A stretch of 64,000 nt of DNA from Nannocystis pusilla. GTDB taxonomy: Bacteria; Myxococcota_A; Polyangia; Nannocystales; Nannocystaceae. Positions within the stretch are counted from its first letter, which is position 1. Each line of letters begins with the position of its first letter. The stretch spans positions 349,990-413,989 of the forward strand of contig NZ_JAIRAU010000047.1 of the NCBI RefSeq assembly GCF_020073745.1, written 5' to 3'. Position numbers and translations under genes: made by a program. The notes below the pieces were generated by a model. That model had not been told where the DNA came from, did not search any database, and saw only the letters and a program-made list of their open reading frames with translations. Shown here in pieces: positions 1 to 64,000 of this stretch.

Positions 1-2
1 CC

Positions 3-293
3 GCTGCGAAAACGGACGATGATGCTCGCGCTGTCGAGCAGTTCCTGCGCCAATACCAGGGCCTCGCACACATCCGCGTCCGGCATCGCGCCCCTCTCAT
101 CACCCTCGAGTCCGGCCCCGCCGACGATCCGGTCCTGCACGCGCGCCTGCGCCGCCTCGCTGCCAACTTGTGGCAACTCGAGATGGCTACCCACACCGGG
201 CGCTGGGAACCAACCCCCTTCCGCGCCTCCCGCGACGAGCTGCTCGAGCTGCTCCTCGGTAACTTCGGCTGGACCCTCTCTGAGAGGGCCTAG
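3..293 (+). CDS. hypothetical protein, 3' fragment (gene begins upstream of window)
   Basis: Frame-3 reading from the window edge gives a protein-like C-terminus (…AVEQFLRQYQGLAHIRVRHRAPLITLESGPADDPVLHARLRRLAANLWQLEMATHTGRWEPTPF…GNFGWTLSERA) ending at TAG 291-293. Not in the ORF track because no in-window Met. Family not recognised. Confidence 0.35.
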   Translation, partial: AAKTDDDARAVEQFLRQYQGLAHIRVRHRAPLITLESGPADDPVLHARLRRLAANLWQLEMATHTGRWEPTPFRASRDELLELLLGNFGWTLSERA

Positions 294-335
294 CAACCCC
301 TGGAGAACTTCGGGCCGGGTGTACTAGGCTGAGGC

Positions 336-1688
336 GTGCCGTCTGCGTCCGCGCCCGCCATCGCCGTCGTCGGCGCGGGCTTCTGCGGCGTCGCCCTCGC
401 CTACCACCTCGCGCGCTCGCCCGTCCGCCCGCGCGTGACCGTGATCGACGCGCGCGGCGAGTTCGGTCCCGGCCTGGCCTATCGGACAGCCGACCCACGC
501 CACCTGCTCAACACCCCCGCGGGGCGGATGAGCGCCCTCCCCGACGACCCGGAGCACTTCGTCCGCTGGGCCCGCGCCGGCGACCCCGGCGTGAGCGGGG
601 GCAGCTTCCTGCCGCGCGGCCGATACGGCGATTACCTGCGCGCGCTGCTGGCCGCCGGCGGCGAGGCCATCACATGTCTCACGGGGCAGGTCGTCGACGC
701 CCGCCCCCCCGCGGTCGACCGACCCGCCGCGCTCGCCCTGGCCGACGGCACCCGCGTCACCGCCGACCACGTCGTCCTCGCCCTCGGCAACTTCGCGCCG
801 CGCCTGCCCGCGGGCCTCGGCGAGCCGGTGCGCGCCGAGCCGCGCTACGTCCACGACCCGTGGTCGGCCCCGGCCCTGGCGCCCGCGCCCGACGCGAGTG
901 TGCTGGTCTTCGGGACAGGTCTGTCCGCGCTCGACCTCGCGCTCGGCCTGGACGGCGCCGGCCACCGCGGCCCGATCCACCTGCTGTCGCGCCACGGCCT
1001 GCTGCCGCACGCCCACCGCGCCCCGGGGCGGCCGCCCGAGCCGCACCCGCCGGCGATCGAGCGCTGGCCGGCGACCGCGCGCGGGGCCCTGCACGCGCTG
1101 CGGGCCGCGGTGCGCGAGGAGGCGGCCCGCGGCGGCGACTGGCGCGACGTCGTCGCCGACCTGCGCCCGGTGACGCAGGCGATCTGGCGCCGCTGGCCCG
1201 CTGGCGAGCGCGAGCGCTTCGTCCGCCACCTGCGCGTGTACTGGGAGATCCACCGCCACCGCGCCGCCCCGGCCACCGCCGCCGCGATCGCCGCCCTGCG
1301 CGCGTCGGGCCGCCTGCAGGTCCACGCCGGCCGGCTCGAAGATCTGTCTCTCGGGACAGACTCGATCCTGGCGACGATCCGGCCGCGCGGCGGCGGACCC
1401 TGCCGCCACCTGCGCATCGACGCCATGCTCAACGCGACCGGTCCGGCGACCGATCCCCGCGCCGCCGGCGATCCCTTGCTCGACCGCCTGATGGCGCGCG
1501 GCCTGCTGGTGCCCGACCCGCTCGGCGCCGCGGTCGACGACGACGGCGCCCTGCTCGACGCCGAGGGTCGCGCCTCGACCTGGCTGCACGCCCTCGGCAG
1601 CCTGCGCCGGCCGCAGCTGTGGGAGACGACCGCCGTGCTCGAGCTGGCCCCGCAGTGCCAGGCCCTGGCCGGCCGCCTGCTGGCGTAG
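336..1688 (+). CDS. FAD/NAD(P)-binding oxidoreductase (YdhS-like NAD(P)-binding_9 family)
   Basis: 450-aa ORF with an N-terminal Rossmann dinucleotide-binding motif VVGAGFCG plus VIDARGEFGPG. GTG start at 336. No plausible competing ORF. Confidence 0.6.
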   Translation: MPSASAPAIAVVGAGFCGVALAYHLARSPVRPRVTVIDARGEFGPGLAYRTADPRHLLNTPAGRMSALPDDPEHFVRWARAGDPGVSGGSFLPRGRYGDYLRALLAAGGEAITCLTGQVVDARPPAVDRPAALALADGTRVTADHVVLALGNFAPRLPAGLGEPVRAEPRYVHDPWSAPALAPAPDASVLVFGTGLSALDLALGLDGAGHRGPIHLLSRHGLLPHAHRAPGRPPEPHPPAIERWPATARGALHALRAAVREEAARGGDWRDVVADLRPVTQAIWRRWPAGERERFVRHLRVYWEIHRHRAAPATAAAIAALRASGRLQVHAGRLEDLSLGTDSILATIRPRGGGPCRHLRIDAMLNATGPATDPRAAGDPLLDRLMARGLLVPDPLGAAVDDDGALLDAEGRASTWLHALGSLRRPQLWETTAVLELAPQCQALAGRLLA

Positions 1689-1729
1689 CACCGCGGGCCG
1701 GGAGCTTCGCAGGATCTCTCGATACAAAA

Positions 1730-1912
1730 GTGTCCCTTCAGACAGCTCAATCGACCTGTCTCTCGGGTCCGATAAACCTGTCTCTCCGGGCATCTGTCCC
1801 TTCGGGCAGCTCACTCGACATGTCCCTCGGGCCCGATGACATGTCTCTCCGCACACCTGTCCATTCGGACAGATTAATCGAACTTCCCCCGGGACACGTC
1901 TCTCCGCGCCGG
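1730..1912. repeat. tandem array (about 3 x 63 bp) of CTGTCYCT / ACATGTCYC palindromic sub-repeats between convergent genes
   Basis: Eight copies of NCNTGTCYCTY are spaced 16-26 bp apart. Each super-unit is ...TGTCCCTTCRGACAGCTCAMTCGACMTGTCYCTCGGGYCCGATRAMMTGTCTCTCCG.... Internal inverted repeats TGTC...GACA are present. Lies between the oxidoreductase stop (1688) and the rarA stop (1915). Confidence 0.7.
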
Positions 1913-1914
1913 CC

Positions 1915-3279
1915 TCACTCGCCCGGCTCGGGCTCCTCCGCCGCGGCCGTCCCGGCGCGCAGCTGCTGCAGGCGCGCCCACGCGGTCGCCTCCCACCCGC
2001 GCGGCCCCGGGTGGGCGTAGCGCTGGCCGCGGAGCGCCTCGGGCAGGTAGCTCTCGTTGCCCGGGACCACCCCGCCCGCGAAGTCGTGCGGGTACTTGTA
2101 GCCGACCCCGTACTGGGCCTCGCGCATCAGCGGCGTCACGGCGTTGCGGACCGCCAGCGGCACCTCGAGGCTCCCCGCGCGCAGCACGTCCTTGCGCGCG
2201 TTCGCGTAGGCCGTCAGCGCGGTGTTGCTCTTCGGCGCCAGGGCCAGGAACAGGGCGGCCTGCGTCAGCGGCAGCACGGCCTCGGGCATGCCGATCTGGT
2301 GGGCGGCCTGCGCGGCGGCCACGGCCACCTGCAGCGCCTGCGGTTCGGCGTTGCCGACGTCTTCGGCGGCGAAGATCACGATCCGCCGGGCCACGAAGTC
2401 GACGTCCTCGCCCGCCTCGAGCATGCGCGCCAGCCAGTACACCGCGGCGTCGGCGTCGCTGGCCCGCATGCTCTTGATGAAGGCCGAGACGACGTTGTAG
2501 TGCTCCTCGCCGGCCTTGTCGTAGCGCAGGGAACGGCCGCCGACGGCCTGCTGCGCGACCTCGCGGGTCAGCCGCGTCTCGCCCTCGGGCACCAGGTCGA
2601 CCGCCAGCTCGAGCGCCCCGAGCGCCCGCCGGGCGTCGCCCTGCGCGGTGTGGGCGATCGCCGCCAGCAGCCCGTCCTCGGCCTCGAGCTTGCGCGCGCC
2701 CAGGCCGCGCTCCTCGTCGGTGAGCGCGCGGCGCAGCAGCGCCACCAGGTCGCGGACCTCGATCGGCCGCAGCTGCAGCACCCGCACCCGGCTCAGCAGC
2801 GCCGCGTTGACCTCGAAGCTCGGGTTCTCCGTGGTCGCCCCGACCAGCGCGCACGCCCCCGCCTCGAGGTGCGGCAGGAGAATGTCCTGCTGCGCCTTGT
2901 TGAAGCGGTGGATCTCGTCGACGAACAGCAGCGTCCCGCGACCCTCGTGCGACCTCCGCCGGCGCGCGGCCTCGACCACCTCGCGCAGCTCGCGGGCCCC
3001 CGCCGAGGTGGCCGACAGCACGCAGAACGCGCTCTTGGTGTGCTCGGCCAACAGCCGCGCCAGCGTCGTCTTGCCCGTGCCCGGCGGCCCCCACAAGATC
3101 AGGCTCGGCACCCGCCCGGTGTCGGCGATCCGCCGCAGGATCTTCCCCGGCCCGAGCAGGTGCGTCTGCCCGACCACCTCGTCGAGGCGGCGCGGCCGCA
3201 TGCGCTCGGCCAGCGGCACCAGCGAGGGGTCGCGCTGCCAGGCGCGCTCGAAGAGGTCGTCGCTCGCGTGGGACTGCAC
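1915..3279 (-). CDS. rarA: replication-associated recombination protein A (AAA+ ATPase RarA/MgsA)
   Basis: Conserved PLAERMRP…VGQ.HLLG, Walker A LWGPPGTGKTT, Walker B LFVDEIHRFNKAQQD, and C-terminal MgsA helical domain (VARR…AEDVGNA). The ORF runs to 3516, but the N-terminal 70-80 residues are low-complexity. A GTG near 3279 (VQSHASDDLFERAW…) gives a canonical length, so the start is approximate. Confidence 0.85.
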   Translation of the reverse strand: MQSHASDDLFERAWQRDPSLVPLAERMRPRRLDEVVGQTHLLGPGKILRRIADTGRVPSLILWGPPGTGKTTLARLLAEHTKSAFCVLSATSAGARELREVVEAARRRRSHEGRGTLLFVDEIHRFNKAQQDILLPHLEAGACALVGATTENPSFEVNAALLSRVRVLQLRPIEVRDLVALLRRALTDEERGLGARKLEAEDGLLAAIAHTAQGDARRALGALELAVDLVPEGETRLTREVAQQAVGGRSLRYDKAGEEHYNVVSAFIKSMRASDADAAVYWLARMLEAGEDVDFVARRIVIFAAEDVGNAEPQALQVAVAAAQAAHQIGMPEAVLPLTQAALFLALAPKSNTALTAYANARKDVLRAGSLEVPLAVRNAVTPLMREAQYGVGYKYPHDFAGGVVPGNESYLPEALRGQRYAHPGPRGWEATAWARLQQLRAGTAAAEEPEPGE

Positions 3280-3301
3280 GGTGCGTGGTAGCCTACCAGG
3301 C

Positions 3302-3850
3302 GTGACGCGCCGCGCCGCTCCTTCTGCGCCCGCCAGCGACCGCCCGCGGCCGGGCTCGCTCGCCGCCTCGCGCCGCGGGCTGCTCCTCGCCGTCGCCGTC
3401 GCCGCCGCCGCCGGGCCGGCCTGCGACGAGAAGTTCCAGTCGTTCCTGCGCAACGCCTCCGACCGCCACGTCGAGCGCGAGAAGAAGAAGGAAGCCGACG
3501 CCGTCCGCCTGGCCACCGAGGAGGCCGTGATCTCGCCGCCGGTGCGCGCCGCGATCGCCCTCGTCCGCGCCAGCGACTACGACTTCGTGTCGGTCACTTC
3601 CGACGGCACGCGCAAGCGCTACAGCGGCTTCGACTTCGCCGGCATGCTCGAGACCAAGACGCGCTGGCTCGGCCGCGGCCTCGAAGGCCTGTCGACCTGG
3701 CTCGACCAGATCGGCGGCCGCACCTTCTTCGGCGGCCGCTCTTACCTCGTCCGCCTGCCCGACGGCCGCGAGCTCAACTTCCGCAGCTGGCTCGAGGCCG
3801 AGATCGCGGCCCTCCCGACCGCACTGCCCGCCACTGAACCACCGCCATGA
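3302..3850 (+). CDS. secreted hypothetical protein (signal peptide, possible lipoprotein)
   Basis: C-terminal part of ORF 2648-3850 (…AGPACDEKFQSFLRNASDRHVEREKKKEADAVRLATEEAV…) is protein-like. The upstream part is antisense to rarA. In-frame GTG near 3302 gives a hydrophobic leader LLLAVAVAAAAGPAC. The stop overlaps the next start (ATGA). Start is uncertain. Confidence 0.5.
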   Translation: MTRRAAPSAPASDRPRPGSLAASRRGLLLAVAVAAAAGPACDEKFQSFLRNASDRHVEREKKKEADAVRLATEEAVISPPVRAAIALVRASDYDFVSVTSDGTRKRYSGFDFAGMLETKTRWLGRGLEGLSTWLDQIGGRTFFGGRSYLVRLPDGRELNFRSWLEAEIAALPTALPATEPPP

Positions 3851-4242
3851 CCGCAAAGACAGGAATCATCCTCGCCGGCCTGCTCGGCTTCCTCGGCGTC
3901 GCCGCCGGAGCGTTCGGCGCCCACGGCCTGCGCGACCGCGTCAGCCCCCGCGACCTCGAGATCTGGCACACGGGCGCGCACTACCAGCAACTGCACGCCG
4001 TCGTCCTCCTGGCCGTCGCGCTGTGGGCCCTGTCGCTGCAGGCCCGCGGCGAGGCGACCGGCCTCCACGGCGTGGCGATGTCGCTGTTCGTCGCCGGCAT
4101 CGCGGTGTTCTCCGGCACGCTCTACGCGATCACGCTCGGCGGCCCGCGGGTGCTCGGCGCGGTCACGCCGCTGGGCGGGCTGTGCCTGCTCGCGGGCTGG
4201 CTGACGATCATCGTGCTCGGGCTGCGCCAGGTCGCTCCCTGA
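3847..4242 (+). CDS. DUF423 family membrane protein
   Basis: 131 aa with four TM helices and the DUF423 signature (GAFGAHGL…W.TGA.YQ..HA). ATG overlaps the upstream stop. Confidence 0.8.
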   Translation: MTAKTGIILAGLLGFLGVAAGAFGAHGLRDRVSPRDLEIWHTGAHYQQLHAVVLLAVALWALSLQARGEATGLHGVAMSLFVAGIAVFSGTLYAITLGGPRVLGAVTPLGGLCLLAGWLTIIVLGLRQVAP

Positions 4243-4284
4243 GGGCCGCGAGGTCCTCTGTGCGATCGAAGGCGCGCGAAGTCT

Positions 4285-4380
4285 GGCGTTCGAGGGCGCG
4301 GGACCCGGAAGACCTGGGTGACGGCGGGCGAGCTCTCGCGTTCGCAGGCGCGGGGCCCGGAAGACCTGGGTGACGGCGGA
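4285..4380. repeat. tandem direct repeat (2 x ~50 bp) in convergent intergenic region
   Basis: CGTTCGAGGGCGCGGGACCCGGAAGACCTGGGTGACGGCGG is followed by CGTTCGCAGGCGCGGGGCCCGGAAGACCTGGGTGACGGCGG. Confidence 0.6.
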
Positions 4381-4635
4381 CACGGAGCGGCGGAACGGGT
4401 CCCTCGCGGACGGCGGGCCCCTCCCAGTTCACGTGCTCGGCGCCCTTGCCTGCGAACGGCGTCCGGCTGAGCTCGACGACTGTCGCGTGCACCACGGACG
4501 ATGGCGCCTGCGCGCGGTGAACTGCGGCTCCGTCCCGCCTGCGTCCCATTCCGCCGCTCCGTGCCCGCCTGCGACGAGCGTCGCCGGCCCCGCTCGTCGC
4601 CGCGCGGGGAATCAATCCACCTGCGGCGAGCGGCA

Positions 4636-4700
4636 GGCATCGGATGTCTCTCTGGACATATTTTTCGGGACATGCCCGGAGAGACACGAGTCGCGGCGAG
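4636..4700. repeat. palindromic repeat element of the TGTCTC/GGACATG family
   Basis: TGTCTCTC-TGGACATATTTTTCGGGACATGCCCG-GAGAGACA forms a nested hairpin. It is followed by GGCTCAATCGACC, the same string found in the 1730-1912 array. Sits just 3' of the lipoprotein gene end (4704). Confidence 0.5.
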
Positions 4701-4703
4701 GGC

Positions 4704-5732
4704 TCAATCGACCCCGCAGTAGCGCAGCGCGCAGCTCGGTGGGGTCGGCAGACGGTACATGACGAACGGCCCGCAGTTCTGCACGGCGATCGGGGCCTTG
4801 AAGTGACAGGTCTCGCCTTCCCAGTGGAAGCAGACCTCGCGGGCGACCACCCCGTCGGCCTCCGAGGGCTCCTGTCCGTTGAGCCAGCCGGGCGCGTGGG
4901 TCCCGCACGAGAACATCGGCGGCGCGGTGGTCGGCATGCGCGAGCCCGCCGAGCCGACGAAGCGCGACCACTTGCCCTCCGGCGGCAGAGCGAGGTCGCA
5001 CTCGACCTCCTCGATCTGCGACGCCACGTTGCGGCCCGGCTGCGGCAGCGCCACCGCCTGACTGCACTCGCCGGGCAGGTCCTCGGTCAGGCAGGCGTTG
5101 CAGCCGTCGCCCGCGGTCTGGTTGCCGTCGTCGCACAGCTCGCCCTCGGCCGCCTGCAGCACGCTGTCGCCGCAGCGGGGCGCGAGCGCCGAGCAGCCGG
5201 GCGCGCAGCCCTCGTAGCTGTTGTCGTTGATCTTGTCGTCGCACACCTCGGCGCCGGCGCGCACGAACCCGTCGCCGCAGAACGCCTGCTTGCACGTCGA
5301 CGGGCAGTCGTCGGTGTCGCTCGAGTTGCCGTCGTCGCACTCCTCGCCGTCCTCGACCACCCCGTTGCCGCAGTCGCTCGGCGGCGAGGTCGTCACGGTG
5401 ATGGTCGTCACCGTGAAGGTCTCGGTCGGGAAGGTCGTGAAGGTCGGGTCCGTGAAAGTCGGGTCCGTGATGGTGACGGTCGGCTCGATCGTGTCGGTCG
5501 GCTCGATCGTCGTCGGTGGGTCGATCGTCGTCGACGGATCGATCGTCGTCGGCGGCAGCGTGTCGGTGACCGTCGTCGGCAGCGTGTCGGTGACCGTGTC
5601 GGTAAGCGTATCGGTGATGGAGGTGGAGAGCGTGTCCGTGGTGTCGATCTTGATCGCGAAGCAGCCCGCGGCGAGGTGCGCAAAAACAATCACCCACGTC
5701 TCCAACCGCCATCGTCTACAAGCGAGTAACAT
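4704..5732 (-). CDS. lipoprotein with Myxococcus cysteine-rich repeats
   Basis: Lipobox LAAGC after a hydrophobic leader. Thr/Asp-rich linker (TDTLTDTVTDTL…). Three repeats of the C..CGDG…EECDDGN…GDGC.aC type. Cys-rich C-terminal domain. Confidence 0.8.
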   Translation of the reverse strand: MLLACRRWRLETWVIVFAHLAAGCFAIKIDTTDTLSTSITDTLTDTVTDTLPTTVTDTLPPTTIDPSTTIDPPTTIEPTDTIEPTVTITDPTFTDPTFTTFPTETFTVTTITVTTSPPSDCGNGVVEDGEECDDGNSSDTDDCPSTCKQAFCGDGFVRAGAEVCDDKINDNSYEGCAPGCSALAPRCGDSVLQAAEGELCDDGNQTAGDGCNACLTEDLPGECSQAVALPQPGRNVASQIEEVECDLALPPEGKWSRFVGSAGSRMPTTAPPMFSCGTHAPGWLNGQEPSEADGVVAREVCFHWEGETCHFKAPIAVQNCGPFVMYRLPTPPSCALRYCGVD

Positions 5733-5752
5733 AGGCTTTCAAAGTTACTCGC
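5722..5752. promoter_or_regulatory. perfect 9-bp inverted repeat GCGAGTAAC-N13-GTTACTCGC spanning the lipoprotein start codon
   Basis: Locally AT-rich. One arm lies in the 5' leader and the other covers codons 2-4 (TTA CTC GCT) of the 4704-5732 gene. The loop contains GAAAGCCTATG, i.e. the putative SD and ATG. The site is in the divergent promoter region shared with the DUF1592 gene. Confidence 0.45.
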
Positions 5753-5896
5753 GCGCCCCGTACCCGTGCAAGGCCGACCCGTCGCTCAGGCGCGCCCGGG
5801 GTCTTCGTCACGCGATCGCGCGCGATCGGTGGCGACACCGCTGCGGCTTTTCGGAGTCAGTTGACAGCCGGCGGGCCGTGGCGCATCGAGGCCTGA

Positions 5897-8029
5897 ATGA
5901 CGAGGCACACGCACCGCCCATGGTTCGGGGTCGCGCTCGGGCTCGTGTGGTTGGCCGGCTGTCCGAGCAGTCCGACGGCCAACGACACCGACTCCGACGC
6001 GGTCACGACTGGTAACACGATGTCGTCGCCGACCGGCGTGCCCACCGAGGGCACCGGAGACACCGACGAGCCGACCGCCGGCGACCCGACCGAGGGCGAC
6101 GCGGTCGACCCCGGGCGTGTCACCGTCCACCGCCTCAACCGCACCGAGTACAACAACACGGTCAAGGACCTCCTCGGCACCGCGCAGCGGCCCGCCGACA
6201 GCTTCCCGGCCGACGACTTCGGGCTCGGGTTCGACAACATCTCCGACGTCCTCAGCACCTCGCCGCTGCAGGCCGAGCTCTATGAGCGGGCCGCCGAAGG
6301 TCTGATCCTCGAGGCGATGAAGATCCCGATCACCGACCCCGGCACCTGGCAGATCGAGGCCGAGGACGCGCTCGCCTCGGTCGGCGGCGCCACCAGCGGG
6401 GGCTGGAACCTCTACAGCAACGGCGAGGTGTACCAGACCATCGAGCTGCCCTACGACGGCCAGTACAAGTTCAGCGCCCGCGTCTGGGGCCAGCAGGCCG
6501 GCCCCGACCTGCCGCACATGAACCTCACCGTCGATCAGGCCCCGGTGGCGATGTTCGACGTCGAGGCGGTGCAGAACGGCGCCCAGGTCTACGAGATCAC
6601 GATCGACGCCACCGCCGGCGTGCACAAGTTCGCGGTCGAGTTCACCAACGACTACTACGACGAGCCGAACATGGCCGACCGCAACCTGATCGTCGACTGG
6701 TTCAAGGTCGAGGGTCCGATCGACCTGGTGCAGGGCGACAACCCGCTGCGCACGCGGATCATGATCTGCGACCCGGACACCGACGGCGAGGAGGTCTGTC
6801 TGCGCCAGATCTTGAGCGCCTTCACCGAGCGCGCGTGGCGACGCCCGGTCACCGGCGCCGAGCTCGACGCGCTGATGCAGTTCGTCGCCGACGCCAAGGC
6901 GGCGGGCGACACCTGGGAGGCCGGCCTCCGCGTCGCCCTGCAGGCCGTGATGGTCTCGCCGTACTTCGTCTACCGCGTCGAGCTCGACCCGGCGCCGACC
7001 GACCTGACGCCGCACCCGCTCACCGACTTCGAGCTGGCCTCGCGCCTGTCCTACTTCCTGTGGAGCAGCATGCCCGACGACGAGCTGTTCGCGGCGGCCA
7101 GGGCCGGCGCGCTGCAGGACCCCGTCGAGCTCGAGGCCCAGGCCCGGCGCATGCTCGCCGACGACCGCGCCCGCGCGCTGATCGACAACTTCGCCGGGCA
7201 GTGGTGGCTCATCCGCAACATCGCCGTCGCGTTCAAGGACGTCGCCATGTACCCGCAGTGGAACGACGCCATGCGCGAGTCGATGCGCACCGAGATGAAG
7301 CTGTTCGCCGAGACCTTCTTCTCCGCCGACCGCGACTTCCTCGACATGCTGACCGCCACCGACACCCACGTCGACGCCACCCTCGCCGCCCACTACGGCA
7401 TCGAGGGCCAGTTCGGGCCCGAGTTCGCCGAGGTCGACTTCGGCGAGCTGCCGTTCCAGGGCATCCTCAACAAGGCCGGCCTGATGACGGTGCTCTCGCA
7501 CGCCGACCACACCTCGCCGGTCAAGCGCGGCAAGTGGGTGCTCGAGAGCCTGCTGTGTCAATCGCCGCCGCCGCCGCCGCCGGGCGTCGACACCAAGCTG
7601 AACCCGATCGAGGGCAAGACGCAGCGCGAGATCCTCGAGGCCCACCGCGACAAGCCCGAGTGCATCGGCTGCCACGTCACCATGGACCCGCTCGGCTTCG
7701 CCCTCGAGCACTACGACCCGCTGGGCGCCTGGCGCGACCTCGACAACGGCCTCCCGATCGACGCCACCGGCACCCTGCCCAACGGCACGCCGTTCGCAGA
7801 CGGCCTCGAGATGCAGGCGTTGATCGCCGCCGAGCCCGACTTCCTGGCCTGCGTCGCCCGCAAGACCTTCATCTACGCCCTCGGGCGCGCCGTCGGGATC
7901 AAGGACACTCCGTACCTCGACGACATCACGACCGACTTCTCGGCCGAGGACCGTCGCTTCTCCGACCTCGTCGTCTCGCTCGTCACGAGCGACGTGTTCC
8001 GCATGCGCCGCGGCGACCCCGCGATGTGA
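5897..8029 (+). CDS. DUF1592/DUF1587/DUF1588-family protein (PSD1-like, haem-binding CxxCH), lipoprotein
   Basis: Lipobox LVWLAGC. HRLNRTEYNNTVKDLLG motif typical of DUF1587. CIGCHVTMDPLGFALEHYD (CxxCH) typical of DUF1588/1585. Canonical partner of the following DUF1552 gene. Confidence 0.75.
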   Translation: MTRHTHRPWFGVALGLVWLAGCPSSPTANDTDSDAVTTGNTMSSPTGVPTEGTGDTDEPTAGDPTEGDAVDPGRVTVHRLNRTEYNNTVKDLLGTAQRPADSFPADDFGLGFDNISDVLSTSPLQAELYERAAEGLILEAMKIPITDPGTWQIEAEDALASVGGATSGGWNLYSNGEVYQTIELPYDGQYKFSARVWGQQAGPDLPHMNLTVDQAPVAMFDVEAVQNGAQVYEITIDATAGVHKFAVEFTNDYYDEPNMADRNLIVDWFKVEGPIDLVQGDNPLRTRIMICDPDTDGEEVCLRQILSAFTERAWRRPVTGAELDALMQFVADAKAAGDTWEAGLRVALQAVMVSPYFVYRVELDPAPTDLTPHPLTDFELASRLSYFLWSSMPDDELFAAARAGALQDPVELEAQARRMLADDRARALIDNFAGQWWLIRNIAVAFKDVAMYPQWNDAMRESMRTEMKLFAETFFSADRDFLDMLTATDTHVDATLAAHYGIEGQFGPEFAEVDFGELPFQGILNKAGLMTVLSHADHTSPVKRGKWVLESLLCQSPPPPPPGVDTKLNPIEGKTQREILEAHRDKPECIGCHVTMDPLGFALEHYDPLGAWRDLDNGLPIDATGTLPNGTPFADGLEMQALIAAEPDFLACVARKTFIYALGRAVGIKDTPYLDDITTDFSAEDRRFSDLVVSLVTSDVFRMRRGDPAM

Positions 8030-8059
8030 CCACCACCCCAACTTCCCGGAGACATCACG

Positions 8060-9418
8060 ATGCCGCGTCGTTTTTCACTCTCGCGCCGTACCCTCCTGGG
8101 CGGGGCCGGTGCCCTGATCGCCCTGCCCTGGCTCGAGGCCATGGCGCCCGCCGGACGGCGGGCTCGCGCGGAGGAGCCCATGGGCCCGCCGCTGCGCGCC
8201 CTCTTCTACTACCTCCCCAACGGGATCCACATGCAGTCGTACACGCCCGCGACCGAGGGCCCGGGCTTCGAGATCACGCCGATCCTCTCGCCGCTCGTCG
8301 ACCCGCAGGCGATGGTCGACCTCAAGGGCGACATCCTGGTCCTGACCGGCCTGCAGAACCTGCCCGCAAAGCCAGAAGGCCCGGGCGACCACGCCGGCGG
8401 CACGTCGGCGTTCCTCACCTGCACGCACGTCACCAAGTCCGAGACCGACATCAACAACGACATCTCGATCGACCAGGTGATCGCCAACGCGATCGGCGAC
8501 GCCACGCCGCACCGCTCGCTGCAGTTCGGCACCGCCAACGGCGCGACCATGGGCAACTGCGACAGCGGCTACAGCTGCGCCTACACCAGCAACATCTCGT
8601 GGGCCGACGCCAAGACCCCGCTGCCCAAGCTGTACGACCCGCAGGTCATCTTCGACCTGCTGTTCTCCGGCTTCGACCCCGAGGCGACCGCCGAGGAGCA
8701 GGCCAAGCGGCGCGCCAACCGGATCAGCGTCATCGACTACGCCACCGGCCAGGTCGAGTCGCTGCAGACCAAGCTCGGCAAGACCGACCGCGACAAGCTC
8801 GACCAGTACCTCACCGGCCTGCGCGACCTCGAGAAGCGCCTCACCGCCGAGAACACCGAGGCGGTGTGCTCGCTGCCGGCGATGTTCTCGGGCGCCTACC
8901 CCGACTTCACCACCCACGTCGACCTCATGACCGAGCTGATGGTGCTGGCCTTCCAGTGCGACCAGACCCGCATCATCACGTTCATGCTCGAGAACGCCGG
9001 CAGCTACCGCGACTACTCGTTCATCGGCGCCCAGGGGGCGCACCACGAGATCTCGCACCACATGGACAACCCGGACAACTTCGCCAAGCTCGAGATCATC
9101 GATCGCTGGGAGATGGTCCAGTTCGCCAAGCTGCTGCAGAAGCTCAAGACCTCCCCCGAGGGCGACGGCACGCTGCTCGACAACTGCGTGGTGTTCCTGT
9201 CGTCCGAGATCAGCGACGGCAACGCCCACAACCACACCAACCTGCCGGTGCTGCTGGCGGGCCGCGCCCAGGGCCAGCTGACGCCCGGACGCCACGTGAA
9301 GTACGGCGACAACCCGCCCCTCGCCAACCTGTTCGTCTCGATCGCCGAGATGTTCGACGTGCCCATGGCCGGCTTCGGCGACGACGGCACCGGCGCGCTG
9401 CCGAACCTCAAGGTGTGA
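8060..9418 (+). CDS. DUF1552 family protein with twin-arginine signal
   Basis: SRRTLLGGAGALIALPWLEAMA Tat-like leader. Length and composition are typical of DUF1552, the partner of DUF1592 proteins. Confidence 0.75.
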   Translation: MPRRFSLSRRTLLGGAGALIALPWLEAMAPAGRRARAEEPMGPPLRALFYYLPNGIHMQSYTPATEGPGFEITPILSPLVDPQAMVDLKGDILVLTGLQNLPAKPEGPGDHAGGTSAFLTCTHVTKSETDINNDISIDQVIANAIGDATPHRSLQFGTANGATMGNCDSGYSCAYTSNISWADAKTPLPKLYDPQVIFDLLFSGFDPEATAEEQAKRRANRISVIDYATGQVESLQTKLGKTDRDKLDQYLTGLRDLEKRLTAENTEAVCSLPAMFSGAYPDFTTHVDLMTELMVLAFQCDQTRIITFMLENAGSYRDYSFIGAQGAHHEISHHMDNPDNFAKLEIIDRWEMVQFAKLLQKLKTSPEGDGTLLDNCVVFLSSEISDGNAHNHTNLPVLLAGRAQGQLTPGRHVKYGDNPPLANLFVSIAEMFDVPMAGFGDDGTGALPNLKV

Positions 9419-9429
9419 GCGCTCCGAGC

Positions 9430-9495
9430 GTGTACTTTTGAACATGCTCGAAGGAGCATGCCCTCGTGGGCATGCTCCTTTGAACATGCCCCCGC
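9430..9495. repeat. cluster of CATG-centred palindromes (GAACATGC / GGAGCATGCCC) between convergent genes
   Basis: TTTGAACATGC direct repeat x2. Hairpins CATGCTC-GAAG-GAGCATG and GGAGCATGCCC-TCGT-GGGCATGCTCC (11-bp arms). Locally lower GC. Between the DUF1552 stop and the glmM stop. Confidence 0.55.
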
Positions 9496-9501
9496 AGACA
9501 G

Positions 9502-10857
<1,356 letters not shown>

Positions 10858-10866
10858 GCGCCCTTA

Positions 10867-11865
10867 TTAGTGGCCGCGACTGGCGCCGTCCAGCGGCTTT
10901 TCGGCGGGCGGCGGCGGCAGGATGATGCGCTCCTGAGCTGGCTCCAAGGTCAGGTTGGCCCGCAGCGCCGGCGGGACGGCCTCGGACAGGCTCAGATCGA
11001 CCTGCACCGCCCCGGACGGCGCGTCCTCCTGCGGCTTTTGCAGCTGCACGGTCGAGACCACCGCGCTCGGGATCGCGTCGATCTGGCGCAGCGACGGCAC
11101 CGGCCCGCGCACCACCGCCGCGACCTTGAGCGGCGCGCCGTACGGCGGTTCCTGGTCGACGGGCCAGGTCAGCGGGACCTCGTAGCGGCGCTCGCTGACC
11201 TTGGGCCGGATCGCCACCGACACGGTGACCTTCGGCACCTCGCCCGGGGCCACGCCCGTGTACTCCGCGCCCTCGCGCAGCTGGCCGAGCCCGACCACCA
11301 TCTCGACGTCCGCCGTGGCGCCGCTGACATCGATCGGATCGGTGTTGAGGTTGGCCAGCTCGCCGACGATCTTGCTGCCGCCGTGGACGCGCCAGCGCGG
11401 CGGGTCGACGCGCGTCCCGGTGTGCTCGTAGTCGGGGTGGACCAGCCCGCGCACCGCGGCGCTGATCAGCACCGCGCGCTCGATCACCGGGTCGAAGCGG
11501 AGGTCGACCTTCTCGTAGTCCATGCCGCGGAAGATCACCCCGGGCGGCATCACGATGGTCGCCGGGTCGAGCTCGAGCGGCCCCGGCCGCGCGCCCGCGA
11601 GGTCGAGCTGGGCGCTGCCGAGGTCGTGGCCCGACAGGCGGTTCATCCGCGCCCACGAGCCGTGCAGCTCGACCGTCACCGTCTCCGGCAGCTTCGTCAT
11701 CAGCACGCGCCGCGGGTCGGTGTTGACCTTGAGCGGGATCGTGAAGCGCCGCGTGACGTCGTCGCGGGTGAAGATGAAGAACCCGCTGGCGATGAGCAGC
11801 GCCGTCAGCTTGGTGAGCAGGTGGTTGAACAGCGCCCCGTAGAGCCACCGCAGCGCGCGCGTCAC
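10867..11865 (-). CDS. cdaR: YbbR-domain protein CdaR (regulator of diadenylate cyclase)
   Basis: N-terminal TM anchor followed by repeated YbbR-like beta-rich segments. Position is between cdaA and glmM as in the conserved cdaA-cdaR-glmM operon. Start overlaps the cdaA stop. Confidence 0.7.
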   Translation of the reverse strand: MTRALRWLYGALFNHLLTKLTALLIASGFFIFTRDDVTRRFTIPLKVNTDPRRVLMTKLPETVTVELHGSWARMNRLSGHDLGSAQLDLAGARPGPLELDPATIVMPPGVIFRGMDYEKVDLRFDPVIERAVLISAAVRGLVHPDYEHTGTRVDPPRWRVHGGSKIVGELANLNTDPIDVSGATADVEMVVGLGQLREGAEYTGVAPGEVPKVTVSVAIRPKVSERRYEVPLTWPVDQEPPYGAPLKVAAVVRGPVPSLRQIDAIPSAVVSTVQLQKPQEDAPSGAVQVDLSLSEAVPPALRANLTLEPAQERIILPPPPAEKPLDGASRGH

Positions 11866-12869
11866 CCCTCACCTCCCTTGCGCGACAGCGGCGTGAAGTC
11901 GGTGACCGACGGCGAGTGGAGGAAGTCGTTGTCGTTCCACTTCTCGTCGGCCGGCGCCGCCCCCTCCTTGCCGCGCCGCCGCACCGCCGTCATGTCGGAC
12001 GCGCTCTCGCTGGCCTTGCGCAGGTCCATGTAGCTGCGCGCCGCGCCCTTGGCGACCGCGAGGCTCTCGCTCGGCGGCGCCTGGCGCGACGCCTCGGCCC
12101 GCGGTTGCTCGAGCCAGCGGGAGATCCGGGCCTCGAGCTGCTCGGGCGTCAGCGGGTCGGAGATGGCGCCGCGGTGGACCATGCGGATCTCGCCGCGCTC
12201 CTCGCTGAGCACGATGACCAGCGCGTCGCTCTCCTCGCTGACGCCGATGGCGCCGCGGTGACGGGTGCCGAACGCCGGGTCGAGCCGGTCGCGCTGGGTG
12301 AGCGGGCAGATCACGCCGGCGCGGGCGATCCGCAGGTTCTGGATCAGCACGGCGCCGTCGTGCGTGAGGTTGATCGAGTACGGGATGAGGAGCGCGACCA
12401 GGGTGTCCGCGTGCAACGAGGCGTCGATCTCGCGGCCGCGGTCGCTGACGACGTCGAGCACGTCGATCTCGCCCTGCAGGATGAACAGCGCGCCGAGGCG
12501 GGCGCGGCTGAGCCGCTCGACCGCCACCACCAGCTCGCTGACGGCGCTGCGGGCCGCGTCGCGGTGGCCCTGCGGCAGGAGGCGCTGGCCCATGTGCAGC
12601 AGGATCCGCCGCAGCTCCTGGTGGAACACGACGATGAGGATGATGATGACGTACTCGAGGAAGTAGCGGACCAGCGCCGCGACCGCGACCATGTCGAGCG
12701 CGCTCGCGGCCGCCGCGACGCCGCCGAACACCGCGACCGACAGCAGCACCGGCACCGCCCGCGTGCCCTGGAGCAGGCGCAGCGCGGCGTAGACCAGGAT
12801 CAGCAGGATCCCGAAGTCGAGCCCGTCGCGCCACGTGAGCGCCTCGATGAAGTCCCGCGGCGTCACCAT
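11862..12869 (-). CDS. cdaA: diadenylate cyclase CdaA (DisA_N domain) with C-terminal extension
   Basis: Three N-terminal TM helices, then DGAVLI…RAGVICPL…TRHRGAIGVSEESDALVIVLSEERGEI (DGA and RHR motifs of DAC domains). The ATG 3 nt after the folP stop is the likely start; the ORF itself extends to 12932. About 70 residues of low-complexity C-terminal tail. Confidence 0.8.
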   Translation of the reverse strand: MVTPRDFIEALTWRDGLDFGILLILVYAALRLLQGTRAVPVLLSVAVFGGVAAAASALDMVAVAALVRYFLEYVIIILIVVFHQELRRILLHMGQRLLPQGHRDAARSAVSELVVAVERLSRARLGALFILQGEIDVLDVVSDRGREIDASLHADTLVALLIPYSINLTHDGAVLIQNLRIARAGVICPLTQRDRLDPAFGTRHRGAIGVSEESDALVIVLSEERGEIRMVHRGAISDPLTPEQLEARISRWLEQPRAEASRQAPPSESLAVAKGAARSYMDLRKASESASDMTAVRRRGKEGAAPADEKWNDNDFLHSPSVTDFTPLSRKGGEG

Positions 12870-13852
12870 CGCGCTCGCTCGACCTCCTCCGCCTCGCGGC
12901 GGGCCGCGGTCGACGCCCGGCGGATCGCCCACGCGACCCGCAGCGCCTCGGCCGTGGGCGCCACGTCGTGCACGCGCACGATCGCCGCGCCGCCGAGCGC
13001 CGCCATCACCGCCGCGGTGACGCTACCGATCAGGCGCTCCTCGACGGGCCGCGGCTTGCCGCCGAGGACGCCGAGGAACGCCTTGCGACTGGCGCCGATG
13101 ACCACGGGGCAACCTGTCTCTCGCATCAGGTAGTCGGCCGCGCCGACGAGCGCCGCGCTGTGCTCGGCCGTCTTGCCGAAGCCGATGCCGGGGTCGACGG
13201 CGATCCGATCGGCGGCCACGCCGGCGCGCAGCGCCAGCTCGACCGCGCGGCCGAGCTCCGCCGCGATCTCGGGCAGCACCCGCTCGAAGCGGATGTCGTG
13301 CATCATCGTCGCCGGCTCGCCGCGGAGGTGGCCGATCACGAGGCCCGCGCCGGTGTCGGCGGCGACGCGCGCCATCTCGGGATCGGCGAGCCCGCTGACG
13401 TCGTTGATGATCGCCGCGCCGGCCGCCATCGCTGCGGCAGCGACTGTCGCGCGGCGCGTGTCGACGCTGATCGGCGCGCCCGCCAGCTCCGGATCGGCGA
13501 CGAGGCCGCGGATCACCGGCAGCACGCGGCGCAGCTCGACGTCGGGCGCCACCGCGGTCGCGCCCGGTCGCGTCGACTCGCCGCCGACGTCGAGGACATC
13601 GGCGCCCTGCTGGCGATACGTGCGACAAAGCCTGGCGGCCACGCTGACGCTCGCGTCGTCGGTCTCGGGCGCGAGCAGGTTGCCGCCGTCGAAGAAGCTG
13701 TCCGGCGTGACGTTGACGATCGCCATCACCCGCGGTGCATTCACGTCGAGCGCACCGCGGGCGTGCACCCACGCGGGCGCCGGCGCGGGCTCGGGCCGCG
13801 CGCCGTCGTCACGGGCGAAGGCGCGGTCGGCGGCGAAGGACATCGCCGCCAT
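12863..13852 (-). CDS. folP: dihydropteroate synthase
   Basis: MAIVNVTPDSFFDGG, DVGGESTRPG, ISVDT, DPGIGFGKT motifs of the pterin-binding TIM barrel. Confidence 0.9.
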   Translation of the reverse strand: MAAMSFAADRAFARDDGARPEPAPAPAWVHARGALDVNAPRVMAIVNVTPDSFFDGGNLLAPETDDASVSVAARLCRTYRQQGADVLDVGGESTRPGATAVAPDVELRRVLPVIRGLVADPELAGAPISVDTRRATVAAAAMAAGAAIINDVSGLADPEMARVAADTGAGLVIGHLRGEPATMMHDIRFERVLPEIAAELGRAVELALRAGVAADRIAVDPGIGFGKTAEHSAALVGAADYLMRETGCPVVIGASRKAFLGVLGGKPRPVEERLIGSVTAAVMAALGGAAIVRVHDVAPTAEALRVAWAIRRASTAARREAEEVERARW

Positions 13853-13864
13853 GGTAGCGCGCCA

Positions 13865-15253
13865 TCACGCCAATGACACGCCCGGGTCGCTGTTGTCGCT
13901 GTGCCCGCCAGCCGCCCCGCTGCGCCCGGCCGCGAATTGCTTGGCGTCGATCCCGTAGCGGCGCAGCAGCTTGTGCAGGTACTTGCGGTCCATATCGGCC
14001 TCGCGGGCGGCCCGCGAGATGTTGCCCTCGGCCCGCTGGAGCAGCCAGTTCAGGTACGTCTCCTCGAACAGCTCGACCGCGCGTTCCTTCTGCTCGCGGA
14101 ACGTCAGCGTCGGGTCGAACGCGACCTGCTGCTCGCGCCCGGCGCGCCCGAGGTTGCCCGTGGTGATGAGGTCGATGACGCCGTCGGGCGAGAGGTAGGC
14201 CGAGCGCTCGACGACGTTGCGGAGCTCGCGGACGTTGCCGGGCCAGTCGTAGCCGACCAGGCGAGCCATGGCCTCGGGGCCAGGCGCGCGCCACATGCCC
14301 GGCGGCAGGCGGCGCGAGAACTGGTCGATGAGCATCGGGATGTCCTCGCGACGGTCGCGCAGCGCCGGCACTTCGATGTGGACGACGGCGAGCAGGAAGT
14401 ACAGATCCTCGCGGAACTCGCCCGACTTGACCTGCTCCCGCAGCCCGCGGCTCGCGGTCGCCAGCACGCGGATGTCGACCTCGAGCTCCTCGGTCACCCC
14501 GTGGCGCCGCACCTTCCCGTTCTCGAGGGCGCGGGTGAGCTTCGGCTGGAGGTCGGCGGGCAGCTCGCCGATGTCGTCGAACACCAGCGTGCCGCCGTGG
14601 GCGAGCTCGAACGCGCCGCGTCGGTCCTCGTGGCCGAACAGCTCGACCTCCAGCTGTGCCGCGGCCGTGCCACCGCAGTCGACGACCACGAAGGGGCCAT
14701 CGCGCCGCGGGGAGATATCGTGGATAGCCCGAGCCAGCAGAGCCTTGCCGGTGCCGGTCTCGCCGTCGAGGAGAATGGTCGCCTCGGCGCCTGCGACGCG
14801 TTCGAGGACGCCGAAGATCTTGCGCATCGCAAGGCTGCGTCCGCAGACCGGACCGAAGCTGTCGGCCTCGCTAGGGAGAAGCTCGACACGCGAGTCACGC
14901 GGCATGAATCGGACCTGGACCTTGCCGAGTCCGAGGACATCGCCCGGTCGCAGGAACCCGTCGCTGACCCGCACACCACCGATGAACATGCCGTTCGTCG
15001 ACTGTTGATCCAGGACGCGATAGCTGTCGCCCTGTCGCCGGATCTCGGCGTGGATCCGGCTCACCGACTCGTCGGGGAGGACCACGTCGCACTGGCGTGA
15101 CTTGCCGAGCTGGACGACATCCTGGGTGACATCAATCTCACGGCCGCGGAGCTCGCCGTTCAGGACGACCAGCCGAAAACCGGAGTGCCGCATGGGCTCG
15201 GCATCGTCCTGGACCACCGTCGAATCCACCGCTGCTTCGATCTCGTGCGCCAT
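13865..15253 (-). CDS. sigma-54-dependent transcriptional activator with N-terminal FHA domain
   Basis: FHA core (GR..CDVVL.D..VSR.HA…G.Y.V.DQ.STNG). AAA+ sigma-54 activation domain with GETGTGK, GAFE…GTLVFDD and ESELFGH-like motifs. C-terminal Fis-type HTH. The annotated ORF has 45 extra N-terminal residues; start taken at MAHEIEAAV. Confidence 0.85.
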
Positions 15254-15412
15254 GTCCTCCACGCTACCAGGGGCCTCCTCCTGCGGGAAGCACACAACGG
15301 CCGGTACAGAGCGTTTGGCGAAGATTGACAGCGTTGAGGTCGCTCGGCCGCAGACAAAAAAAATCGGGGTGCCTCGGCCCCGAAGCACCCCGAACCTCGC
15401 GCGAAAAACTCC

Positions 15413-15597
15413 TCAGACGTAGAAGTCGACGATGGCCACCCCGCGCTCCGAGGGCTCGGGCAGCGGAGCCCGCTCGTCGAGCTCGTCCGCGGGCACGCGC
15501 GGCAGTTCGAGCTCGATCTGCAGCGTCGGAGTCCGCTTGCCCGGGATCTTCTTGCTCGGGACCTGCTTCTGCTTCTCGAGGGCTGGTCGCATGAACA
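15413..15597 (-). CDS. small hypothetical protein (61 aa)
   Basis: MRPALEKQKQVPSKKIPGKRTPTLQIELELPRVPADELDERAPLPEPSERGVAIVDFYV, with AAGGCAGG 5 nt upstream of ATG. It is the C-terminal tail of a long Arg-rich spurious ORF, so the call is tentative. Confidence 0.3.
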
Positions 15598-15957
15598 CCT
15601 GCCTTTTTCGCCAGAATTCGGGACGCGCTACCGGGCGGTCTGTCTCAAAGCTCACGAGATCGGCGCTTGCACCGCCACCCTGCGGGGAGTACCTATCCTC
15701 CCCACGAGTGACGTGGTTCGCTCGACTCGCAGCTCCGACCCTGATGTGCCCACCATCCGGTTCGGAGCGCCTGAATTCTTGGTTGGCCACCTTACGTTTG
15801 AGACTAACGCGGCCACGGTTGTTGGCAAGAATTGTCTTCGCGCCGTTTGGCGCCGGGACAGTGTGCGCGAGGCGTACACCGGCGCCCGGCATACGACGGG
15901 CGAATTGAGCCCAGGCGGCGCGCACGACCTTGCCGGTCCGCGCCTCCGGCGACAAAC

Positions 15958-16596
15958 TCAGAAGTCGACCACGACCCAGCGAGAGCCTTCTCGCTCGAGT
16001 CGGGCGACCTCGGCGTTTCCCAGGTCGAGCACGGCCTCGTGGGCGTCCGCGACGATGGGATCGCCCAGCCGGGCCGCGAGGCGATCGCGGGCCGTCTGCA
16101 AGGCGTCGGCATGCTCGCCCTCGGTCCAGGCGGCGCGGAGATCGTCCTCCGACAGACCGAGGCGGTAGCGCTCGGGGGCGAGGCCGAGGAGCACGTCCCA
16201 GCGGCGCTGGAGGCTCGCCCGCACCAGGCTCCGCAACGCCGCGCGCGGCGTCGACTGGTCGTACACGAGAGTGGGATCCTCGCCGAACACCCAGCCGCGT
16301 GGCGTCCAGCGGACGTCGATCGGCGAGTCGGCCGCGAGGAAGACGACCGCACGCGGGCGGATCTCCGCCGGCTTCTTCAGCGTCCTGGCCCAGCGCTGGC
16401 GCGTCGCCTTGTCGCCGAGGATCGCCGCATAGTCGACGCGAGCGCGCGCGCCGACGAGCACGTGACTCGACAGCGCCTTCGCATCGCCGCGACGAACCGC
16501 ACCGGCGGCGGTCTCGCTGGCGCGCGCGAGGCCGCGGACGTCTCGCTGTGCGCAGGACGCGAGCAGCAGCGCCATGCACACCGCGTGGATCTTCAC
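15958..16596 (-). CDS. lipoprotein of unknown function
   Basis: GTG start overlaps the fabZ stop (GCGTGAAG). GGAGG lies 6 nt upstream. Leader VKIHAVCMALLLASC has lipobox LLASC. Remaining 190 aa are protein-like (…DYAAILGDKATRQRWARTLKKPAEIRPRAVVFLAADSPIDVRWTPRGWVFGEDPTLVYDQ…). Confidence 0.6.
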   Translation of the reverse strand: MKIHAVCMALLLASCAQRDVRGLARASETAAGAVRRGDAKALSSHVLVGARARVDYAAILGDKATRQRWARTLKKPAEIRPRAVVFLAADSPIDVRWTPRGWVFGEDPTLVYDQSTPRAALRSLVRASLQRRWDVLLGLAPERYRLGLSEDDLRAAWTEGEHADALQTARDRLAARLGDPIVADAHEAVLDLGNAEVARLEREGSRWVVVDF

Positions 16597-17051
16597 GCAG
16601 CGCCTCCGGCGTCGCTGCGCTTGGCCTCGATGATCGCGGTGAACACGCCCGAGCTCTTCACTTGCTCGCCGACGCGGGTCTCGCCGGAGAATTTGCCGAT
16701 CCGGCCCAGTCGTTGCGCCTTGACCTCGATCGTCAGCACGTCGCCGGGCACCACGGGCGCGCGGAACTTGGCCTCCTGGATGCCCATGAAGAAGCAGTTG
16801 TGCAGCGCCGGGTCGAACACGCCGGACAGGTTGGCGAGCAGCACCGCGGCCTGCGCCATCGCCTCGACCTGAACCACGCCCGGGAGGATCGGGAAGCCGG
16901 GGAAGTGACCTTGCAGGATCGGGTCGCCGACCGACACCAGCTTCTGCGCGACGATCGACTCGTTCGGCGTCGCCGCGAGCACGCGGTCGATGAACAGGAA
17001 GGGGTACCGGTGCGGGAGGATCTTCTGGATCTGGACGGCGTCGAGGAGCAT
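16593..17051 (-). CDS. fabZ: 3-hydroxyacyl-ACP dehydratase
   Basis: LPHRYPFLFIDRV, GHFPGFPILPGV and the hot-dog fold, in 152 aa. Confidence 0.9.
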   Translation of the reverse strand: MLLDAVQIQKILPHRYPFLFIDRVLAATPNESIVAQKLVSVGDPILQGHFPGFPILPGVVQVEAMAQAAVLLANLSGVFDPALHNCFFMGIQEAKFRAPVVPGDVLTIEVKAQRLGRIGKFSGETRVGEQVKSSGVFTAIIEAKRSDAGGAA

Positions 17052-17187
17052 CGGTCGGCGCGTAGCTTATCAGACTGCCCGGCTCCGGGCCGGGGCGAGC
17101 GCGACGCCGGTCGGACACGCGAACGTCCCAGAGCCGCGCAGGGTGGTGCGCGAGTCCGGGACGTGCGAGCGGCCGGGGCGGCCGGGC

Positions 17188-17751
17188 CTAGGACGGGTAC
17201 TTGGCGTTGTAGCGCTTGACGAGCTCGGTCGTGATGTCGAGGCCGGGCTCGACGAACAGCACGGTCGAGTCGTCGCGGATCAGCACCAGGTCGACGTTCT
17301 TCTCGGCGGCCAGCTTGTCGATGAGCGTCTGGCAGTTCTTGTAGATGTCCTCGAGGACACGCGACTCCTGCTGCGAGAGCTCCTGCTGCATGGTCATGTA
17401 GATCTGCTGCATCTCCATGTACTCCTTCTGCAGCGCCTCCTCCGCGGCGGCGAGCTTGTCGCCTTGCAGGTTCTTCAGCTTGCCGGTGTCGGCCTCGAGC
17501 TTCTTGCGCTTCTGCTCGAGCTTCTCCTGCTTGGCCTTGGAGCTGTCCTCGAGCTTCTTGCGCGCGGCCTGGCCCTGCTTGGTGTCGGCGAGGACCTTTT
17601 GCATGTCGACGACGGCGACGCCGCGGACCTGCGGGATGGTGGCCTGGGCGGGCGTGACGAAGCTGGGGGCGAGGCCGGCGCCGCCCGCGAAGGCGAGCGC
17701 GACGGCGGCGGCGGAGAGCAGACGACCGAGACGACGCTGGGGGGTAGGCAT
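17188..17751 (-). CDS. skp: OmpH/Skp family periplasmic chaperone (paralog 1)
   Basis: Signal peptide, Lys/Gln/Glu-rich coiled-coil body, and conserved C-terminal LVL…D.T..L.. segment. Start taken at MPTPQRRLGRLLSAAAVALAFAG. Confidence 0.75.
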   Translation of the reverse strand: MPTPQRRLGRLLSAAAVALAFAGGAGLAPSFVTPAQATIPQVRGVAVVDMQKVLADTKQGQAARKKLEDSSKAKQEKLEQKRKKLEADTGKLKNLQGDKLAAAEEALQKEYMEMQQIYMTMQQELSQQESRVLEDIYKNCQTLIDKLAAEKNVDLVLIRDDSTVLFVEPGLDITTELVKRYNAKYPS

Positions 17752-17774
17752 GGCGGAACGATCCTTCACGTGAG

Positions 17775-18326
17775 TCACTTGTGCTTCTTGTCGTAGGCGA
17801 CGATCACGCGATTGGTGATGTCGAGCTTGGGGTTGGCGTACAGGACCGTCGCCGGGGAACGGACCAGGACGATCTGCAGACTCTCCTCGGCTGCGATGTC
17901 TTTCACGATGGCCGCGACGTTCTTGTAGATCTTCTCGGTCAGCTGCGCCTCTTTCGTCGCCACGTCCTCCTGGAGCTGGGCGTACAGCTGCTGCAGCTCC
18001 TGGTCCTTGACGACGAGCTCTTGCTGGCGCTTGGCGATCTCTGCGTCGGAGAGCAGCGTCCGCTTCGCCATCAGGTCCTCGTACTTCTTCTTGAGGTCCT
18101 CGGTCTTCTTGTCGAGCTGCGACTGGCCCTTCGCGAACGTCGACTCGAGGTCCTTCTTGCCCTTGGTGCCCTGCGTGGTCTCCAGCAGGCAGCGCTGCAG
18201 GTCGACGAGGGCGACCTGCTTGAGGGCGTTGACGGTGGCAGCCGGCGCGGCGGCGACCGTGGAGGCGCCGAGAACGCCGGCTGTCATGGCCGCTACGAGG
18301 AGGAGGACACGCGAGGTAGAGGGCAT
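17775..18326 (-). CDS. skp: OmpH/Skp family periplasmic chaperone (paralog 2)
   Basis: Same architecture as the adjacent gene (…IVLVRSPATVLYANPKLDITNRVI…). Start taken at MPSTSRVLLLVAAMTAGVLG. Confidence 0.75.
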   Translation of the reverse strand: MPSTSRVLLLVAAMTAGVLGASTVAAAPAATVNALKQVALVDLQRCLLETTQGTKGKKDLESTFAKGQSQLDKKTEDLKKKYEDLMAKRTLLSDAEIAKRQQELVVKDQELQQLYAQLQEDVATKEAQLTEKIYKNVAAIVKDIAAEESLQIVLVRSPATVLYANPKLDITNRVIVAYDKKHK

Positions 18327-18497
18327 AATGGGCGGGACCTTAGCCGGGGCCGCGCAGGGGGGCAACCGGGCTGGCCTCGGACGCGCGGCCTCACAGGCGC
18401 ATTCATACGGTCTGCGGACCTAGCCGGGCGGCCGAGGTGTGGTCTAGCTCACCCCTTTCGCCGCTGTAAGCGCCGAAAACGGGCCCGGCGGCGGCTT

Positions 18498-21119
18498 TCA
18501 GAAGCTGTTGCCGACGTTGAACTCGAACACCACCGGCTCGTCGCCGTAATAGAACTCGGTCGGAGGCAGACGGTCGAGCGGGAAGCCCCACTCGAACCGC
18601 AGCGGACCGATCGGCGACTGCCAGCGGAAGCCGAAGCCGATCGAGCGGCGCAGCGACTTGAGGAAGCCGGGCGCGCCGGGGCGCAGCAGCGTGCACGGGT
18701 CGCTCTTCGGCTGCTCGACCGGGTTCGCCTCGACGCAGTACAGCGGCTCGGTGTTGTAGGCGTTGCCGATGTCCATGAAGACCACGCCCTTGATGTTGGC
18801 GGGCGGGACCATCATGAACTCGAGCTCGAGGTTGAGCGCGGTGAGCAGGTTGCCGCCGATCGTGTACGGGATCAGCGTGGCCGTCGGGTCGGAGCTGCCG
18901 AGCACCTTGATCGCCGGGCCGAGGCTGCGCAGGCGGTAGCCGCGGATACCGCCGTCGCCGAAGATACCGCCGGGGAAGTAGCGCTCGAACACCGGCACGC
19001 CCTTGTCCTGCGGGCTGTGGATGAAGCCGACCTGCAGGCGGGTCTTGAACACCAGCCAGGCGCGGAACGCCTGCTTGCTGCGGATGATCGGGAAGTAGAA
19101 GCGGAAGTTCGCGTCGTAGCGGTTGAAGCGGTTCTGCGAGCCCCAGTACTTGTTGGCGAATTCGGCGCGGATCTCGTGCCGCATGCCCTCGGTCGGGAAC
19201 AGGTAGTTGTCGGTCGTGTCGTAGCGGAGGCTGGCCGTGATCGCCGAGGTGATGCCGTTGTTGAACAGGTTCGAGATCAGCGCCGAGCCGCTGTAGAGCG
19301 TCGAGTAGGCGCCGCCGCCGAACAGGCCGGCGCCGCCGATGCCGCCGACGCCGCCGAACGAGCCGAAGTTGCCGAAGCCGACCTTGATGTACTCGAACGA
19401 GTAGCCGGCGAAGAGGATCAGGTTGGGCACGCGCGGGATCGGGTAACCCCACGACAGGCGCACGCCGGTGCTCTCGCGCGAGAACCCGGGGAACACGTTG
19501 CGCGAGTTGAAGATGTTGAACGAGAAGTTCCAGCGCGAGTCGAGGAAGTAGCGCGTGATGTAGGCCAGGTTGAACAGGCGCCGCAGGCTCGACATCTGGG
19601 CCACGAGGGTCACCGTGGTGCCGCGGCCGAGGAAGTTGTCGTACTGGATCTGCGCCTGCAGCACGAAGTTCTCGATCGTGCTGAAGCCGGCGCCGACCTG
19701 GAACGTGCCGGTCAGGCGCTCGGTCACCTCGACGTTGAGGACGATCTTGTCCTCGGCGCTGCCCTTGCTGGTCGAGATCGTGACCTGGTTGAAGTAGCCG
19801 AGCCGCATCGCGTTGAACTCGGACTGCTCCTTGGCGCTCTCGGAGTAGAGGTCGCCCTCGCGCAGCGCCATCTCGCGGCGGATGACCTTGTCGGCGGTCT
19901 TGTCGTTGCCGCTGATGTTGATGCGCTCGATGTAGACGAGCGGGCCCTTGCCGACCTCGAGCGTCATGTAGAGCTTGAGGTTCTCGCGGTCCTGGCGGCC
20001 GTCGGGGATGACGTTGACGTAGGCGTGGCCGGCGTCCTTGTAGCGGCGCTCGATGTCCTGGATGATCGTCTGGATCTTCCCCATCGAGGCGACGTCGCCC
20101 TCCTTGATGACGGGGGTGATCGAGTCGGCCAGGATGTTCTCGTTGTAGAGCGCCTTCTCGCCGCGCCCGAGGACCTCCTTCGCGCGGATCTTGCCGACGC
20201 GGTACTGCGGCCCCTCGTCGACCGGGACGGTGACGTAGACGAACCGACGGTCGGGGCTGAGGCTCAGCTCCGGGTCCTTGACGTTGGCGTCGAGGTAGCC
20301 GTTGTCGGTGTAGAACTGCTTCAACATCTGGAAGTCGCCGGCGAACGCCTCCTTGTTGAAGACGCCGCCGGCCTTCTTCGTGACGACGCTGAGGTAGCCG
20401 CCGACGCGCGTGATCATGTGCTTGCGCAGCTCGTCGTCGGTGAACGCTTGGTTGCCGATGAAGGTGATCTTGCGGACGATCGTCTCGGCCGCCTCGCTGA
20501 TCACGATCTGGATGTCGACCTTGCCGATCTCGTCCTCGACCGGGCGCAGGCCGTAGGTGACCTCGGCCAGGAAGAAGCCCTTCTCGACGTAGAGCTGCTT
20601 GACCTTCTCGACGTTGGCCCGCACCGCGCCGACGTCGAGGATGGCGTTGAGCTTGAGGTCGAGCTGCTCGTTGATGTCGTCGAGCTTGATCTTGCTGTTG
20701 CCCTCGACGACGATCTTCCGGATCGTCGGCCGCTCCTTGACGATGTAGGTCAGGACGACGCCCGAGGGGGTCAGCTCGCCCTCGATGCGGATGTCGTCGA
20801 ACTTGCCGAGGCCCCACAGCCGCTTGATGTCGGTCGCCAGGTTGCGCGGGTTGACGACCGCGTCGATGTGGCTCTCGAGCTCGAGCATCATCGCCTCGCT
20901 CTCGACGCGACGGTTGCCCTCGAAGCGGATGTCGACGATCGGCTGACCGTACAGCTCCTGCGGCACGCCGGCGGCGGCGGAGCGGAAGAACATGTCCATG
21001 CCGATCTCGGCCATGCTCGGGCGGGCGCCGGCGACCTGTCCGAACAGACAGACCAGCGCGCAGGCCAGCGACGCCAGGGCGCGCACCAGCGGCGAGACGT
21101 CGCGGCGGGCGAGGGGCAC
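18498..21119 (-). CDS. bamA: outer membrane protein assembly factor BamA
   Basis: Five POTRA-like repeats followed by a C-terminal Omp85 beta-barrel ending …EFNVGNSF. Signal peptide VRALASLACALVCLFGQVAGA. The ORF runs to 21269 and overlaps lolD, so the start was set at an in-frame GTG near 21119. Confidence 0.9.
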   Translation of the reverse strand: MPLARRDVSPLVRALASLACALVCLFGQVAGARPSMAEIGMDMFFRSAAAGVPQELYGQPIVDIRFEGNRRVESEAMMLELESHIDAVVNPRNLATDIKRLWGLGKFDDIRIEGELTPSGVVLTYIVKERPTIRKIVVEGNSKIKLDDINEQLDLKLNAILDVGAVRANVEKVKQLYVEKGFFLAEVTYGLRPVEDEIGKVDIQIVISEAAETIVRKITFIGNQAFTDDELRKHMITRVGGYLSVVTKKAGGVFNKEAFAGDFQMLKQFYTDNGYLDANVKDPELSLSPDRRFVYVTVPVDEGPQYRVGKIRAKEVLGRGEKALYNENILADSITPVIKEGDVASMGKIQTIIQDIERRYKDAGHAYVNVIPDGRQDRENLKLYMTLEVGKGPLVYIERINISGNDKTADKVIRREMALREGDLYSESAKEQSEFNAMRLGYFNQVTISTSKGSAEDKIVLNVEVTERLTGTFQVGAGFSTIENFVLQAQIQYDNFLGRGTTVTLVAQMSSLRRLFNLAYITRYFLDSRWNFSFNIFNSRNVFPGFSRESTGVRLSWGYPIPRVPNLILFAGYSFEYIKVGFGNFGSFGGVGGIGGAGLFGGGAYSTLYSGSALISNLFNNGITSAITASLRYDTTDNYLFPTEGMRHEIRAEFANKYWGSQNRFNRYDANFRFYFPIIRSKQAFRAWLVFKTRLQVGFIHSPQDKGVPVFERYFPGGIFGDGGIRGYRLRSLGPAIKVLGSSDPTATLIPYTIGGNLLTALNLELEFMMVPPANIKGVVFMDIGNAYNTEPLYCVEANPVEQPKSDPCTLLRPGAPGFLKSLRRSIGFGFRWQSPIGPLRFEWGFPLDRLPPTEFYYGDEPVVFEFNVGNSF

Positions 21120-21163
21120 GGGGAGGACGACTCCGCGGGCGGAGCTGTGAGGACGACGCTCCG

Positions 21164-21967
<804 letters not shown>

Positions 21968-22028
21968 GGGGGCCGTTGCCGGCGCAACCCTAGACGCGCT
22001 GAAATCCCCTGTCAATGCGGCTTGCGGG

Positions 22029-23885
22029 TCACTCGCCGCGCCGCAGGCCGTCGACAGGACGCAGCGCCGCCGCGGCACGCGCGGGGAGCACGCTGGCCAG
22101 GCCCACGAGCACGAGCGCGGCGGCAGCGACGACCACGACCTCCCACGGATCGACGCGCAGCGGCAGCGCTTCGAGGGTGAACGCACTGCTGCGCAGGGGG
22201 ATGCCGTGCTCGCCGAACCACACGCACAGGGCCAGACCCGCGGCGATCCCACCGACACAACCGACGCCGCCGACGATTATTCCCTCGAGCGCGAAGATCC
22301 CGGCGATCAGGCGATCACGGGCCCCCATGGCCTTCAGGATGGCGATCTCGGCCGACCGCTCCATGACGCTCATCATGTTGGTGGCGAGGATCCCGAACGC
22401 AGCGACGAGGATCACGAACAGCAGCGCGACGAACATAGCGACCTTCTCGAGGAACATCGCCGAGAACAGACCGCGGTGGATCTGGCGCCAGTCCTCGACC
22501 ACGAGCTCCGGGCCGGCCACGGCGACGACGGCGGCCTTGGCGGCGGCGAGCGCCTCGGGATCGCCGAGGCGGACGGCGATCGAAGTGACCGCGCCCGGCG
22601 CCCGCAAGAACGCCTGGGCGTCGGTCAGCGGGACGTAGGCGAAGTCGCGATCGTCGTCGTAGACGCCGGTGGCGTAGACGCCGGCGACCCGGGCCTGCAG
22701 GACGCCGGGCACGAGCCCCGCGGGGGTCATGCGGCCTTCCGGGGTAATGAGCTGCACCGGGTCGCCGGCGCTGACGCTGAGCTCGGCCGCCAGCTCGATG
22801 CCCAGCAGCACCGGCACCGTCCGCGGCTCGTCCGCCGTCGGACTCTCGAGCTCGGCCGCCGGACTCTCGGGCTCGGCCGCCTCCGCGGGCCCTTCGGCCG
22901 GCGGCTCGTCCTCGACGATCACGGGCGGCCGGGCGGCGGGGATCTTGCCCTCGGCGCGCAGCCGCGGGATCTCCTGCTCCGGATCCTCCCAGCCGCCGCC
23001 GTCGTCCTCGTCGTCGGCGACCGGCGGCGGCGGCACCACCGGGGCGCGCGCGGGCGGGATGCTCCCCTCGGCGCGCAACCGCGGGATCTCCTGCTCCGGA
23101 TCCTCCCAGCCGCCGTCGTCCTCGCCGTCGTCGCCGGGCGGCGAATCGACATGGTCTTCCGGACCTGTCTCTTCGGCCCTGCCCGTGGAGACATTTGCTT
23201 CGCCGGGCTCGGGCTCGGGCTCGATCGCGTCGGGCAGCGTGGGGAACGGGCGCTGCGGCAGCAGCGACGGGTCGAGGAAGGCGGTGTAGTCGCCCTCGAC
23301 GACCTCGCCGGGCAGGCCCGAGGCGCGCGCGTGCAGGACGGGGTCGACGCCGACGAGGTTGACGCCGGCGCGGCCGAAGCCGCTGCGGATCATGATCGGG
23401 CCGGCGAGCTCGGGGCTGACGCCGACGACCTCGGGCACCGCCTCCACGCGAGCCACCAGCGGCTCGGGGGTCACGATCTCGGAGCCCGGCGGCGGCGAGA
23501 TCCGCAGGTGCGCGCGGTGGCCGAGCAGGCGCCGCTGCAGGTCGCCCTCGAGGCCGCCGAGCAGGCTCAGGACCAACACCAGCGCGGCGCAGCCCTGGGC
23601 CACCGAGTAGCCGGTGATCGCCACGAGGAGCGTGAAGCCGCGGATCGTCGCGGCGAAGCTGAGCACGAGCAGGCCGATGAACAGGCCGAAGCTGCCGAGC
23701 ACGTAAGCGAGCGTCGGCAGCGGCATCTCGTCGTCGATGACGGAGGCCGGCTGGCCGCGCGACCACAGCACCGCGGCCGCGCCGGCGATCACGAGGACGA
23801 GCGCGCAGGCGCCGAGCGGGCGAGCCCAGCGCGCCGGCCGGCGCGCCCGCAGGTGCCGCCAGGCGACCCGCAGCGACAGGCTCAT
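22029..23885 (-). CDS. LolC/E-family (FtsX/MacB-type) ABC permease with extra N-terminal TM helices and repeat-containing periplasmic insert
   Basis: N-terminal [15 protein letters not shown]… resembles the Lol permease start. C-terminal FtsX TM bundle (…[25 protein letters not shown]…). Periplasmic domain carries an acidic Pro-rich insert with tandem [19 protein letters not shown](S/K)IP.AR.P. Start ATG overlaps the upstream stop. Confidence 0.75.
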
Positions 23886-25936
23886 CGCTCCGCCTGCCGG
23901 AGGGCATCGACCGGACGCATGCGCGAGGCGATCCGCGCCGGGTAGAGGCTCGACAGCCAGACGATGACGAGCGACGACACGCCGACCAGGACGACCTCGA
24001 ACGCGTCGATGAAGACGGGCAGCTGCTCGAAGCTCTGCAGCGTGCCGCCGAGCGGCAGGCCGAAGCGGTCGAGGAGGCCGCACAGACCGATGCCGGTGGC
24101 GATGCCGAGGATCCCGCCGAGGATGCCGAGGCACAGGCCCTCGGAGATGAAGATCCGCTGGATGAGCGCGTCGGTGCAGCCCATCGTCTTGAGGATCGCG
24201 ATCTCCTTCGACTTCTCGAGCACGCTCATGAGGTTGGAGCCGAGGATCCCGAACGAGGCGACCAGGATCACGCACAGCAGCGCGACGAACACGGCGATCT
24301 TCTCGAGCGCCATCGCCGAGAACAGGCTGCGGTTCAGCTCCTGCCAGTCCTGGACGATGAGGTCGCTGCGCCCTGCGGCGTCGACCGCGTCCTGGACCGC
24401 CTGCTTGCGCACGTCGAGCTGCTCGATGTCGTCGACCTTGATCTCGAGGCCGGTGACGCGGTCGCCGGCGCGCAGGAACGCCTGGGCCACCGGCAGCGAG
24501 GCGTACACGAGCCAGCGGTCGTAGTCGTAGTGGTCGGCGTCGAACACCCCGGCGACGCGCACGGCCATGACGCCGGGGATCCGGCCGGCGGGGGTCATGC
24601 GCCCGATCGGGGTGATCAGCTGGACCTGGTCGCCGGTGCGGGCCGCCAGCTCCTTGGCCTTCTCGCTGCCGATCAAGAGGCCGTCGACCAGCGCGCCGCT
24701 CGAGCCCGGCTCCTCGGCGTCGACGTCGACCGCGGGCTCGGGCGGCGGCGGCGGCGTCTCCTCGCTCGACGTCGCCGCCGGCGGCAGCTTGCCGGACGCG
24801 CGCAGCTTGCCGATCTCGACCTCCGGGTCCTCCCAGCCCTCGTCCTCGTCACCGCCGGCGGCGACGCCGAACGGGCTGCGCGGGATCGTCGGGATCGCCG
24901 CGGCCGGCGAGGTCGGGACGGTGATCGGCTTGTCCTCGGCCGCCGGCTTGGCGGCAGGGATCACGCCCTTCTTGCGCAGCGCGGGGATCTCGACCTCGGG
25001 ATCCTCCCAGCCGCCGTCCGGGTCGTCGTCGACGGCCTGGCTCGGGGTGTCCTCGGGGACATGGTCTTCAGAACCTGTCGGAAAAGGCAGGCCCGTGGCG
25101 CCGCCGCCCTTGTCGTCGGGGGCCGCGTCCGGCTCGTCGCTCTTCGGCGGCTCGACCGGCGTGATGTCGAAGCCGAACTCCGACTCGGGGATCCGCTCGG
25201 GGTGCGAGAGGAACTCGTAGTCGCCCTCGCGCATGATCTCGGGCAGGTTCGACACGCCGCGGTGCAGCTCGGGGTCGATGCCGAGGAGGATCCCGCCCTG
25301 GCGCTGGAAGCCGCTGCGGACCATCACCTCGCCCTGCAGGTAGGGGCTGGCGCCGAGGATCCCGGGCTTGTCGGCGATCGCGTGGGCGAGGTCGCGGTAG
25401 TCGGCGAACGGGCGCCCGTCGGCCGCGCTGACGCGGATGTGCGCGCGCTGGCCGAGGATCTTGTCGCGCAGCTCGAGCTCGAGGCCGGTCATCAGGCTGA
25501 GCACGACGACCAGCGCCATGCAGCCGAGCATGACGCTGACGGTGATGACGGTGGCCAGCAGCGTGAACACCAGCGACAGCACGGCGCCGAGCAAGAGGCC
25601 CGCGCCGAGCAGCAGGGTGATCGCGCCGAGGACCCCGAAGTACGCCTGCGCCGGCGGCGGCAGGTGCAGCGTCGGGTCGAAGCCGAGGCCGACGAGGCTC
25701 GAGTCGAGCGCGACGCGCTCGGGCAGGCCGGGGTCGACCGGGGCGAAGCCGTAGAGGGCGTACAGCACGAAGCCGCCGCCGACGATCAGGAGATAGACGG
25801 CGAGGCCGACGGCCGGCCAGGCCCAGCTCGGCGGGCGATCGCCGGCCCGCAGGTGCCGCCACGCGATCTGCCAGTGGAGGCTCGGGGGAGCCTCCGCTCT
25901 CGGCGGCGCGGCGGGGCGGGCGGCGTTGCGACTCAC
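23882..25936 (-). CDS. LolC/E-family ABC permease paralog with similar repeat insert
   Basis: SLHWQIAWRHLRAGDRP… start region, FtsX C-terminal bundle, and insert repeats GGWEDPEVEIPALRKKGVIPAAKP / GWEDPEVEIGKLRASGKLPPAA. GTG start overlaps the prfB TGA (GTGA). Confidence 0.75.
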   Translation of the reverse strand: MSRNAARPAAPPRAEAPPSLHWQIAWRHLRAGDRPPSWAWPAVGLAVYLLIVGGGFVLYALYGFAPVDPGLPERVALDSSLVGLGFDPTLHLPPPAQAYFGVLGAITLLLGAGLLLGAVLSLVFTLLATVITVSVMLGCMALVVVLSLMTGLELELRDKILGQRAHIRVSAADGRPFADYRDLAHAIADKPGILGASPYLQGEVMVRSGFQRQGGILLGIDPELHRGVSNLPEIMREGDYEFLSHPERIPESEFGFDITPVEPPKSDEPDAAPDDKGGGATGLPFPTGSEDHVPEDTPSQAVDDDPDGGWEDPEVEIPALRKKGVIPAAKPAAEDKPITVPTSPAAAIPTIPRSPFGVAAGGDEDEGWEDPEVEIGKLRASGKLPPAATSSEETPPPPPEPAVDVDAEEPGSSGALVDGLLIGSEKAKELAARTGDQVQLITPIGRMTPAGRIPGVMAVRVAGVFDADHYDYDRWLVYASLPVAQAFLRAGDRVTGLEIKVDDIEQLDVRKQAVQDAVDAAGRSDLIVQDWQELNRSLFSAMALEKIAVFVALLCVILVASFGILGSNLMSVLEKSKEIAILKTMGCTDALIQRIFISEGLCLGILGGILGIATGIGLCGLLDRFGLPLGGTLQSFEQLPVFIDAFEVVLVGVSSLVIVWLSSLYPARIASRMRPVDALRQAER

Positions 25937-27082
25937 GACGGCGCTTCCGTGGACGACTGCGACTGTTGCAGGAGGTAAGCCTCGATGAACTCGTCGAGGT
26001 CGCCGTCGAGGACGGAGTGCACGGCCGAGCTCTTGAGCTCGGTGCGGTGGTCGTTGACCTGCTGGTACGGCTGCAGCACGTACGAGCGGATCTGGCTGCC
26101 CCACTCGATCTTCTTGCGCTCGCCCTGCAGGCTCTCGCGCTCGGCCTCGCGGCGCTGCTGCTCGAGGTCCCACAGCTTGGCCTTCAGCATGCGCATCGCC
26201 GTGGCCTTGTTCTTGTGCTGCGAGCGCTCGACCTGGCAGGCGACGACGATGCCGCTCGGCAAGTGGCGCAGGCGCACCGCCGAGTCGGTCTTGTTGACGT
26301 GCTGACCGCCGGCGCCGCTCGAGCGGAACGTGTCGACCTCGAGGTCGGCCTCGTTGATCTCGATGTCGAAGTCCTCGTCGCCGAGGTCGGGCAGCGCCAT
26401 GACGCTGGCGAAGCTGGTCTGACGGCGCGCGTTGGCGTCGAACGGCGAGATCCGGACCAGCCGGTGCACGCCGATCTCCGAGCGCAGGTAGCCGTAGGCG
26501 AACTCGCCGGTGATGGCCAGTTCGGCGCTGCGGATGCCGGCCTGCTCGGCGTCCTGGACGTCGAGCACCTCGACCTTGAAGCCGTGGCGCTCGGCCCAGC
26601 GCATGTACATGCGCATCAGCATCTGCGCCCAGTCCTGGCTGTCGACCCCGCCGGCGCCGGCGTTGATGCTGAGCAGCACGCCCTTCTCGTCGTGCTGCCC
26701 CGACAGCATGCGGCGGAACTCCATCTTGCCGACGCGCGCGTCGAGCGACTCGAGCGCCGACCAGGCGTCGCGGATGGTGGCGTCGTCGCCCTCCTCGCGC
26801 CCGAGCTCGTACAGCGTCTGCGCGTCGTCGTAGCGGGTCTTGGCCTCGTCGAGGTCGGCGACGACCTTCTTCAGCGTCGACTGCTCGCGCAGCACGTCCT
26901 GCGCGCGATCGGCGTTGGCCCAGAACGCCGGGTCGGCGGTCTGCGCGTCGAGCTCCTCCAACTTCTCACGCTTGCCGTCGTAGTCAAAGATGCCTCCGCA
27001 GCTCGTTCAGGCGGTGCGCCAGGCGGGCGAGCTGCTCGGTGACCTTGTTGTGCTCGGGGAGGATGCTCGTTGCGTCGTTCAT
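25933..27082 (-). CDS. prfB: peptide chain release factor 2 (programmed +1 frameshift)
   Basis: Downstream frame has the PCRF and RF-1 domains, including the GGQ motif (SGAGGQHVNKTDSAVR) and the SPF motif (RISPFDANARRQTSFASV). An upstream 32-codon frame (MNDATSILPEHNKVTEQLARLAHRLNELRRHL) ends at CTT TGA C preceded by GGAGG, the canonical RF2 autoregulatory frameshift site, near 26983-26989. Confidence 0.85.
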
Positions 27083-27098
27083 GATGCGGCACCAGTGC

Positions 27099-28487
27099 TC
27101 AGGCTTCGATCAGGCGGAGCTGACGGCGCCCGGGCGGAGGGATGAAACGGAGGGGGTAGCGGCCGGTGAAGCACGCGTCGCAGTAAGTTGTACCAGAATC
27201 GCCGCGCACCGCCTTCATCAGGCCCTCGGCCGTGAGGTACGCCAGCGAGTCGGCCGTGAGGTAGCGGGCGATCTCGTCGGGCGTGTGGCTCGCGGCGATC
27301 AGCTCGGAGCGCGTCGGGGTGTCGATCCCGTAGTAGCAAGGGCTGATGACCGGCGGCGACGAGATCCGCAGGTGCACCTCGCTCGCGCCGGCGGCCCGGA
27401 TCATCTTCACGATCTTGCGCGAGGTGGTGCCGCGCACCAGCGAGTCGTCGACCACCACCACCCGCTTGCCGCGCAAGACCTGCGGCACGGGGTTCAGCTT
27501 GAGCTTGACGCCGAAGTGGCGGATCGAGTCCTTGGGCTCGATGAAGGTGCGGCCGACGTAGTGGTTGCGGATGAGCCCCATCTCGAACGGGATCTTGCTG
27601 GCCTTGGCGAACCCGAGCGCCGCGACCACGCCGCTGTCGGGCACGGGCACGACCACGTCGGCCTCGACCGGGGCCTCGCGCGCCAGATGCTCGCCCATGG
27701 CGATGCGCGCCTCGTAGACCGCGAGGTCGTCGAGCACGCTGTCGGGGCGGGCGAAATAGACGTGCTCGAACACGCAGAAGCGGCGGTTGTCGCGGCGCAG
27801 CTGGACGCTGCGCAGGCCGCTGTGATCGATGACGAGGATCTCGCCGGGGGCGATGTCGCGGACCTTGTCGGCCTCGATCAGATCGAAAGCGCAGGTCTCG
27901 GACGCGACGACGTAGCACTCGGGGTGGTTGCGCAGGCGGCCGAGCACCAGCGGGCGGAAGCCGTGCGGGTCGCGGACGGCCAGCAGCTTGTCCTCGGTGA
28001 CGAGCACGAGGCTGTAGGCGCCCTGGACCCGGCCGAGCGCGTCGCACAGGCGCTCGACGAAGGTCGCCTCGCGGCTGCGCGCGAGCAGCTGCAAGATGAC
28101 CTCGGTGTCGCTCTGGCTCGAGAAGATGGCGCCGTCCTGCTCGAGCTCCTCGCGCAGCTGCTCGGCGTTGACGAGGTTGCCGTTGTGGGCCAAGGCGACC
28201 GAACCGTGGCGGTACTCGGCGGTGAGCGGCTGGATGTTCTTCGGCAGCGAGCCGCCCGAGGTGGTGTAGCGGACGTGCCCGACGGCGATGCGCCCGGGCA
28301 GCTGGGCGAAGGCGCCGTTGACGAACACGTCGGCGACGTGCCCCATCTTGCGCACCGCGTGCAGCGTGCCCTCCTGGCTGGTGACGATGCCCGCCGACTC
28401 CTGCCCGCGGTGTTGCAGCGCGTGCAGGCCCAGATAGGTGAGGTTCGCAGCCTCGGAGTGATTGAAGATGCCGAACACGCCGCACAT
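27099..28487 (-). CDS. purF: amidophosphoribosyltransferase
   Basis: N-terminal MCGVFGI (Cys1 Ntn glutamine amidotransferase), PRT-type motif [14 protein letters not shown], and full-length PurF similarity. Annotated ORF is longer; start at MCG. Confidence 0.9.
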
Positions 28488-28573
28488 GGCGCGCGAAGCG
28501 TAGCAGCACGCAACCAGCGAGGCCGGGCGCCGGCGCCGCCGAAGCCGTGAGCCGACGCGCGGACAGCTGCTCG

Positions 28574-28939
28574 CTAACCGGCGACCGCGCGCGTGACCAA
28601 CATCTGCAGCAACGTCAGGCCGATCGCCGCCCACAGCGCCGTGCGCCAGCCGACGAAGCGGACGCCGTCGACCAGGTTCTCGGTGATGACGAGCAAGATC
28701 GTGTTGACGAAGGCCTGGACCAAAAAGGCGCCCAGCGGGCCGCTTATCAGGATCGGGAAGAAGAACACCAGCGACAGCAGGAAGAACAGCACCTTGCCGA
28801 GCACGGCGCTGAGGAGCCCGCAGATCACGGCGGCTTTGAAGGCGCTCCACAGGTCACGCACCATCATCCCCGGCAGGAGCGCCGAGCAGACGATCAGGCC
28901 GAAGGTGAACGCGAGGCAGGAAGCGACGAGCGACGTCAT
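28574..28939 (-). CDS. small 4-TM membrane protein, phage-holin-4 (DUF360)-like
   Basis: 121 aa, four predicted TM helices ([24 protein letters not shown]…[28 protein letters not shown]…). It is the C-terminal part of a longer Arg-rich ORF, so the start is set at the first Met before TM1. Confidence 0.5.
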
Positions 28940-28986
28940 CGCCGCCAGCGTGAACCGCCCGCCTCCGGTTTGCAAGGCTCGCCGCT

Positions 28987-29979
28987 TCAGCGCGACGACA
29001 GGCCGAGGTTCCGCCGCAGGCGCGCGACCGGCGGTTCGACGTCCGGCTCGAAGGTCCGCCCGGTGATGAGCTCGTGGACCTCGATGTAGCGCCGCGCCGC
29101 CTCCGCGCGGATCTCGTCGGGCAACACCGGCGGCGGGCCCTCGCCGCGGAAGCCCTGCGAGACCAGCCAGCGCCGCAGGTACTCCTTGTCGAGGCTGCGC
29201 GGATCCTCGCCGCGGGCCATCGCCTGCGGGTAGCTGTCGGCGTACCAGTAGCGCGAGCTGTCGGGGGTGTGGATCTCGTCGATGAGCACGATCTCGCCGT
29301 CGGGTCGGACGCCGAGCTCGTACTTGGTGTCGACGAGGATGAGCCCGCGCTCGGCGGCGATCTTCTGCCCGGCGGCGAACAGCGCCAGGCAGCGGCGCTC
29401 GAGCACGTCGTAGCGCTCGCGGTCGATGAGGCCGCGCTCGACCAGCCAGTCGCGGCTGACGCTGATGTCGTGCTGACCCTTGGGCGCCTTGGTCGAGGGC
29501 GTCAGCAGGCTCTCCGGCAGCTTGTCGTGGCGGCGCAGGCCGTCGGGCAAGGCGTGGCCGCAGAAGGTCCGCTCGCCGCGCTCGTAGGCGCGGGCGATGC
29601 TGGTGTCGCTGACGCCGGTGAGGTAACCGCGGACCACGAACTCGACCGGGATCGGCGTGCACTCGACCGCCCGCATGGCCTGAGGGTCAGGTACGCCGAG
29701 CATGTGATTGGGGAAGATCGCGGCGGTGGCGTCGAACCAGAAGCGCGCGAGGCCGTTGAGCACCTGGCCCTTGAACGGGATGGTGCCGAGCACGACGTCG
29801 AAGGCGCTGACGCGGTCGGTGACGAGGATCAGGCGCTCGCCGCCGCGCGTGAAGTTCTCGCGGACCTTGCCGCTGTAGCGCGCGCCGAGGACGTCGAACT
29901 CGTCCGGCAGCGCGTCGAGGGTGCCGCCCGGCGCCAGCGCGCGCCGCATCTCGGGGGACGTGGAGTCGGTGACCGCCAT
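28987..29979 (-). CDS. purC: phosphoribosylaminoimidazole-succinocarboxamide synthase (SAICAR synthetase)
   Basis: YSGKVRE…, [20 protein letters not shown] motifs. Long-form PurC (330 aa). Confidence 0.9.
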
Positions 29980-30022
29980 GCGGCGCGGACCATACCCGGA
30001 CCACGCCGCGCGGGGGGCGCGC

Positions 30023-31576
30023 TCAGGTGAACGCCCACGCCAGGACCACGGCGAGCAGCAGCGCGGCGATCACCAGCCAGAAGCCGCTGTCGGTCCGCTT
30101 CGGCGCGGGAAGCTCCGGCGGCTTGGGCACCGGCGGACCCGACTCGGCGGCCGGCGACGGCGGCGACACGAGCGGCGCGACCGGGGGCTCGGGCGCCGCA
30201 GCTGCCGGCGCCTCCACCTTCTTCTCTTCACGCTCGCGCACGTCGGAGCGGCTCGCCGCCGGGACGCTCTCGCTGACGCTGGGCTCGACGATGATGTCGG
30301 GCCGCGACGGCGAGCCGCGACGGACGATGCTGTCCTCGGTGAGGACGTGCACGCGGCGCAGCCCGCTGTTGGAGCGCCCCGACGGGTCCTGCGGGTTGGC
30401 GAAGCCGCCGGCGCTGACGGCCGCGAACGTGCCGGACGGGATCGAGCTCGAGCGCAGCGCCGCCACGCTGTTGGGCCGGATCGAGCCCTCGCCGAACAGC
30501 AAGTCCTCGAGGCCCATGACCGGCTGCTCGACCGGCGCCGAGGCGGTGACCTTCGGCGGCTCTCTGACCGAAACGCCAGGTGCCGAAGGACCTGTTGGAA
30601 CGGACAGGGTCTCGAGGACAGGCGGTACCGCGACCGGCGGCGGCGCCGACGGCAGCGGCGCCGAGTGCGACACCGGCGGCTTGGTGTTGGGCCGCGGCGG
30701 CGGAGGCGGCGGCGTCGGCGGGGTGAGATCGATGATCGGCTCGGGCGCGGCCTCGGCGGTGCCGGCGAGCGCGAGCGACTCGAGTCGACGCACCAGCTCG
30801 GCGCCGTCCTGCGGACGTGCCGACGGATCGGCGGACAGGCTGGCGCCGATCAGCGCCCACAGTCCGGCCTGCAACCCCGGCGGCTCGGCGGCGCGGAGAG
30901 CCGCGGCGCCGCGCAGGCCGGTGGCGAACTCCATGAGCGCGACGCCCCACGCGTAGGTGTCGGACAGCGGCGTGAAGTCGCCGCCGGCCAGCACCTCGGG
31001 CGCGAGCAACGACCGGTCGACGGTGCTCCACCGCCGCTCGAGCTCGGCGCGGGCGCACAGCGGAGCGAACCCGTGCTGGAACGCCGCCGGGCCGCGCGGG
31101 CCGACGAACACCGCCTCGCCCGCGAGCATGCCGTGGACGCGGCCGCGGGCGTGCAAGGTCGCGAGGGCCCGCGCGAGCTGACGCGCGAGCCGTTGCAGCT
31201 CGTTGGCGAGGTCCGACGAGCGCGGGCCGTCGTCCATGTCGCGCAGCGCGAACGCCCCCTGCAGCGGGTCGTAACAGACGACCACGCGCTCGCCGTCTTG
31301 ACCGACGAACACCTGGGGCACGAGCGAGGAGTCCTGCAGCTCGCCGAGCTCGCCGAGCTCGCGCACGAAGGCGGCGCGCGCCTCGGGCGTGGGCAACAGC
31401 GCGGCGTCGAGGACACAGGCGCGAGCCGGCTCGCCGCTCTGGGTGTCGAGGACCGCGAGCGTGGGGCCGAAGAGCTGCACGCCGGTGTTGGCGGGCTCCT
31501 CGCGCATCAGCTCGAAGCGCCCGCACAACATGGTGTGGGCCTCGTCCGAGTTCGAAGTGCCCGGGCTCAACTCCAT
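30023..31576 (-). CDS. tail-anchored Ser/Thr-kinase-like protein, probable pseudokinase
   Basis: Kinase-fold C-lobe (DTYAWGVALMEFATG; LHARGRVHGMLAGEAVFV in place of the HRDLKPEN catalytic loop). No VAIK lysine (ACVL instead). Pro-rich linker (PPTPPPPPPRP…). Single C-terminal TM helix FWLVIAALLLAVVLAWAF. Confidence 0.6.
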   Translation of the reverse strand: MELSPGTSNSDEAHTMLCGRFELMREEPANTGVQLFGPTLAVLDTQSGEPARACVLDAALLPTPEARAAFVRELGELGELQDSSLVPQVFVGQDGERVVVCYDPLQGAFALRDMDDGPRSSDLANELQRLARQLARALATLHARGRVHGMLAGEAVFVGPRGPAAFQHGFAPLCARAELERRWSTVDRSLLAPEVLAGGDFTPLSDTYAWGVALMEFATGLRGAAALRAAEPPGLQAGLWALIGASLSADPSARPQDGAELVRRLESLALAGTAEAAPEPIIDLTPPTPPPPPPRPNTKPPVSHSAPLPSAPPPVAVPPVLETLSVPTGPSAPGVSVREPPKVTASAPVEQPVMGLEDLLFGEGSIRPNSVAALRSSSIPSGTFAAVSAGGFANPQDPSGRSNSGLRRVHVLTEDSIVRRGSPSRPDIIVEPSVSESVPAASRSDVREREEKKVEAPAAAAPEPPVAPLVSPPSPAAESGPPVPKPPELPAPKRTDSGFWLVIAALLLAVVLAWAFT

Positions 31577-31591
31577 GAGACGCTCCCGCGG

Positions 31592-32044
31592 CTAGACGCC
31601 GGTGCTGCCGAAGCCACCTTCACCCCGCTCGGCCGTCGGCAGGTCGGAGACCTCGACGACCGCGGGAAAGACGACAGGGGCGACCACGAGCTGAGCGATC
31701 CGCTCGCCGTGCGCGACGACGAACGGCGCGGCCCCGAGATTGACCAGGATGACCTTGAGCTCCCCACGGTAGTCGGCGTCGATTGTACCTGGTGCGTTCA
31801 CGATCGAGAGCCCGTGCTGCAACGCCAACCCCGATCGCGGACGCACCTGACCCTCGTGGCCGGCCGGGATAGCGACGGCGACGCCCGTGGGAATTAAACG
31901 GCGTTCCCCCGGCGCCAGCTCGATTGGGCCCGTGGGCAGACAGGCCGCCAGGTCCATTCCGGCCGCGTCCGCGCTCATTCGCCGCGGCAGCTGGGCGTCA
32001 GGATGGACCTTGCGGACCAGCAGCGTCGGCGCGACGTGCGACAT
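31592..32044 (-). CDS. dut: dUTP diphosphatase
   Basis: Motifs [26 protein letters not shown], and C-terminal GFGSTG. Start at [10 protein letters not shown] within a longer ORF. Confidence 0.85.
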
Positions 32045-32048
32045 TCGC

Positions 32049-34154
32049 TCACCCTCGCAGGTTCTGGACCTCGGAGGGGTCGACCCCGAAGGCGGCGCGG
32101 CGGCTGAGGCGGATCTTGCCGGTGGGATCGACATTGATGACCTTCACCACGACCTCGTCGCCCTCCTGGACCACGTCGGTCACGCGGTCGACGCGCTTGT
32201 CCTCGAGCTCCGAGATGTGGACGAGCCCGTCGGTGCCCGGGAGGATCTCGACGAAGGCGCCGAAGTCGACGATCCGCTTGACCACCCCGTGGTAGGTCGC
32301 GCCCACCTCGGGCTCGGCGATCAGACCCTCGATGAGCCGCTTGGCCCGCTCGATCTGGGCGATGTCGTTGCTGGCGATCGCCACCCGGCCCGAGTCCTCG
32401 ATGTTGATGACGCAGCCGGTCTGCTCGATGATCGCGCGGATCGTCTTGCCGCCGGGGCCGATGACCTCGCGGATCTTGTCGACCTTGACCTGCATCGTGA
32501 CGATGCGCGGCGCGTGCTTGCTGATGTCGGCCCGCGGCTCGGCGAGCACCTCGAGCATCTTGCCGAGGATGTGCAGCCGGGACTCGCGCGCCTGGTCGAG
32601 CGCGGCCTCGAGGATCTGGCGGGTCAGGCCCTCGATCTTGATGTCCATCTGCAGCGCGGTGATGCCGGTCTTGGTGCCGGTCACCTTGAAGTCCATGTCG
32701 CCGAGGTGATCCTCGTCGCCGAGGATGTCGGAGAGGATGGCGATCTCGCCGCCCTCCTGCATCAGGCCCATGGCGACGCCGGCGACCGGCGCCTTGATCG
32801 GCACGCCGGCGTCCATCATCGCCAGGCAGCCGCCACACACCGCCGCCATCGACGACGAGCCGTTCGACTCGAGCGTCTCGCTGACGATCCGGATGGTGTA
32901 CGGGAACTTCTCGTGCGCCGGCAGGACGTACTTCAGCGCCCGCTCGGCCAGCGCGCCGTGGCCGACCTCGCGCCGCGACTGGCCGCGGATCGGCTTGGCC
33001 TCGCCGGTGCAGAACGGGAGGAAGTTGTAGTGCAGCATGAAGCTGCGCGTGACGTCGCCGCGGATCGTGTCGAGCCGCTGCGCGTCGCTCTCGGTGCCGA
33101 GAGTGACGGTCGCCAGCGCCTGCGTCTCGCCGCGCTGGAACAGCGCCGAGCCGTGCGGCCGCGGGAACGGGTGGGCCTCGATGTAGATCGGGCGCACGTC
33201 GCGGGTGCCGCGGCCGTCGAGCCGGCGGCCCTCCTTGATCACGCGGCTGCGCACGACCTTCTTCTCGAGCTTGCCGAGCGCCGCGAGCACCTCGGAGGTG
33301 CGCTCGGGGTGGCTGGCGGCGAAGCGCTCGATCACCTTCTTGTTGGCGGCCGCGAGCGCGTCGCGGCGCTCGTGCTTGCCGGTGATCGAGAACGCGGCCC
33401 GCACGTCGGCGTCGGCCGCGGCCATGACCTCGGCGCGGAACGCCTCGTCGACGGCCGGCTCGACGTGCACGCGCTTGGGCTTGCCGGCGTGCTCGCGCAG
33501 GCGCTCCTGCGCCTCGAGCAGCGGCTGCGCCGACTCGTGCGCGAACATGAGGGCGTCGATCATGTCCTTCTCGGCGACCTGATCGCCGCCGCCCTCGACC
33601 ATCACGATCGCGTCGCGGCTGGCCGCCACGACCAGCAGGATGTCGGCGACCTTCATCTGGTCCCACGAGGGGAACGCGACGAACTTGCCCTGCACGCGAG
33701 CGACGCGGACGCCGGCGATCGGGCCGGCCCACGGCGCGTCGCTGATGTGCAGCGCCGCCGAGGCGCCGGTGATCGCGAGGATGTCGGGCTCGTGCACCTT
33801 GTCGTGCGAGAGCACGGTGGCGATGATCTGCGTGTCGCTGCGATAGCTCTTGGGGAAGAGCGGCCGGATCGGCCGGTCGATGAAGCGACAGGTCAGCGTC
33901 TCCCACTCGGTGGGGCGACCTTCACGCTTGAAATAACCGCCGGGGATCTTGCCGGCGGCGGCGGGGTACTCGCGGTACTCGCAGGTGAGCGGGAGGAACG
34001 GAAGATCCTTCGGCTCCTTGCTGCTGACCGCCGTGACGAGCACGGCTGTCTCGCCGCAGCGCACGACAACCGCGCTGGACTGCTTGGCGAGCTTGCCGGT
34101 CTCGATGCTGATCTGGACCTCGCCGACGGCGCAGGTCTCGGTAATGACGTTCAT
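32049..34154 (-). CDS. pnp: polyribonucleotide nucleotidyltransferase (PNPase)
   Basis: Two RNase PH domains, KH and S1 domains. 701 aa from [11 protein letters not shown]…. Confidence 0.95.
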
Positions 34155-34287
34155 TGGGGGAAACTTTCCGCCGTGGACTCGAAATCTTTGCCCCGCCCGT
34201 CGGGGCGTCGGACGTGTCGCGCCCGCGCCGGCGTTCCGGCGCGTTCCCACGGCCGATCAGCGCGGCTGACCTGCGCGGGCGCCAGCG

Positions 34288-34320
34288 GCACAAAAGCGAA
34301 AAGGGGGACGTGCCCCCCTT
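34288..34320 (-). terminator. intrinsic terminator / RNase III-type hairpin after rpsO
   Basis: On the minus strand, AAGGGGGGCACGTCCCCCTT hairpin followed by TTTCGCTTTTG. Located 13 nt after the rpsO stop, in the rpsO-pnp intercistronic region. Confidence 0.55.
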
Positions 34321-34332
34321 CCTGCTCTCGGC

Positions 34333-34602
34333 CTACTTGCGGATGTTGAGCGCCCCGATCAGGGTCCGATAGCGGTCGACGCTGCGGTTGCGCAGATAGT
34401 CGAGCAGGCGACGACGTTGACCGACGAGCTTCAGCAGACCCCGGCGCGAGTGGAAGTCCTTGGCGTGGCCGCGGAAGTGCTCGGTGAGGTAGTTGATCCG
34501 CGACGTGAGGAGGGCGATCTGCACCTCCGGGGACGCGGTGTCGTTCGGGTGGGTCTGGAACTTGCTGACGATCTCGGCCGTGCGGTCAGGAGAGAGAGAC
34601 AT
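34333..34602 (-). CDS. rpsO: 30S ribosomal protein S15
   Basis: [15 protein letters not shown]…[33 protein letters not shown]. 89 aa from the internal Met. Confidence 0.9.
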
Positions 34603-34735
34603 TTTCGCATTCTCGGTGCGGGCGGCCCGTGCCCCCGCAGAAGGTGTTGTGCTTTTTGTGTAGGCGGAAAATCCAGGCAAAACCCCGGCGTGTCAAGGCC
34701 GCTCACGCACGCGTCGACGCTTTTCTGCATGGCGG

Positions 34736-35767
34736 TCACGACGGGGTGACGGAGGCGGCGACCGCGGCATGGATCACTTTCTCCGGGCGCCACAGCGGCC
34801 CGTCGAGACGAACCACGACCAGCGCGTCGCGGAACCACAGCGCTTGCCTCGCCGCCGGATCTCGACCCTCGGCCAGGGTCGGCGCGACCTCCGGCAGCGC
34901 AGCGGCGTCGACGCCTCGACCGTGCAGGAGGCCCCGGAACGCCTCGGCCTCGCCCTCGTCGAGGCGGCGGACCGGAAACGGCAACACCTCCGCGGGCGCC
35001 AGCAAGGCCGCCTCGAGCCGCGCCCGCATGGCGTCGCGACTTTCGCCGCCCGCGAGGCCCAGGCGGTACTTGGGCGGCGCTCCGGCCAGATCCGGCAAGC
35101 GCGCGGACACGCCCACGGGCACGGTGCGAGGGTCGACGAGCGCGAGGCTCCCGCAGGCGGTGCGCCGCAACGCCGCCAGATGCGCCGGCAACCCGAGGCG
35201 CCGACCGAGCTCCTCGGCGAGGCTGCGAACATAGGTGCCCTTGCTCACGGCACACGTGGCGTCGATCGCGTCCTCGCCGACCTCGATCTCGGTCGCGGAC
35301 CGCAGCTCCATCGGCCGCGGCGGCAGCGCCAGGACCTCGCCGCGACGGGCGCGTGCGTGGGCCGGACGACCCTCGAGCTTGACCGCCGAGTACACGGGCG
35401 GCGGCAGCTCGAGCGCGCCGCACATGTCCTTCAGGACATCCGCGGCCGCGGCCGCCTGCGCCGGCGCGACCGCGATCTCGGCGATCGTCTCGCCCTCGCG
35501 ATCGGCCGTGGTCGTCGCCCGCCCGAGGCCGAAGCGCGCGCGGTAGACCTTGTCGACGGCGCTCAGGTACGGCACGAGCCGCGTCGCCCCGCCGACACAC
35601 ACGACGAGCAGGCCCGAGGCGAGCGGGTCGAGGGTGCCGCAGTGGCCGACCTGCTTCTCGTTCAGGACCCAGCGGACGAAGCCGACCACGTCGTGCGAGG
35701 TCGGCCCCTCCGGCTTGTCGACCAGCAGGACGCCGCAGCGCTCAGCCTGCGTCGTCACCCTGGCCAC
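34736..35767 (-). CDS. truB: tRNA pseudouridine(55) synthase
   Basis: GVLLVDKPEGPTSHDVV, HCGTLDPLASGLLVVCVG, and C-terminal PUA-like region. Confidence 0.9.
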   Translation of the reverse strand: MARVTTQAERCGVLLVDKPEGPTSHDVVGFVRWVLNEKQVGHCGTLDPLASGLLVVCVGGATRLVPYLSAVDKVYRARFGLGRATTTADREGETIAEIAVAPAQAAAAADVLKDMCGALELPPPVYSAVKLEGRPAHARARRGEVLALPPRPMELRSATEIEVGEDAIDATCAVSKGTYVRSLAEELGRRLGLPAHLAALRRTACGSLALVDPRTVPVGVSARLPDLAGAPPKYRLGLAGGESRDAMRARLEAALLAPAEVLPFPVRRLDEGEAEAFRGLLHGRGVDAAALPEVAPTLAEGRDPAARQALWFRDALVVVRLDGPLWRPEKVIHAAVAASVTPS

Positions 35768-36155
35768 CGTCGCCCTCGCCCTCGTCGCCGGCCTTGGCCG
35801 CCGGCGGCGGCGCGATCTCGGACAGGATCGTCTCGATCCGCAGGCCGCGCTGGATGCTCTCGTCGAACTCGAAGCGCAGCTCCGGGATCCGGCGCAGGTG
35901 CACCCGCCCCTGCAGCTCGCGCCGCACTGCCCCCGCGGCCGAGCGCAGCCCGGCGAGCACCGCGGCGCGGTCGCGGTCCGGCGACAGCAGGTCGACGAAC
36001 ACGCGGGCCAGCGTCAGCTCGGTGTCGACCTTGACGCCGGTGACGCTGAAGTTTACGCCCTGCAGCCGCGGGTCGTTGATCGAGCCGAACAGGAGCGCGT
36101 CGGCGATCCCGCGGCGCAGGGTCTCCTCGACCCGTTGCATCCGGTTACTCGCCAT
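35742..36155 (-). CDS. rbfA: ribosome-binding factor A
   Basis: RMQRVEETLRRGIADAL…VTGVKVDTELTLARVFV…RRIPELRFEFDESI. Its 3' end overlaps the truB start. Confidence 0.85.
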   Translation of the reverse strand: MASNRMQRVEETLRRGIADALLFGSINDPRLQGVNFSVTGVKVDTELTLARVFVDLLSPDRDRAAVLAGLRSAAGAVRRELQGRVHLRRIPELRFEFDESIQRGLRIETILSEIAPPPAAKAGDEGEGDGGQGDDAG

Positions 36156-36182
36156 ACGCGCTCCCGTCGCCGACCCGCCGCC

Positions 36183-39100
36183 TCACAGCGTCGGGGCGAT
36201 CGTCTCGATCTCGAACGCCTGCAGGATGTCGCCCGGCTCCACCTCGGGGAACGAGTCGATCACGATGCCGCACTCGAAGCCCTCGCGGACCTCCTTCACG
36301 TCCTCCTTGACGACGCGAAGGCTCGAGATCCTGCCCTTGTGGATGACCGTGCCGCCACGGACCACGCGGACGTGGCTCGTGCGCTGGATGAGGCCCCGCA
36401 TGACGCGGCAACCCGCGACCACACCGACCTTCGGGATCGGGAACAGCGCCCGCACCTCGGCCTCGCCCTGATCGCGCTCGCGGTACTCGGGCTCGAGCAG
36501 GCCGACCATCAACTCGCGCGTCTTGTCGAGCGCGTTGTAGATGACGTTGAAGGTGTGGACCGGCACCTTCTCGGCGTCGGCGATCTGACCGGCCTTGCCG
36601 ACCGGCTTGGTGTTGAAGCCGATGATCACGGCCTCGCCCGCCGAGGCGGTCTTCACGTCGGTCTGGGTGATCGCACCGACGCCGGACGAGATGACCTCGA
36701 CCTTGACCTTGTCGGTCGACAGCTCGAGCAGCGCCTGCTTGAGCGCCTCGGCCGAGCCCTGCACGTCGGCCCGCAGGACGATCTTGAGGGTCGGCGTCTT
36801 CTTGCGCTGGATGAAGTCGGCGATGCTGGGCCCCGAGCGCGCGCTCTCCTTGCGGCGGCGGACCTCGCGGCGGTGCGTCACGAGCTGGCGCGCGGCCTTC
36901 TCGCTCTCGACCACGTTGAAGCGGTCGCCGGCCGACGGCACGCCGTCGAGACCGAGGACCTCGACCGGGGTCGACGGACCGACCTCCTCGAGCGCGCGGC
37001 CGCGGTCGTCGAGCATGCCGCGGACCTTGCCGCTGAACTCGTTGGCGACCACGATGTCGCCCTTGCGCAGCGTGCCGGCCTCGACGAGGACGGTGGCGAT
37101 CGGACCGCGGCCCTTGTCGACGCGCGCCTCGAGCACGACGCCGATCGCCCGGCCCTCCGTGGTGGCCCGGAGATCGAGGATCTCCGACTGGATGGCCAGC
37201 ATCTCGAGCAGGTGCTCGATGCCCTTGCCGGTCTTCGCCGACACCTCGCAGATGATGGTGTCGCCGCCGTACTCCTCGCCGACCAGGCTGTGCTCCATCA
37301 GCATCTGCTTGACGCGGCCGGGGTTGGCGTCGGGCTTGTCGATCTTGTTGAGCGCCACCACGAGCGGGACGTTGGCCTCCCGCGCGTGCTTGATGGCCTC
37401 GACCGTGGTCGGCATGATGCCGTCGTCGGCGGCGACCACCAGCACGACGACGTCGGTGACCTGGGCCCCGCGGGCGCGCATCGCCGAGAACGCCTCGTGA
37501 CCGGGCGTGTCGAGGAACACCACGTCGCCCTTGGCCGTGCTGACCTTGTAGGCGCCGATGTGCTGGGTGATGCCGCCGGCCTCGCCCTCCGCGACCGTGG
37601 CCTTGCGGATCCGGTCGAGCAGCGAGGTCTTGCCGTGGTCGACGTGGCCCATGATGGTGACCACGGGCGCGCGCGTCTCGCCGGCCCCCTCCTCGGACTC
37701 CTCGAAGTACTGGTCCTCCTGGAAGGCCACGTTCTCGACGGTGTAGCCGTACTCGGCCGCGACCAGCTCGGCCGTCTCGGCGTCGATCGAGCTGTTGATC
37801 GTGACGCCGCGGAGGCCCATGCCCCACAGCGTCTTGAGCAGCATCGTCGCCTTCTTGCCCATCTGGTGCGCGAGGTCGGCGACCGGGATCGCCTCGTCGA
37901 CGCGGATGCGCTTCTTCGACTCCGACATCTCCTGTGTGGAGGGTCGGGCTCCGGGCGCACCGGGGCGGCCGCGGACGTTGCGGACCATCGTCTTGCGCTT
38001 ACGGCCCTGCTGCTGCGCCCGCTCCTCGCGCTCCTTGCGGATGGTCGCGCGGCCGCGCTGCTGGCTGTCGCTGGCGTCGGTGATGATCACCTGCTGCGGC
38101 CGCGGGCGGTTCGCCAGCTGGACGAACCCGACGATGCGCGGCTCGGCCCGTTGCGGGGCGGCGCCGACGATCACGCCGGACTCGTCGCGCACGACGCGAC
38201 GACTGGCGGGATCGTCGACCACGACCTGCGAGGCCGGCTGCGCCTGCTGCGGCGCCGGTTGCTGCTGCTGCGCCTGCGGGGCCGCCGGCGTGACCGGACG
38301 ACCCGAGGGGCCGCCGACCGGGCGCTCGCCCGGACGGGCCGCCACCGGCGCCGGCTGCACGACCTGTCCTCGAGGACCGGTCTGGCCCAACTGCGGCCCG
38401 CTGCCCAGCGGACGCGTGCCGGTCTGGGTCGGCGCACCCGGCTTGCCGGGGCCCGGACGGGTCTGGACGCCCGGACGGAGCGGCGTGCCGACGGGACCGA
38501 CCTGGCCCTGCGGCGGCGTGCCGCGAGGACCGTCCGGCGAGCGGCGGTGCGGCTCCACACGCGCTTCACGCGGGTGGTCTTCCATGCGCGACGCGACGCC
38601 GCCCGGAAGGCGCTTGGTGCCCGGCGGGAGTTGGATCCGCGTGCCCACCTCGGGCGCGGGCGCCCGCGGAGCGGCCTGCTGCGGCTGCGGCCGCGAGGGC
38701 TCCGGACGGCGGACCTCCGGACGCGACTCCACCGGTCGCGAGCCCTGCACCGGACGCTGCACCGGCGCCTGCGGCTGCTGCACCACGGGCCGCTGCGGCG
38801 GGGCCGGCTGGACCGGCGCCTGGACCACGGGGGCCGGCGGCGCGACGGGCTCGGGCGCAGCCACCGGGGGTGCGGCCACGACCGGCTCGGCCGGCGCTTG
38901 CACCGGCTCCGGACGGACCGGCTCGGCTGGCACCTGCACCGGCTCGCTCGGCGTCGTCGCCACGGGCCGCGCCTCGGCCGGCGGCGCCGGCTCGGCTTGC
39001 GCCGGCGCCTGCACCGGCTGGCTCGGACGCGTCTCGACCGGCTCGCTCACCCGCTCACGCACCTCGACCGACTCGGCCACGCTCCTCACCTCACGCTGCG

Positions 39101-39581
39101 GCTCCCGCGGCTGCGTCACCGCGGGGGTGGCCCACGGCGTCTCGGGCGGCCGCGTCGGCTCGCTCGGCCGCACCGGGGCGCTGGGGCGCACGACCGGCTG
39201 GGCCGCGGCGGGCGGCGGCACCGGACGCCGGATCACCGGCGCGGGCTGCTGCGGCTGCGGGGGCTGCTGTACCGGCGACGGGCGCACGAGCGGCGGCGCC
39301 GGACGGGCGACCTCCGACTCCTCCTCGACCTCGTCGGTCGGACGCGGGCCGCGGCCGGGACGACGAATGACCGCCGGACCGCCGGCGCGCGCCGTGTCGG
39401 TGCGCTCGGGCTCGCGGCGACCGCCGCCTTGAATGTGGCGACGGACGAGCTCGGCCTGATCGTCGTCGAGCGTGCTCATGACGCCCTTGATCTCGACCCC
39501 GAGGCCGCGGATCAGGTTCTCCATCACCTTGTTGTCCTTGCCCAGCTCTTTGGCGAGCTCGTAGACGCGAATCTTGGCCAT
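36183..39581 (-). CDS. infB: translation initiation factor IF-2
   Basis: N-terminal [14 protein letters not shown], long Pro/Ala/Gln-rich spacer, GTPase domain ([30 protein letters not shown]), and C-terminal beta-barrel domains. Confidence 0.95.
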
Positions 39582-39584
39582 AAC

Positions 39585-40010
39585 TCAGGAAACCCTCCCC
39601 ACCGCGGCGCGCATGGCGGTCGCCAGGGCAGCGAGACGTTGGACGCGCGGCGCAGCGGCGGTGCCGCCGCTGCGATTCAGGAGATCGATCATGCCCGCGA
39701 GCACCTCGCCGTGCGCGCTCCACAGCGCGGCGGGGTCCACTGGGGGCGTCTTGCGGGCGAACGCGCGGGCGAAGCCGCCGCGGCGGGCTGCGCGCTCCAT
39801 GCAGGCGCGCGCCGGGCACACGTAAGCCGAGCGCCCGGAACTGGCCCGAAGACCATGGCGCTTTGCACATGTCCGAACAGACTGGTCCGGCAGGACCTGC
39901 TCCTTGTCGGCCGACTCGTCGGTACCGACGTGAAAAAGCTTCGAACGCAGGAGCTCCGCCTGGGGGCGGACGGCGCGGCAGCCCACGCAAGTGCGCATCG
40001 GCGCGTGCAT
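39585..40010 (-). CDS. ylxR: YlxR/DUF448-family protein (nusA-infB operon)
   Basis: MRTCVGCR… motif and position between nusA and infB. Carries a C-terminal extension relative to typical ~90-aa members. Start at an internal Met just after the nusA stop. Confidence 0.65.
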   Translation of the reverse strand: MHAPMRTCVGCRAVRPQAELLRSKLFHVGTDESADKEQVLPDQSVRTCAKRHGLRASSGRSAYVCPARACMERAARRGGFARAFARKTPPVDPAALWSAHGEVLAGMIDLLNRSGGTAAAPRVQRLAALATAMRAAVGRVS

Positions 40011-40011
40011 G

Positions 40012-41424
<1,413 letters not shown>

Positions 41425-41445
41425 AGACCGATGACCTCTGCTGTC

Positions 41446-42117
41446 CTAGCCGTGCCCCCCCGTAACCGGGGGCGAGTACACCAGGTTGGCCCGCCGGATG
41501 TCGGCGAGCGAGATCTTGTAGATGGTATCACTGTCGAGCGATCGCAAGAGCACCGTGCCGCGGCGATCGTCGCCAGGATCGGCGGCGTCGACCTCGGTGC
41601 CGACGATCCGCCCGTGAAAGGTCCGCTGATCGGCGCTGCCCTGACCCGGCAGCGGGTGGAACGTGCGGACCACCGCGCGCCCGCCGACGAAGCGGGCGAA
41701 GTGACTGAGGCGCACCAGCGGGCGATCGACGCCGGGCGAGCTCACCTCGAGCGTGTACGGCTGCGACAGCAACGCGGCCAGCTCCGGGGTCTCCGGATCG
41801 GCCTCGGCGGCGTCGAGCGCGTTGCTCAGGACCCCGCTCATGCGCGAGCAGTCGTCGAGCGAGACCCCGTTGGGATGGTCGAGGTACACCCGCGCCACCC
41901 GGCCGCCGCGCCCGCCGGCCCACTCGATCAGCACCACCTCGAAGCCCATCGCCCGCGCGACCGGCTCGACCGCCGCCTCGAGCAGGCGCACCGCCCCCTC
42001 GTGCACGTCGTGGCCCGCGCCGTCGTGCTCGGACTCGGTGCCGGCGACGTCGTCGACCACCGCGGGCTGCGGTGGGACCTTCGAGCGGGAGTTGTGTGTC
42101 GGGCGCCTTGTGGCCAT
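41446..42117 (-). CDS. rimP: ribosome maturation factor RimP
   Basis: [17 protein letters not shown]…[12 protein letters not shown]. Annotated ORF overlaps the divergent nit gene, so the start is set at an internal Met (MATRRPT…). Confidence 0.8.
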
Positions 42118-42132
42118 GCGCGTGGGATTCGA

Positions 42133-42172
42133 GACAAACAAAAAAGCGAGCTGGGCCAGTTGCCTGCTCGCT
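42133..42172 (-). terminator. intrinsic-terminator-like hairpin in the rimP-nusA-infB leader (candidate attenuator)
   Basis: On the minus strand, AAGCGAGC-AGGCAACTGGCCCA-GCTCGCTT hairpin followed by TTTTTTGTTTGTCTCG. Located about 20 nt upstream of the proposed rimP start, in the divergent intergenic region. Confidence 0.5.
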
Positions 42173-42259
42173 TCCGAAAGGCAATTTGCTGGCCGGGCCT
42201 GTAGCACGGCGCTTGAAGGCGAGCAACCCCCTTCCCGGACCGTGAGGTCTGGAGACCCC

Positions 42260-43225
42260 ATGTTGGGGCGGGACTGGAGTCCGGCTTGGCGGCGGGCGGT
42301 TTCTCGCTACCATCGCCCCGTGCGAGACCTCTGCGCCGCCCTGATCCAGCTCGGCAGCGGGGCCGACCCCGTGCCGAGCCTCGCCCGCGCCGCCGAACTC
42401 ACGCGCGAGGCGCTCGCGCACGGCGCCGAGCTGGTCGTGTTGCCCGAAAACTTCTGGGCCGTGGCCCCGCCCGGCCTGGACCGCCGCCCCTGGGCGGTCG
42501 ATCTCGGCACCCTGGGGCCAGGCGGCGATCTCCGCGGCGATCCGCCGCCGGTGCTGCGTCCCTTCCTCGCTCTCTCGCACGAGCACCCGGCGGCGGTGAT
42601 CATCCTCGGCGGCCTGCCCGAGCTGCCGCCCTCGGGCGAGCCGGGCAAGTTCTACAACACCCTGGTCGCCCTGTTCGGCGGCCGGGTGGTCGCGGTCTAC
42701 CGCAAGATCCACCGCTTCGACGCCACCTTGCCGGACGGCTCGCGCGCCTCCGAGTCCGACGTGATCCTCGCGGGCGAGACTCCGCACGTGCTCGCGGCGC
42801 CGTTCGGCAAGATCGGCCTCAGCATCTGTTACGACCTCCGCTTCCCCGAGCTGTATCGCGCGCTCTCCGCCGCCGGCGCGGAGATCCTCGTCGTCCCCTC
42901 GGCCTTCACCCTGCTGACCGGCATCGACCACTGGGAGCCGCTCCTGCGCGCCCGCGCGATCGAGAACCAGGCCTACGTGCTCGCGCCGGCCCAGTACGGC
43001 CCGCACGGCCACGGCCGCCACAGCTTCGGCCACAGCCTCGCCGTCGACCCCTGGGGCGCCGTGATCGCCCAGGTCTCCCGCGGCGAGGGCATGGCCCTCA
43101 CCTGGCTGCGCGCCGACCTGCTGCAACGCGTCCGCAGCGACCTGCCCGCGCTCACGCACCGCCGGCTCCACGGCGTAACTCCGGCCGAGGTCGTCACGTT
43201 GTCGGCCGACGAGACCTCCGCGTGA
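42260..43225 (+). CDS. carbon-nitrogen hydrolase (Nit/omega-amidase-like)
   Basis: LVVLPENFW, KIHRFD, and GLSICYDLRFPELYR with the catalytic Cys. GGAG lies 6 nt upstream of ATG. Annotated ORF extends further upstream, antisense to rimP. Confidence 0.75.
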   Translation: MLGRDWSPAWRRAVSRYHRPVRDLCAALIQLGSGADPVPSLARAAELTREALAHGAELVVLPENFWAVAPPGLDRRPWAVDLGTLGPGGDLRGDPPPVLRPFLALSHEHPAAVIILGGLPELPPSGEPGKFYNTLVALFGGRVVAVYRKIHRFDATLPDGSRASESDVILAGETPHVLAAPFGKIGLSICYDLRFPELYRALSAAGAEILVVPSAFTLLTGIDHWEPLLRARAIENQAYVLAPAQYGPHGHGRHSFGHSLAVDPWGAVIAQVSRGEGMALTWLRADLLQRVRSDLPALTHRRLHGVTPAEVVTLSADETSA

Positions 43226-43887
43226 CCGGCCGCGCGACCCAGGAGGGCCGCAGCGCACCGGCGGGCCTCCACGCGCTGATGGACCGCTACCTCGACGGCG
43301 ACGCGCGGGCCTTCGCCGCGCTGCACGCCGCCCTCGCCCCTCGCCTCACCGCCTTCCTCGTGCACCTCGTCCGCGACACCGCCGCCGCCGAAGACCTGGT
43401 CCAGGCGACCTGGCTCAAGGCGCACCTGGCCCGCGCCCGCTTCCACGTCCAGGGCGCCAGCCCTGACGGCGCCGTCCAGGCCTGGTACTTCACGATCGCT
43501 CGCAACCTCGCCGTCGACCACCTGCGAGCGGGGGTCCGCGACCGCCGCCGGCGCGATCTCGGCGACGACGGCGGCGAGCGCGACCGCCTGGCGGAGATCC
43601 CCTCCGACCTGCCCACCGCCGAGGACCTGGAGATCGGCGAGGCCGAGGCGCAGGAGATCACCTCTCGCGTGCGCGACGCCCTCGCCCAGCTGCCCGCCGG
43701 CCAGCGCGAGATCGTCGAGCTCCACAAGTTCCAGGGCCTGAGCATGGCCGAGATCGCCGCTCGCCTGCGGATCCGCGAGGGCGCCGTGCGCGTCCGGGCC
43801 CACCGCGCCTACAAGGCTCTGGCCCGCTGGCTCACGCCGACGCTCCGCGCCCTGCTCCTGCTGCTCGCGCGAGGGGGCGGCGCATGA
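43222..43887 (+). CDS. ECF (sigma-70 family) RNA polymerase sigma factor
   Basis: Region 2 (DLVQATWLKAH…YFTIARN) and region 4 HTH (LPAGQREIVELHKFQGLSMAEIAARLRIREGAVRVRAHRAYKAL). GTG overlaps the nit TGA (GTGA). An ATG at 43279 is an alternative start. Confidence 0.8.
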   Translation: MTGRATQEGRSAPAGLHALMDRYLDGDARAFAALHAALAPRLTAFLVHLVRDTAAAEDLVQATWLKAHLARARFHVQGASPDGAVQAWYFTIARNLAVDHLRAGVRDRRRRDLGDDGGERDRLAEIPSDLPTAEDLEIGEAEAQEITSRVRDALAQLPAGQREIVELHKFQGLSMAEIAARLRIREGAVRVRAHRAYKALARWLTPTLRALLLLLARGGGA

Positions 43888-43988
43888 CCGAGCTGGACGC
43901 CTTCGACCGCTTCGCGCCGCCTCACGCCGCGCCCGACGTCGGCGCCTCCCTTCCTTTTATCCACGCCGCCGCGGGAGGGGCTCGCGCA
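43884..43988 (+). CDS. possible 34-aa coupled micro-ORF between sigma and anti-sigma genes
   Basis: ATGACCGAGCTGGACGCC… (MTELDAFDRFAPPHAAPDVGASLPFIHAAAGGARA). It starts in ATGA overlap with the sigma stop and ends in ATGA overlap with the anti-sigma start. Its first codons duplicate the anti-sigma start (MTEIDA). Confidence 0.25.
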
Positions 43989-44626
43989 TGACCGAGATCG
44001 ACGCCAGGGCGCTCATCGCCGGCGATCTCGCCGAGCGCCGGCGCGAGCGCCTGCAGCACTTCCGGCCGGCCTGGCTGCTCACCGCCGCGATCCCGATCGT
44101 CGGCCTCGTCCTCACCGGCGCGCGCGACGACCTCTGGGCCCAGCCGGCGTGGATGCTCGGCCTGCAGGCGCTGGTGTGGGGCCTCGCGCTGTTCGCCCTG
44201 CCGGCGCTCGGGCTCGGCCTGTGGTTCCCCGGCCGGGCCGCGCGGGTCGTCCTCGGCCTGCTCGCCGCCGCGGTCGCCTTCGTGGTCGCCGCCGGGCCTG
44301 CGCTTTTCGACATGTCCTATCCGACAGGTATGGAAGACCATCCGATCTACCAGGTCGGCTGCGCCTCCCTGACCCTCGGGGCAGGCGCCCTGGTCCTGGC
44401 CGTGTGCGCCCTGAGCGGCGCGTTCGTCCAGCGCCGGCGCTCCGCGGGCGCGCTGTGGCTGGCCGCGGCGATCGCCCTGCTCGGCGTCCTGACCACCACC
44501 TGGCACTGCGTCATCACCGGCCTCGATCACACCTTGCCGTCGCACCTCGGCGCCGGCGTCCTCATGCTGCTGGTCGCCGGCCTCGTCGGCGCCGGCCTGC
44601 ACCGGCGCCAGCGCGACCGGGCCTGA
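43988..44626 (+). CDS. polytopic membrane anti-sigma factor (DUF1109/NrsF-like)
   Basis: 212 aa. Cytoplasmic N-terminal helix followed by about six TM helices. Immediately downstream of, and coupled to, the ECF sigma gene. Confidence 0.55.
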   Translation: MTEIDARALIAGDLAERRRERLQHFRPAWLLTAAIPIVGLVLTGARDDLWAQPAWMLGLQALVWGLALFALPALGLGLWFPGRAARVVLGLLAAAVAFVVAAGPALFDMSYPTGMEDHPIYQVGCASLTLGAGALVLAVCALSGAFVQRRRSAGALWLAAAIALLGVLTTTWHCVITGLDHTLPSHLGAGVLMLLVAGLVGAGLHRRQRDRA

Positions 44627-44677
44627 GTCCGCCGGAAGCAGGCGCGGCCGCGGCTTTCTGCGCTAGGCTGCGCCCGC

Positions 44678-45733
44678 GTGGCCACCGAACACCTCCTCAC
44701 CCGCGGGCGCGACACCATCCGGATCGTCCATGACGACTGCGACCTCGTCACCGGCGAGGGCGAGCACGCCGTCACCCAGACCTTCGACGACGCCGACGAC
44801 GCCCGCGCGCACCTCGAGTACGTCCTGAAGCGGATGCGCCGCGACGGCTACGGCCTCACCTCGCGCCCGATCAGCCTCGAAGACAGCCAGCGCGACATCG
44901 CCGACGGCCTGTTCGAGTGGGACCCCGAGCGCCGCCGCCTCAAGTGCGTGTTCGTCGAGGACGACGGCGTCCGCGTCCGCTGCGAGCTGCTGGCCGACGT
45001 CGCCGACGCGCGCGAGGCCTCCAGCCTGCAATTCGTGTGCGACCACGCGATCCCCGGCCCCGCCCTGTCGGCCGCGCTGGCCGGGCGGCCGCTGCCGCGG
45101 ATCCGCAGCTTCATCTTCGACACCCCGTTCCAGACGATCACCCGCCAGCACGCCAACACCCCCGGCCGGCTCGACCTCGTCTTCCACGGCCTGCCCGCCC
45201 TCGAGTCCGCCTACGTCACCGGCGCGCCCGAGCTGCGCCGCTGCGGCCACCCGCGCCTGAAGCACCTGCACCTGCTCGGCGACCCGCTGCCGCCGGCCAC
45301 GCTCGCCGGCCTCGGCGACAGCGACTTCCCCGCGCTCGATCGCCTGGTGCTGTGCCTCAGCCGCGACGCCGAGCCCGCGCCCGCGGCCGCCGTCGTGCGG
45401 GCGCTGCGAGGCCTGCGCGCCCCGGCGCTGCGCCACGTCTACCTGTCCGGCAGCGACGACCTCGTGGCCCTGATCGACGCGCTGTGCGATCGCCCCCTGC
45501 CCGCCTCGTGGACCGTCCTCTCGCTCGAAGGCGTCCTGCGCGACGAAGACGACCTGCTCGCCGTCCTCGAGGCCCGCGCCCCCGTCCTCGGCCGGCTCCA
45601 GCGCCTCGCCCTCCCGCTCGCCGACGACCTGTCCGACGACGCCGCCGACCGCGTCCTCGCCCTCCTGCCCGCCGTCGTGGACCGCGACGAGCTGCCCGAG
45701 CAGCTGCTGCCCAGCGTCTACGAGGACTGGTGA
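44678..45733 (+). CDS. hypothetical protein with C-terminal leucine-rich-repeat-like region
   Basis: 351 aa, GTG start. C-terminal half has periodic L..L.L..L segments (LRHVYLSGSDDLVALIDAL…LSLEGV…LQRLALPLADDLSDD). Family not recognised. Confidence 0.45.
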   Translation: MATEHLLTRGRDTIRIVHDDCDLVTGEGEHAVTQTFDDADDARAHLEYVLKRMRRDGYGLTSRPISLEDSQRDIADGLFEWDPERRRLKCVFVEDDGVRVRCELLADVADAREASSLQFVCDHAIPGPALSAALAGRPLPRIRSFIFDTPFQTITRQHANTPGRLDLVFHGLPALESAYVTGAPELRRCGHPRLKHLHLLGDPLPPATLAGLGDSDFPALDRLVLCLSRDAEPAPAAAVVRALRGLRAPALRHVYLSGSDDLVALIDALCDRPLPASWTVLSLEGVLRDEDDLLAVLEARAPVLGRLQRLALPLADDLSDDAADRVLALLPAVVDRDELPEQLLPSVYEDW

Positions 45734-45744
45734 TCCGCCTGTCC

Positions 45745-45835
45745 TCCAGGGCATTCTCGAAAGGACATGCCGCGAAGAGCATGTCCTCTTGAACATCTCC
45801 CTCTGGACATGTCCTGAAAGACAGCGTCCCCGCGT
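45745..45835. repeat. CATG-centred palindrome cluster (GGACATGTCC family) between convergent genes
   Basis: AGGACATGC-CGCGAAGA-GCATGTCCT hairpin, then CTTGAACAT, then the perfect palindrome GGACATGTCC, then GAAAGACAGC. Confidence 0.55.
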
Positions 45836-45841
45836 CCGACC

Positions 45842-46831
45842 TCAGCCCTGCCCCGCGAGCCAGGCCGCCGTCCGCCGCAGCCCCTCCTCGAGCTCGACCT
45901 CCGCGCGGAACCCCAGCAGCTCCGCCGCCGTCTCCGTCACCGCCGCCGAGCGCGCGATCTCCCCCGGGCGGGCCGCCGCGAACGCGATCGGCTGGTCCTC
46001 GCCGCACACCCGCTGCACGGCGGCCGCCAGCTCGAGGATCGACGTCTCGCGCCCGGAGCCGACGTTGATCCCCGCCGGCTCCGGCGGCGTGTCCTGTCTC
46101 AATGAAGGAACATGTCCTGCGGGACCTGGCCCCGCGGCCAGCGCGATCGCCCGCGCCACGTCGCCGACGTACACCAGGTCGCGCGTCTGCGTGCCGTCGC
46201 CGAAGATCGTCAGCGACTCGCCGCGGCGCGCCCGCGCCAGGAACGCCGCCACCACCCCCGAGTACGGGCTGTGTGGGTCCTGCCGCGGCCCGTAGACGTT
46301 GAACAGGCGCAGGCACACCGTCGCCACCCCGTACAGCGGGCCGAGGCAGCCGAGGTACAGCTCGGCCGCCCGCTTGGCCGCCCCGTAGGGCGACAGCGGC
46401 GCGGTCGGGTCGCTCTCGGCCACCGGCACCTGCCGCGGCTCGCCGTAGACCGCCGCCGACGACGCGAACACGAACCGCGGCGCCCCCGCCGAGGCCGCCC
46501 ACAGCAGCAGCCGCGCCGTCGCGCGCAGGTTGAGGTCGAGGTCGTCGATCGGCGCGGCGATCGATCGCACCACCGACGTCTGGGCCGCCAGGTGGACCAC
46601 CGCCGCGAACGGCCCGCGGCCGGCCAGCAGCGCCGCCACGTCGCCGCGCACGTCGCCCGCGATCACCTCGACCTGCGAATCGCCTGTCCATTCGGCCAGG
46701 TTGTCGCGCCGCCCCGTGCTGAAGTCGTCGAGCACGACCACGCGCCGGCCGGCCGCGCGCAGGGCCGCGACCGCGTGCGAGCCGATGAACCCGGCCCCGC
46801 CGGTCACGAGCACCGCGTCGTCCACGGCCAC
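45842..46831 (-). CDS. NAD-dependent epimerase/dehydratase (UDP-glucose 4-epimerase-like)
   Basis: VLVTGGAGFIGSH Rossmann motif, YGAAK catalytic YxxxK, and SDR-extended family length. Confidence 0.85.
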   Translation of the reverse strand: MAVDDAVLVTGGAGFIGSHAVAALRAAGRRVVVLDDFSTGRRDNLAEWTGDSQVEVIAGDVRGDVAALLAGRGPFAAVVHLAAQTSVVRSIAAPIDDLDLNLRATARLLLWAASAGAPRFVFASSAAVYGEPRQVPVAESDPTAPLSPYGAAKRAAELYLGCLGPLYGVATVCLRLFNVYGPRQDPHSPYSGVVAAFLARARRGESLTIFGDGTQTRDLVYVGDVARAIALAAGPGPAGHVPSLRQDTPPEPAGINVGSGRETSILELAAAVQRVCGEDQPIAFAAARPGEIARSAAVTETAAELLGFRAEVELEEGLRRTAAWLAGQG

Positions 46832-46835
46832 CAGC

Positions 46836-47305
46836 CTAGCAGCGCCGCGACGCCAGCGCGAACGGGTTCTCCGGGCCCACCGACGCGTCGCCCTGCACGA
46901 TCTGCAGCTGCTGCTCGGACAGCGGCAGCGCCATCTGCCGGTACAGCGCCGCCGTCGAGAACCCGTACGGCTCGCCGTCGGCGTTGCTGTACGCGAACAC
47001 CACCCGCGGCACCCCGGCCAGGTGCAGCGCCGCCAGGCACATCGGGCACGGCTGCCCGCTCGCGTACACCGTGCAGTCGTCGAGCCGCGTGCGCCCCAGC
47101 GCCGCCGCCGCCGCGCGCAGCGCCAGCATCTCCGCGTGCGCCGATGGGTCGGGCCGCAGGTGCAGCTCGTTCACTCCCTCGGCCGCGATCGTCTCGCCCC
47201 GCACCACCACCGCCCCGTACGGCCGGCCGCCGCTGCGCACGTTGGCGCAGGCCAGCTCGATCGCGCGGCGGAGGAACACGTCGTCGGTACTCACGACTAG
47301 AACCA
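46836..47305 (-). CDS. CMP/dCMP-type nucleoside or nucleotide deaminase
   Basis: HAEMLALR … PCPMC zinc-binding motifs. About 156 aa from MVLVVSTDDVFLRRAIELA within a longer ORF. Confidence 0.7.
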
Positions 47306-47317
47306 TGCACGCCGCGG

Positions 47318-48172
47318 TCAGACCGCCAGCTGGGTGCGGCTCACGGCCACTTCTTCGCGCCCGTGGGGCAGCTCGAGGCCCTCGCCGGAGAACCGCGCGA
47401 TCGCCACCGTCACGTTGTCGGGTCCGCCGGCGGCACAGGCGGCCTCGGTCAGGGCCCGACAGCAGCGCAGTGGGTCTTCGTAGCGCAGCATCAGCCCGAG
47501 GATCTGCTCGTCGGTGACCGGCCCGGTGAGGCCGTCGCTGCACAGCAGCAGCACGTCGCCGGCGCGCAGCTGGACCACGTCGAACTCGGGCCCGACCCGC
47601 GGCTGCACGCCGAGCGCCTGCAGCAGCACGTTGCGGTGCTCGTAGTCGCGGGCCTGCTCGGGGCGCAGGCGGCCGGCCGCGATCAGCTGCCCGACCACGC
47701 TGTGATCGGTCGTGACCTGCGTCAGCGAGCGGCCACGGCGGATGTACGCCCGCGAGTCGCCGACGTGTCCGATCATCAATTCTGGCCCGAAGGCCAGGGC
47801 CGCCGTCAGCGTCGTGCCCATCCCGTGGCGGGCCGGATCTTCGACCGCGGCCGCGCGGATCTTGTCGTTCACCGCCGTGATCGCCTCGTGCATCACGTCC
47901 TGAGCCATGGCCGTGCTGGCGAACGGCGCCTTGGCGTGGACCACCGCCGACAGCACGTCGACCGCGATCCCCGAGGCCACGTCGCCGGCCGCCGCGCCGC
48001 CCATCCCGTCGCACACCGCGATCAGCGTCCCGCGCGACGTCAGCTGTTGCACGCGCTGGTGCGGCAGCAGCCCGCGCTCCCCCGTCTGGAGGTTTTGGAC
48101 CACGAAGTGGTCCTCGTTGCGCTTGCGGACGCAACCGACCTCGGTCCTCGCGAACACCTCGAGCTGCGCCAC
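47318..48172 (-). CDS. PP2C-family Ser/Thr protein phosphatase
   Basis: VRKRNEDHF, CDGMGG, GDSRAYI, LLCSDGLTG, and GGPDNVTVAI motifs. Confidence 0.85.
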   Translation of the reverse strand: MAQLEVFARTEVGCVRKRNEDHFVVQNLQTGERGLLPHQRVQQLTSRGTLIAVCDGMGGAAAGDVASGIAVDVLSAVVHAKAPFASTAMAQDVMHEAITAVNDKIRAAAVEDPARHGMGTTLTAALAFGPELMIGHVGDSRAYIRRGRSLTQVTTDHSVVGQLIAAGRLRPEQARDYEHRNVLLQALGVQPRVGPEFDVVQLRAGDVLLLCSDGLTGPVTDEQILGLMLRYEDPLRCCRALTEAACAAGGPDNVTVAIARFSGEGLELPHGREEVAVSRTQLAV

Positions 48173-48173
48173 C

Positions 48174-49526
48174 TCAGTGCATCCTCACGCGGAAGATCTG
48201 GTCCCCGACCCGGAACATGTCGCCCGGTTGAAGGATGACATCCCCGCGGATCCGGAGGTAGGTCCCGTTGGCCGAGCGGAGGTCGGTGAGGAGGACGGTC
48301 ATCGCGTCTCCGCGCAGCTCCATCGCCAGCTGCGCGTGTTGCCAGCTGACGAAGGGGTCGGTCGGGAAGATGATGTCGCCGAGTTCGCGGCCGAACACGA
48401 TCTGCGGCGCGCGCAGGCAGTGGACCTCGGCCTCGGCCCCGCCGACCCCGATCAGCGTCAGGCGGCCCCACGCCGGCTGCATCGGCGTGCCGAACAGGCG
48501 CGTCGCCTCGGCGTCGAGCTCCTGCTCGCGTCCGCCCGACGGGAGGTTCTCCAGCCGCAGCAAATGGTGACCCACGAGGAAGAGATCGCCCGGAAACACC
48601 GGTTCCGGCCGCGAGATCCGGACATAGACCCCGTTGCGCGATCCCAGATCGCCCAGGCGGACCCCGCCGCCGGGCGCCGGCTCGAGGCGGGCGTGGGCCG
48701 GGCTGAGGAACTCGTCGCTCGGGAACATCAGGTCGCCCTGCTTGCGGCCCACCACCAGCGTCCCGCGCAGCGCCACCGACTCGCCCTCCGAGCCGTCGCG
48801 CTTCACCAGCACGATCCGCAGCGGCGCCGCCCCGGCCGAGCGACGCGACGACTCGACGGCCAGCCTCGCCATCGGCGCCGACCACGACGGCCCGCCCGGC
48901 GAGCCCGTCACCGACACCTGCGCCTGCTCCGACGGCAGCGCCTGACCCATCCGCGCCGTGTCGCCGGGCCCTGGCCCCTCGCGCGGCACCGGCACCCCGT
49001 CGGCCGGCGGTCGCAGCCCGACCACCCGCGCCACCCCCCACGAGCCCTGGCCCGGCTCGCTCGCCTCCGGGCCGTTGCCGGCGTTGCCGCCGCTGTCGGC
49101 GGCGACGAGCGGGGGCTCGGCCTCGCTGGCGTTCGGGACAGGTGCGGTCGGCGGCGCCGGGGTCGCCGGCGAGACGATCCCGGCCTCGGGCGCCGGGGTC
49201 GGTTCACCCGCGGAAGAACGCGGCGCCGGATCGGGTACGGGGGGTCGTGCCGGCTCCACCTCGCCCGTGCCCTCGAGCAGGCGTCGCGGGATCAACTTCA
49301 TGCTCTGGGTGCTCGGGCGCGGCAGCCGGGAGTGCACGCGCAGGCCGCAGATCTGGCAGAACTCGAAGCCGTCGCCGAGCGGCTGCCCGCAGCGCGCGCA
49401 CTTCGGGAGCGCGCTCACTGGCGCCGGTGGCGACAGGCGATAACCGCAGATCTCGCACGCAGCAGCCTCTGGGGCGTGTTCGGTGCCACAGGCGGGACAG
49501 GGGATCCACTCCGTCATCGGCCTCAT
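48174..49526 (-). CDS. double zinc-ribbon plus two-FHA-domain protein
   Basis: N-terminal CPACG…CEICG…CARCG…CQICG. Two FHA cores (…VVGRKQGDLMFPSDEFLSPAHARLE…SRNGVYV and …IVFGRELGDIIFPTDPFVSWQHAQL…SANGTYL). Stop abuts the PP2C start. Confidence 0.8.
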   Translation of the reverse strand: MRPMTEWIPCPACGTEHAPEAAACEICGYRLSPPAPVSALPKCARCGQPLGDGFEFCQICGLRVHSRLPRPSTQSMKLIPRRLLEGTGEVEPARPPVPDPAPRSSAGEPTPAPEAGIVSPATPAPPTAPVPNASEAEPPLVAADSGGNAGNGPEASEPGQGSWGVARVVGLRPPADGVPVPREGPGPGDTARMGQALPSEQAQVSVTGSPGGPSWSAPMARLAVESSRRSAGAAPLRIVLVKRDGSEGESVALRGTLVVGRKQGDLMFPSDEFLSPAHARLEPAPGGGVRLGDLGSRNGVYVRISRPEPVFPGDLFLVGHHLLRLENLPSGGREQELDAEATRLFGTPMQPAWGRLTLIGVGGAEAEVHCLRAPQIVFGRELGDIIFPTDPFVSWQHAQLAMELRGDAMTVLLTDLRSANGTYLRIRGDVILQPGDMFRVGDQIFRVRMH

Positions 49527-49759
49527 GCCTGGAGAAGGCTTGCCAGGGTCGCGCGCGTGGGATAGACCCGCGCTCGCCCGCGATTCGCCCCGTCAGGGTA
49601 CCCGTCCGGCTCGGACCGCGTCAATTGAGCGTCGCCATTGCACAGTCAGGCTCGTCGCCGCCGCCCTCCGCGCCCGAGCAGTCATCCGCGGGCGGGTCTG
49701 CCGGGCCCACCGGCGCCCCGTGGCCGTCGCCCGTGGGCGATCCCTCCCGGCCCTCGGGG

Positions 49760-51199
49760 GTGGGCGCCTCGTCCACGCGGTCCGACCGCGACGGATCGCA
49801 GTGGCTGCTCCGCCCCGACTCCTCCTCACGGAGCCGCGGCGCCGGATCGCCTCCCTCGCCCGCGCGGCGGCTCGCGCGAGCCGTCTTCGCCGCCCTCGCC
49901 GCGCTGGGCCTGCCCGCGCTCGTGGCCTGCGCCCCGATCGTGCGTCCGCCGGCCTTCGTCGGCGCGCGCGACCTCGTCACCGACGCCTCGCTGCTCGGCC
50001 CCTTCGACGGCCAGGTCGTCGACGTCGCCACCAGCGAGCCGATCGCCGAGGCCACCGTCGTCGCCGTCTGGTCGTACGACCGCGGCGACGGCTTCATCGG
50101 CCCCTGGGGCGCGGAAACGTCCAGCGTCACCACCGACGCCGCCGGCCGCTACCGGATCCCTCCGGCCAGGCTCAGCGTGCGCGGCTCGACCACGCGGCTC
50201 GTCGACGCCTACCTCATCGTCTACAAGCGCGGCTACGCCGGCTACCGCTCCGACGCCGTCCCCACCGGCGGCCCCCGCTCCGACTTCACCGTGCGACACA
50301 ACCGCGTCGAGCTGCGCAAGTGGCAGAACAGCGACTCGCACGCCGATCATCTGTTGTTCCTGGCGCCGCCGCGGCCGCTGCACAAGGCCGTGCGGTGGGA
50401 GGCCGACCTCGCCAACCTCGACCTGTTCCGCGCTCTCGGCGGCGCCGGAGGTCCGGTGGTCGCGGTCGAAGAGGAGGAGGGCGGCAAGCCGGCCGGGCCG
50501 GTCGTCGCCGAGGTGCTCGACGCCACCGCCCTGCTCACCCCCGACGAGGTCCGCCAGCGCACCGGCTACACCGAGGCCTTCGAGGTCAAGGACCTCACCG
50601 ACCTCAAGCGCACCGGCTTCTACCACGGCGTCCACCTGCAGGCGATCAGCAGCGACGAGCGCCACGACCTCGCCTTGCGGGTGTGGAGCGCCCCGCCCGG
50701 CGGCATGGACCCGGTCGCGGCGACGATCCAGGAGACCTTCGGCAAGGTCAAGCCGGCCGGCGACATCACCCCCGAGACGTGGAGCACCACCGCCGACGGC
50801 GTGCACGCGATCGGCTTCGTCGACCGCGAGCAGAAGGTCGGCGTGCTGCTGACCTGCGGCGACCAGCAGTGCCACGACCTCGACACCGCGCTGATCCTCG
50901 CCAAGCACGTCCACCGCAACCTCGACCGCCTCGAGCAGGTGCCCGACCCGGCCGCGGGCGCGCCCGCCGGGACCGCGCCCGCCGCCTCCGGCGTCCCGGG
51001 CGGCGCCGTCCCGGGCAAGTCCGCCGCCCCGGGCGGCAGCGGCGGCGCGACCAACCCCGCCGGCGTCGCCAGTCCCAAGGGCCAGGGCGCTTCGACCATG
51101 TCCCCAGAGTCAGGTCAAACCACCAGTCCCAAGGGCCAGGGCGCTTCGACCATGTCCCCAGAGTCAGGCCAGCCGGCCGGGAAGGGCCGGCGCCCGTGA
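49760..51199 (+). CDS. secreted lipoprotein with carboxypeptidase-regulatory-like N-domain and SPKGQ-repeat tail
   Basis: Leader ARRLARAVFAALAALGLPALVAC (lipobox LVAC). GQVVDVATSEPIAEATVVAV…DAAGRYRIP resembles the CarboxypepD_reg fold. C-terminal GVASPKGQGASTMSPESGQ x2. The other two open frames here are Arg-rich artefacts. Start codon uncertain (several in-frame GTG/CTG/TTG between 49620 and 49805). Confidence 0.55.
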   Translation: MGASSTRSDRDGSQWLLRPDSSSRSRGAGSPPSPARRLARAVFAALAALGLPALVACAPIVRPPAFVGARDLVTDASLLGPFDGQVVDVATSEPIAEATVVAVWSYDRGDGFIGPWGAETSSVTTDAAGRYRIPPARLSVRGSTTRLVDAYLIVYKRGYAGYRSDAVPTGGPRSDFTVRHNRVELRKWQNSDSHADHLLFLAPPRPLHKAVRWEADLANLDLFRALGGAGGPVVAVEEEEGGKPAGPVVAEVLDATALLTPDEVRQRTGYTEAFEVKDLTDLKRTGFYHGVHLQAISSDERHDLALRVWSAPPGGMDPVAATIQETFGKVKPAGDITPETWSTTADGVHAIGFVDREQKVGVLLTCGDQQCHDLDTALILAKHVHRNLDRLEQVPDPAAGAPAGTAPAASGVPGGAVPGKSAAPGGSGGATNPAGVASPKGQGASTMSPESGQTTSPKGQGASTMSPESGQPAGKGRRP

Positions 51200-53325
51200 C
51201 CCGCGCGCGCTCGTGGCTCCGCCGGGTCGGCCGCGCCCTCGGCCTCGGACTCGCCCTGTCGCTCGCGCTCCCGGCCGCGCCCGCGGCCGCGTGGGACGCC
51301 CGCGCCACCCACCTCGGCATGGTCGACCGCGCCCTGCTGGAGAGCGCGCTGCACCTGCGCTGGATGGCCCAGAGCGAGCTCCAGCGCGGCCTCTTCACCG
51401 CCCTGCGCGTCGACCCCAGGCGGCTCAGCGCGCCCGAGCGGCGCATGCTCACCGCCGCCCTGCAGCACGGCGGCCTCCAGGCGCTCGGCGGCCCCGGTTC
51501 CTGCCCCGGCCTCGGCGCCCCGATCGAGACCCAGAAGTACTGCGTCGAGGGCGACGTGTGGGAGCTGCCGGCGCTGCAGTGGCTGCAGGTCGGCGTGCTC
51601 GCCGAATTGGTCCCCTCGGCCCGCGCCGTCCACCACTTCGTCGACCGCGACGACCCGCTCGCGCCCGCCTTCGCCGATCCGCAGCAGCGCCCCGGCCTGG
51701 TGCGCCTGCGCCAGGTCCGCCACAACGGCGGCTCGGCCGCGGCCCTGGCCACACAGACAGGTTTCTCGGGACAGGGCCCTTCGGTCATCTCGTTCCTGCG
51801 CGACGACACCGACCCGCTGGCCCCGCCGAACATGTGGCGCCACCTCGAGCTCGCCTCGACCTTGCCCGAGGCGGACGCGCGGGCGCACCACCTCGCGCTG
51901 GCGCTGGTCGGCCTCGGCGCGCTGCTGCACGTCGTCCAGGACCTCGCCGTCCCCGCCCACGCGCGCGGCGACGTCAGCGGTTTCTTCAGCCCGCTGTCGC
52001 CGAGCCCCGGCGATCGCGGCCTGCCGTTTGCGGAACTGGCGCGTCTGGCGTTCGGTCGCAGCGCCCTGCCCGGCCGCCCCGCCCAGGACGAGGTCGCCCG
52101 CGCCCGCGGGATCCCCGTCGCCGGCTCGCTCGCCGAGCACCTGTTCGGCGGCGCCCCGGCCAGCAAGGATCCTGGCGCATTGGTCATGCCCGAAGGGACA
52201 GGTTACGAGGGCCTGGCGGTGTTCACCGCGCGCCGGTTCCTGTCCGAGGCCAGCGTCCCCGCGCCGCGCCACCTCGACGACGACCTCACGCCCGAGGCCG
52301 CCGCCGCCGAGCTGCTGCAGGCCAGCCGCCTCGACCCGGTCGAGCTCCAGGGCGCCCGCATGCACCCGTGGCCGGCCGCGCGCGGCTACATCCAGAGCGG
52401 CAGCGGCCGGCCGCTGGCCGCCTTCGACACCGACGACGACGGCCGCGTCCGCCCGTACATCGACGAGGCCGTCTACCGCGAGCAGTTCGTCCACCTGGCG
52501 CCCCGCGCGGTCGAGGTCACGCGCTCGCTGCTCGACTGGCTGTGGCCGACCTGGCCCGAGCTCACCTTCGACGCCACCGCCGGCAACCTCGACTTCGTGG
52601 TCCCGCCCGGCCTCGTCGACGCCGTCGTCCTCGTGCTGCGTCAGGACTCCGCCGGTGCGCGCACGATCGTCCGCAAGGTCACCCTCCGCCCCGGCGAGCG
52701 CAACCGCGTCGCCGGGATCCCCACCGGCCTCGGCGAGGGCGAGCGCGCCGTCGTCGTGCTCCGCGCCCGCCGACCCACCGGCGAGCCGCTCCTGCTCGAG
52801 CACGTGCTCGGCAGCGAGAGCAAGGTCTTCCCCGTCGTCCCCGCGCCCTACGTCGCGCCCGAGCCCGAGCTGGCCGAGCCCGAGCCCGAGCCCGAGCTCC
52901 AGCCAGAGCCCGAGCCGGAGCCCGAGCCGGAGCCCGAGCTGGCGCCGTCGACCAGTCCCAAGGGACAGCCCGCCAGGCCCCAGCAAGGCCAGCCCGTCGA
53001 GCCCGTCACAAGTCCCAAGGGACAGCCCGCCGCCAAGGGCGACGCGGCGTCCACCAGTCCCAAGGGACAGCAAGCCGCCAAGCCCCAGCAGGGCCAGCCC
53101 CCGGCCGGCACCACTCCCACGACCAGTCCCAAGGGACAGCCAGCCGCCAAGCCCCAGCAGGGCCAGCCCACGACCAGTCCCAAGGGACAGCCCGGCGATG
53201 CCACGCCCGCCCCTGGTCCCGACGGACAGCCCGCCGCCAAGCCCCAGCAGGGCCAGCCCCCTGCCGGCACGAACCCCGTCAGCAGTCCCAAGGGACCGCC
53301 CCCGAGCGGCAAGAACCGGGGCTGA
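51196..53325 (+). CDS. secreted protein, possible zinc-dependent phospholipase C / S1-P1 nuclease superfamily, with PE-repeat and SPKGQ-repeat tail
   Basis: GTG overlaps the upstream TGA (GTGA). Signal peptide ALGLGLALSLALPAAPAAA. The mature N-terminus WDARATHLGMVDRALL matches the W1…(S/T)HL..V.RA zinc-ligand start of that superfamily, and later His clusters (HHFVDRDD, HHLALALVG…HVVQD) fit it. Tail has (PE)n plus TSPKGQPAAKPQQGQP x5. The upstream part of the 1280-aa annotated ORF is an Arg-rich artefact. Confidence 0.5.
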   Translation: MTRARSWLRRVGRALGLGLALSLALPAAPAAAWDARATHLGMVDRALLESALHLRWMAQSELQRGLFTALRVDPRRLSAPERRMLTAALQHGGLQALGGPGSCPGLGAPIETQKYCVEGDVWELPALQWLQVGVLAELVPSARAVHHFVDRDDPLAPAFADPQQRPGLVRLRQVRHNGGSAAALATQTGFSGQGPSVISFLRDDTDPLAPPNMWRHLELASTLPEADARAHHLALALVGLGALLHVVQDLAVPAHARGDVSGFFSPLSPSPGDRGLPFAELARLAFGRSALPGRPAQDEVARARGIPVAGSLAEHLFGGAPASKDPGALVMPEGTGYEGLAVFTARRFLSEASVPAPRHLDDDLTPEAAAAELLQASRLDPVELQGARMHPWPAARGYIQSGSGRPLAAFDTDDDGRVRPYIDEAVYREQFVHLAPRAVEVTRSLLDWLWPTWPELTFDATAGNLDFVVPPGLVDAVVLVLRQDSAGARTIVRKVTLRPGERNRVAGIPTGLGEGERAVVVLRARRPTGEPLLLEHVLGSESKVFPVVPAPYVAPEPELAEPEPEPELQPEPEPEPEPEPELAPSTSPKGQPARPQQGQPVEPVTSPKGQPAAKGDAASTSPKGQQAAKPQQGQPPAGTTPTTSPKGQPAAKPQQGQPTTSPKGQPGDATPAPGPDGQPAAKPQQGQPPAGTNPVSSPKGPPPSGKNRG

Positions 53326-53578
53326 GCGGCGTCGTTCGCTCGTCCCGACGCCTCCGACCGCACGCCGGAGCTGAACGCCGACGCCCTCGCCGAGGCGACC
53401 TGCCCCCGAAGACAGCCTGTCCTCCTCGCCTCCTTGCTCTCGGACGCGCCGGCGGCTCGCCCTCCATATCTTCCGCCCCGCGCGACGCCCGGCCGACCTC
53501 GCGCTGGTGACAGCCGCCACCCCGCGCGGACCGTCCACATCAGCCCGCCCGCGGTCCGCGTCAGGCGTCCAGGCGGCT

Positions 53579-54901
53579 GTGCTACACCTCCACGCCGTGT
53601 CGACCGAGCGCGATGACGACGGCCTGATGTTGCCGCCCCTGGACGAGCGTCGCACCCTGCTCGACCAGCTCGTCGCGCTCGTCAAGGCGCGTGGTCCGGC
53701 GCCGCTGCTCGTCGCGCCGCTGCTCGAGCCCAGCCCGCGTTTCTTCCCCGATCGCTGGCAGGGCGGCGACGGCAGCCTGCGCCGGCTCGTGCGGCGCCTG
53801 CTCGGTTATGCCGGCCTCGGTCAGCTGCGCGTCGAGGTCGCCATCTACGACGCCGACCCGGCGCGACGCGGCGAGGTCCTCGGCAAGCCCAGCTCCACGC
53901 GCGGCCAGGACCTCGTCGTCTGGCTCGCCGGCATCGAGCGCGACCTCGTCAAGATCGGCGCCGAGGGTTCGGCCATGGTCGACCCGCACACCATCGTCGC
54001 CGCCGCCGCCCGCGTCGTCGCCCACGTCTACCGCCGGCACTTCGGCCTCGCCACCGGCGACGCCTTCGACCCGCGCATCGACCTCACCGGCGTCTACCTC
54101 GGCTTCGGTGTCCTCACGGCCGACGCCGCCCTGCGCTACACCGTCCGCACCGCCGCCGGCCCGATGCAGACCCGGCGCACCCCCGCGCGGCTCGGCGTCC
54201 TCTCGCCGCAGTCGCTGTGCTTTCTCCTGGCCGCGCAGCTGCACGCGCGCGCCCTCCCGCGGGCCGAGCGGCAGCGGATCGGCAAGCTCCTGCAGGCCAA
54301 CCAGGCCGCCTTCCTGCGCCACGCCTACGCCGCCCTCGACCGCGCCGAGCCGCCCGTCGCCCAGCAGCTCGGCGTCCCGCCGCAGGAGCAGTGGCCGCCC
54401 GCGCCCGACCTCGCCGCGCTCACCGTCCCGTTCACCGACGACCCCGATGCTGTCCTCGAGGCCAGGCGCGACGAGGACCCGGGCATCGCCGGCGTCAACG
54501 CCGGCAAGCCCGTCTTCCGCGTCGAGCGCAGCATGGCCGCGCGGCTCGGTCGCACCCTCGGCATGGGCGCGCTCATGCTCGGCGGCGTGGTCGCCGGCAT
54601 GAAGGGCGGCCTCCAGCTCGACGCCGGCACGATCCCCATGATCGCGCTCGGCCTCGGCGTCACCGGCCTCGTCCTCGGCCGCTTCCTCCGCGAGTCGCGC
54701 TGCTCCGAGCCGCGCTGCGGCGCCCCGCTGGCCCCCGGCGACCGCGTCTGCCCGCGCTGCCGCGGCGAGGTCGTCGGCGTCATCCGCCACCCGCGCGAGC
54801 GCCTGGCCGCCGAGGAGGCCTGGCGCCGCGCCCACCCCGAGGCCGGCGAGCCCGACCCCTCCGAGTCGACCCCGACCGTCGCCGCGCCACCTGTCTCTTG
54901 A
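53579..54901 (+). CDS. hypothetical protein with C-terminal TM helices and zinc-ribbon
   Basis: Protein-like composition throughout. TM segments (GMGALMLGGVVAGM…IPMIALGLGVTGLVLG) then CSEPRCG…CPRCRG. Start ambiguous (GTG 53579 or ATG about 53627). Confidence 0.5.
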   Translation: MLHLHAVSTERDDDGLMLPPLDERRTLLDQLVALVKARGPAPLLVAPLLEPSPRFFPDRWQGGDGSLRRLVRRLLGYAGLGQLRVEVAIYDADPARRGEVLGKPSSTRGQDLVVWLAGIERDLVKIGAEGSAMVDPHTIVAAAARVVAHVYRRHFGLATGDAFDPRIDLTGVYLGFGVLTADAALRYTVRTAAGPMQTRRTPARLGVLSPQSLCFLLAAQLHARALPRAERQRIGKLLQANQAAFLRHAYAALDRAEPPVAQQLGVPPQEQWPPAPDLAALTVPFTDDPDAVLEARRDEDPGIAGVNAGKPVFRVERSMAARLGRTLGMGALMLGGVVAGMKGGLQLDAGTIPMIALGLGVTGLVLGRFLRESRCSEPRCGAPLAPGDRVCPRCRGEVVGVIRHPRERLAAEEAWRRAHPEAGEPDPSESTPTVAAPPVS

Positions 54902-54906
54902 GACAG
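54891..54906. terminator. perfect palindrome CTGTCTC-TT-GAGACAG between convergent genes
   Basis: Overlaps the stop codon of the 53579-54901 gene and lies 20 nt from the stop of the HNH gene. Same arm sequence as the dispersed TGTCTC repeat family. Confidence 0.45.
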
Positions 54907-54926
54907 ATGAATGCGCAGCACAAGAC

Positions 54927-55748
54927 TCAGTCGACCGCACCGTGAGGTCGCGGCGCCCAGGCAAGCGCCTCCGGCGCCTGCACGAACAACCTGTGGAGCC
55001 CTGGGTGGTTTATCTGTTGGCGTCGGATCTCGTTCCACACCATGGGATGTCCCATCCGGCAGATGTCCTCAACGTCCGCGTCTAGATCGGCAAGCTCGTC
55101 TTCGTCGCGCATACGGATGTATCTCGCCAGCCGGGCAATATAGTTCCTGTGTTCTCGCATCCGAGCTCGCATCAAGCCGGGCCGATTCAGCCGCAGCACC
55201 TCGATCGTCTGTTCAGCTCTCTGTCTTTGTAGTGGGTCCAGTGATCGACGCGGCAAGATGAACCCCGTCGACAGATCCAGCATCAGCACCTCTGCGGGCT
55301 CATCCACCCTCGGATCGAGCAACAGGTCAACCCCCTGCGGTGGCTCGACGATCGGGTCTTTGGGTCCGCGTGCCACGTTGCGAACGACCCCGCCCACTAG
55401 CCGAGGAAAGTTATCGCGCTTGATTCCGTTGCAAGGACCGCACGCGTAAATGTAGTTGCGCCACGCGAACACCTCTTCAGGGAAGAGCGCCTTGGGCCGC
55501 ACGTGTTCGATCTCGTCGGCGCAGGAATCCTCGCAATACGCGCATCGCCGCTCGCCACAGCACATCGCGGCGAGCTGCCCTCTCACAGCGCGGAACACTG
55601 GATTGCCGGTCTTGTTTCGGGCCGAGAATTGCTCTCGCGCCTGCGCCACCCGCTCCTGGTACGTGGGCAACGCTGTAATCGCTTGCTGCCAGGCCGCGAG
55701 CTGGTTCGAGGCTACCTCCGGAAGTTCGAGCGCGACCAGCCGGATCAC
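54927..55748 (-). CDS. HNH-family nuclease (TIGR02646-like), candidate Septu PtuB-like effector
   Basis: CAYCEDSCADEIEHVRPKALFPEEVFAWRNYIYACGPCNGIKRD: Cys pairs flanking an HNH-type His. Region GC is markedly lower than its flanks. Begins 3 nt after the ATPase gene stop. Confidence 0.7.
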   Translation of the reverse strand: MIRLVALELPEVASNQLAAWQQAITALPTYQERVAQAREQFSARNKTGNPVFRAVRGQLAAMCCGERRCAYCEDSCADEIEHVRPKALFPEEVFAWRNYIYACGPCNGIKRDNFPRLVGGVVRNVARGPKDPIVEPPQGVDLLLDPRVDEPAEVLMLDLSTGFILPRRSLDPLQRQRAEQTIEVLRLNRPGLMRARMREHRNYIARLARYIRMRDEDELADLDADVEDICRMGHPMVWNEIRRQQINHPGLHRLFVQAPEALAWAPRPHGAVD

Positions 55749-55751
55749 AGC

Positions 55752-57077
55752 TCAACCTTCCTCTTCAGTCAGATCATCCTGATGTACCGGTAGTGTCCGG
55801 CGCAGTGCGGCACGTTCCTTCTCTTCATCGGCGTCCAGCCCTTCGTCCAGCCGCTTGACGTTGAGCTCGGCGAGGCGCCGCAGCTTCGCCTCGCCTTCTT
55901 CCGAGCGAGTCTCCAAGACCCCGAAACTCTCGGTCTCATAGGCGTCGAGGATGTCGCCATACAGCAGCCGATTCAGCTCGTCGCCGATGACCATGCGGCC
56001 CTCCTCGTCGCTCCCCGGCCGCGGCAGCCTGTACACTGACCCCTTGACCGCCGCCTGGCACACCAGGGGACTGTGTGTCGTCACCAGGAACTGCATGTTC
56101 GGGAACGACTCGACGAACCACTTGCCGACGCGTACCTGCCACGACGGGTGCAGATGGGCATCGATCTCGTCGATCAGCACGACTCCGGGGGCGATGATCT
56201 TCGTCGGGTCATGCGGCGCAAAGATGATGTCCGGGTCGTACGCAATCGAGAGCTGACGGATGAGCTCGAACGTCAGACTGAGGATCGATCGGTAGCCGTC
56301 GCTGAGCTCGCCGACTTCGATCTCATGACCATTGCCGTCCTTGAACGTCACACGCTTCTGGCTAACATCCACCAGTTGAGCCCCGTGGGGCAAGAAACCC
56401 TTCTGATTTACGAAGGCGATGAGGCGTTGCAGTAGACGACCGCTCGGTCCACCATCGCGCTGTCCAGCCCGTTCAGCTTCAAGCTGGGCAAACCGAAGTC
56501 CCTGCATCCACGCCAAACACTCAGACAGGGCGATGTCCTCACCGAAGACCGTCAGGTGGCGAGCTAGCCTTGGGTGCGAATAGTACAGTTTCTCGGCTTC
56601 CTTGTCTCCCCCCCGGAGGCGCCTGAACGGCCCGTACGAGGCCGAGAACCATCCCGAACCGCTCCCCCAAACATTCGCAACCGGCGTGTGCTTCTTGTAC
56701 TTCGTCGTTCCGAACCCATCCAGTTCGACCAAGCCACTCTCCAAACGCTCCAGCGTCAGTACGATCCAAGGGTAGGTCTGGCCTGGGCGCGGACCTCGAC
56801 CAACAAGAGGATCCCATCGCTCGCCGTCATCGCTGTAGATTAGCGTGCAGGTTCCGTCATTCTTACCGGAGCTAAGCCAGTCGCGCCAGTCTTGGCGCAG
56901 AGCAGCAGCGTCCTTTGGTCCGACCAACGCAAGCGCGATGGTCCGAAGCAGCGTGCTCTTTCCTGCACCATTCGGCCCCAGAAACACATGCCACCCCTGA
57001 CGCACTCCGGGCTCAACTCTCCACTTCAGCGCTCCGATGACGCGGATGTTCGAGATCTCGAAGCTGACGAGGTGCAT
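55752..57077 (-). CDS. AAA/ABC-type ATPase (AAA_21-like), candidate Septu PtuA-like
   Basis: Walker [14 protein letters not shown], signature-like LSDGYRS, Walker B VVLIDEIDAHLHP, H-loop VTTHSP, and an acidic coiled-coil C-terminus. No TOPRIM or other fused nuclease domain. Low-GC segment. Confidence 0.75.
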   Translation of the reverse strand: MHLVSFEISNIRVIGALKWRVEPGVRQGWHVFLGPNGAGKSTLLRTIALALVGPKDAAALRQDWRDWLSSGKNDGTCTLIYSDDGERWDPLVGRGPRPGQTYPWIVLTLERLESGLVELDGFGTTKYKKHTPVANVWGSGSGWFSASYGPFRRLRGGDKEAEKLYYSHPRLARHLTVFGEDIALSECLAWMQGLRFAQLEAERAGQRDGGPSGRLLQRLIAFVNQKGFLPHGAQLVDVSQKRVTFKDGNGHEIEVGELSDGYRSILSLTFELIRQLSIAYDPDIIFAPHDPTKIIAPGVVLIDEIDAHLHPSWQVRVGKWFVESFPNMQFLVTTHSPLVCQAAVKGSVYRLPRPGSDEEGRMVIGDELNRLLYGDILDAYETESFGVLETRSEEGEAKLRRLAELNVKRLDEGLDADEEKERAALRRTLPVHQDDLTEEEG

Positions 57078-57112
57078 GATGGCGAGACCCTAGCACGGCG
57101 CTCGCGGCGCCC

Positions 57113-58210
57113 TCAACTTCGCTGGCGCACCACCCACCGCACCACCCGCCGCGCCTCCTCGGGCCTGAGGAACGCCAGGTAGCTGGCCAGCGTCAGCGGC
57201 GTGAACCACTCGACGTACATCATCAGCTGGATGCCGACGTGCATCGCCACGCCGAAGCCGAGGAACAGCCAGCGGAGGTCGGGGATCCGGCGCCAGCGCT
57301 GGCGCAGCCAGTGGGCCGCGACGAACCCGGAGAACGCCACCTCCCACACCAGCACCAGCCACGTGATCGGCCGCAGCACGAACGGCTGCAGCGACGCCAG
57401 CGCGCGCGTCAGGTCGAAGTGGCGGTTGTAGGGGCTGACCAGCGAGAAGTAGATCGCCGTGCCATCGGACTTCCAGGTCGCCCCGTGCTTGGCCAGCCCG
57501 GTCGTCGTGTACAGCACCGCCAGCTGCAGCTGCACGATCCGGCGGCACCACACCGGCACCGGCCCGCCCTTGCCGCGCCAGCGCGCGTCGAGGCTGAGCC
57601 CGCGGCCGCTCGGCATCAGCGCCAGCCACACGATCATCGCCGTGTGCAGCTGGTCGGGCATCGCGTAGAGCAGCGGGTTGCGGCCGACCAGGCTGACCCA
57701 CACCAGCGCGCTCACCAGCGCCGCCGGCCGCGTGAACAGCCCGACCAGCCACAGCACGTGCGCCACCACCCCGGCGGCGAAGATCGCCTGCACCGCCAGC
57801 GGGTCGTCGATCGAGAAGAACAGCGACCAGCGCGACGGGAACGCCTGGCGGGCGAATTCCCCGCTCAGCGGCGCCGCGCTCGAGAAGTACTCCGCCACCG
57901 CCCCGACGTGCGACAGCAGGCTGGCGGTGAACACCGCGACCAGCCCGATCCGCAGCAGCCCCAGCGCCGTCGGGTCCTCCTCCCCGGTCAGCAGCGCGTC
58001 GCGCAGGCGGGCCAGGCGTCCGTGGCTGTCCTTCACGCCCTGTCCGTTCGGACCTGTCGCTTCGACCAGCTCGTGATCATCCGCCGCCCCCGTCGTCCGG
58101 ACCTGTCCGTTCAGACCTGTCGCTTCGACCACGTCACGTTCACCCGCCCCGCGGGCTCGCGCGTCCGCCGGCCGGCTGTCCTCCGCGCCCTGTCCCTCGG
58201 ATCCTGTCAC
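57113..58210 (-). CDS. HTTM-domain (vitamin-K-carboxylase-like) polytopic membrane protein
   Basis: LGLLRIGLVAVFTASLL…, multiple TM helices, and a conserved HTTM core (…VWVSLVGRNPLLYAMPDQLHTAMIVWLALMP…). GTG start abuts the upstream gene stop. The first ~60 codons are encoded by tandem CCTGTC repeat DNA and may be non-coding. Confidence 0.65.
   Translation of the reverse strand: MTGSEGQGAEDSRPADARARGAGERDVVEATGLNGQVRTTGAADDHELVEATGPNGQGVKDSHGRLARLRDALLTGEEDPTALGLLRIGLVAVFTASLLSHVGAVAEYFSSAAPLSGEFARQAFPSRWSLFFSIDDPLAVQAIFAAGVVAHVLWLVGLFTRPAALVSALVWVSLVGRNPLLYAMPDQLHTAMIVWLALMPSGRGLSLDARWRGKGGPVPVWCRRIVQLQLAVLYTTTGLAKHGATWKSDGTAIYFSLVSPYNRHFDLTRALASLQPFVLRPITWLVLVWEVAFSGFVAAHWLRQRWRRIPDLRWLFLGFGVAMHVGIQLMMYVEWFTPLTLASYLAFLRPEEARRVVRWVVRQRS
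58030..58200. repeat. tandem CCTGTCCGTTCRGACCTGTCGCTTCGACC repeats (2 x ~60 bp plus degenerate copies)
   Basis: Seven CCTGTC cores in about 190 bp. Shares the TCGACC and GTCC-TTC-GGAC features of the arrays at 1730-1912 and 4636-4700. Confidence 0.55.
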
Positions 58211-58211
58211 A

Positions 58212-58799
58212 TCAACCTTGTCGAGCCAGCGCCGCGGCCACCATGTCGCGGACCGGCCAGCTCTTGCAGTCGACGGTGGCCAGCGGCTTGCGTTCGACCT
58301 GGCCGAGCCCGGGCTTGCCGGCGCGCACCTTGTCCGGCGGCGTGAAGCGGCGCCGCACCCGTTCGGCGACGATCTTGCGCGGCGGCTCCGGGCGGGCCAG
58401 CGCCTCGCGCACGCACACCGAGCGCAGGTACCACAGCCGGTTGTTGTTGGGCTTGTCGGGGTTCAGCACCGCGTAGAAGCGCCAGATGTCGTTGCGCGTC
58501 TTGTCCCACGCCCACGTCGTGTCCCAGCCGCTCCTGGCCTGCTCGGCCTCGGCCAGCGCCTCGCGGCGGCCGTCCGCGAACTCGGCGTAGACCGCGATGT
58601 ACGTGTGCGCGCGCGTCGGATCGGGCGCGTACATGTTCCACGTCTGGATCACGCTGATCTTCTTCAACCACTGCGCCAGCTTCGACGGCGCCCCCGCCAG
58701 CGCCGCGTTCGGCAGCACCGGCCCGACGATCAGCAGCACCAGCGCCAGCGGCAGCAGCGTGTTGTAGGCCGTCGACAACCTGTCCCAAAGACCAGCCAT
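58212..58799 (-). CDS. hypothetical membrane-anchored protein (HTTM-associated)
   Basis: 195 aa with an N-terminal TM helix (LLPLALVLLIVGPVL). Protein-like composition. Coupled to the downstream HTTM gene. Confidence 0.5.
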   Translation of the reverse strand: MAGLWDRLSTAYNTLLPLALVLLIVGPVLPNAALAGAPSKLAQWLKKISVIQTWNMYAPDPTRAHTYIAVYAEFADGRREALAEAEQARSGWDTTWAWDKTRNDIWRFYAVLNPDKPNNNRLWYLRSVCVREALARPEPPRKIVAERVRRRFTPPDKVRAGKPGLGQVERKPLATVDCKSWPVRDMVAAALARQG

Positions 58800-58803
58800 G
58801 GGC

Positions 58804-61041
58804 TCAACGCCGCCTCCGCCGGCGCGACAGCCCCAGCAGCGCCAGCGCGCCCAGCGGCGCCGCCGACCCGCCCTCGCTGCGACAGGCGCAGCTGGCCTCC
58901 GGCTCGGACGTGTGGACCTCCGGCGCGTCCGCCCCCTGCCCGGCCGTCTCCGCCGGCCCGACGTCGACCGTCACCGTGCCCTCGTCGAGGAACTCCGGCG
59001 GCACGCTGACGACCGACGTCGCGCTCGCCACCTGCTCGCCCGACGTCAGGTTGGCCAGCGCCACGTGGACCACCTCGCCGGGCCGGAACCCGCGCAGCAC
59101 CAGCTGATTGTCCGACTCGCCGAGGCGGCTGGCGACCAGCTGATGGTCCCAGTCGCCCGTCACCTGGATCACCTCGCGCACCGAGCCCTTGTTCGAGCCG
59201 TCGGGGTTCTTGTCGACCGCCGTCAGCGTGTACTCGAACTGGATCGGCGCGTCGGCCCGCTTGAGCAGCACCGCCACGCCGGCCGGGTTGCCCGCCGGCC
59301 CCGCCGTGCCGCCGAGGCGGAAGCGCACGATCACGTTGTCGGAGCCCTGGGGCACCTCGTGGCGCAGCTGCATCGGCCCCGGGAAGAACGGCGTGACCGC
59401 GGTCGACTTGCCGCGCAGGTACAGCGACGCGCCCGCCGCCACCTTGTCGGGGTCGGTGTGGACGCGCGGGCAGTCGTACAGCCCGCGCGCGTCGAAGGCC
59501 CGGACCAGCACGTCGATGTCGCTCTCGGTCCACTCGCCGCGGGCCAGCCCCTCCTCCGCGATCTCGAGCACCGTCAGGCTCGCCGTCTCGAGGTCCGCGT
59601 CGCTCGGCAGGCGCGGCAGCAGCTCGAAGATCACCGGGTCCATCTTCTCGCGCCCGATCCGCTTGCGCGCCGCCCACATCGCGCCCATGAACGGCTCGCC
59701 GTCGTTGTGCACCTGGCCGACGATGTTGTCGGGGCAGCGCTTGGTGTTCTCCGCGTTGCGGATCGCGTTGCCGTAGCCGGGCCAGAAGCGGGCCACGTAG
59801 TCGCCGAGCAGCGGCTCGTTGGCGAGGATCACCGAGAAGTAGTCGGCGATCGCCTCGTTGAGCCCGCCGGCGTCGTTGAGCACGCCCTCGGCGCGCAGCG
59901 TGCGGTCGCCGAGCCCGTCCGGCGTCAGCAGCGAGACCATCCCGTGCCCGAGCTCGTGGTAGACCACGTCGCCGTCGTAGCCGAAGTCGACCGCCGCGCC
60001 CTGGCCGAAGATCATCGTCGGCCCCTTCTCCGGGTCGCAGGTGTTGGTCCAGTAGGCGTTGTTGAGCGGCGTGTAGTCGAGGTCGGGGTACGCGGTCGAC
60101 AGCTCGGTCGTGCGGTAGTTGGCGAGCATCGTCGACAGCTCGCACTTGAACGCGTCGACGCCGAAGCGCTTCATCTCGTCGATGAAGCGCTCCGCGTTGT
60201 AGTACATCGACAGCTCGGCGTAGAGGTCGTCGTCGTCGGCGTTGTCCGCGGGGAAGATGACGTCGGGCAGCGGCAGGAAGAAGTCGCCGTTCTCGTCCGA
60301 CTCCGCGCGGTGGACCGCGTAGCACTTGCCCTCGGCCCACCACGGCTGGATCTGGTCGTCCGGCGGCGCCTCGAGCGTGCAGTTGAACGAGCGGATCCTG
60401 TCGCCCTCGAGCGGCTGCCCCGGGCCCGTGGCGTGGATGCCCGCCAGCTCGACCTCGACGGGCACCGGCGTCGACGCCGGGTTGGTCTTGAACACCCGCG
60501 CCCTGGACGACCGCACGTGCTCCCACTCGTCGAGCACCACGCCCGAGCTGGCCGACACCCAGATCGTCTTCTTGCTCGGCTCCGGGTCCCACTGCAGCGG
60601 CAGCTCGACCTCGTAGGCCAGCACCGGCTCGCCGAGGATCAGCTTGTAGACCAGCGTGCCCGGCTCGTCCGGCCCCTCCGCGTTCGCGTGGGCCGCCGCG
60701 ATGTCCTCCGCCTCCGCCGCGTCGATCCGCGCCTCCGCGGGCATCAGCTGCGGGCCGACGCGCGGCCGCTGGAAGGCGGCCTCGCGCTCGCCTGTCCCTT
60801 CGGACAGCACCGTGGCGAACGCCCCGCGCACCGGCAGCCCGTGCAGCGTGTACGACTTGTGCGCGATCGTCAGCGAGCCGCCGCGCAGCGCCATCGGCAG
60901 CGCGCGGTCCTGGGCGGCCGCCAGCTCCGGCGGCGCCGCGGCGGCCGTGTGCGGCCACGCGAGCACCAGCCCGAACCCGAACCCGAACCACCGCAAGCTC
61001 CGCGCGATCGTCATGAGCGCTCCTGCCGAGGCCATCAGCAT
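58804..61041 (-). CDS. M36 (fungalysin-like) zinc metallopeptidase with MYXO-CTERM sorting domain
   Basis: Signal peptide. HExxH in VVYHELGHGMV. Fungalysin-type catalytic domain length. C-terminal CACRSEGGSAAPLGALALLGLSRRRRRR is the Cys, hydrophobic segment, Arg-cluster pattern of MYXO-CTERM. Confidence 0.8.
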   Translation of the reverse strand: MLMASAGALMTIARSLRWFGFGFGLVLAWPHTAAAAPPELAAAQDRALPMALRGGSLTIAHKSYTLHGLPVRGAFATVLSEGTGEREAAFQRPRVGPQLMPAEARIDAAEAEDIAAAHANAEGPDEPGTLVYKLILGEPVLAYEVELPLQWDPEPSKKTIWVSASSGVVLDEWEHVRSSRARVFKTNPASTPVPVEVELAGIHATGPGQPLEGDRIRSFNCTLEAPPDDQIQPWWAEGKCYAVHRAESDENGDFFLPLPDVIFPADNADDDDLYAELSMYYNAERFIDEMKRFGVDAFKCELSTMLANYRTTELSTAYPDLDYTPLNNAYWTNTCDPEKGPTMIFGQGAAVDFGYDGDVVYHELGHGMVSLLTPDGLGDRTLRAEGVLNDAGGLNEAIADYFSVILANEPLLGDYVARFWPGYGNAIRNAENTKRCPDNIVGQVHNDGEPFMGAMWAARKRIGREKMDPVIFELLPRLPSDADLETASLTVLEIAEEGLARGEWTESDIDVLVRAFDARGLYDCPRVHTDPDKVAAGASLYLRGKSTAVTPFFPGPMQLRHEVPQGSDNVIVRFRLGGTAGPAGNPAGVAVLLKRADAPIQFEYTLTAVDKNPDGSNKGSVREVIQVTGDWDHQLVASRLGESDNQLVLRGFRPGEVVHVALANLTSGEQVASATSVVSVPPEFLDEGTVTVDVGPAETAGQGADAPEVHTSEPEASCACRSEGGSAAPLGALALLGLSRRRRRR

Positions 61042-61167
61042 ACATGGGATCGCCGTCCGCGCGGCGAGGAAGACATCACCCGCTCACCCCAGGTCGCAAA
61101 GCTTGCTGGAGCCGCAACGAGCGCCGCAAATTGGACCTTCGGCCGGCAATTCTCGTAGCCTGCCCGG

Positions 61168-62658
61168 GTGCGCCCCTCGATCGGTCCGCGCCTCGCCATC
61201 GCCGCCGCGCTCGGCGTGTGCTGCCTCGCTCCGCCCACCTCCGCGGCGGGACCTGCCGCCGATCCCGCGCCGGCCGCCGCCCCTGCCGACCTCGCGTCGC
61301 AGATCGACCTCCTGCTGCAGGCCAAATTCCTGGCGCGCGCGCGCGTCGGCCTGCTCGTCGTCGACATGGCCACCGGCGCTCGCCTCTACGAGAAGAACCC
61401 CGACCTCGGCCTCAACCCGGCCAGCAACATCAAGCTCGTCACCACCGCCGCCGCGCTGTCGCTCCTGGGGCCCGAGCACCGCTACGTCACCCGCGTCTAC
61501 GCCAAGAAGGGCGCGCTCAAGGGTCACACCGTCGACGGCGACCTCTTTCTCAAGGGCGGCGGCGACCCCTCGCTCGTCACCGCCGACCTCTATCAGCTGG
61601 CCAGCGACCTGCGCGCCCTCGGCGTCACCAAGGTCACCGGCGGCCTCGTGCTCGACAGCACCGCCTACGACCGCGACGAGCTGCCGCCGCTGTTCGATCA
61701 GAAGGACGAGCTGGCCTCGTTCCGCGCCCCCGGCGGGGCCACGGCCGTCAACTTCGGCACCTACGTCGTCCTCGCCCGCCCCGGCCCCGGCGAGGGCGAC
61801 CCGGCGATCGTCGCCATCGACCCGCCGGTCCCCTCGCTCAAGCTCAAGGCCAACACCGCCACCACCGCCTCCGGCGCGCGCAACCAGCTCAAGCTCGCCA
61901 TCGGCACCAACAAGGACGGCGTCGTCGAGATCGCGGTCGACGGCACGATCGGCAAGGACGCCGCGCCGGCCGAGTACCGCTACCCCGTGGCGAAGCCGGC
62001 CGAGTACGCGGGCGAGGTGTTCCGCCTGGTCCTCAAGCAGCGCGGCGTCAGCCTCGGCCGCAGCGCGGTCAAGTTCGAAGCTGTCCCCGAGGACAGCGAG
62101 CGCCTGGCCCTGGTCCGCTCCGAGCCGCTCAGCGTGCTGGTGCGCAGCGTCAACAAGCTGTCCAACAACTACGTCGCCGAGCACATCCTCAAGAGCCTCG
62201 ACGACCACGCGCCCGCCACCTTCGCCGGCGGCCTCGCGCGCGTGCGCACCTGGCTCGAGGGCCTCGGCGTCGGCGTCGACGGCTTCGTCTACAAGAACGG
62301 CTCCGGCCTCTACGACGCCAACCGGATCAGCGCCGCGCAATTGGTGCAGCTCCTGATCGCCGTGCACCGCGACTTCCGCTTCGGCGCCGACTTCCTCGCC
62401 TCGCTGCCGATCGCCGGCGTCGACGGCACCCTGCGCTCGCGCATGCAGGAGGGGCGGGCCGCCCGGTTCGTGCGCGCCAAGACCGGCTCGCTCGACGGCG
62501 TCTCCACCCTCTCGGGCTACGCCGGCGCGGTCGGCCGCCCCCCGCTCGCCTTCGCCATCCTCTTCAACGACCTCGACGTGTTCGCCGCCCCGCAAGCGCG
62601 CGATCTCCAGAACCAGATCGCCGAGCTGCTCGCCGGCGCCGTCGCGGCCCGGCCCTGA
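61168..62658 (+). CDS. dacB: D-alanyl-D-alanine carboxypeptidase/endopeptidase (PBP4, peptidase S13)
   Basis: Signal peptide, SNIKL (SxxK), SNN, and KTGS motifs in order. Confidence 0.85.
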   Translation: MRPSIGPRLAIAAALGVCCLAPPTSAAGPAADPAPAAAPADLASQIDLLLQAKFLARARVGLLVVDMATGARLYEKNPDLGLNPASNIKLVTTAAALSLLGPEHRYVTRVYAKKGALKGHTVDGDLFLKGGGDPSLVTADLYQLASDLRALGVTKVTGGLVLDSTAYDRDELPPLFDQKDELASFRAPGGATAVNFGTYVVLARPGPGEGDPAIVAIDPPVPSLKLKANTATTASGARNQLKLAIGTNKDGVVEIAVDGTIGKDAAPAEYRYPVAKPAEYAGEVFRLVLKQRGVSLGRSAVKFEAVPEDSERLALVRSEPLSVLVRSVNKLSNNYVAEHILKSLDDHAPATFAGGLARVRTWLEGLGVGVDGFVYKNGSGLYDANRISAAQLVQLLIAVHRDFRFGADFLASLPIAGVDGTLRSRMQEGRAARFVRAKTGSLDGVSTLSGYAGAVGRPPLAFAILFNDLDVFAAPQARDLQNQIAELLAGAVAARP

Positions 62659-62697
62659 CCACTATCGCCTGCCTGAGCCCGGTGTTAGCCTGGCGCG

Positions 62698-63741
62698 ATG
62701 AAGCACGCCGCCCTCGTCCTCGGAGCGCTCCTCGCCGGCGCCCCGCTCACCGCTCGTGCCACCGTGTTCGAGGACGGCAACAGCGCCGCAGCCCCGCAGG
62801 ACGCTCCTCCGCCCGGCTGGGACGCGCTCAGCCCGCAGCAGCAGGAGAAGCTGGCCCAGCTCGACGAGGCCGGCCTGCAGGCCCTGGGCGGCAAGATCGA
62901 CCGCGGCGAGGCCCTCAGCGACGACGAGAAGATGATCGCCGAGGGGCTGGCGATCCTCATGACCGCCGAGTTCGACGGCAAGCTGAACTATCAGACAGGT
63001 GACATCCCGCTCGGCTCCGGCCTGGCGACCCTCCACCTCGGCACCCAGTACCGCTTCCTCGGCCCTGCCGACGCCCGCCGCGTCATCGAGGAGGCCTGGC
63101 ACAACCCGCCCGGCGAGCAGCCGCTCGGCATGATCGTCTCGGCCGACCTCAGCCCGGCCCACCCGCGCGGCTGGGGCGTCATCGTGTCCTACGTCGAGGA
63201 GGGCCACGTCGACGACGCCGACGCCGCCAGCATCGACTACGACGAGCTCCTGGCGCAGATGAAGGAGGCCACCGAGGCCGAGAACGAGTCGCGCAAGGCG
63301 ATGGGCTTCCCGGCCATGCACCTGGTCGGCTGGGCCGAGCCGCCGCACTACGACCAGGCCCGCCACAGCCTCTACTGGGCCAAGGAGCTCGGCGGCGACG
63401 AGGGCGGCGAGAACTCGCTCAACTACGCCGTACGCGTGCTCGGCCGCAAGGGCGTGCTCGAGCTCAACGCGGTGTCCGGCATGACCCAGCTGGCCGACAT
63501 CAAGCCCGAGATGGAGAAGATCTACGGCCTCGTCGAGTTCGACAGCGGCAACCGCTACGGCGACTTCAACCCCGACCTCGACACCGTCGCCGCCTACGGC
63601 ATCGGCGGCCTCATCGCCGGCAAGGTCGCCGCCAAGGCCGGCCTGTTCGCCCTCCTCGCCAAGGGCGGCAAGTTCATCGTCCTCGCCATCGTCGGCCTGT
63701 TCGCCGGCATCCGCGCCTGGTTCACGCGCAAGAAGGAGTAG
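62698..63741 (+). CDS. DUF2167-like membrane-anchored protein
   Basis: Signal peptide, a 250-aa soluble domain, and two C-terminal TM helices ending in a basic tail (…AGIRAWFTRKKE). Confidence 0.55.
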   Translation: MKHAALVLGALLAGAPLTARATVFEDGNSAAAPQDAPPPGWDALSPQQQEKLAQLDEAGLQALGGKIDRGEALSDDEKMIAEGLAILMTAEFDGKLNYQTGDIPLGSGLATLHLGTQYRFLGPADARRVIEEAWHNPPGEQPLGMIVSADLSPAHPRGWGVIVSYVEEGHVDDADAASIDYDELLAQMKEATEAENESRKAMGFPAMHLVGWAEPPHYDQARHSLYWAKELGGDEGGENSLNYAVRVLGRKGVLELNAVSGMTQLADIKPEMEKIYGLVEFDSGNRYGDFNPDLDTVAAYGIGGLIAGKVAAKAGLFALLAKGGKFIVLAIVGLFAGIRAWFTRKKE

Positions 63742-63744
63742 CCC

Positions 63745-63835
63745 TCTCGGGCATGTCTCTGCGGACATGCCCCCTGGGCCATGCGCCATCAGACATGTCC
63801 TTGTAGACATGTCCTTCGACGCCGCGGATTCAACC
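63745..63835. repeat. CATG-centred palindrome cluster immediately after a stop codon
   Basis: GGGCATGTC-TCTGCG-GACATGCCC hairpin with 9-bp arms, then the tandem AGACATGTCCTTG x2. Confidence 0.55.
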
Positions 63836-63891
63836 ACGGAGAGCGGCTCCGGTCGCTTCGCTGATTGCCGGATGCGCCTCGCGAGGGATCT

Positions 63892-63980
63892 GGGGCTGCC
63901 TCGGCCGCGAGTTCAGCGTGCCGATGACCCCGACTTCGTCGTGGTCATCTTGCCCTCGTATTCGCGGCCGAGGCAGCCCC
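63892..63980. repeat. 19-bp perfect inverted repeat pair (GGGGCTGCCTCGGCCGCGA / TCGCGGCCGAGGCAGCCCC) with nested GATGACC/GGTCATC stem
   Basis: Arms are separated by 51 nt. The inner 7-bp inverted repeat lies inside. Locally lower GC. No ORF covers it. Confidence 0.4.
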
Positions 63981-64000
63981 GGACCCCATGCACGGCTCAC

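Follow-up and report, generated by a model that had tools for sequence, protein, structure and literature searches.

Described repeat families

REP/BIME elements of E. coli, Pseudomonas and other bacteria are short, palindromic and lineage-specific, occur in hundreds to thousands of copies, favor 3′ spacers and convergent gaps, build regular, strain-variable arrays, and can fold into hairpins in both DNA and RNA, all of which the Nannocystis repeat described here recalls. REP hairpins in E. coli mRNAs are barriers to 3′ exonucleases, and the elements are bound by host proteins. In detail the two diverge. A REP is an imperfect palindrome of ~20–40 nt with a GTAG-type 5′ head, and its Y and Z forms alternate via linkers, whereas the Nannocystis unit spans 14–20 bp, is headless, abuts its neighbors in a 14-bp register and differs from other units by no compensatory changes. 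REPs, moreover, are not over-represented inside genes, whereas single Nannocystis units strongly are.

Known uptake sequences are asymmetric 9–12-mers and mostly single. The likeness of the Nannocystis unit to the DUS of Neisseria and the USS of the Pasteurellaceae lies in a frequency of about one per kb, an occurrence in genes with frame preferences as well as in spacers, inverted repeats after stop codons, and lineage-specific “dialects” (PMC2397512). Unlike these single asymmetric words, the Nannocystis palindrome forms tandem arrays, and its half-site alone stands at expectation. HIP1 of cyanobacteria (GCGATCGC) is a palindrome of one lineage, hyper-abundant in coding and non-coding DNA and spread by substitution, with a function long unclear and links to methyltransferases and DNA transfer. 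The Nannocystis unit is likewise over-represented in coding and non-coding DNA and propagated by substitution, but HIP1 is a contiguous 8-mer with no spacer, no phased arrays and no preference for 3′ spacers.

Two further comparisons concern tandem arrangement. The STRR of heterocystous cyanobacteria are non-palindromic 7-mers in tandem arrays; like the Nannocystis arrays they consist of short tandem units dispersed through the intergenic DNA of one lineage, but they show no single-unit enrichment in genes. MetJ metboxes and omega heptads are abutting operators of ribbon-helix-helix repressors, read cooperatively by dimers. Such head-to-tail arrays of short palindromic or repeated units, whose period equals the unit length, are a mechanistic precedent for a phased lattice, but they are few and promoter-proximal or in plasmid centromeres, not thousands of 3′-end arrays. 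The Nannocystis family seems to be related in kind to the REP, uptake-sequence and HIP1 repeats but, apparently, has not been described before.

A bipartite palindrome of fixed geometry

Each unit, TGTCY-N4-RGACA, is a bipartite palindrome 14 bp long, whose extended form is given by the symmetric 20-bp matrix consensus ACMTGTCC-N4-GGACAKGT. In the window (the whole 64,000-nucleotide stretch of Nannocystis pusilla DNA analyzed here), the exact unit TGTCYNNNNRGACA occurs 14 times against 0.11 expected, GACATGYC 16 times against 3.9, and RGACATGTCY three times against 0.10, all above expectation, as the original prediction required. Built from non-window loci only and then run on the window, the matrix finds 65 matches at ≥10 bits (1.75 in shuffles) and 45 at ≥14 bits (0.4 in shuffles); the latter amount to ~1 per 1.4 kb, and single units turn up throughout genes and spacers, about one in every 1–1.5 kb. 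The spacer between half-sites measures exactly 4 in 166 cases, with zero or one case for each other spacing from 0 to 13, and direct periods fall at 14 (115 cases), 28 (37) and 42 (33). Only the paired 14-mer is enriched, ~16-fold; the half-site alone is not (GGACA/TGTCC 88 versus 94 expected, GGACATG 7 versus 6.9). The matrix consensus shows no asymmetric GTAG-type head, and the units have no polarity relative to transcription, with 29 pyrimidine-rich and 31 purine-rich loops.

The seven loci initially singled out carry the sequences claimed for them, and all belong to this one family, parsed differently. CTGTCYC, put forward as an element type of its own, is not enriched alone (28 versus 21.6 expected). 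The supposedly common flank GCTCAATCGACC has just two copies in the window and none in the 128 loci fetched in all, and is thus not a family feature, and the expected UUCG-like loops were not found among the 166 spacers, where CTTC (9), GAAG (8) and many others occur with no conserved tetraloop. The chance composition of a 72% GC genome would suit the CTGTCYC count, but its probability is negligible in view of the exact units, the 45 matrix matches, seven intragenic units against 0.4, and the single sharp spacing and lattice.

Arrays at gene ends

Two to seven units abut head to tail in strict 14-bp register to form arrays, some with higher-order repeats of 63–76 bp (Table 1); this register accounts for the GGACATGTCC cores noticed earlier. 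Arrays of at least three units lie in 3′ spacers, with unit starts 2–10 bp past stop codons. In the window, units occupy 5/5 convergent but only 1/5 divergent gaps (p = 0.048). The predicted bias toward 3′ gene ends recurs in 37 Nannocystis loci with seed gaps excluded, where 13/26 convergent (50%), 28/124 tandem (23%) and 5/38 divergent gaps (13%) are occupied (convergent versus divergent, p = 0.002), although the gene calls there are crude, GC3-based ones made in this analysis and some bias may remain from picking motif-bearing loci. Promoter-side (divergent) gaps are thus poor in units. Local AT-richness was also correctly foreseen, the arrays having 59–61% GC against 72% for the genome.

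Table 1. Units and arrays of the TGTCY-N4-RGACA family in the window
Feature	Position	Composition	Context	Evidence
Array A	1728..1912	composite, at least six units; 64-bp higher-order repeat, 2.4 copies	226-bp convergent gap, FAD oxidoreductase (336–1688, +) / RarA/MgsA (1915–3279, −)	matrix matches at 1728, 1776, 1792, 1818, 1839, 1855; TRF period 64; fold z −4.8 (+ strand), −2.9 (− strand)
Array B	4642..4689	three units (4642, 4656, 4670), 14-bp register	ends 14 bp before stop of minus-strand DUF4215 gene (4704–5732)	sequence and matrix; fold z −2.5 and −4.7
Array C	9439..9503	four to five variant units GAGCATGCCC / GGGCATGCTC, 14-bp register; 13-bp perfect hairpin	fills 83-bp convergent gap, DUF1552 (8060–9418, +) / glmM (9502–10857, −)	sequence and matrix; fold z −7.4 and −7.8
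Array D	45737..45826	six units, 14-bp register	108-bp convergent gap, gene 44678–45733 (+) / epimerase (45842–46831, −)	sequence and matrix
Array G	63748..63819	five units, 14-bp register	begins 7 bp past stop of DUF2167 gene (62698–63741, +)	fold z −3.1 and −4.9
Degenerate array	58024..58217	CCTGTCC-type units, 14-bp register, within 63-bp higher-order repeat	between two minus-strand genes, or in doubtful N-terminus of HTTM ORF	
Weaker units	23149..23196	three, 14-bp register	acidic low-complexity linker of MacB-like permease ORF	
Single unit	54889..54908	ACCTGTCTCTTGAGACAGAT	stop TGA (54899–54901) of gene 53579–54901 spans spacer and start of second arm	21.3 bits
Intragenic unit	1342..1361		FAD oxidoreductase gene	exact word and orthologue comparison
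Intragenic unit	17343..17362		skp/ompH	exact word and matrix
Intragenic unit	21034..21053		bamA, residue 24	exact word and matrix
Intragenic unit	25045..25064		MacB/FtsX-type permease gene	exact word and matrix
Intragenic unit	35422..35441	ACATGTCCTTCAGGACATCC	truB, within TruB_N domain; encodes D-V-L-K-D-M	26.8 bits, top single unit of window
Intragenic unit	60790..60809		736-aa M4-like peptidase gene	exact word and matrix
Intragenic unit	62079..62098		S13 D-Ala-D-Ala carboxypeptidase gene	exact word and matrix
Coding repeats	52951..53192 (+)	ACCAGTCCCAAGGGACAGCC, unit with one mismatch	T-S-P-K-G-Q-P repeats	

Such placement invites a reading at the RNA level, doubtful on balance, in which array hairpins serve as factor-assisted bidirectional terminators or as barriers to 3′ exonucleases. 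The units begin immediately past stops and every convergent gap of the window is occupied; on either strand the arrays fold far more stably than shuffled sequence (z −2.5 to −7.8); palindromy offers the same hairpin from both directions; and the position at a gap is kept while the sequence turns over, as in terminators. However, no U-tract follows the arrays and a terminator scan calls none of them, although it calls canonical terminators elsewhere in the window (15364–15393 on the minus strand and after rpsO), so that the bidirectional terminators of the original prediction, taken as hairpin plus U-tract, did not materialize in any array; Rfam gave no match at gathering thresholds. The arms show no compensatory change at any of five stem pairs: pair 5 is CG in 94 cases, CA in 37, TG in 31 and TA in 4, pair 3 has 11 Watson–Crick double variants against 12 expected, and lattice neighbors make 548 paired cells against 520 ± 19. 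The half-sites vary independently of each other. There is no G–U versus C–A strand bias (12 and 10), and half-sites have decayed on one side in 20 gaps and on the other in 11 (p = 0.15). Any GC-rich hairpin would do for an RNA element, yet one 8-bp arm recurs everywhere; arrays of direct repeats only (58024–58217; locus L019, 4798) have no partner with which to pair; and the ~16-fold enrichment within genes places units where terminators would do harm.

Units within genes

Seven exact units lie inside genes (1345, 17346, 21037, 25048, 35425, 60793 and 62082) and had been missed, which limits the earlier likening to REP/BIME: the 3′ bias and the clustering stand, but the family is not extragenic only and lacks the GTAG-type head. 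These seven compare with 0.41–0.44 under synonymous-codon shuffles, a ~16–20-fold over-representation, and in three relatives whose genes were called independently, 3, 5 and 3 intragenic units compare with 0.32, 0.14 and 0.10. Versions with N3 or N5 spacers are absent from genes, and the units favor certain reading frames. Since 14 bp is not divisible by three, they are not insertions and originated by substitution. The FAD oxidoreductase unit has imperfect versions in the orthologues of the related loci L126, L127 and L121, its palindrome being completed in the window by a non-synonymous Pro-to-Thr change (CCA to ACA). The three weaker units at 23149 cover 42 bp, that is, 14 codons, and are therefore in frame. 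The T-S-P-K-G-Q-P repeats look like unit-like DNA translated as a low-complexity protein tail; in parallel, RarA carries G-P-E-G-Q tails in L121 and L127.

Intragenic units bear on the idea of a genomic “watermark” of DUS or HIP1 type, maintained under molecular drive by a receptor, methyltransferase or repair enzyme through biased uptake, recombination or repair. The density approaches the DUS spacing of ~1.1–1.5 kb, and inverted repeats are enriched right after stop codons, as those of DUS are (PMC2397512). Units enter genes through codon choice in preferred frames, the word is lineage-specific, and a low-GC Septu island is without units. We nonetheless consider a watermark unlikely: uptake sequences are asymmetric and mostly single, whereas here the paired 14-mer and not the half-site is enriched, and we found no relevant literature on Nannocystis competence, a receptor or methylation of the word. 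We also know of no uptake sequence or HIP that makes phased tandem arrays such as these. The window holds no methyltransferase gene.

Lineage and turnover

The units are restricted to Nannocystis and its close relatives, and the earlier proposal of a dispersed palindromic family that gathers in 3′ spacers, in clusters such as BIMEs form, is borne out. Of 120 genome matches, 37 come from ~10 Nannocystis or Nannocystaceae genomes; the non-Nannocystis loci contain the seed match alone, and a more distant relative (L125) has no unit in 21 kb. Across relatives, arrays hold their position at a given gap while unit number and sequence shift. The gap of array B has units in L126, L127 and L121 as well, and at gap A the arrays of the window and L126 are unrelated although RarA is 96% identical. 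N. radixulma matches the window at 97% identity across 8 kb, and its orthologue of array D (L088) is of equal length but differs by 14% substitutions, compared with 5.5% at third codon positions, thus evolving 2.5 times faster than synonymous sites (p = 0.001), a pace that speaks against strong purifying selection on single units of an array.

REP/BIME-type elements that are purely selfish, serve no host function and owe their copies to a Y1 RAYT-like transposase or some other mobilizing enzyme would account for the high, lineage-specific copy number, the 3′-spacer clusters, the marked divergence of unit number and sequence among near relatives (as at gap A), the pace of array D and the higher-order tandem amplification that recalls BIME-2. 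We judge this improbable. The intragenic units are products of substitution and not insertions, a GTAG-like head is missing, arrays recur at the same gaps in relatives and not at random sites, and no transposase-like product appears among 12 ORFs with units on both sides or the window genes, in a sample of ~350 kb from genomes of ~12 Mb.

A putative duplex-DNA site

The reading that we favor, with a probability of roughly 40% as judged from sequence, is a dispersed Nannocystis-lineage repeat that is the putative duplex-DNA site of a symmetric protein, locally duplicated where arrays are tolerated. A candidate dimeric protein would read the unit in duplex DNA, as host proteins bind REP/BIME; isolated sites would arise and stay through point substitution where the coding sequence permits; and 3′ spacers would be where local duplication or slippage lets long arrays expand and decay, because elsewhere such arrays would disrupt genes or promoters. 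Several features point to such a site. First, the geometry is rigid, both in the spacer and in the 14/28/42-bp lattice. Second, the half-sites are independent, with no excess of compensatory stem pairs, and their symmetry carries no polarity relative to transcription. Third, codon choice yields intragenic units, one of them completed at the cost of an amino acid change, and promoter-side gaps are poor in units. Finally, the family is restricted to one lineage, and arrays persist at their gaps while unit number and sequence change.

Against a protein reader, descent from a common master could also mimic sequence constraint, and a sequence-specific reader of RNA hairpins would leave the same symmetry and the same lack of covariation, since the hairpin is encoded alike on the two strands. 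Under the duplex-site reading, RNA hairpins would be a by-product; as the unit is palindromic, RNA transcribed into an array would fold into hairpins whichever side it comes from, and the arrays may thus also impede read-through or shield 3′ ends.

A bolder extension, which we hold to be doubtful, is that TGTCC-N4-GGACA may be a genome-wide self-recognition word of the Nannocystis lineage, with a putative dedicated dimeric reader and molecular drive in coding and non-coding DNA, the phased 3′-end arrays setting convergent genes apart as cooperative protein–DNA roadblocks or as topological barriers. Its reader could, for example, be a receptor for uptake or transfer, an enzyme that methylates or repairs DNA, or a nucleoid protein. 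If true, this would make the word a bipartite analog of DUS or HIP1 that forms arrays, a kind so far undescribed in bacteria.

The repeat unit and its lattice

The original prediction described seven loci with short palindromes, REP/BIME-like elements or bidirectional terminators, in the window, and the sequences at all seven are as it gave them; read in phase, three of these loci are tandem arrays with a period of 14 bp. Across 354 kb of Nannocystis sequence, consisting of the window and 37 loci fetched from other genomes, TGTCY and RGACA are separated by exactly 4 nucleotides in 166 cases, and each other spacing from 0 to 13 occurs once or not at all. The lattice extends further, with spacers of 18 (29 cases) and 32 (15 cases), 77 instances in which RGACA directly abuts TGTCY, and direct periods of 14 (115), 28 (37) and 42 (33). 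The single spacer and the lattice thus define the unit as a 14-bp palindrome, TGTCY-N4-RGACA, and what had been taken for GGACATGTCC "cores" are the junctions where units abut.

The frequency of the motif exceeds the base-composition expectation, as predicted, with 14 exact units in the window versus 0.11 expected and 16 copies of GACATGYC versus 3.9. A 20-bp matrix trained only on loci outside the window (consensus ACMTGTCC-N4-GGACAKGT) finds 65 window matches at 10 bits or more, where shuffles give 1.75, and 45 at 14 bits or more, where they give 0.4. Other parts of the prediction fell away: CTGTCYC by itself is not enriched (28 versus 21.6 expected), the supposedly shared flank GCTCAATCGACC has two copies in the window and none in 128 loci and is therefore no family feature, and the spacers are heterogeneous rather than UUCG-like loops (CTTC in 9/166, GAAG in 8/166).

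Taxonomic range

The window has a GC content of 72% and carries a core-chromosome myxobacterial gene set (rimP-nusA-infB-rbfA-truB-rpsO-pnp, bamA-skp-fabZ, prfB, purF, purC, dut, glmM and folP) together with DUF4215 and DUF1552 proteins; its 97% identity over 40334-48426 to L088, a locus of N. radixulma, places it in Nannocystis near that species. A scan of a genome collection with a 21-mer from two of the loci matched at least 120 loci, and 37 of the matches listed belong to some ten genomes of Nannocystis or Nannocystaceae, with the remaining 83 being scattered one-offs as chance would give. The loci fetched from outside Nannocystis hold no unit beyond the seed match itself. Among further relatives reached through RarA homologues, which include L122 and L123 as carriers of the word, units are still present in metagenomic relatives whose RarA is 79-87% identical, and 21 kb of L125, from an 11.1-Mb genome with a RarA 71% identical, contains none. 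Scanning viral contigs for two abutting perfect units gave one match, an uninformative tandem duplication within a coding region.

Placement relative to genes

On our own GC3-based gene map, the proposed bias toward 3' ends holds in the window, where units occupy all five convergent gaps versus one of five divergent ones (p=0.048). Leaving out gaps that contain the search seed, units occur in 13/26 convergent, 28/124 tandem and 5/38 divergent gaps of the Nannocystis loci (convergent versus divergent, p=0.002), and the density of GACATGTC per kb is 2.65, 1.25 and 0.21 in these classes and 0.17 in coding sequence. Most clusters are small: 213 consist of a single unit, 76 of two, 35 of three and 16 of four, with a few of up to 7. 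Arrays often start 2-10 bp past the stop codon. Higher-order periods are seen in array A (64 bp), in a second window array (63 bp), and in L025 and L126, loci from relatives (~73-76 bp).

Several neighboring features are collected in the table. The long higher-order stretches, one of which repeats ACCTGTCCGAGAGGCCAGCC in 6 copies plus one variant, may be satellites without coding function or low-complexity genes that were not called. The L122 repeat (cgttcgcggtcggcatggcatgcggcgcggg...) is a separate family from the 14-bp unit. The low-GC island lies within a convergent gap and encodes a complete Septu defence pair, PtuA and PtuB; its one matrix match, at 55045, is weak (11.7 bits), and no match reaches 14 bits.

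Features of the window and of loci fetched from other genomes (L-handles)
Feature	Source	Position	Remarks
Array A	window	1728-1912	oxidoreductase/RarA gap (gap A)
Array B	window	4642-4689	gap B
Array D	window	45737-45826	
Array with 63-bp period	window	58024-58217	
Single unit	window	54889-54908	contains a stop codon; adjoins Septu island
Weak unit TGACC-GCAA-AGACA	window; L121; L127	3845-3864; 9431; 6919	overlaps DUF423 start codon; conserved in three genomes; no other window unit reaches a divergent gap
Unit completed by substitution	window	1342-1361	in gene
T-S-P-K-G-Q-P repeats	window	52951-53192	translated unit-like DNA
Low-complexity C-terminal tails (TSPKGQP, ASPKGQG, GPEGQ)	window; L121; L127	52828-53325, 51072-51168; 11330-11389; 8870-8913	
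Canonical terminator	window	15364-15393 (-)	3' of small ORF
Canonical terminator	window	~34290-34325 (-)	3' of rpsO, upstream of pnp
GC-rich non-coding stretch, 400 bp	window	4243-4640	52-bp tandem repeat x2.1 at 4271-4379
Septu island	window	54927-57077	GC 61% versus 72%
PtuA	window	55752-57077	PADLOC E=2.6e-144
PtuB	window	54927-55748	PADLOC E=1.3e-89
Unit-containing higher-order repeats, 400-760 bp	L023; L019; L025; L108	5934-6534; 6697-7456; 6119-6594; 1367-1811	
~80-bp repeat, 3 copies	L122	13081-13346	in a convergent gap; relative more distant
Type ISP restriction-modification gene (N6_Mtase + Type_ISP_C)	L123	5715-8954	metagenomic relative; adjoins RarA locus

Units within genes

Seven exact units lie within well-supported genes of the window, namely those for an FAD oxidoreductase, skp, bamA, a MacB-type permease, truB, an M4-like peptidase and an S13 peptidase. 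When synonymous codons are shuffled within each gene, preserving protein and codon usage, 0.41-0.44 are expected, and the highest count among 200 shuffles is 3. In relatives whose genes were called independently by the database, there are 3, 5 and 3 in-gene units versus 0.32, 0.14 and 0.10 expected, and L125 has 0 versus 0. The 5-mer half-site alone shows no enrichment in genes (88 versus 94 expected), and versions with N3 or N5 spacers are absent from them. A length of 14 bp is not divisible by 3, so the in-gene units must arise by substitution rather than insertion; at one of them, imperfect versions are found in orthologues and a Pro-to-Thr codon change in the window completes the palindrome.

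A drive like that of DUS or HIP1 is one conceivable source of such enrichment, and the density of units and their placement after stop codons do resemble those of DUS (PMC2397512). However, the enrichment is limited to the paired word. Moreover, arrays are not formed by any uptake sequence known to us, and we regard such a drive as quite improbable.

Unit-like DNA is also translated, as the T-S-P-K-G-Q-P repeats, as the RarA tails (G-P-E-G-Q) of L121 and L127, and as a permease linker read from a 42-bp lattice of three units. The low-complexity tails are encoded by unit-like palindromes with the rare codons AGT and GGA, and they suggest that ORFs run on into 3' arrays or that arrays were captured in frame; the family seems to supply low-complexity peptide tails (PxGQ repeats) to proteins.

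Tests for an RNA hairpin

If the units acted as hairpins at RNA 3' ends, the placement after genes would be natural, and on either strand the arrays do fold better than shuffled sequence (z -2.5 to -7.8), which is expected of any palindrome array. The arms, however, do not co-vary to keep pairing in any of three independent tests: pair 5 (CG 94, CA 37, TG 31, TA 4) fits independence, Watson-Crick double variants are in excess at no stem pair, and among lattice neighbors, picked whatever sequence they have, 548 cells are paired versus 520 +/- 19. Some arrays consist of direct repeats only, with no pairing partner. Nor do the units show polarity with respect to transcription: tandem gaps have G-U 12 versus C-A 10, and loop purine content is symmetric (29 pyrimidine-rich versus 31 purine-rich). 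An apparent excess of decay in the 3' half (35 versus 14) shrank to 20 versus 11 gaps (p=0.15) once repeated copies were counted once, and was dropped. An intrinsic-terminator reading is not supported, as all arrays lack a U-tract and a terminator scan calls a canonical site elsewhere; two canonical hairpin and T-run terminators, unrelated in sequence to the unit family, indicate that Nannocystis uses ordinary intrinsic terminators too. Rfam at gathering thresholds returns zero matches. We consider it unlikely that the units are RNA 3'-end hairpins.

Turnover between relatives

Between the window and N. radixulma, divergence is 5.5% at third codon positions and 4-6% in other spacers, versus 14% in array D (15/107 bases, p=0.001). 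The center of array D (45760-45805) is hypervariable, mostly through transitions, with L088 more AT-rich, and its outermost units, which adjoin the two stop codons, are conserved. The RarA/oxidoreductase junction holds unrelated arrays in the window (226 bp) and L126 (182 bp) despite 96% identical RarA, and in L127 and L121 the two genes overlap, the unit-like DNA there being the RarA tail. For that reason, the interpretation of gap A as a clean gain of units by the window lineage was dropped. Gap B has units in 4/4 relatives, differing in number and sequence. With the same gaps and changing units, arrays are persistent in position and fluid in composition. In position, the GC-rich non-coding stretch corresponds to a ~420-aa gene in L121 and L127 (faint DUF8252 match) and a 330-aa gene in L126, and may be a gene remnant or deletion.

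Interpretation and significance

A single rigid spacing, half-sites that vary independently, complete symmetry, units arising in genes through codon choice and their depletion from promoter-side gaps all point to a symmetric reader of duplex DNA. We tentatively propose, at a probability of roughly 0.4, that a hypothetical symmetric protein would recognize the unit sequence-specifically on duplex DNA and that local duplication would grow arrays wherever they are tolerated. Selfish elements of the REP/RAYT type would likewise explain arrays at 3' ends, which REP/BIME and the Nannocystis unit have in common; no RAYT-like gene was seen among the ORFs flanked by units in the ~350 kb inspected, a sample too small for a negative, and we hold this origin to be decidedly unlikely.

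Dispersed short repeats are known from many bacteria, their readers and functions being mostly unresolved. Full-text literature searches found no description of the Nannocystis family, and nothing relevant on Nannocystis palindromic or REP repeats, RAYT in Myxococc* or TGTCC/GGACA inverted repeats. The family combines traits that are usually separate, the 3' arrays of REP/BIME and the in-gene enrichment via codon choice of DUS and HIP1, and is set apart from all three by its 14-bp lattice. For a genus mined for natural products, it is a hazard to assembly, gene calling and cloning, and it is also a marker of Nannocystis DNA in metagenomes. Its grammar is unusually clean, a single rigid bipartite palindrome kept in a single register with, by extrapolation, thousands of copies, so that a candidate reader protein could be fished directly by DNA pull-down or DAP-seq.

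Follow-up and report, generated by a model that had tools for sequence, protein, structure and literature searches.

Does a pair of genes for an ATPase and an HNH nuclease, lodged in a GC-poor segment of the genome of Nannocystis pusilla, constitute an anti-phage system, and if so, of which type, and how did it come to lie there? In the window (the whole 64,000-nt stretch of DNA that was analyzed), an earlier note made from the sequence alone had described a 441-aa ATPase gene followed after 3 nt by a gene for a 273-aa HNH protein, and had read the two as Septu (PtuA/PtuB). Both ORFs are confirmed on the minus strand, and the relevant features are:

55752..57077, minus strand: ptuA, 441 aa, ATG start; ABC/AAA_21-type ATPase
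54927..55748, minus strand: ptuB, 273 aa, GTG start; TIGR02646-like HNH (H-N-N) nuclease
55756..55762, minus strand: AGGAAGG, a Shine-Dalgarno-like site for ptuB, as read from the sequence, which lies in the 3'-terminal part of ptuA and precedes the GTG by 7 nt
Within PtuA: Walker A G34-T42; signature L258-R263 (LSDGYR); Walker B V299-D306; H-loop T333-P337; C-terminal helices 393-428
Within PtuB: CCCC zinc knuckle C69, C72, C103, C106; catalytic H82, N98, N107; helical C-terminal domain 172-263

The genes are co-directional, the stop of ptuA being separated from the start of ptuB by 3 nt (55749-55751), and the location of the Shine-Dalgarno-like site within the 3' end of ptuA suggests that translation of ptuB is coupled to that of ptuA. 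The order ptuA then ptuB, adjacent and co-oriented, is found here and in all intact homologous loci, where the two genes overlap by 4 nt or lie 3-15 nt apart. We consider it highly probable that this segment encodes a Septu system of the standalone kind (type I), comprised of a PtuA ABC-type ATPase and a PtuB HNH nuclease, in an acquired cassette of ~2.2 kb with its own promoter.

The profile search against PADLOC proposed at the outset returned PtuA and PtuB as top matches, each by a wide margin. The ATPase matches the PADLOC PtuA model PDLC00269 (E 2.6e-144), its residues 1-433 (of 441) aligning with positions 1-433 of the 446 in the profile. It is also matched by more than 20 additional PADLOC PtuA models, and its best Pfam match is AAA_21 (E 4e-22). 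The Walker A, Walker B, H-loop, and LSDGYRS motifs claimed for it are indeed intact (GPNGAGKST, VVLIDEID, TTHSP, and LSDGYRS), with K40, D303/E304, H335, and the signature being invariant across 33 homologs. The partner matches the PADLOC PtuB model PDLC00340 (E 1.3e-89) over residues 1-264 of 273 and profile positions 1-268 of 268, and an identical protein in UniRef is named TIGR02646 family. TIGR02646 itself scores 51.9 bits on PtuB against a cut-off of 52.15, i.e., 0.25 bit short, which counts against the Septu reading. The HNH-type His between two Cys pairs, seen in the strings CAYCE, EHVRPK, and CGPCNGIK, is borne out, as H82, N98, N107, and the four Cys (C-x2-C, E-H, N, C-x2-C-N) are invariant across 32 homologs.

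The structural comparisons converge on the same families. In Foldseek searches of the PDB with AF2 monomer models, the best 50 matches of the PtuA model (pLDDT 81.7) are all PtuA chains, including that of the E. coli Septu 8eea, and the best 11 matches of the PtuB model (pLDDT 92.2) are PtuB chains, with nothing else at E < 1; the sequence matches of both proteins in the PDB are likewise to Septu and retron I-A PtuA/PtuB only. On the other side of the ledger, phmmer against solved PtuA proteins aligns only the C-terminal ATPase lobe, and in the structural alignments no solved PtuA or PtuB is closer than the range of 13-25% identity (~16-19% for the 8eea chains). The E. coli Septu (8EE4, 8EE7, 8EEA, 8SUX) and Septu Ec-B88 have the same two-gene operon of an ATPase and a TIGR02646-like HNH protein with no third component, and the PtuA and PtuB folds of the former appear to be the same as those predicted by the Nannocystis models. 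The interface in solved Septu complexes is formed by the C-terminal helices of PtuA and the C-terminal helical domain of PtuB (PMC12819146), both present here, and the Walker A, Walker B, and H-N-H-type motifs that Ec-B88 needs for defense are intact in the Nannocystis pair (PMC12640716). The systems differ in the length of PtuB (273 aa here versus 234 modeled residues in 8eea_G and ~215 aa in the solved retron-type and 22bv PtuB) and in the host, which here, unlike in E. coli Septu, is a myxobacterium of 72% GC. The signature here reads LSDG-Y-R, and the same position is Leu in E. coli Septu and Gln in retron Ec78 (PMC12819146). The full-length top PADLOC matches, the invariant motifs, and structural matches to PtuA and PtuB alone thus uphold the Septu assignment.

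PADLOC also reports mREase_IV models, PDLC03660 on PtuA (E 2.8e-49, residues 142-418) and PDLC03661 on PtuB (E 9e-16), and one homolog (P0185) is named McrA-like in one source, as might be expected if the pair were a modification-dependent (type IV-like) restriction enzyme with an ATPase and an HNH subunit cutting modified incoming DNA directly, rather than an abortive system set off by infection. However, these matches are partial and fall short of those to PtuA and PtuB by ~95 and ~74 orders of magnitude, the structural matches are to PtuA and PtuB exclusively, and we regard this alternative as very unlikely. The earlier judgment that Gabija, OLD, and PARIS fit less well, and that the ATPase has no fused nuclease domain, holds: Pfam gives P-loop/ABC-type families only for the 441-aa protein, with neither TOPRIM nor DUF4435. 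Gabija/OLD needs a TOPRIM domain fused to the ATPase, and PARIS (AriA/AriB) needs a DUF4435/TOPRIM AriB partner, whereas the partner here is an HNH protein with no DUF4435 match. GajA (Gabija/OLD) and AriA (PARIS) do have the ABC/AAA_21-type ATPase core in common with PtuA (PADLOC AriA, E 1.2e-24, residues 211-339 only), but the nuclease here is a separate HNH protein.

How the Septu pair came to lie at this site can be read from comparison with related genomes. On one side of it is a membrane HTTM gene and on the other a convergent gene of 464 aa (53507..54901, plus strand), and the flanking genes are directly adjacent in six related Nannocystis genomes. The boundary features are:

54907..57128, unstranded: inserted cassette, ~2.22 kb, GC 0.616, delimited by blastn against the empty sites L001-L006
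57113..57125, minus strand: cassette-derived end of the HTTM gene (final codons and stop), from translations of occupied and empty sites
54891..54906, unstranded: palindrome CTGTCTCTTGAGACAG (CTGTCTC-TT-GAGACAG), which spans the TGA stop (54899-54901) of the 464-aa gene and adjoins the junction

Homology to the empty sites in blastn ends at 57125/57126 and restarts at 54906, so that one junction is exact at 54906/54907 and the other, next to the HTTM gene, can be placed only within 57126-57131. The HTTM protein ends in ..RQRS* when the site is occupied versus ..AR[A/G/T]* at empty sites, and the cassette took the place of a REP-like GGGCATG repeat array. The dip in GC content noticed at first reading is confirmed, with 54907-57125 at 0.616 against 0.718 +/- 0.026 in 26 other 2.2-kb windows (z = -3.9; the lowest such stretch of the window) and with GC3 of 0.73 in both genes versus 0.94-0.99 in neighboring genes. 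The cassette is foreign in composition and, as best judged from these data, horizontally acquired. It appears to be self-contained and to carry no recombinase. Diverged alleles of it occupy the same site in uncultured relatives, synonymous divergence among the alleles at one chromosomal site being ~four-fold higher than in the flanking gene, and the two-gene unit with a 269-273-aa PtuB recurs in unrelated contexts in Corallococcus, Sorangium, metagenomes, and a Methylobacterium plasmid.

These data bear on whether the genes might be a housekeeping DNA-repair module, with a RecF/RecN/SMC/Rad50-like ATPase and an accessory HNH protein. Its trace in the searches is a set of weak matches at the Walker A region, to Pfam SMC_N (below cut-off) and NCBIfam Rad50, RecF, and RecN (E ~1e-3 to 1e-4), but these are confined to the P-loop and far under cut-offs, and neither the absence of the pair from this site in six congeneric genomes nor its foreign base composition suits such a role. 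The profile scores and the distribution of the pair among genomes already effectively refute this idea, which is barely conceivable. Top profile matches to a housekeeping family, conservation of the pair in core synteny with normal GC, and non-conserved HNH residues, the three findings named in the earlier note as telling against Septu, were each looked for and none was found.

The closest relatives raise another alternative, namely a type I-A retron (Septu type II) whose effector would be this pair, restrained by a reverse transcriptase (RT) and msDNA encoded nearby. The retron I-A PtuAB (Retron-Eco7/Ec78 and Eco4/Ec83; 9KJX, 9NNB, 9N69, 9E8Z) pairs a homologous ATPase with a homologous HNH protein, and among solved structures PtuA and PtuB of retrons Ec78 and Ec83 score best by sequence. 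Secondary matches include the PADLOC models ATPase_I-A and HNH_I-A and, in NCBIfam, those for PtuA and PtuB of retron Ec78. Yet retron I-A systems have an RT, an ncRNA, and msDNA, and the Nannocystis cassette is without all three. The two ORFs take up 2.15 kb of the 2.22 kb inserted, and the ~70 nt of intergenic DNA in the cassette leave no room for an RT or ncRNA; an RT is also absent among the neighboring genes by domain search and PADLOC. An Rfam scan of 50-62 kb, which a very divergent ncRNA could escape, gave no family above the gathering threshold and no retron msr, with AsdA (E 0.44) as the sole sub-threshold match. Further, PtuA has 441 aa versus ~550 aa in retron PtuA, which is extended at its N terminus and has an m-loop and a helical flap (PMC12819146), and the difference of ~110 aa fits a lack of the msDNA/RT-binding elements (PMC12819146). 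The NCBIfam models agree, as NF041760 (retron PtuA) reaches 107.5 bits against a cut-off of 500, over residues 240-359 only, and the retron PtuB equivalog 62 against 150; these low scores also weigh somewhat against the Septu assignment itself. The retron interpretation is hence extremely improbable and effectively refuted already.

A type I Septu could still be kept for reasons other than defense, as a selfish addiction module in which PtuB is a toxin and PtuA its restrainer, maintained by hitch-hiking or post-segregational killing and of no net use against phages in this host. Pfam describes AAA_21 as 'putative AbiEii toxin, Type IV TA system', PtuAB is toxic in E. coli once freed (PMC13096335), the cassette moves between contexts, and the degenerate loci, L018/L019 with ptuB deleted and ptuA kept and L012 with a frameshifted ptuB, fit selection against a toxic component. 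Against this, both genes are under purifying selection across deep divergence (dN/dS 0.04-0.24, being 0.04-0.15 for ptuA and 0.18-0.24 for ptuB), Septu is enriched in myxobacteria, and the family members tested by experiment are defensive (PMC12819146, PMC12640716), making pure selfishness a quite remote prospect.

Returning to the defensive Septu cassette, its ends offer clues to its expression. Two candidate promoter elements lie upstream of ptuA:

57087..57095, minus strand: candidate extended -10 TGCTAGGGT (TGnTAnnnT), ending 9 nt before the ptuA ATG
57111..57116, minus strand: -35-like hexamer TTGAGG, 18 nt upstream of the -10, which contains the HTTM TGA stop (57115-57113)

TGnTAnnnT makes up the sole invariant upstream positions across seven cassettes in four genomic contexts; a generic sigma-70 scan did not call the candidate at 57087..57095. 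It probably serves as the ptuA promoter element, within the cassette's own leader of ~50 nt, and its position would give a leaderless or near-leaderless ptuA mRNA without a Shine-Dalgarno sequence. The TTGAGG hexamer, a putative -35 element, is kept in the window, L012, L020, L023, and L017, and not in L018 and L010. The earlier contention that the promoter must lie inside, or read through from, the HTTM gene therefore need not hold, as the leader has a conserved candidate extended -10 of its own. At the opposite end, the palindrome taken to bound the islet is real, perfect, and unique in the window (with one mismatch allowed, 2 sites against 0.02 expected, of which only 54891-54906 is perfect); it is not, however, a feature of the islet, being the native 3' end of the neighboring gene. 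Since it is native sequence, found unaltered even in the empty site of N. radixulma (L001) and degenerate in other species, it marks the junction from outside. The 41 nt that include it have folding energies of -16.8 and -24.9 kcal/mol (one value per strand), and a hairpin is possible. The neighbors are housekeeping, membrane, or secreted-protein genes, in keeping with the setting first described, and the location outside any defense island counts against the Septu reading. One of them, a PP2C phosphatase, has one weak, partial PDC-M21C match; the neighboring genes otherwise gave no defense or RT match.

In E. coli Septu, a PtuA hexamer binds two PtuB (6:2) and the nuclease is ATP-inhibited (Li et al., 2024, as relayed in PMC12819146 and PMC13096335). 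By analogy, we infer anti-phage protection by the Nannocystis pair, and likewise its oligomeric state, ATP control, trigger, and substrate: PtuA would oligomerize, its C-terminal helices would clamp the helical C-terminal domain of PtuB, and ATP-bound PtuA would keep the nuclease inactive. Phage infection would lift this inhibition, the H-N-N active site of PtuB would then cut nucleic acid, and the outcome might be an arrest of phage replication akin to abortive infection. The cuts reported for different PtuAB systems are nicking of plasmid or genomic DNA and cleavage of the tRNA-Tyr variable loop; because substrate and trigger both differ among characterized PtuAB systems, neither can be transferred with confidence. 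The PDLC00269/PDLC00340 clade with its ~269-273-aa PtuB, at most 25% identical to every characterized Septu, might have another trigger or substrate than the E. coli systems. Likewise, the locus could reflect a previously undescribed turnover of defense cassettes at REP-like hotspots in myxobacteria, which could proceed through REP-targeted insertion or through exchange between homologous sequences in the conserved flanks. Taken jointly, a distinct trigger or substrate of the clade and such a new turnover route are a speculative and rather unlikely combination.

The locus is an ordinary further example of a defense system already common in myxobacteria, and current views are unchanged, because Septu has already been reported as one of the dominant defense systems of these bacteria and PADLOC/DefenseFinder would find the locus. 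Its main practical use would be in comparative biochemistry, where a diverged, high-GC PtuAB could be put to the DNA-versus-tRNA substrate question. The cassette is also a clean natural example of a minimal mobile defense unit of two genes and a promoter-bearing leader of ~50 nt, set between core genes, and, with occupied and empty alleles in sister genomes, the locus could serve as a marked hotspot for studies of defense-gene turnover in Nannocystis. Finally, a genome record that has only generic labels for the two proteins, 'AAA family ATPase' and 'hypothetical protein', gains a Septu system under its correct class.

The pair of adjacent minus-strand genes that the earlier note had read, from the sequence alone, as a Septu (PtuA/PtuB) module in a low-GC islet is recovered intact in the ORF listing, and sequence inspection adds a likely ribosome-binding element for the second gene:

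55752..57077, minus strand: ptuA, 441-aa ATPase, ATG start
55754-55752, minus strand: TGA stop codon of ptuA, followed after 3 nt by the ptuB GTG
within the 3' end of ptuA, 7 nt 5' of that GTG: AGGAAGG, Shine-Dalgarno-like, for ptuB
54927..55748, minus strand: ptuB, 273-aa HNH nuclease, GTG start

The compositional checks likewise confirm that this pair sits in a genuine low-GC islet: in 400-nt windows the GC content drops from 0.72-0.78 to 0.58-0.65 across ~54.9-57.1 kb, the segment 54907-57125 (2,219 nt) has a GC of 0.616 versus 0.718 +/- 0.026 for 26 other same-size windows (z = -3.9; the lowest for its length anywhere in the window), and third-position GC (GC3) is 0.73 in both ptuA and ptuB versus 0.94-0.99 in the adjoining genes. 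The runner-up among the low-GC 2.2-kb stretches (18733-20951; GC 0.647) lies inside a 923-aa gene (18498..21269, minus strand), whose GC3 of 0.96 attributes the low GC there to amino-acid composition rather than to a foreign origin.

Profile searches against PADLOC bear out the family assignment, with near-full-length matches of the 441-aa protein to PtuA (PDLC00269, E 2.6e-144, residues 1-433) and of the 273-aa protein to PtuB (PDLC00340, E 1.3e-89, residues 1-264), below which rank dozens of further PtuA/PtuB models. In Pfam, PtuA recovers generic P-loop/ABC-type families alone (AAA_21, E 4e-22; AAA_15; and SMC_N, the last of them sub-threshold) and no TOPRIM domain, in keeping with the earlier note, which saw no fused nuclease domain, and PtuB recovers HNH_5 at a sub-threshold score. 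No housekeeping family is the best profile match, the NCBIfam RecF, RecN, SMC, and Rad50 matches to the ATPase being confined to the P-loop (E ~1e-3 to 1e-4). The NCBIfam retron-Ec78 equivalogs score far under their cut-offs (PtuA, 107.5 vs 500; PtuB, 62.1 vs 150), and TIGR02646, whose cut-off is 52.15, reaches 51.9 bits on PtuB. With both proteins as queries, PDB sequence searches retrieve solely PtuA/PtuB chains from the E. coli Septu and retron I-A complexes. AlphaFold2 models built from homologue alignments (PtuB: pLDDT 92.2, pTM 0.87; PtuA: pLDDT 81.7, pTM 0.80) give the same result in Foldseek searches of the PDB: the PtuB model has matches with E < 1 to PtuB chains only, and the best 50 matches of the PtuA model are all PtuA chains, including those of E. 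coli Septu (8eea, 8ee4, 8sux), with the identity in the alignments of both models being only 13-25%. The NCBI records 100% identical to the two proteins are annotated no more finely than 'AAA family ATPase [Nannocystis pusilla]' and 'hypothetical protein', respectively.

All the motif strings quoted in the earlier note are present in the two proteins, and its expectation that the HNH residues are conserved holds across 32 aligned PtuB homologues, which share 44-68% identity with the query and in which C69, Y71, C72, E73, E81, H82, P85, N98, C103, C106, N107, and K110 are invariant. By its pattern, this set is a ββα-Me active site of the H-N-N kind, with a CCCC zinc knuckle as its frame. Invariance in these 32 homologues also covers H234, W238, and R243, in the helical domain at the C-terminus. 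Among 33 PtuA homologues, invariance extends over Walker A (G34, N36, G39, K40), the signature (L258, S259, D260, G261, R263), Walker B and the D-loop (D303, E304, D306, H308), and the H-loop (T334, H335, S336). Defence by the Septu system Ec-B88 needs the equivalent Walker and HNH residues (PMC13096335).

This pair has every defining feature of type I Septu that could be tested, and tests for the defining features of retron I-A, Gabija/OLD, and PARIS were negative. The retron I-A reading was rejected, with neither an RT nor an ncRNA being detected by Rfam or by Pfam and PADLOC searches of the neighbours; an Rfam E-value scan returns no retron RNA in 50-62 kb. Moreover, the retron PtuA is ~550 aa long, versus 441 aa for the Nannocystis PtuA, and binds the RT and msDNA through an N-terminal extension, an m-loop, and a helical flap (PMC12819146). 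The Septu reading is thus supported, with corrections on the palindrome and the promoter that the earlier note had associated with the islet.

The limits of the islet emerge from comparison with relatives. A search with the protein of the flanking HTTM membrane-protein gene yields nine Nannocystis loci, the nearest being from N. radixulma (91%). In 6/6 of those spanning the site (N. radixulma, N. sp. RBIL2, N. exedens, N. punicea, N. bainbridge, and N. pusilla Na p29), no ptuAB separates the HTTM gene from the 464-aa gene of the other flank, and these two lie next to each other in convergent orientation. Nucleotide homology to these empty sites ends at 57125/57126 and restarts at 54906, delimiting ~2.22 kb of inserted DNA, of which the two ORFs take up 2.15 kb. 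Accordingly, the last HTTM codons are, by this alignment, replaced by the cassette, with the protein ending in ..R[R/Q/G]RS* at occupied sites and ..AR[A/G/T]* at empty ones. By-eye inspection of the junctions finds no evident direct repeats or target-site duplication. The earlier note had bounded the islet by a perfect palindrome:

54891-54906: palindrome CTGTCTCTTGAGACAG, the only perfect copy in the window

Its perfection and uniqueness stand, but it is not a feature of the islet: the 464-aa gene takes its C-terminal codons and stop from it, and N. radixulma has an identical copy at its empty site, with degenerate ones in N. exedens and N. pusilla. On these grounds we rejected it as an att site or terminal repeat. 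Since homology to the empty sites resumes at 54906, the palindrome is native sequence.

The spacer displaced by the cassette measures 94-290 nt in the relatives and contains arrays of a GRRCATG unit with a 14-nt period that fold as strong hairpins. This repeat has 9 matches in the window, versus 0 expected by chance:

9440-9491: GRRCATG repeat, 3' intergenic spacer
45763-45783: GRRCATG repeat, 3' intergenic spacer
63749-63814: GRRCATG repeat, 3' intergenic spacer

Folding of 9430-9500, one example, gives -36.3 kcal/mol. Spacers with the repeat are often between convergent genes, and five of the empty-site loci (L002-L006) have it at ~10.9-11.3 kb and in other spacers. Its confinement to the Nannocystis loci among those fetched points to a genus-specific REP-like element.

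Occupied sites were found in metagenome contigs (L012/L013 and L020/L021) with the order HTTM-ptuA-ptuB-(convergent 464-aa gene) and the junction as in the window, including the 35 nt from the HTTM stop to the ptuA ATG; two further loci (L022, L023) have the same upstream junction and distance, with the flanking core gene unconfirmed there. Relative to the window proteins, those from occupied sites are 77-79% (PtuA) and 62-68% (PtuB) identical, and the flanking proteins of L012 are 84-87% identical. The dS between the window and L012 is ~1.15 for ptuA (55752-57077 vs 3074-4372), about four times the ~0.28 of the HTTM gene (57113-58210 vs 2121-3038), making the cassette alleles appear much older than their flanks. 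This might reflect allele exchange via the conserved flanks or independent acquisitions at one site; inflation of dS by compositional amelioration is also plausible, given that different hosts have cassette GC3 values of 0.73-0.89, with flanks at 0.93-0.98. Together, the dS and GC3 patterns suggest that the alleles at the site turn over or that amelioration has strong effects. The dN/dS values (ptuA, 0.04-0.15; ptuB, 0.18-0.24) indicate that both genes are under purifying selection. Decay is seen in L018 (2359-3928) and L019 (439-1935), from a metagenome organism, where an orphan ptuA (75% identical) lies 3' of ftsH and an internal deletion fuses the first ~26 codons of ptuB to its last ~15; here the nuclease gene is lost and the ATPase gene intact. 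The ptuB of L012 (4376-5196) is in two frames with a break near 4934, and L013 has an identical ptuA followed by an uninterrupted ptuB (1869-2606); the break is due to a frameshift or to an assembly error.

The ptuA-ptuB unit also occurs in unrelated contexts, namely in Corallococcus exiguus, in Sorangium, and beside a kinase on a metagenome contig; further contexts of the unit or of ptuA are downstream of ftsH (L018) and beside an Hpt gene (L017). Translation of its upstream 147 nt ruled out L017 as a fifth HTTM-site locus. On the 20-kb Methylobacterium sp. 4-46 plasmid pM44602 (16164-19185 of the record), a ptuA homologue (45% identity) is paired with the gene of a 268-aa partner; the two directly follow the gene of a small 'recombinase family protein', a DNA methyltransferase gene lies beside them, and the plasmid is a possible vehicle for this Septu clade. 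The search for phage-borne relatives of the pair gave partial ATPase-core matches only. When the 63 nt 5' of the ptuA ATG are aligned across seven cassettes, which represent four contexts, few positions prove invariant, and five of these spell TGnTAnnnT:

57116-57111, minus strand: -35-like TTGAGG, 18 nt upstream of the candidate extended -10, containing the HTTM stop codon
57095-57087, minus strand: candidate extended -10, TGnTAnnnT, ending 9 nt before the ptuA ATG, invariant across the seven cassettes

TTGAGG is kept in the closer cassettes, L017 included. We infer a cassette-borne promoter from which the ptuA mRNA would be leaderless or nearly so, as fits the lack of a Shine-Dalgarno sequence; as a generic sigma-70 scan called no promoter at 54.5-58.5 kb, this site included, it is offered as a candidate. 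The earlier note had placed the promoter necessarily within, or reading through from, the HTTM gene: the conserved leader element corrects that necessity, and read-through from HTTM could still drive ptuAB. A terminator scan of 54.5-58.5 kb returned two, at chance level.

According to the accounts of Li et al. 2024 in PMC12640716 and PMC12819146, E. coli Septu is a 6:2 PtuA:PtuB complex whose nuclease is inhibited by ATP binding and which nicks plasmid DNA in vitro; standalone Septu is reportedly sensitised by a phage tail fibre (PMC12819146). In solved PtuAB, C-terminal extensions of the PtuA dimer clamp the helical C-terminal domain of PtuB (PMC12819146), and the AlphaFold2 models have counterparts of these elements (PtuA helices 393-428; PtuB helices 172-263). 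Beyond the architecture, motifs, and folds observed here, we propose by analogy an oligomeric state, ATP control, trigger, substrate, and protective role for the Nannocystis pair: PtuA would form an ATP-loaded oligomeric platform holding PtuB in check, infection would release or activate the H82/N98/N107 nuclease, and the freed PtuB might cut DNA and/or tRNA, aborting phage replication. Across 3,229 myxobacterial genomes surveyed with DefenseFinder (bioRxiv 10.64898/2026.09.14.751636), Septu is already listed as one of the dominant defence systems, making this pair a further example of a known system. The modest additions to routine annotation are a base-pair-resolution map of a minimal cassette with a candidate promoter, its location in a REP-like spacer, an occupied/empty polymorphism with cassette alleles apparently older than the flanks, and the placement of the pair in a clade far in sequence from every characterised PtuAB.

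The ten neighbouring genes scanned (45.8 to 63.7 kb) code for a PP2C phosphatase, an FHA/zinc-ribbon protein, two unknowns, the HTTM membrane protein, a 195-aa protein, an M4-like peptidase, an S13 DD-carboxypeptidase, a DUF2167 protein, and an epimerase; none of the ten has an RT, recombinase, or defence domain. A defence-island setting was rejected, the sole PADLOC match among them being a weak one of PDC-M21C to the PP2C phosphatase (E 4.6e-6), which we judge to be chance or partial and non-specific. At 47318-49526 (minus strand), this phosphatase adjoins the FHA/zinc-ribbon protein, in which two FHA-like domains accompany a double zinc ribbon, and the two look like a Ser/Thr-phosphosignalling pair. 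Separately, a large ORF ending at 53325, whose protein has no Pfam match, has a C-terminal Pro/Gln/Lys-rich low-complexity tail (~52850-53325, plus strand), in which a PEPE run precedes repeated TSPKGQPAAKPQQGQP-like units and over which the AT skew has a strong spike (~0.55).
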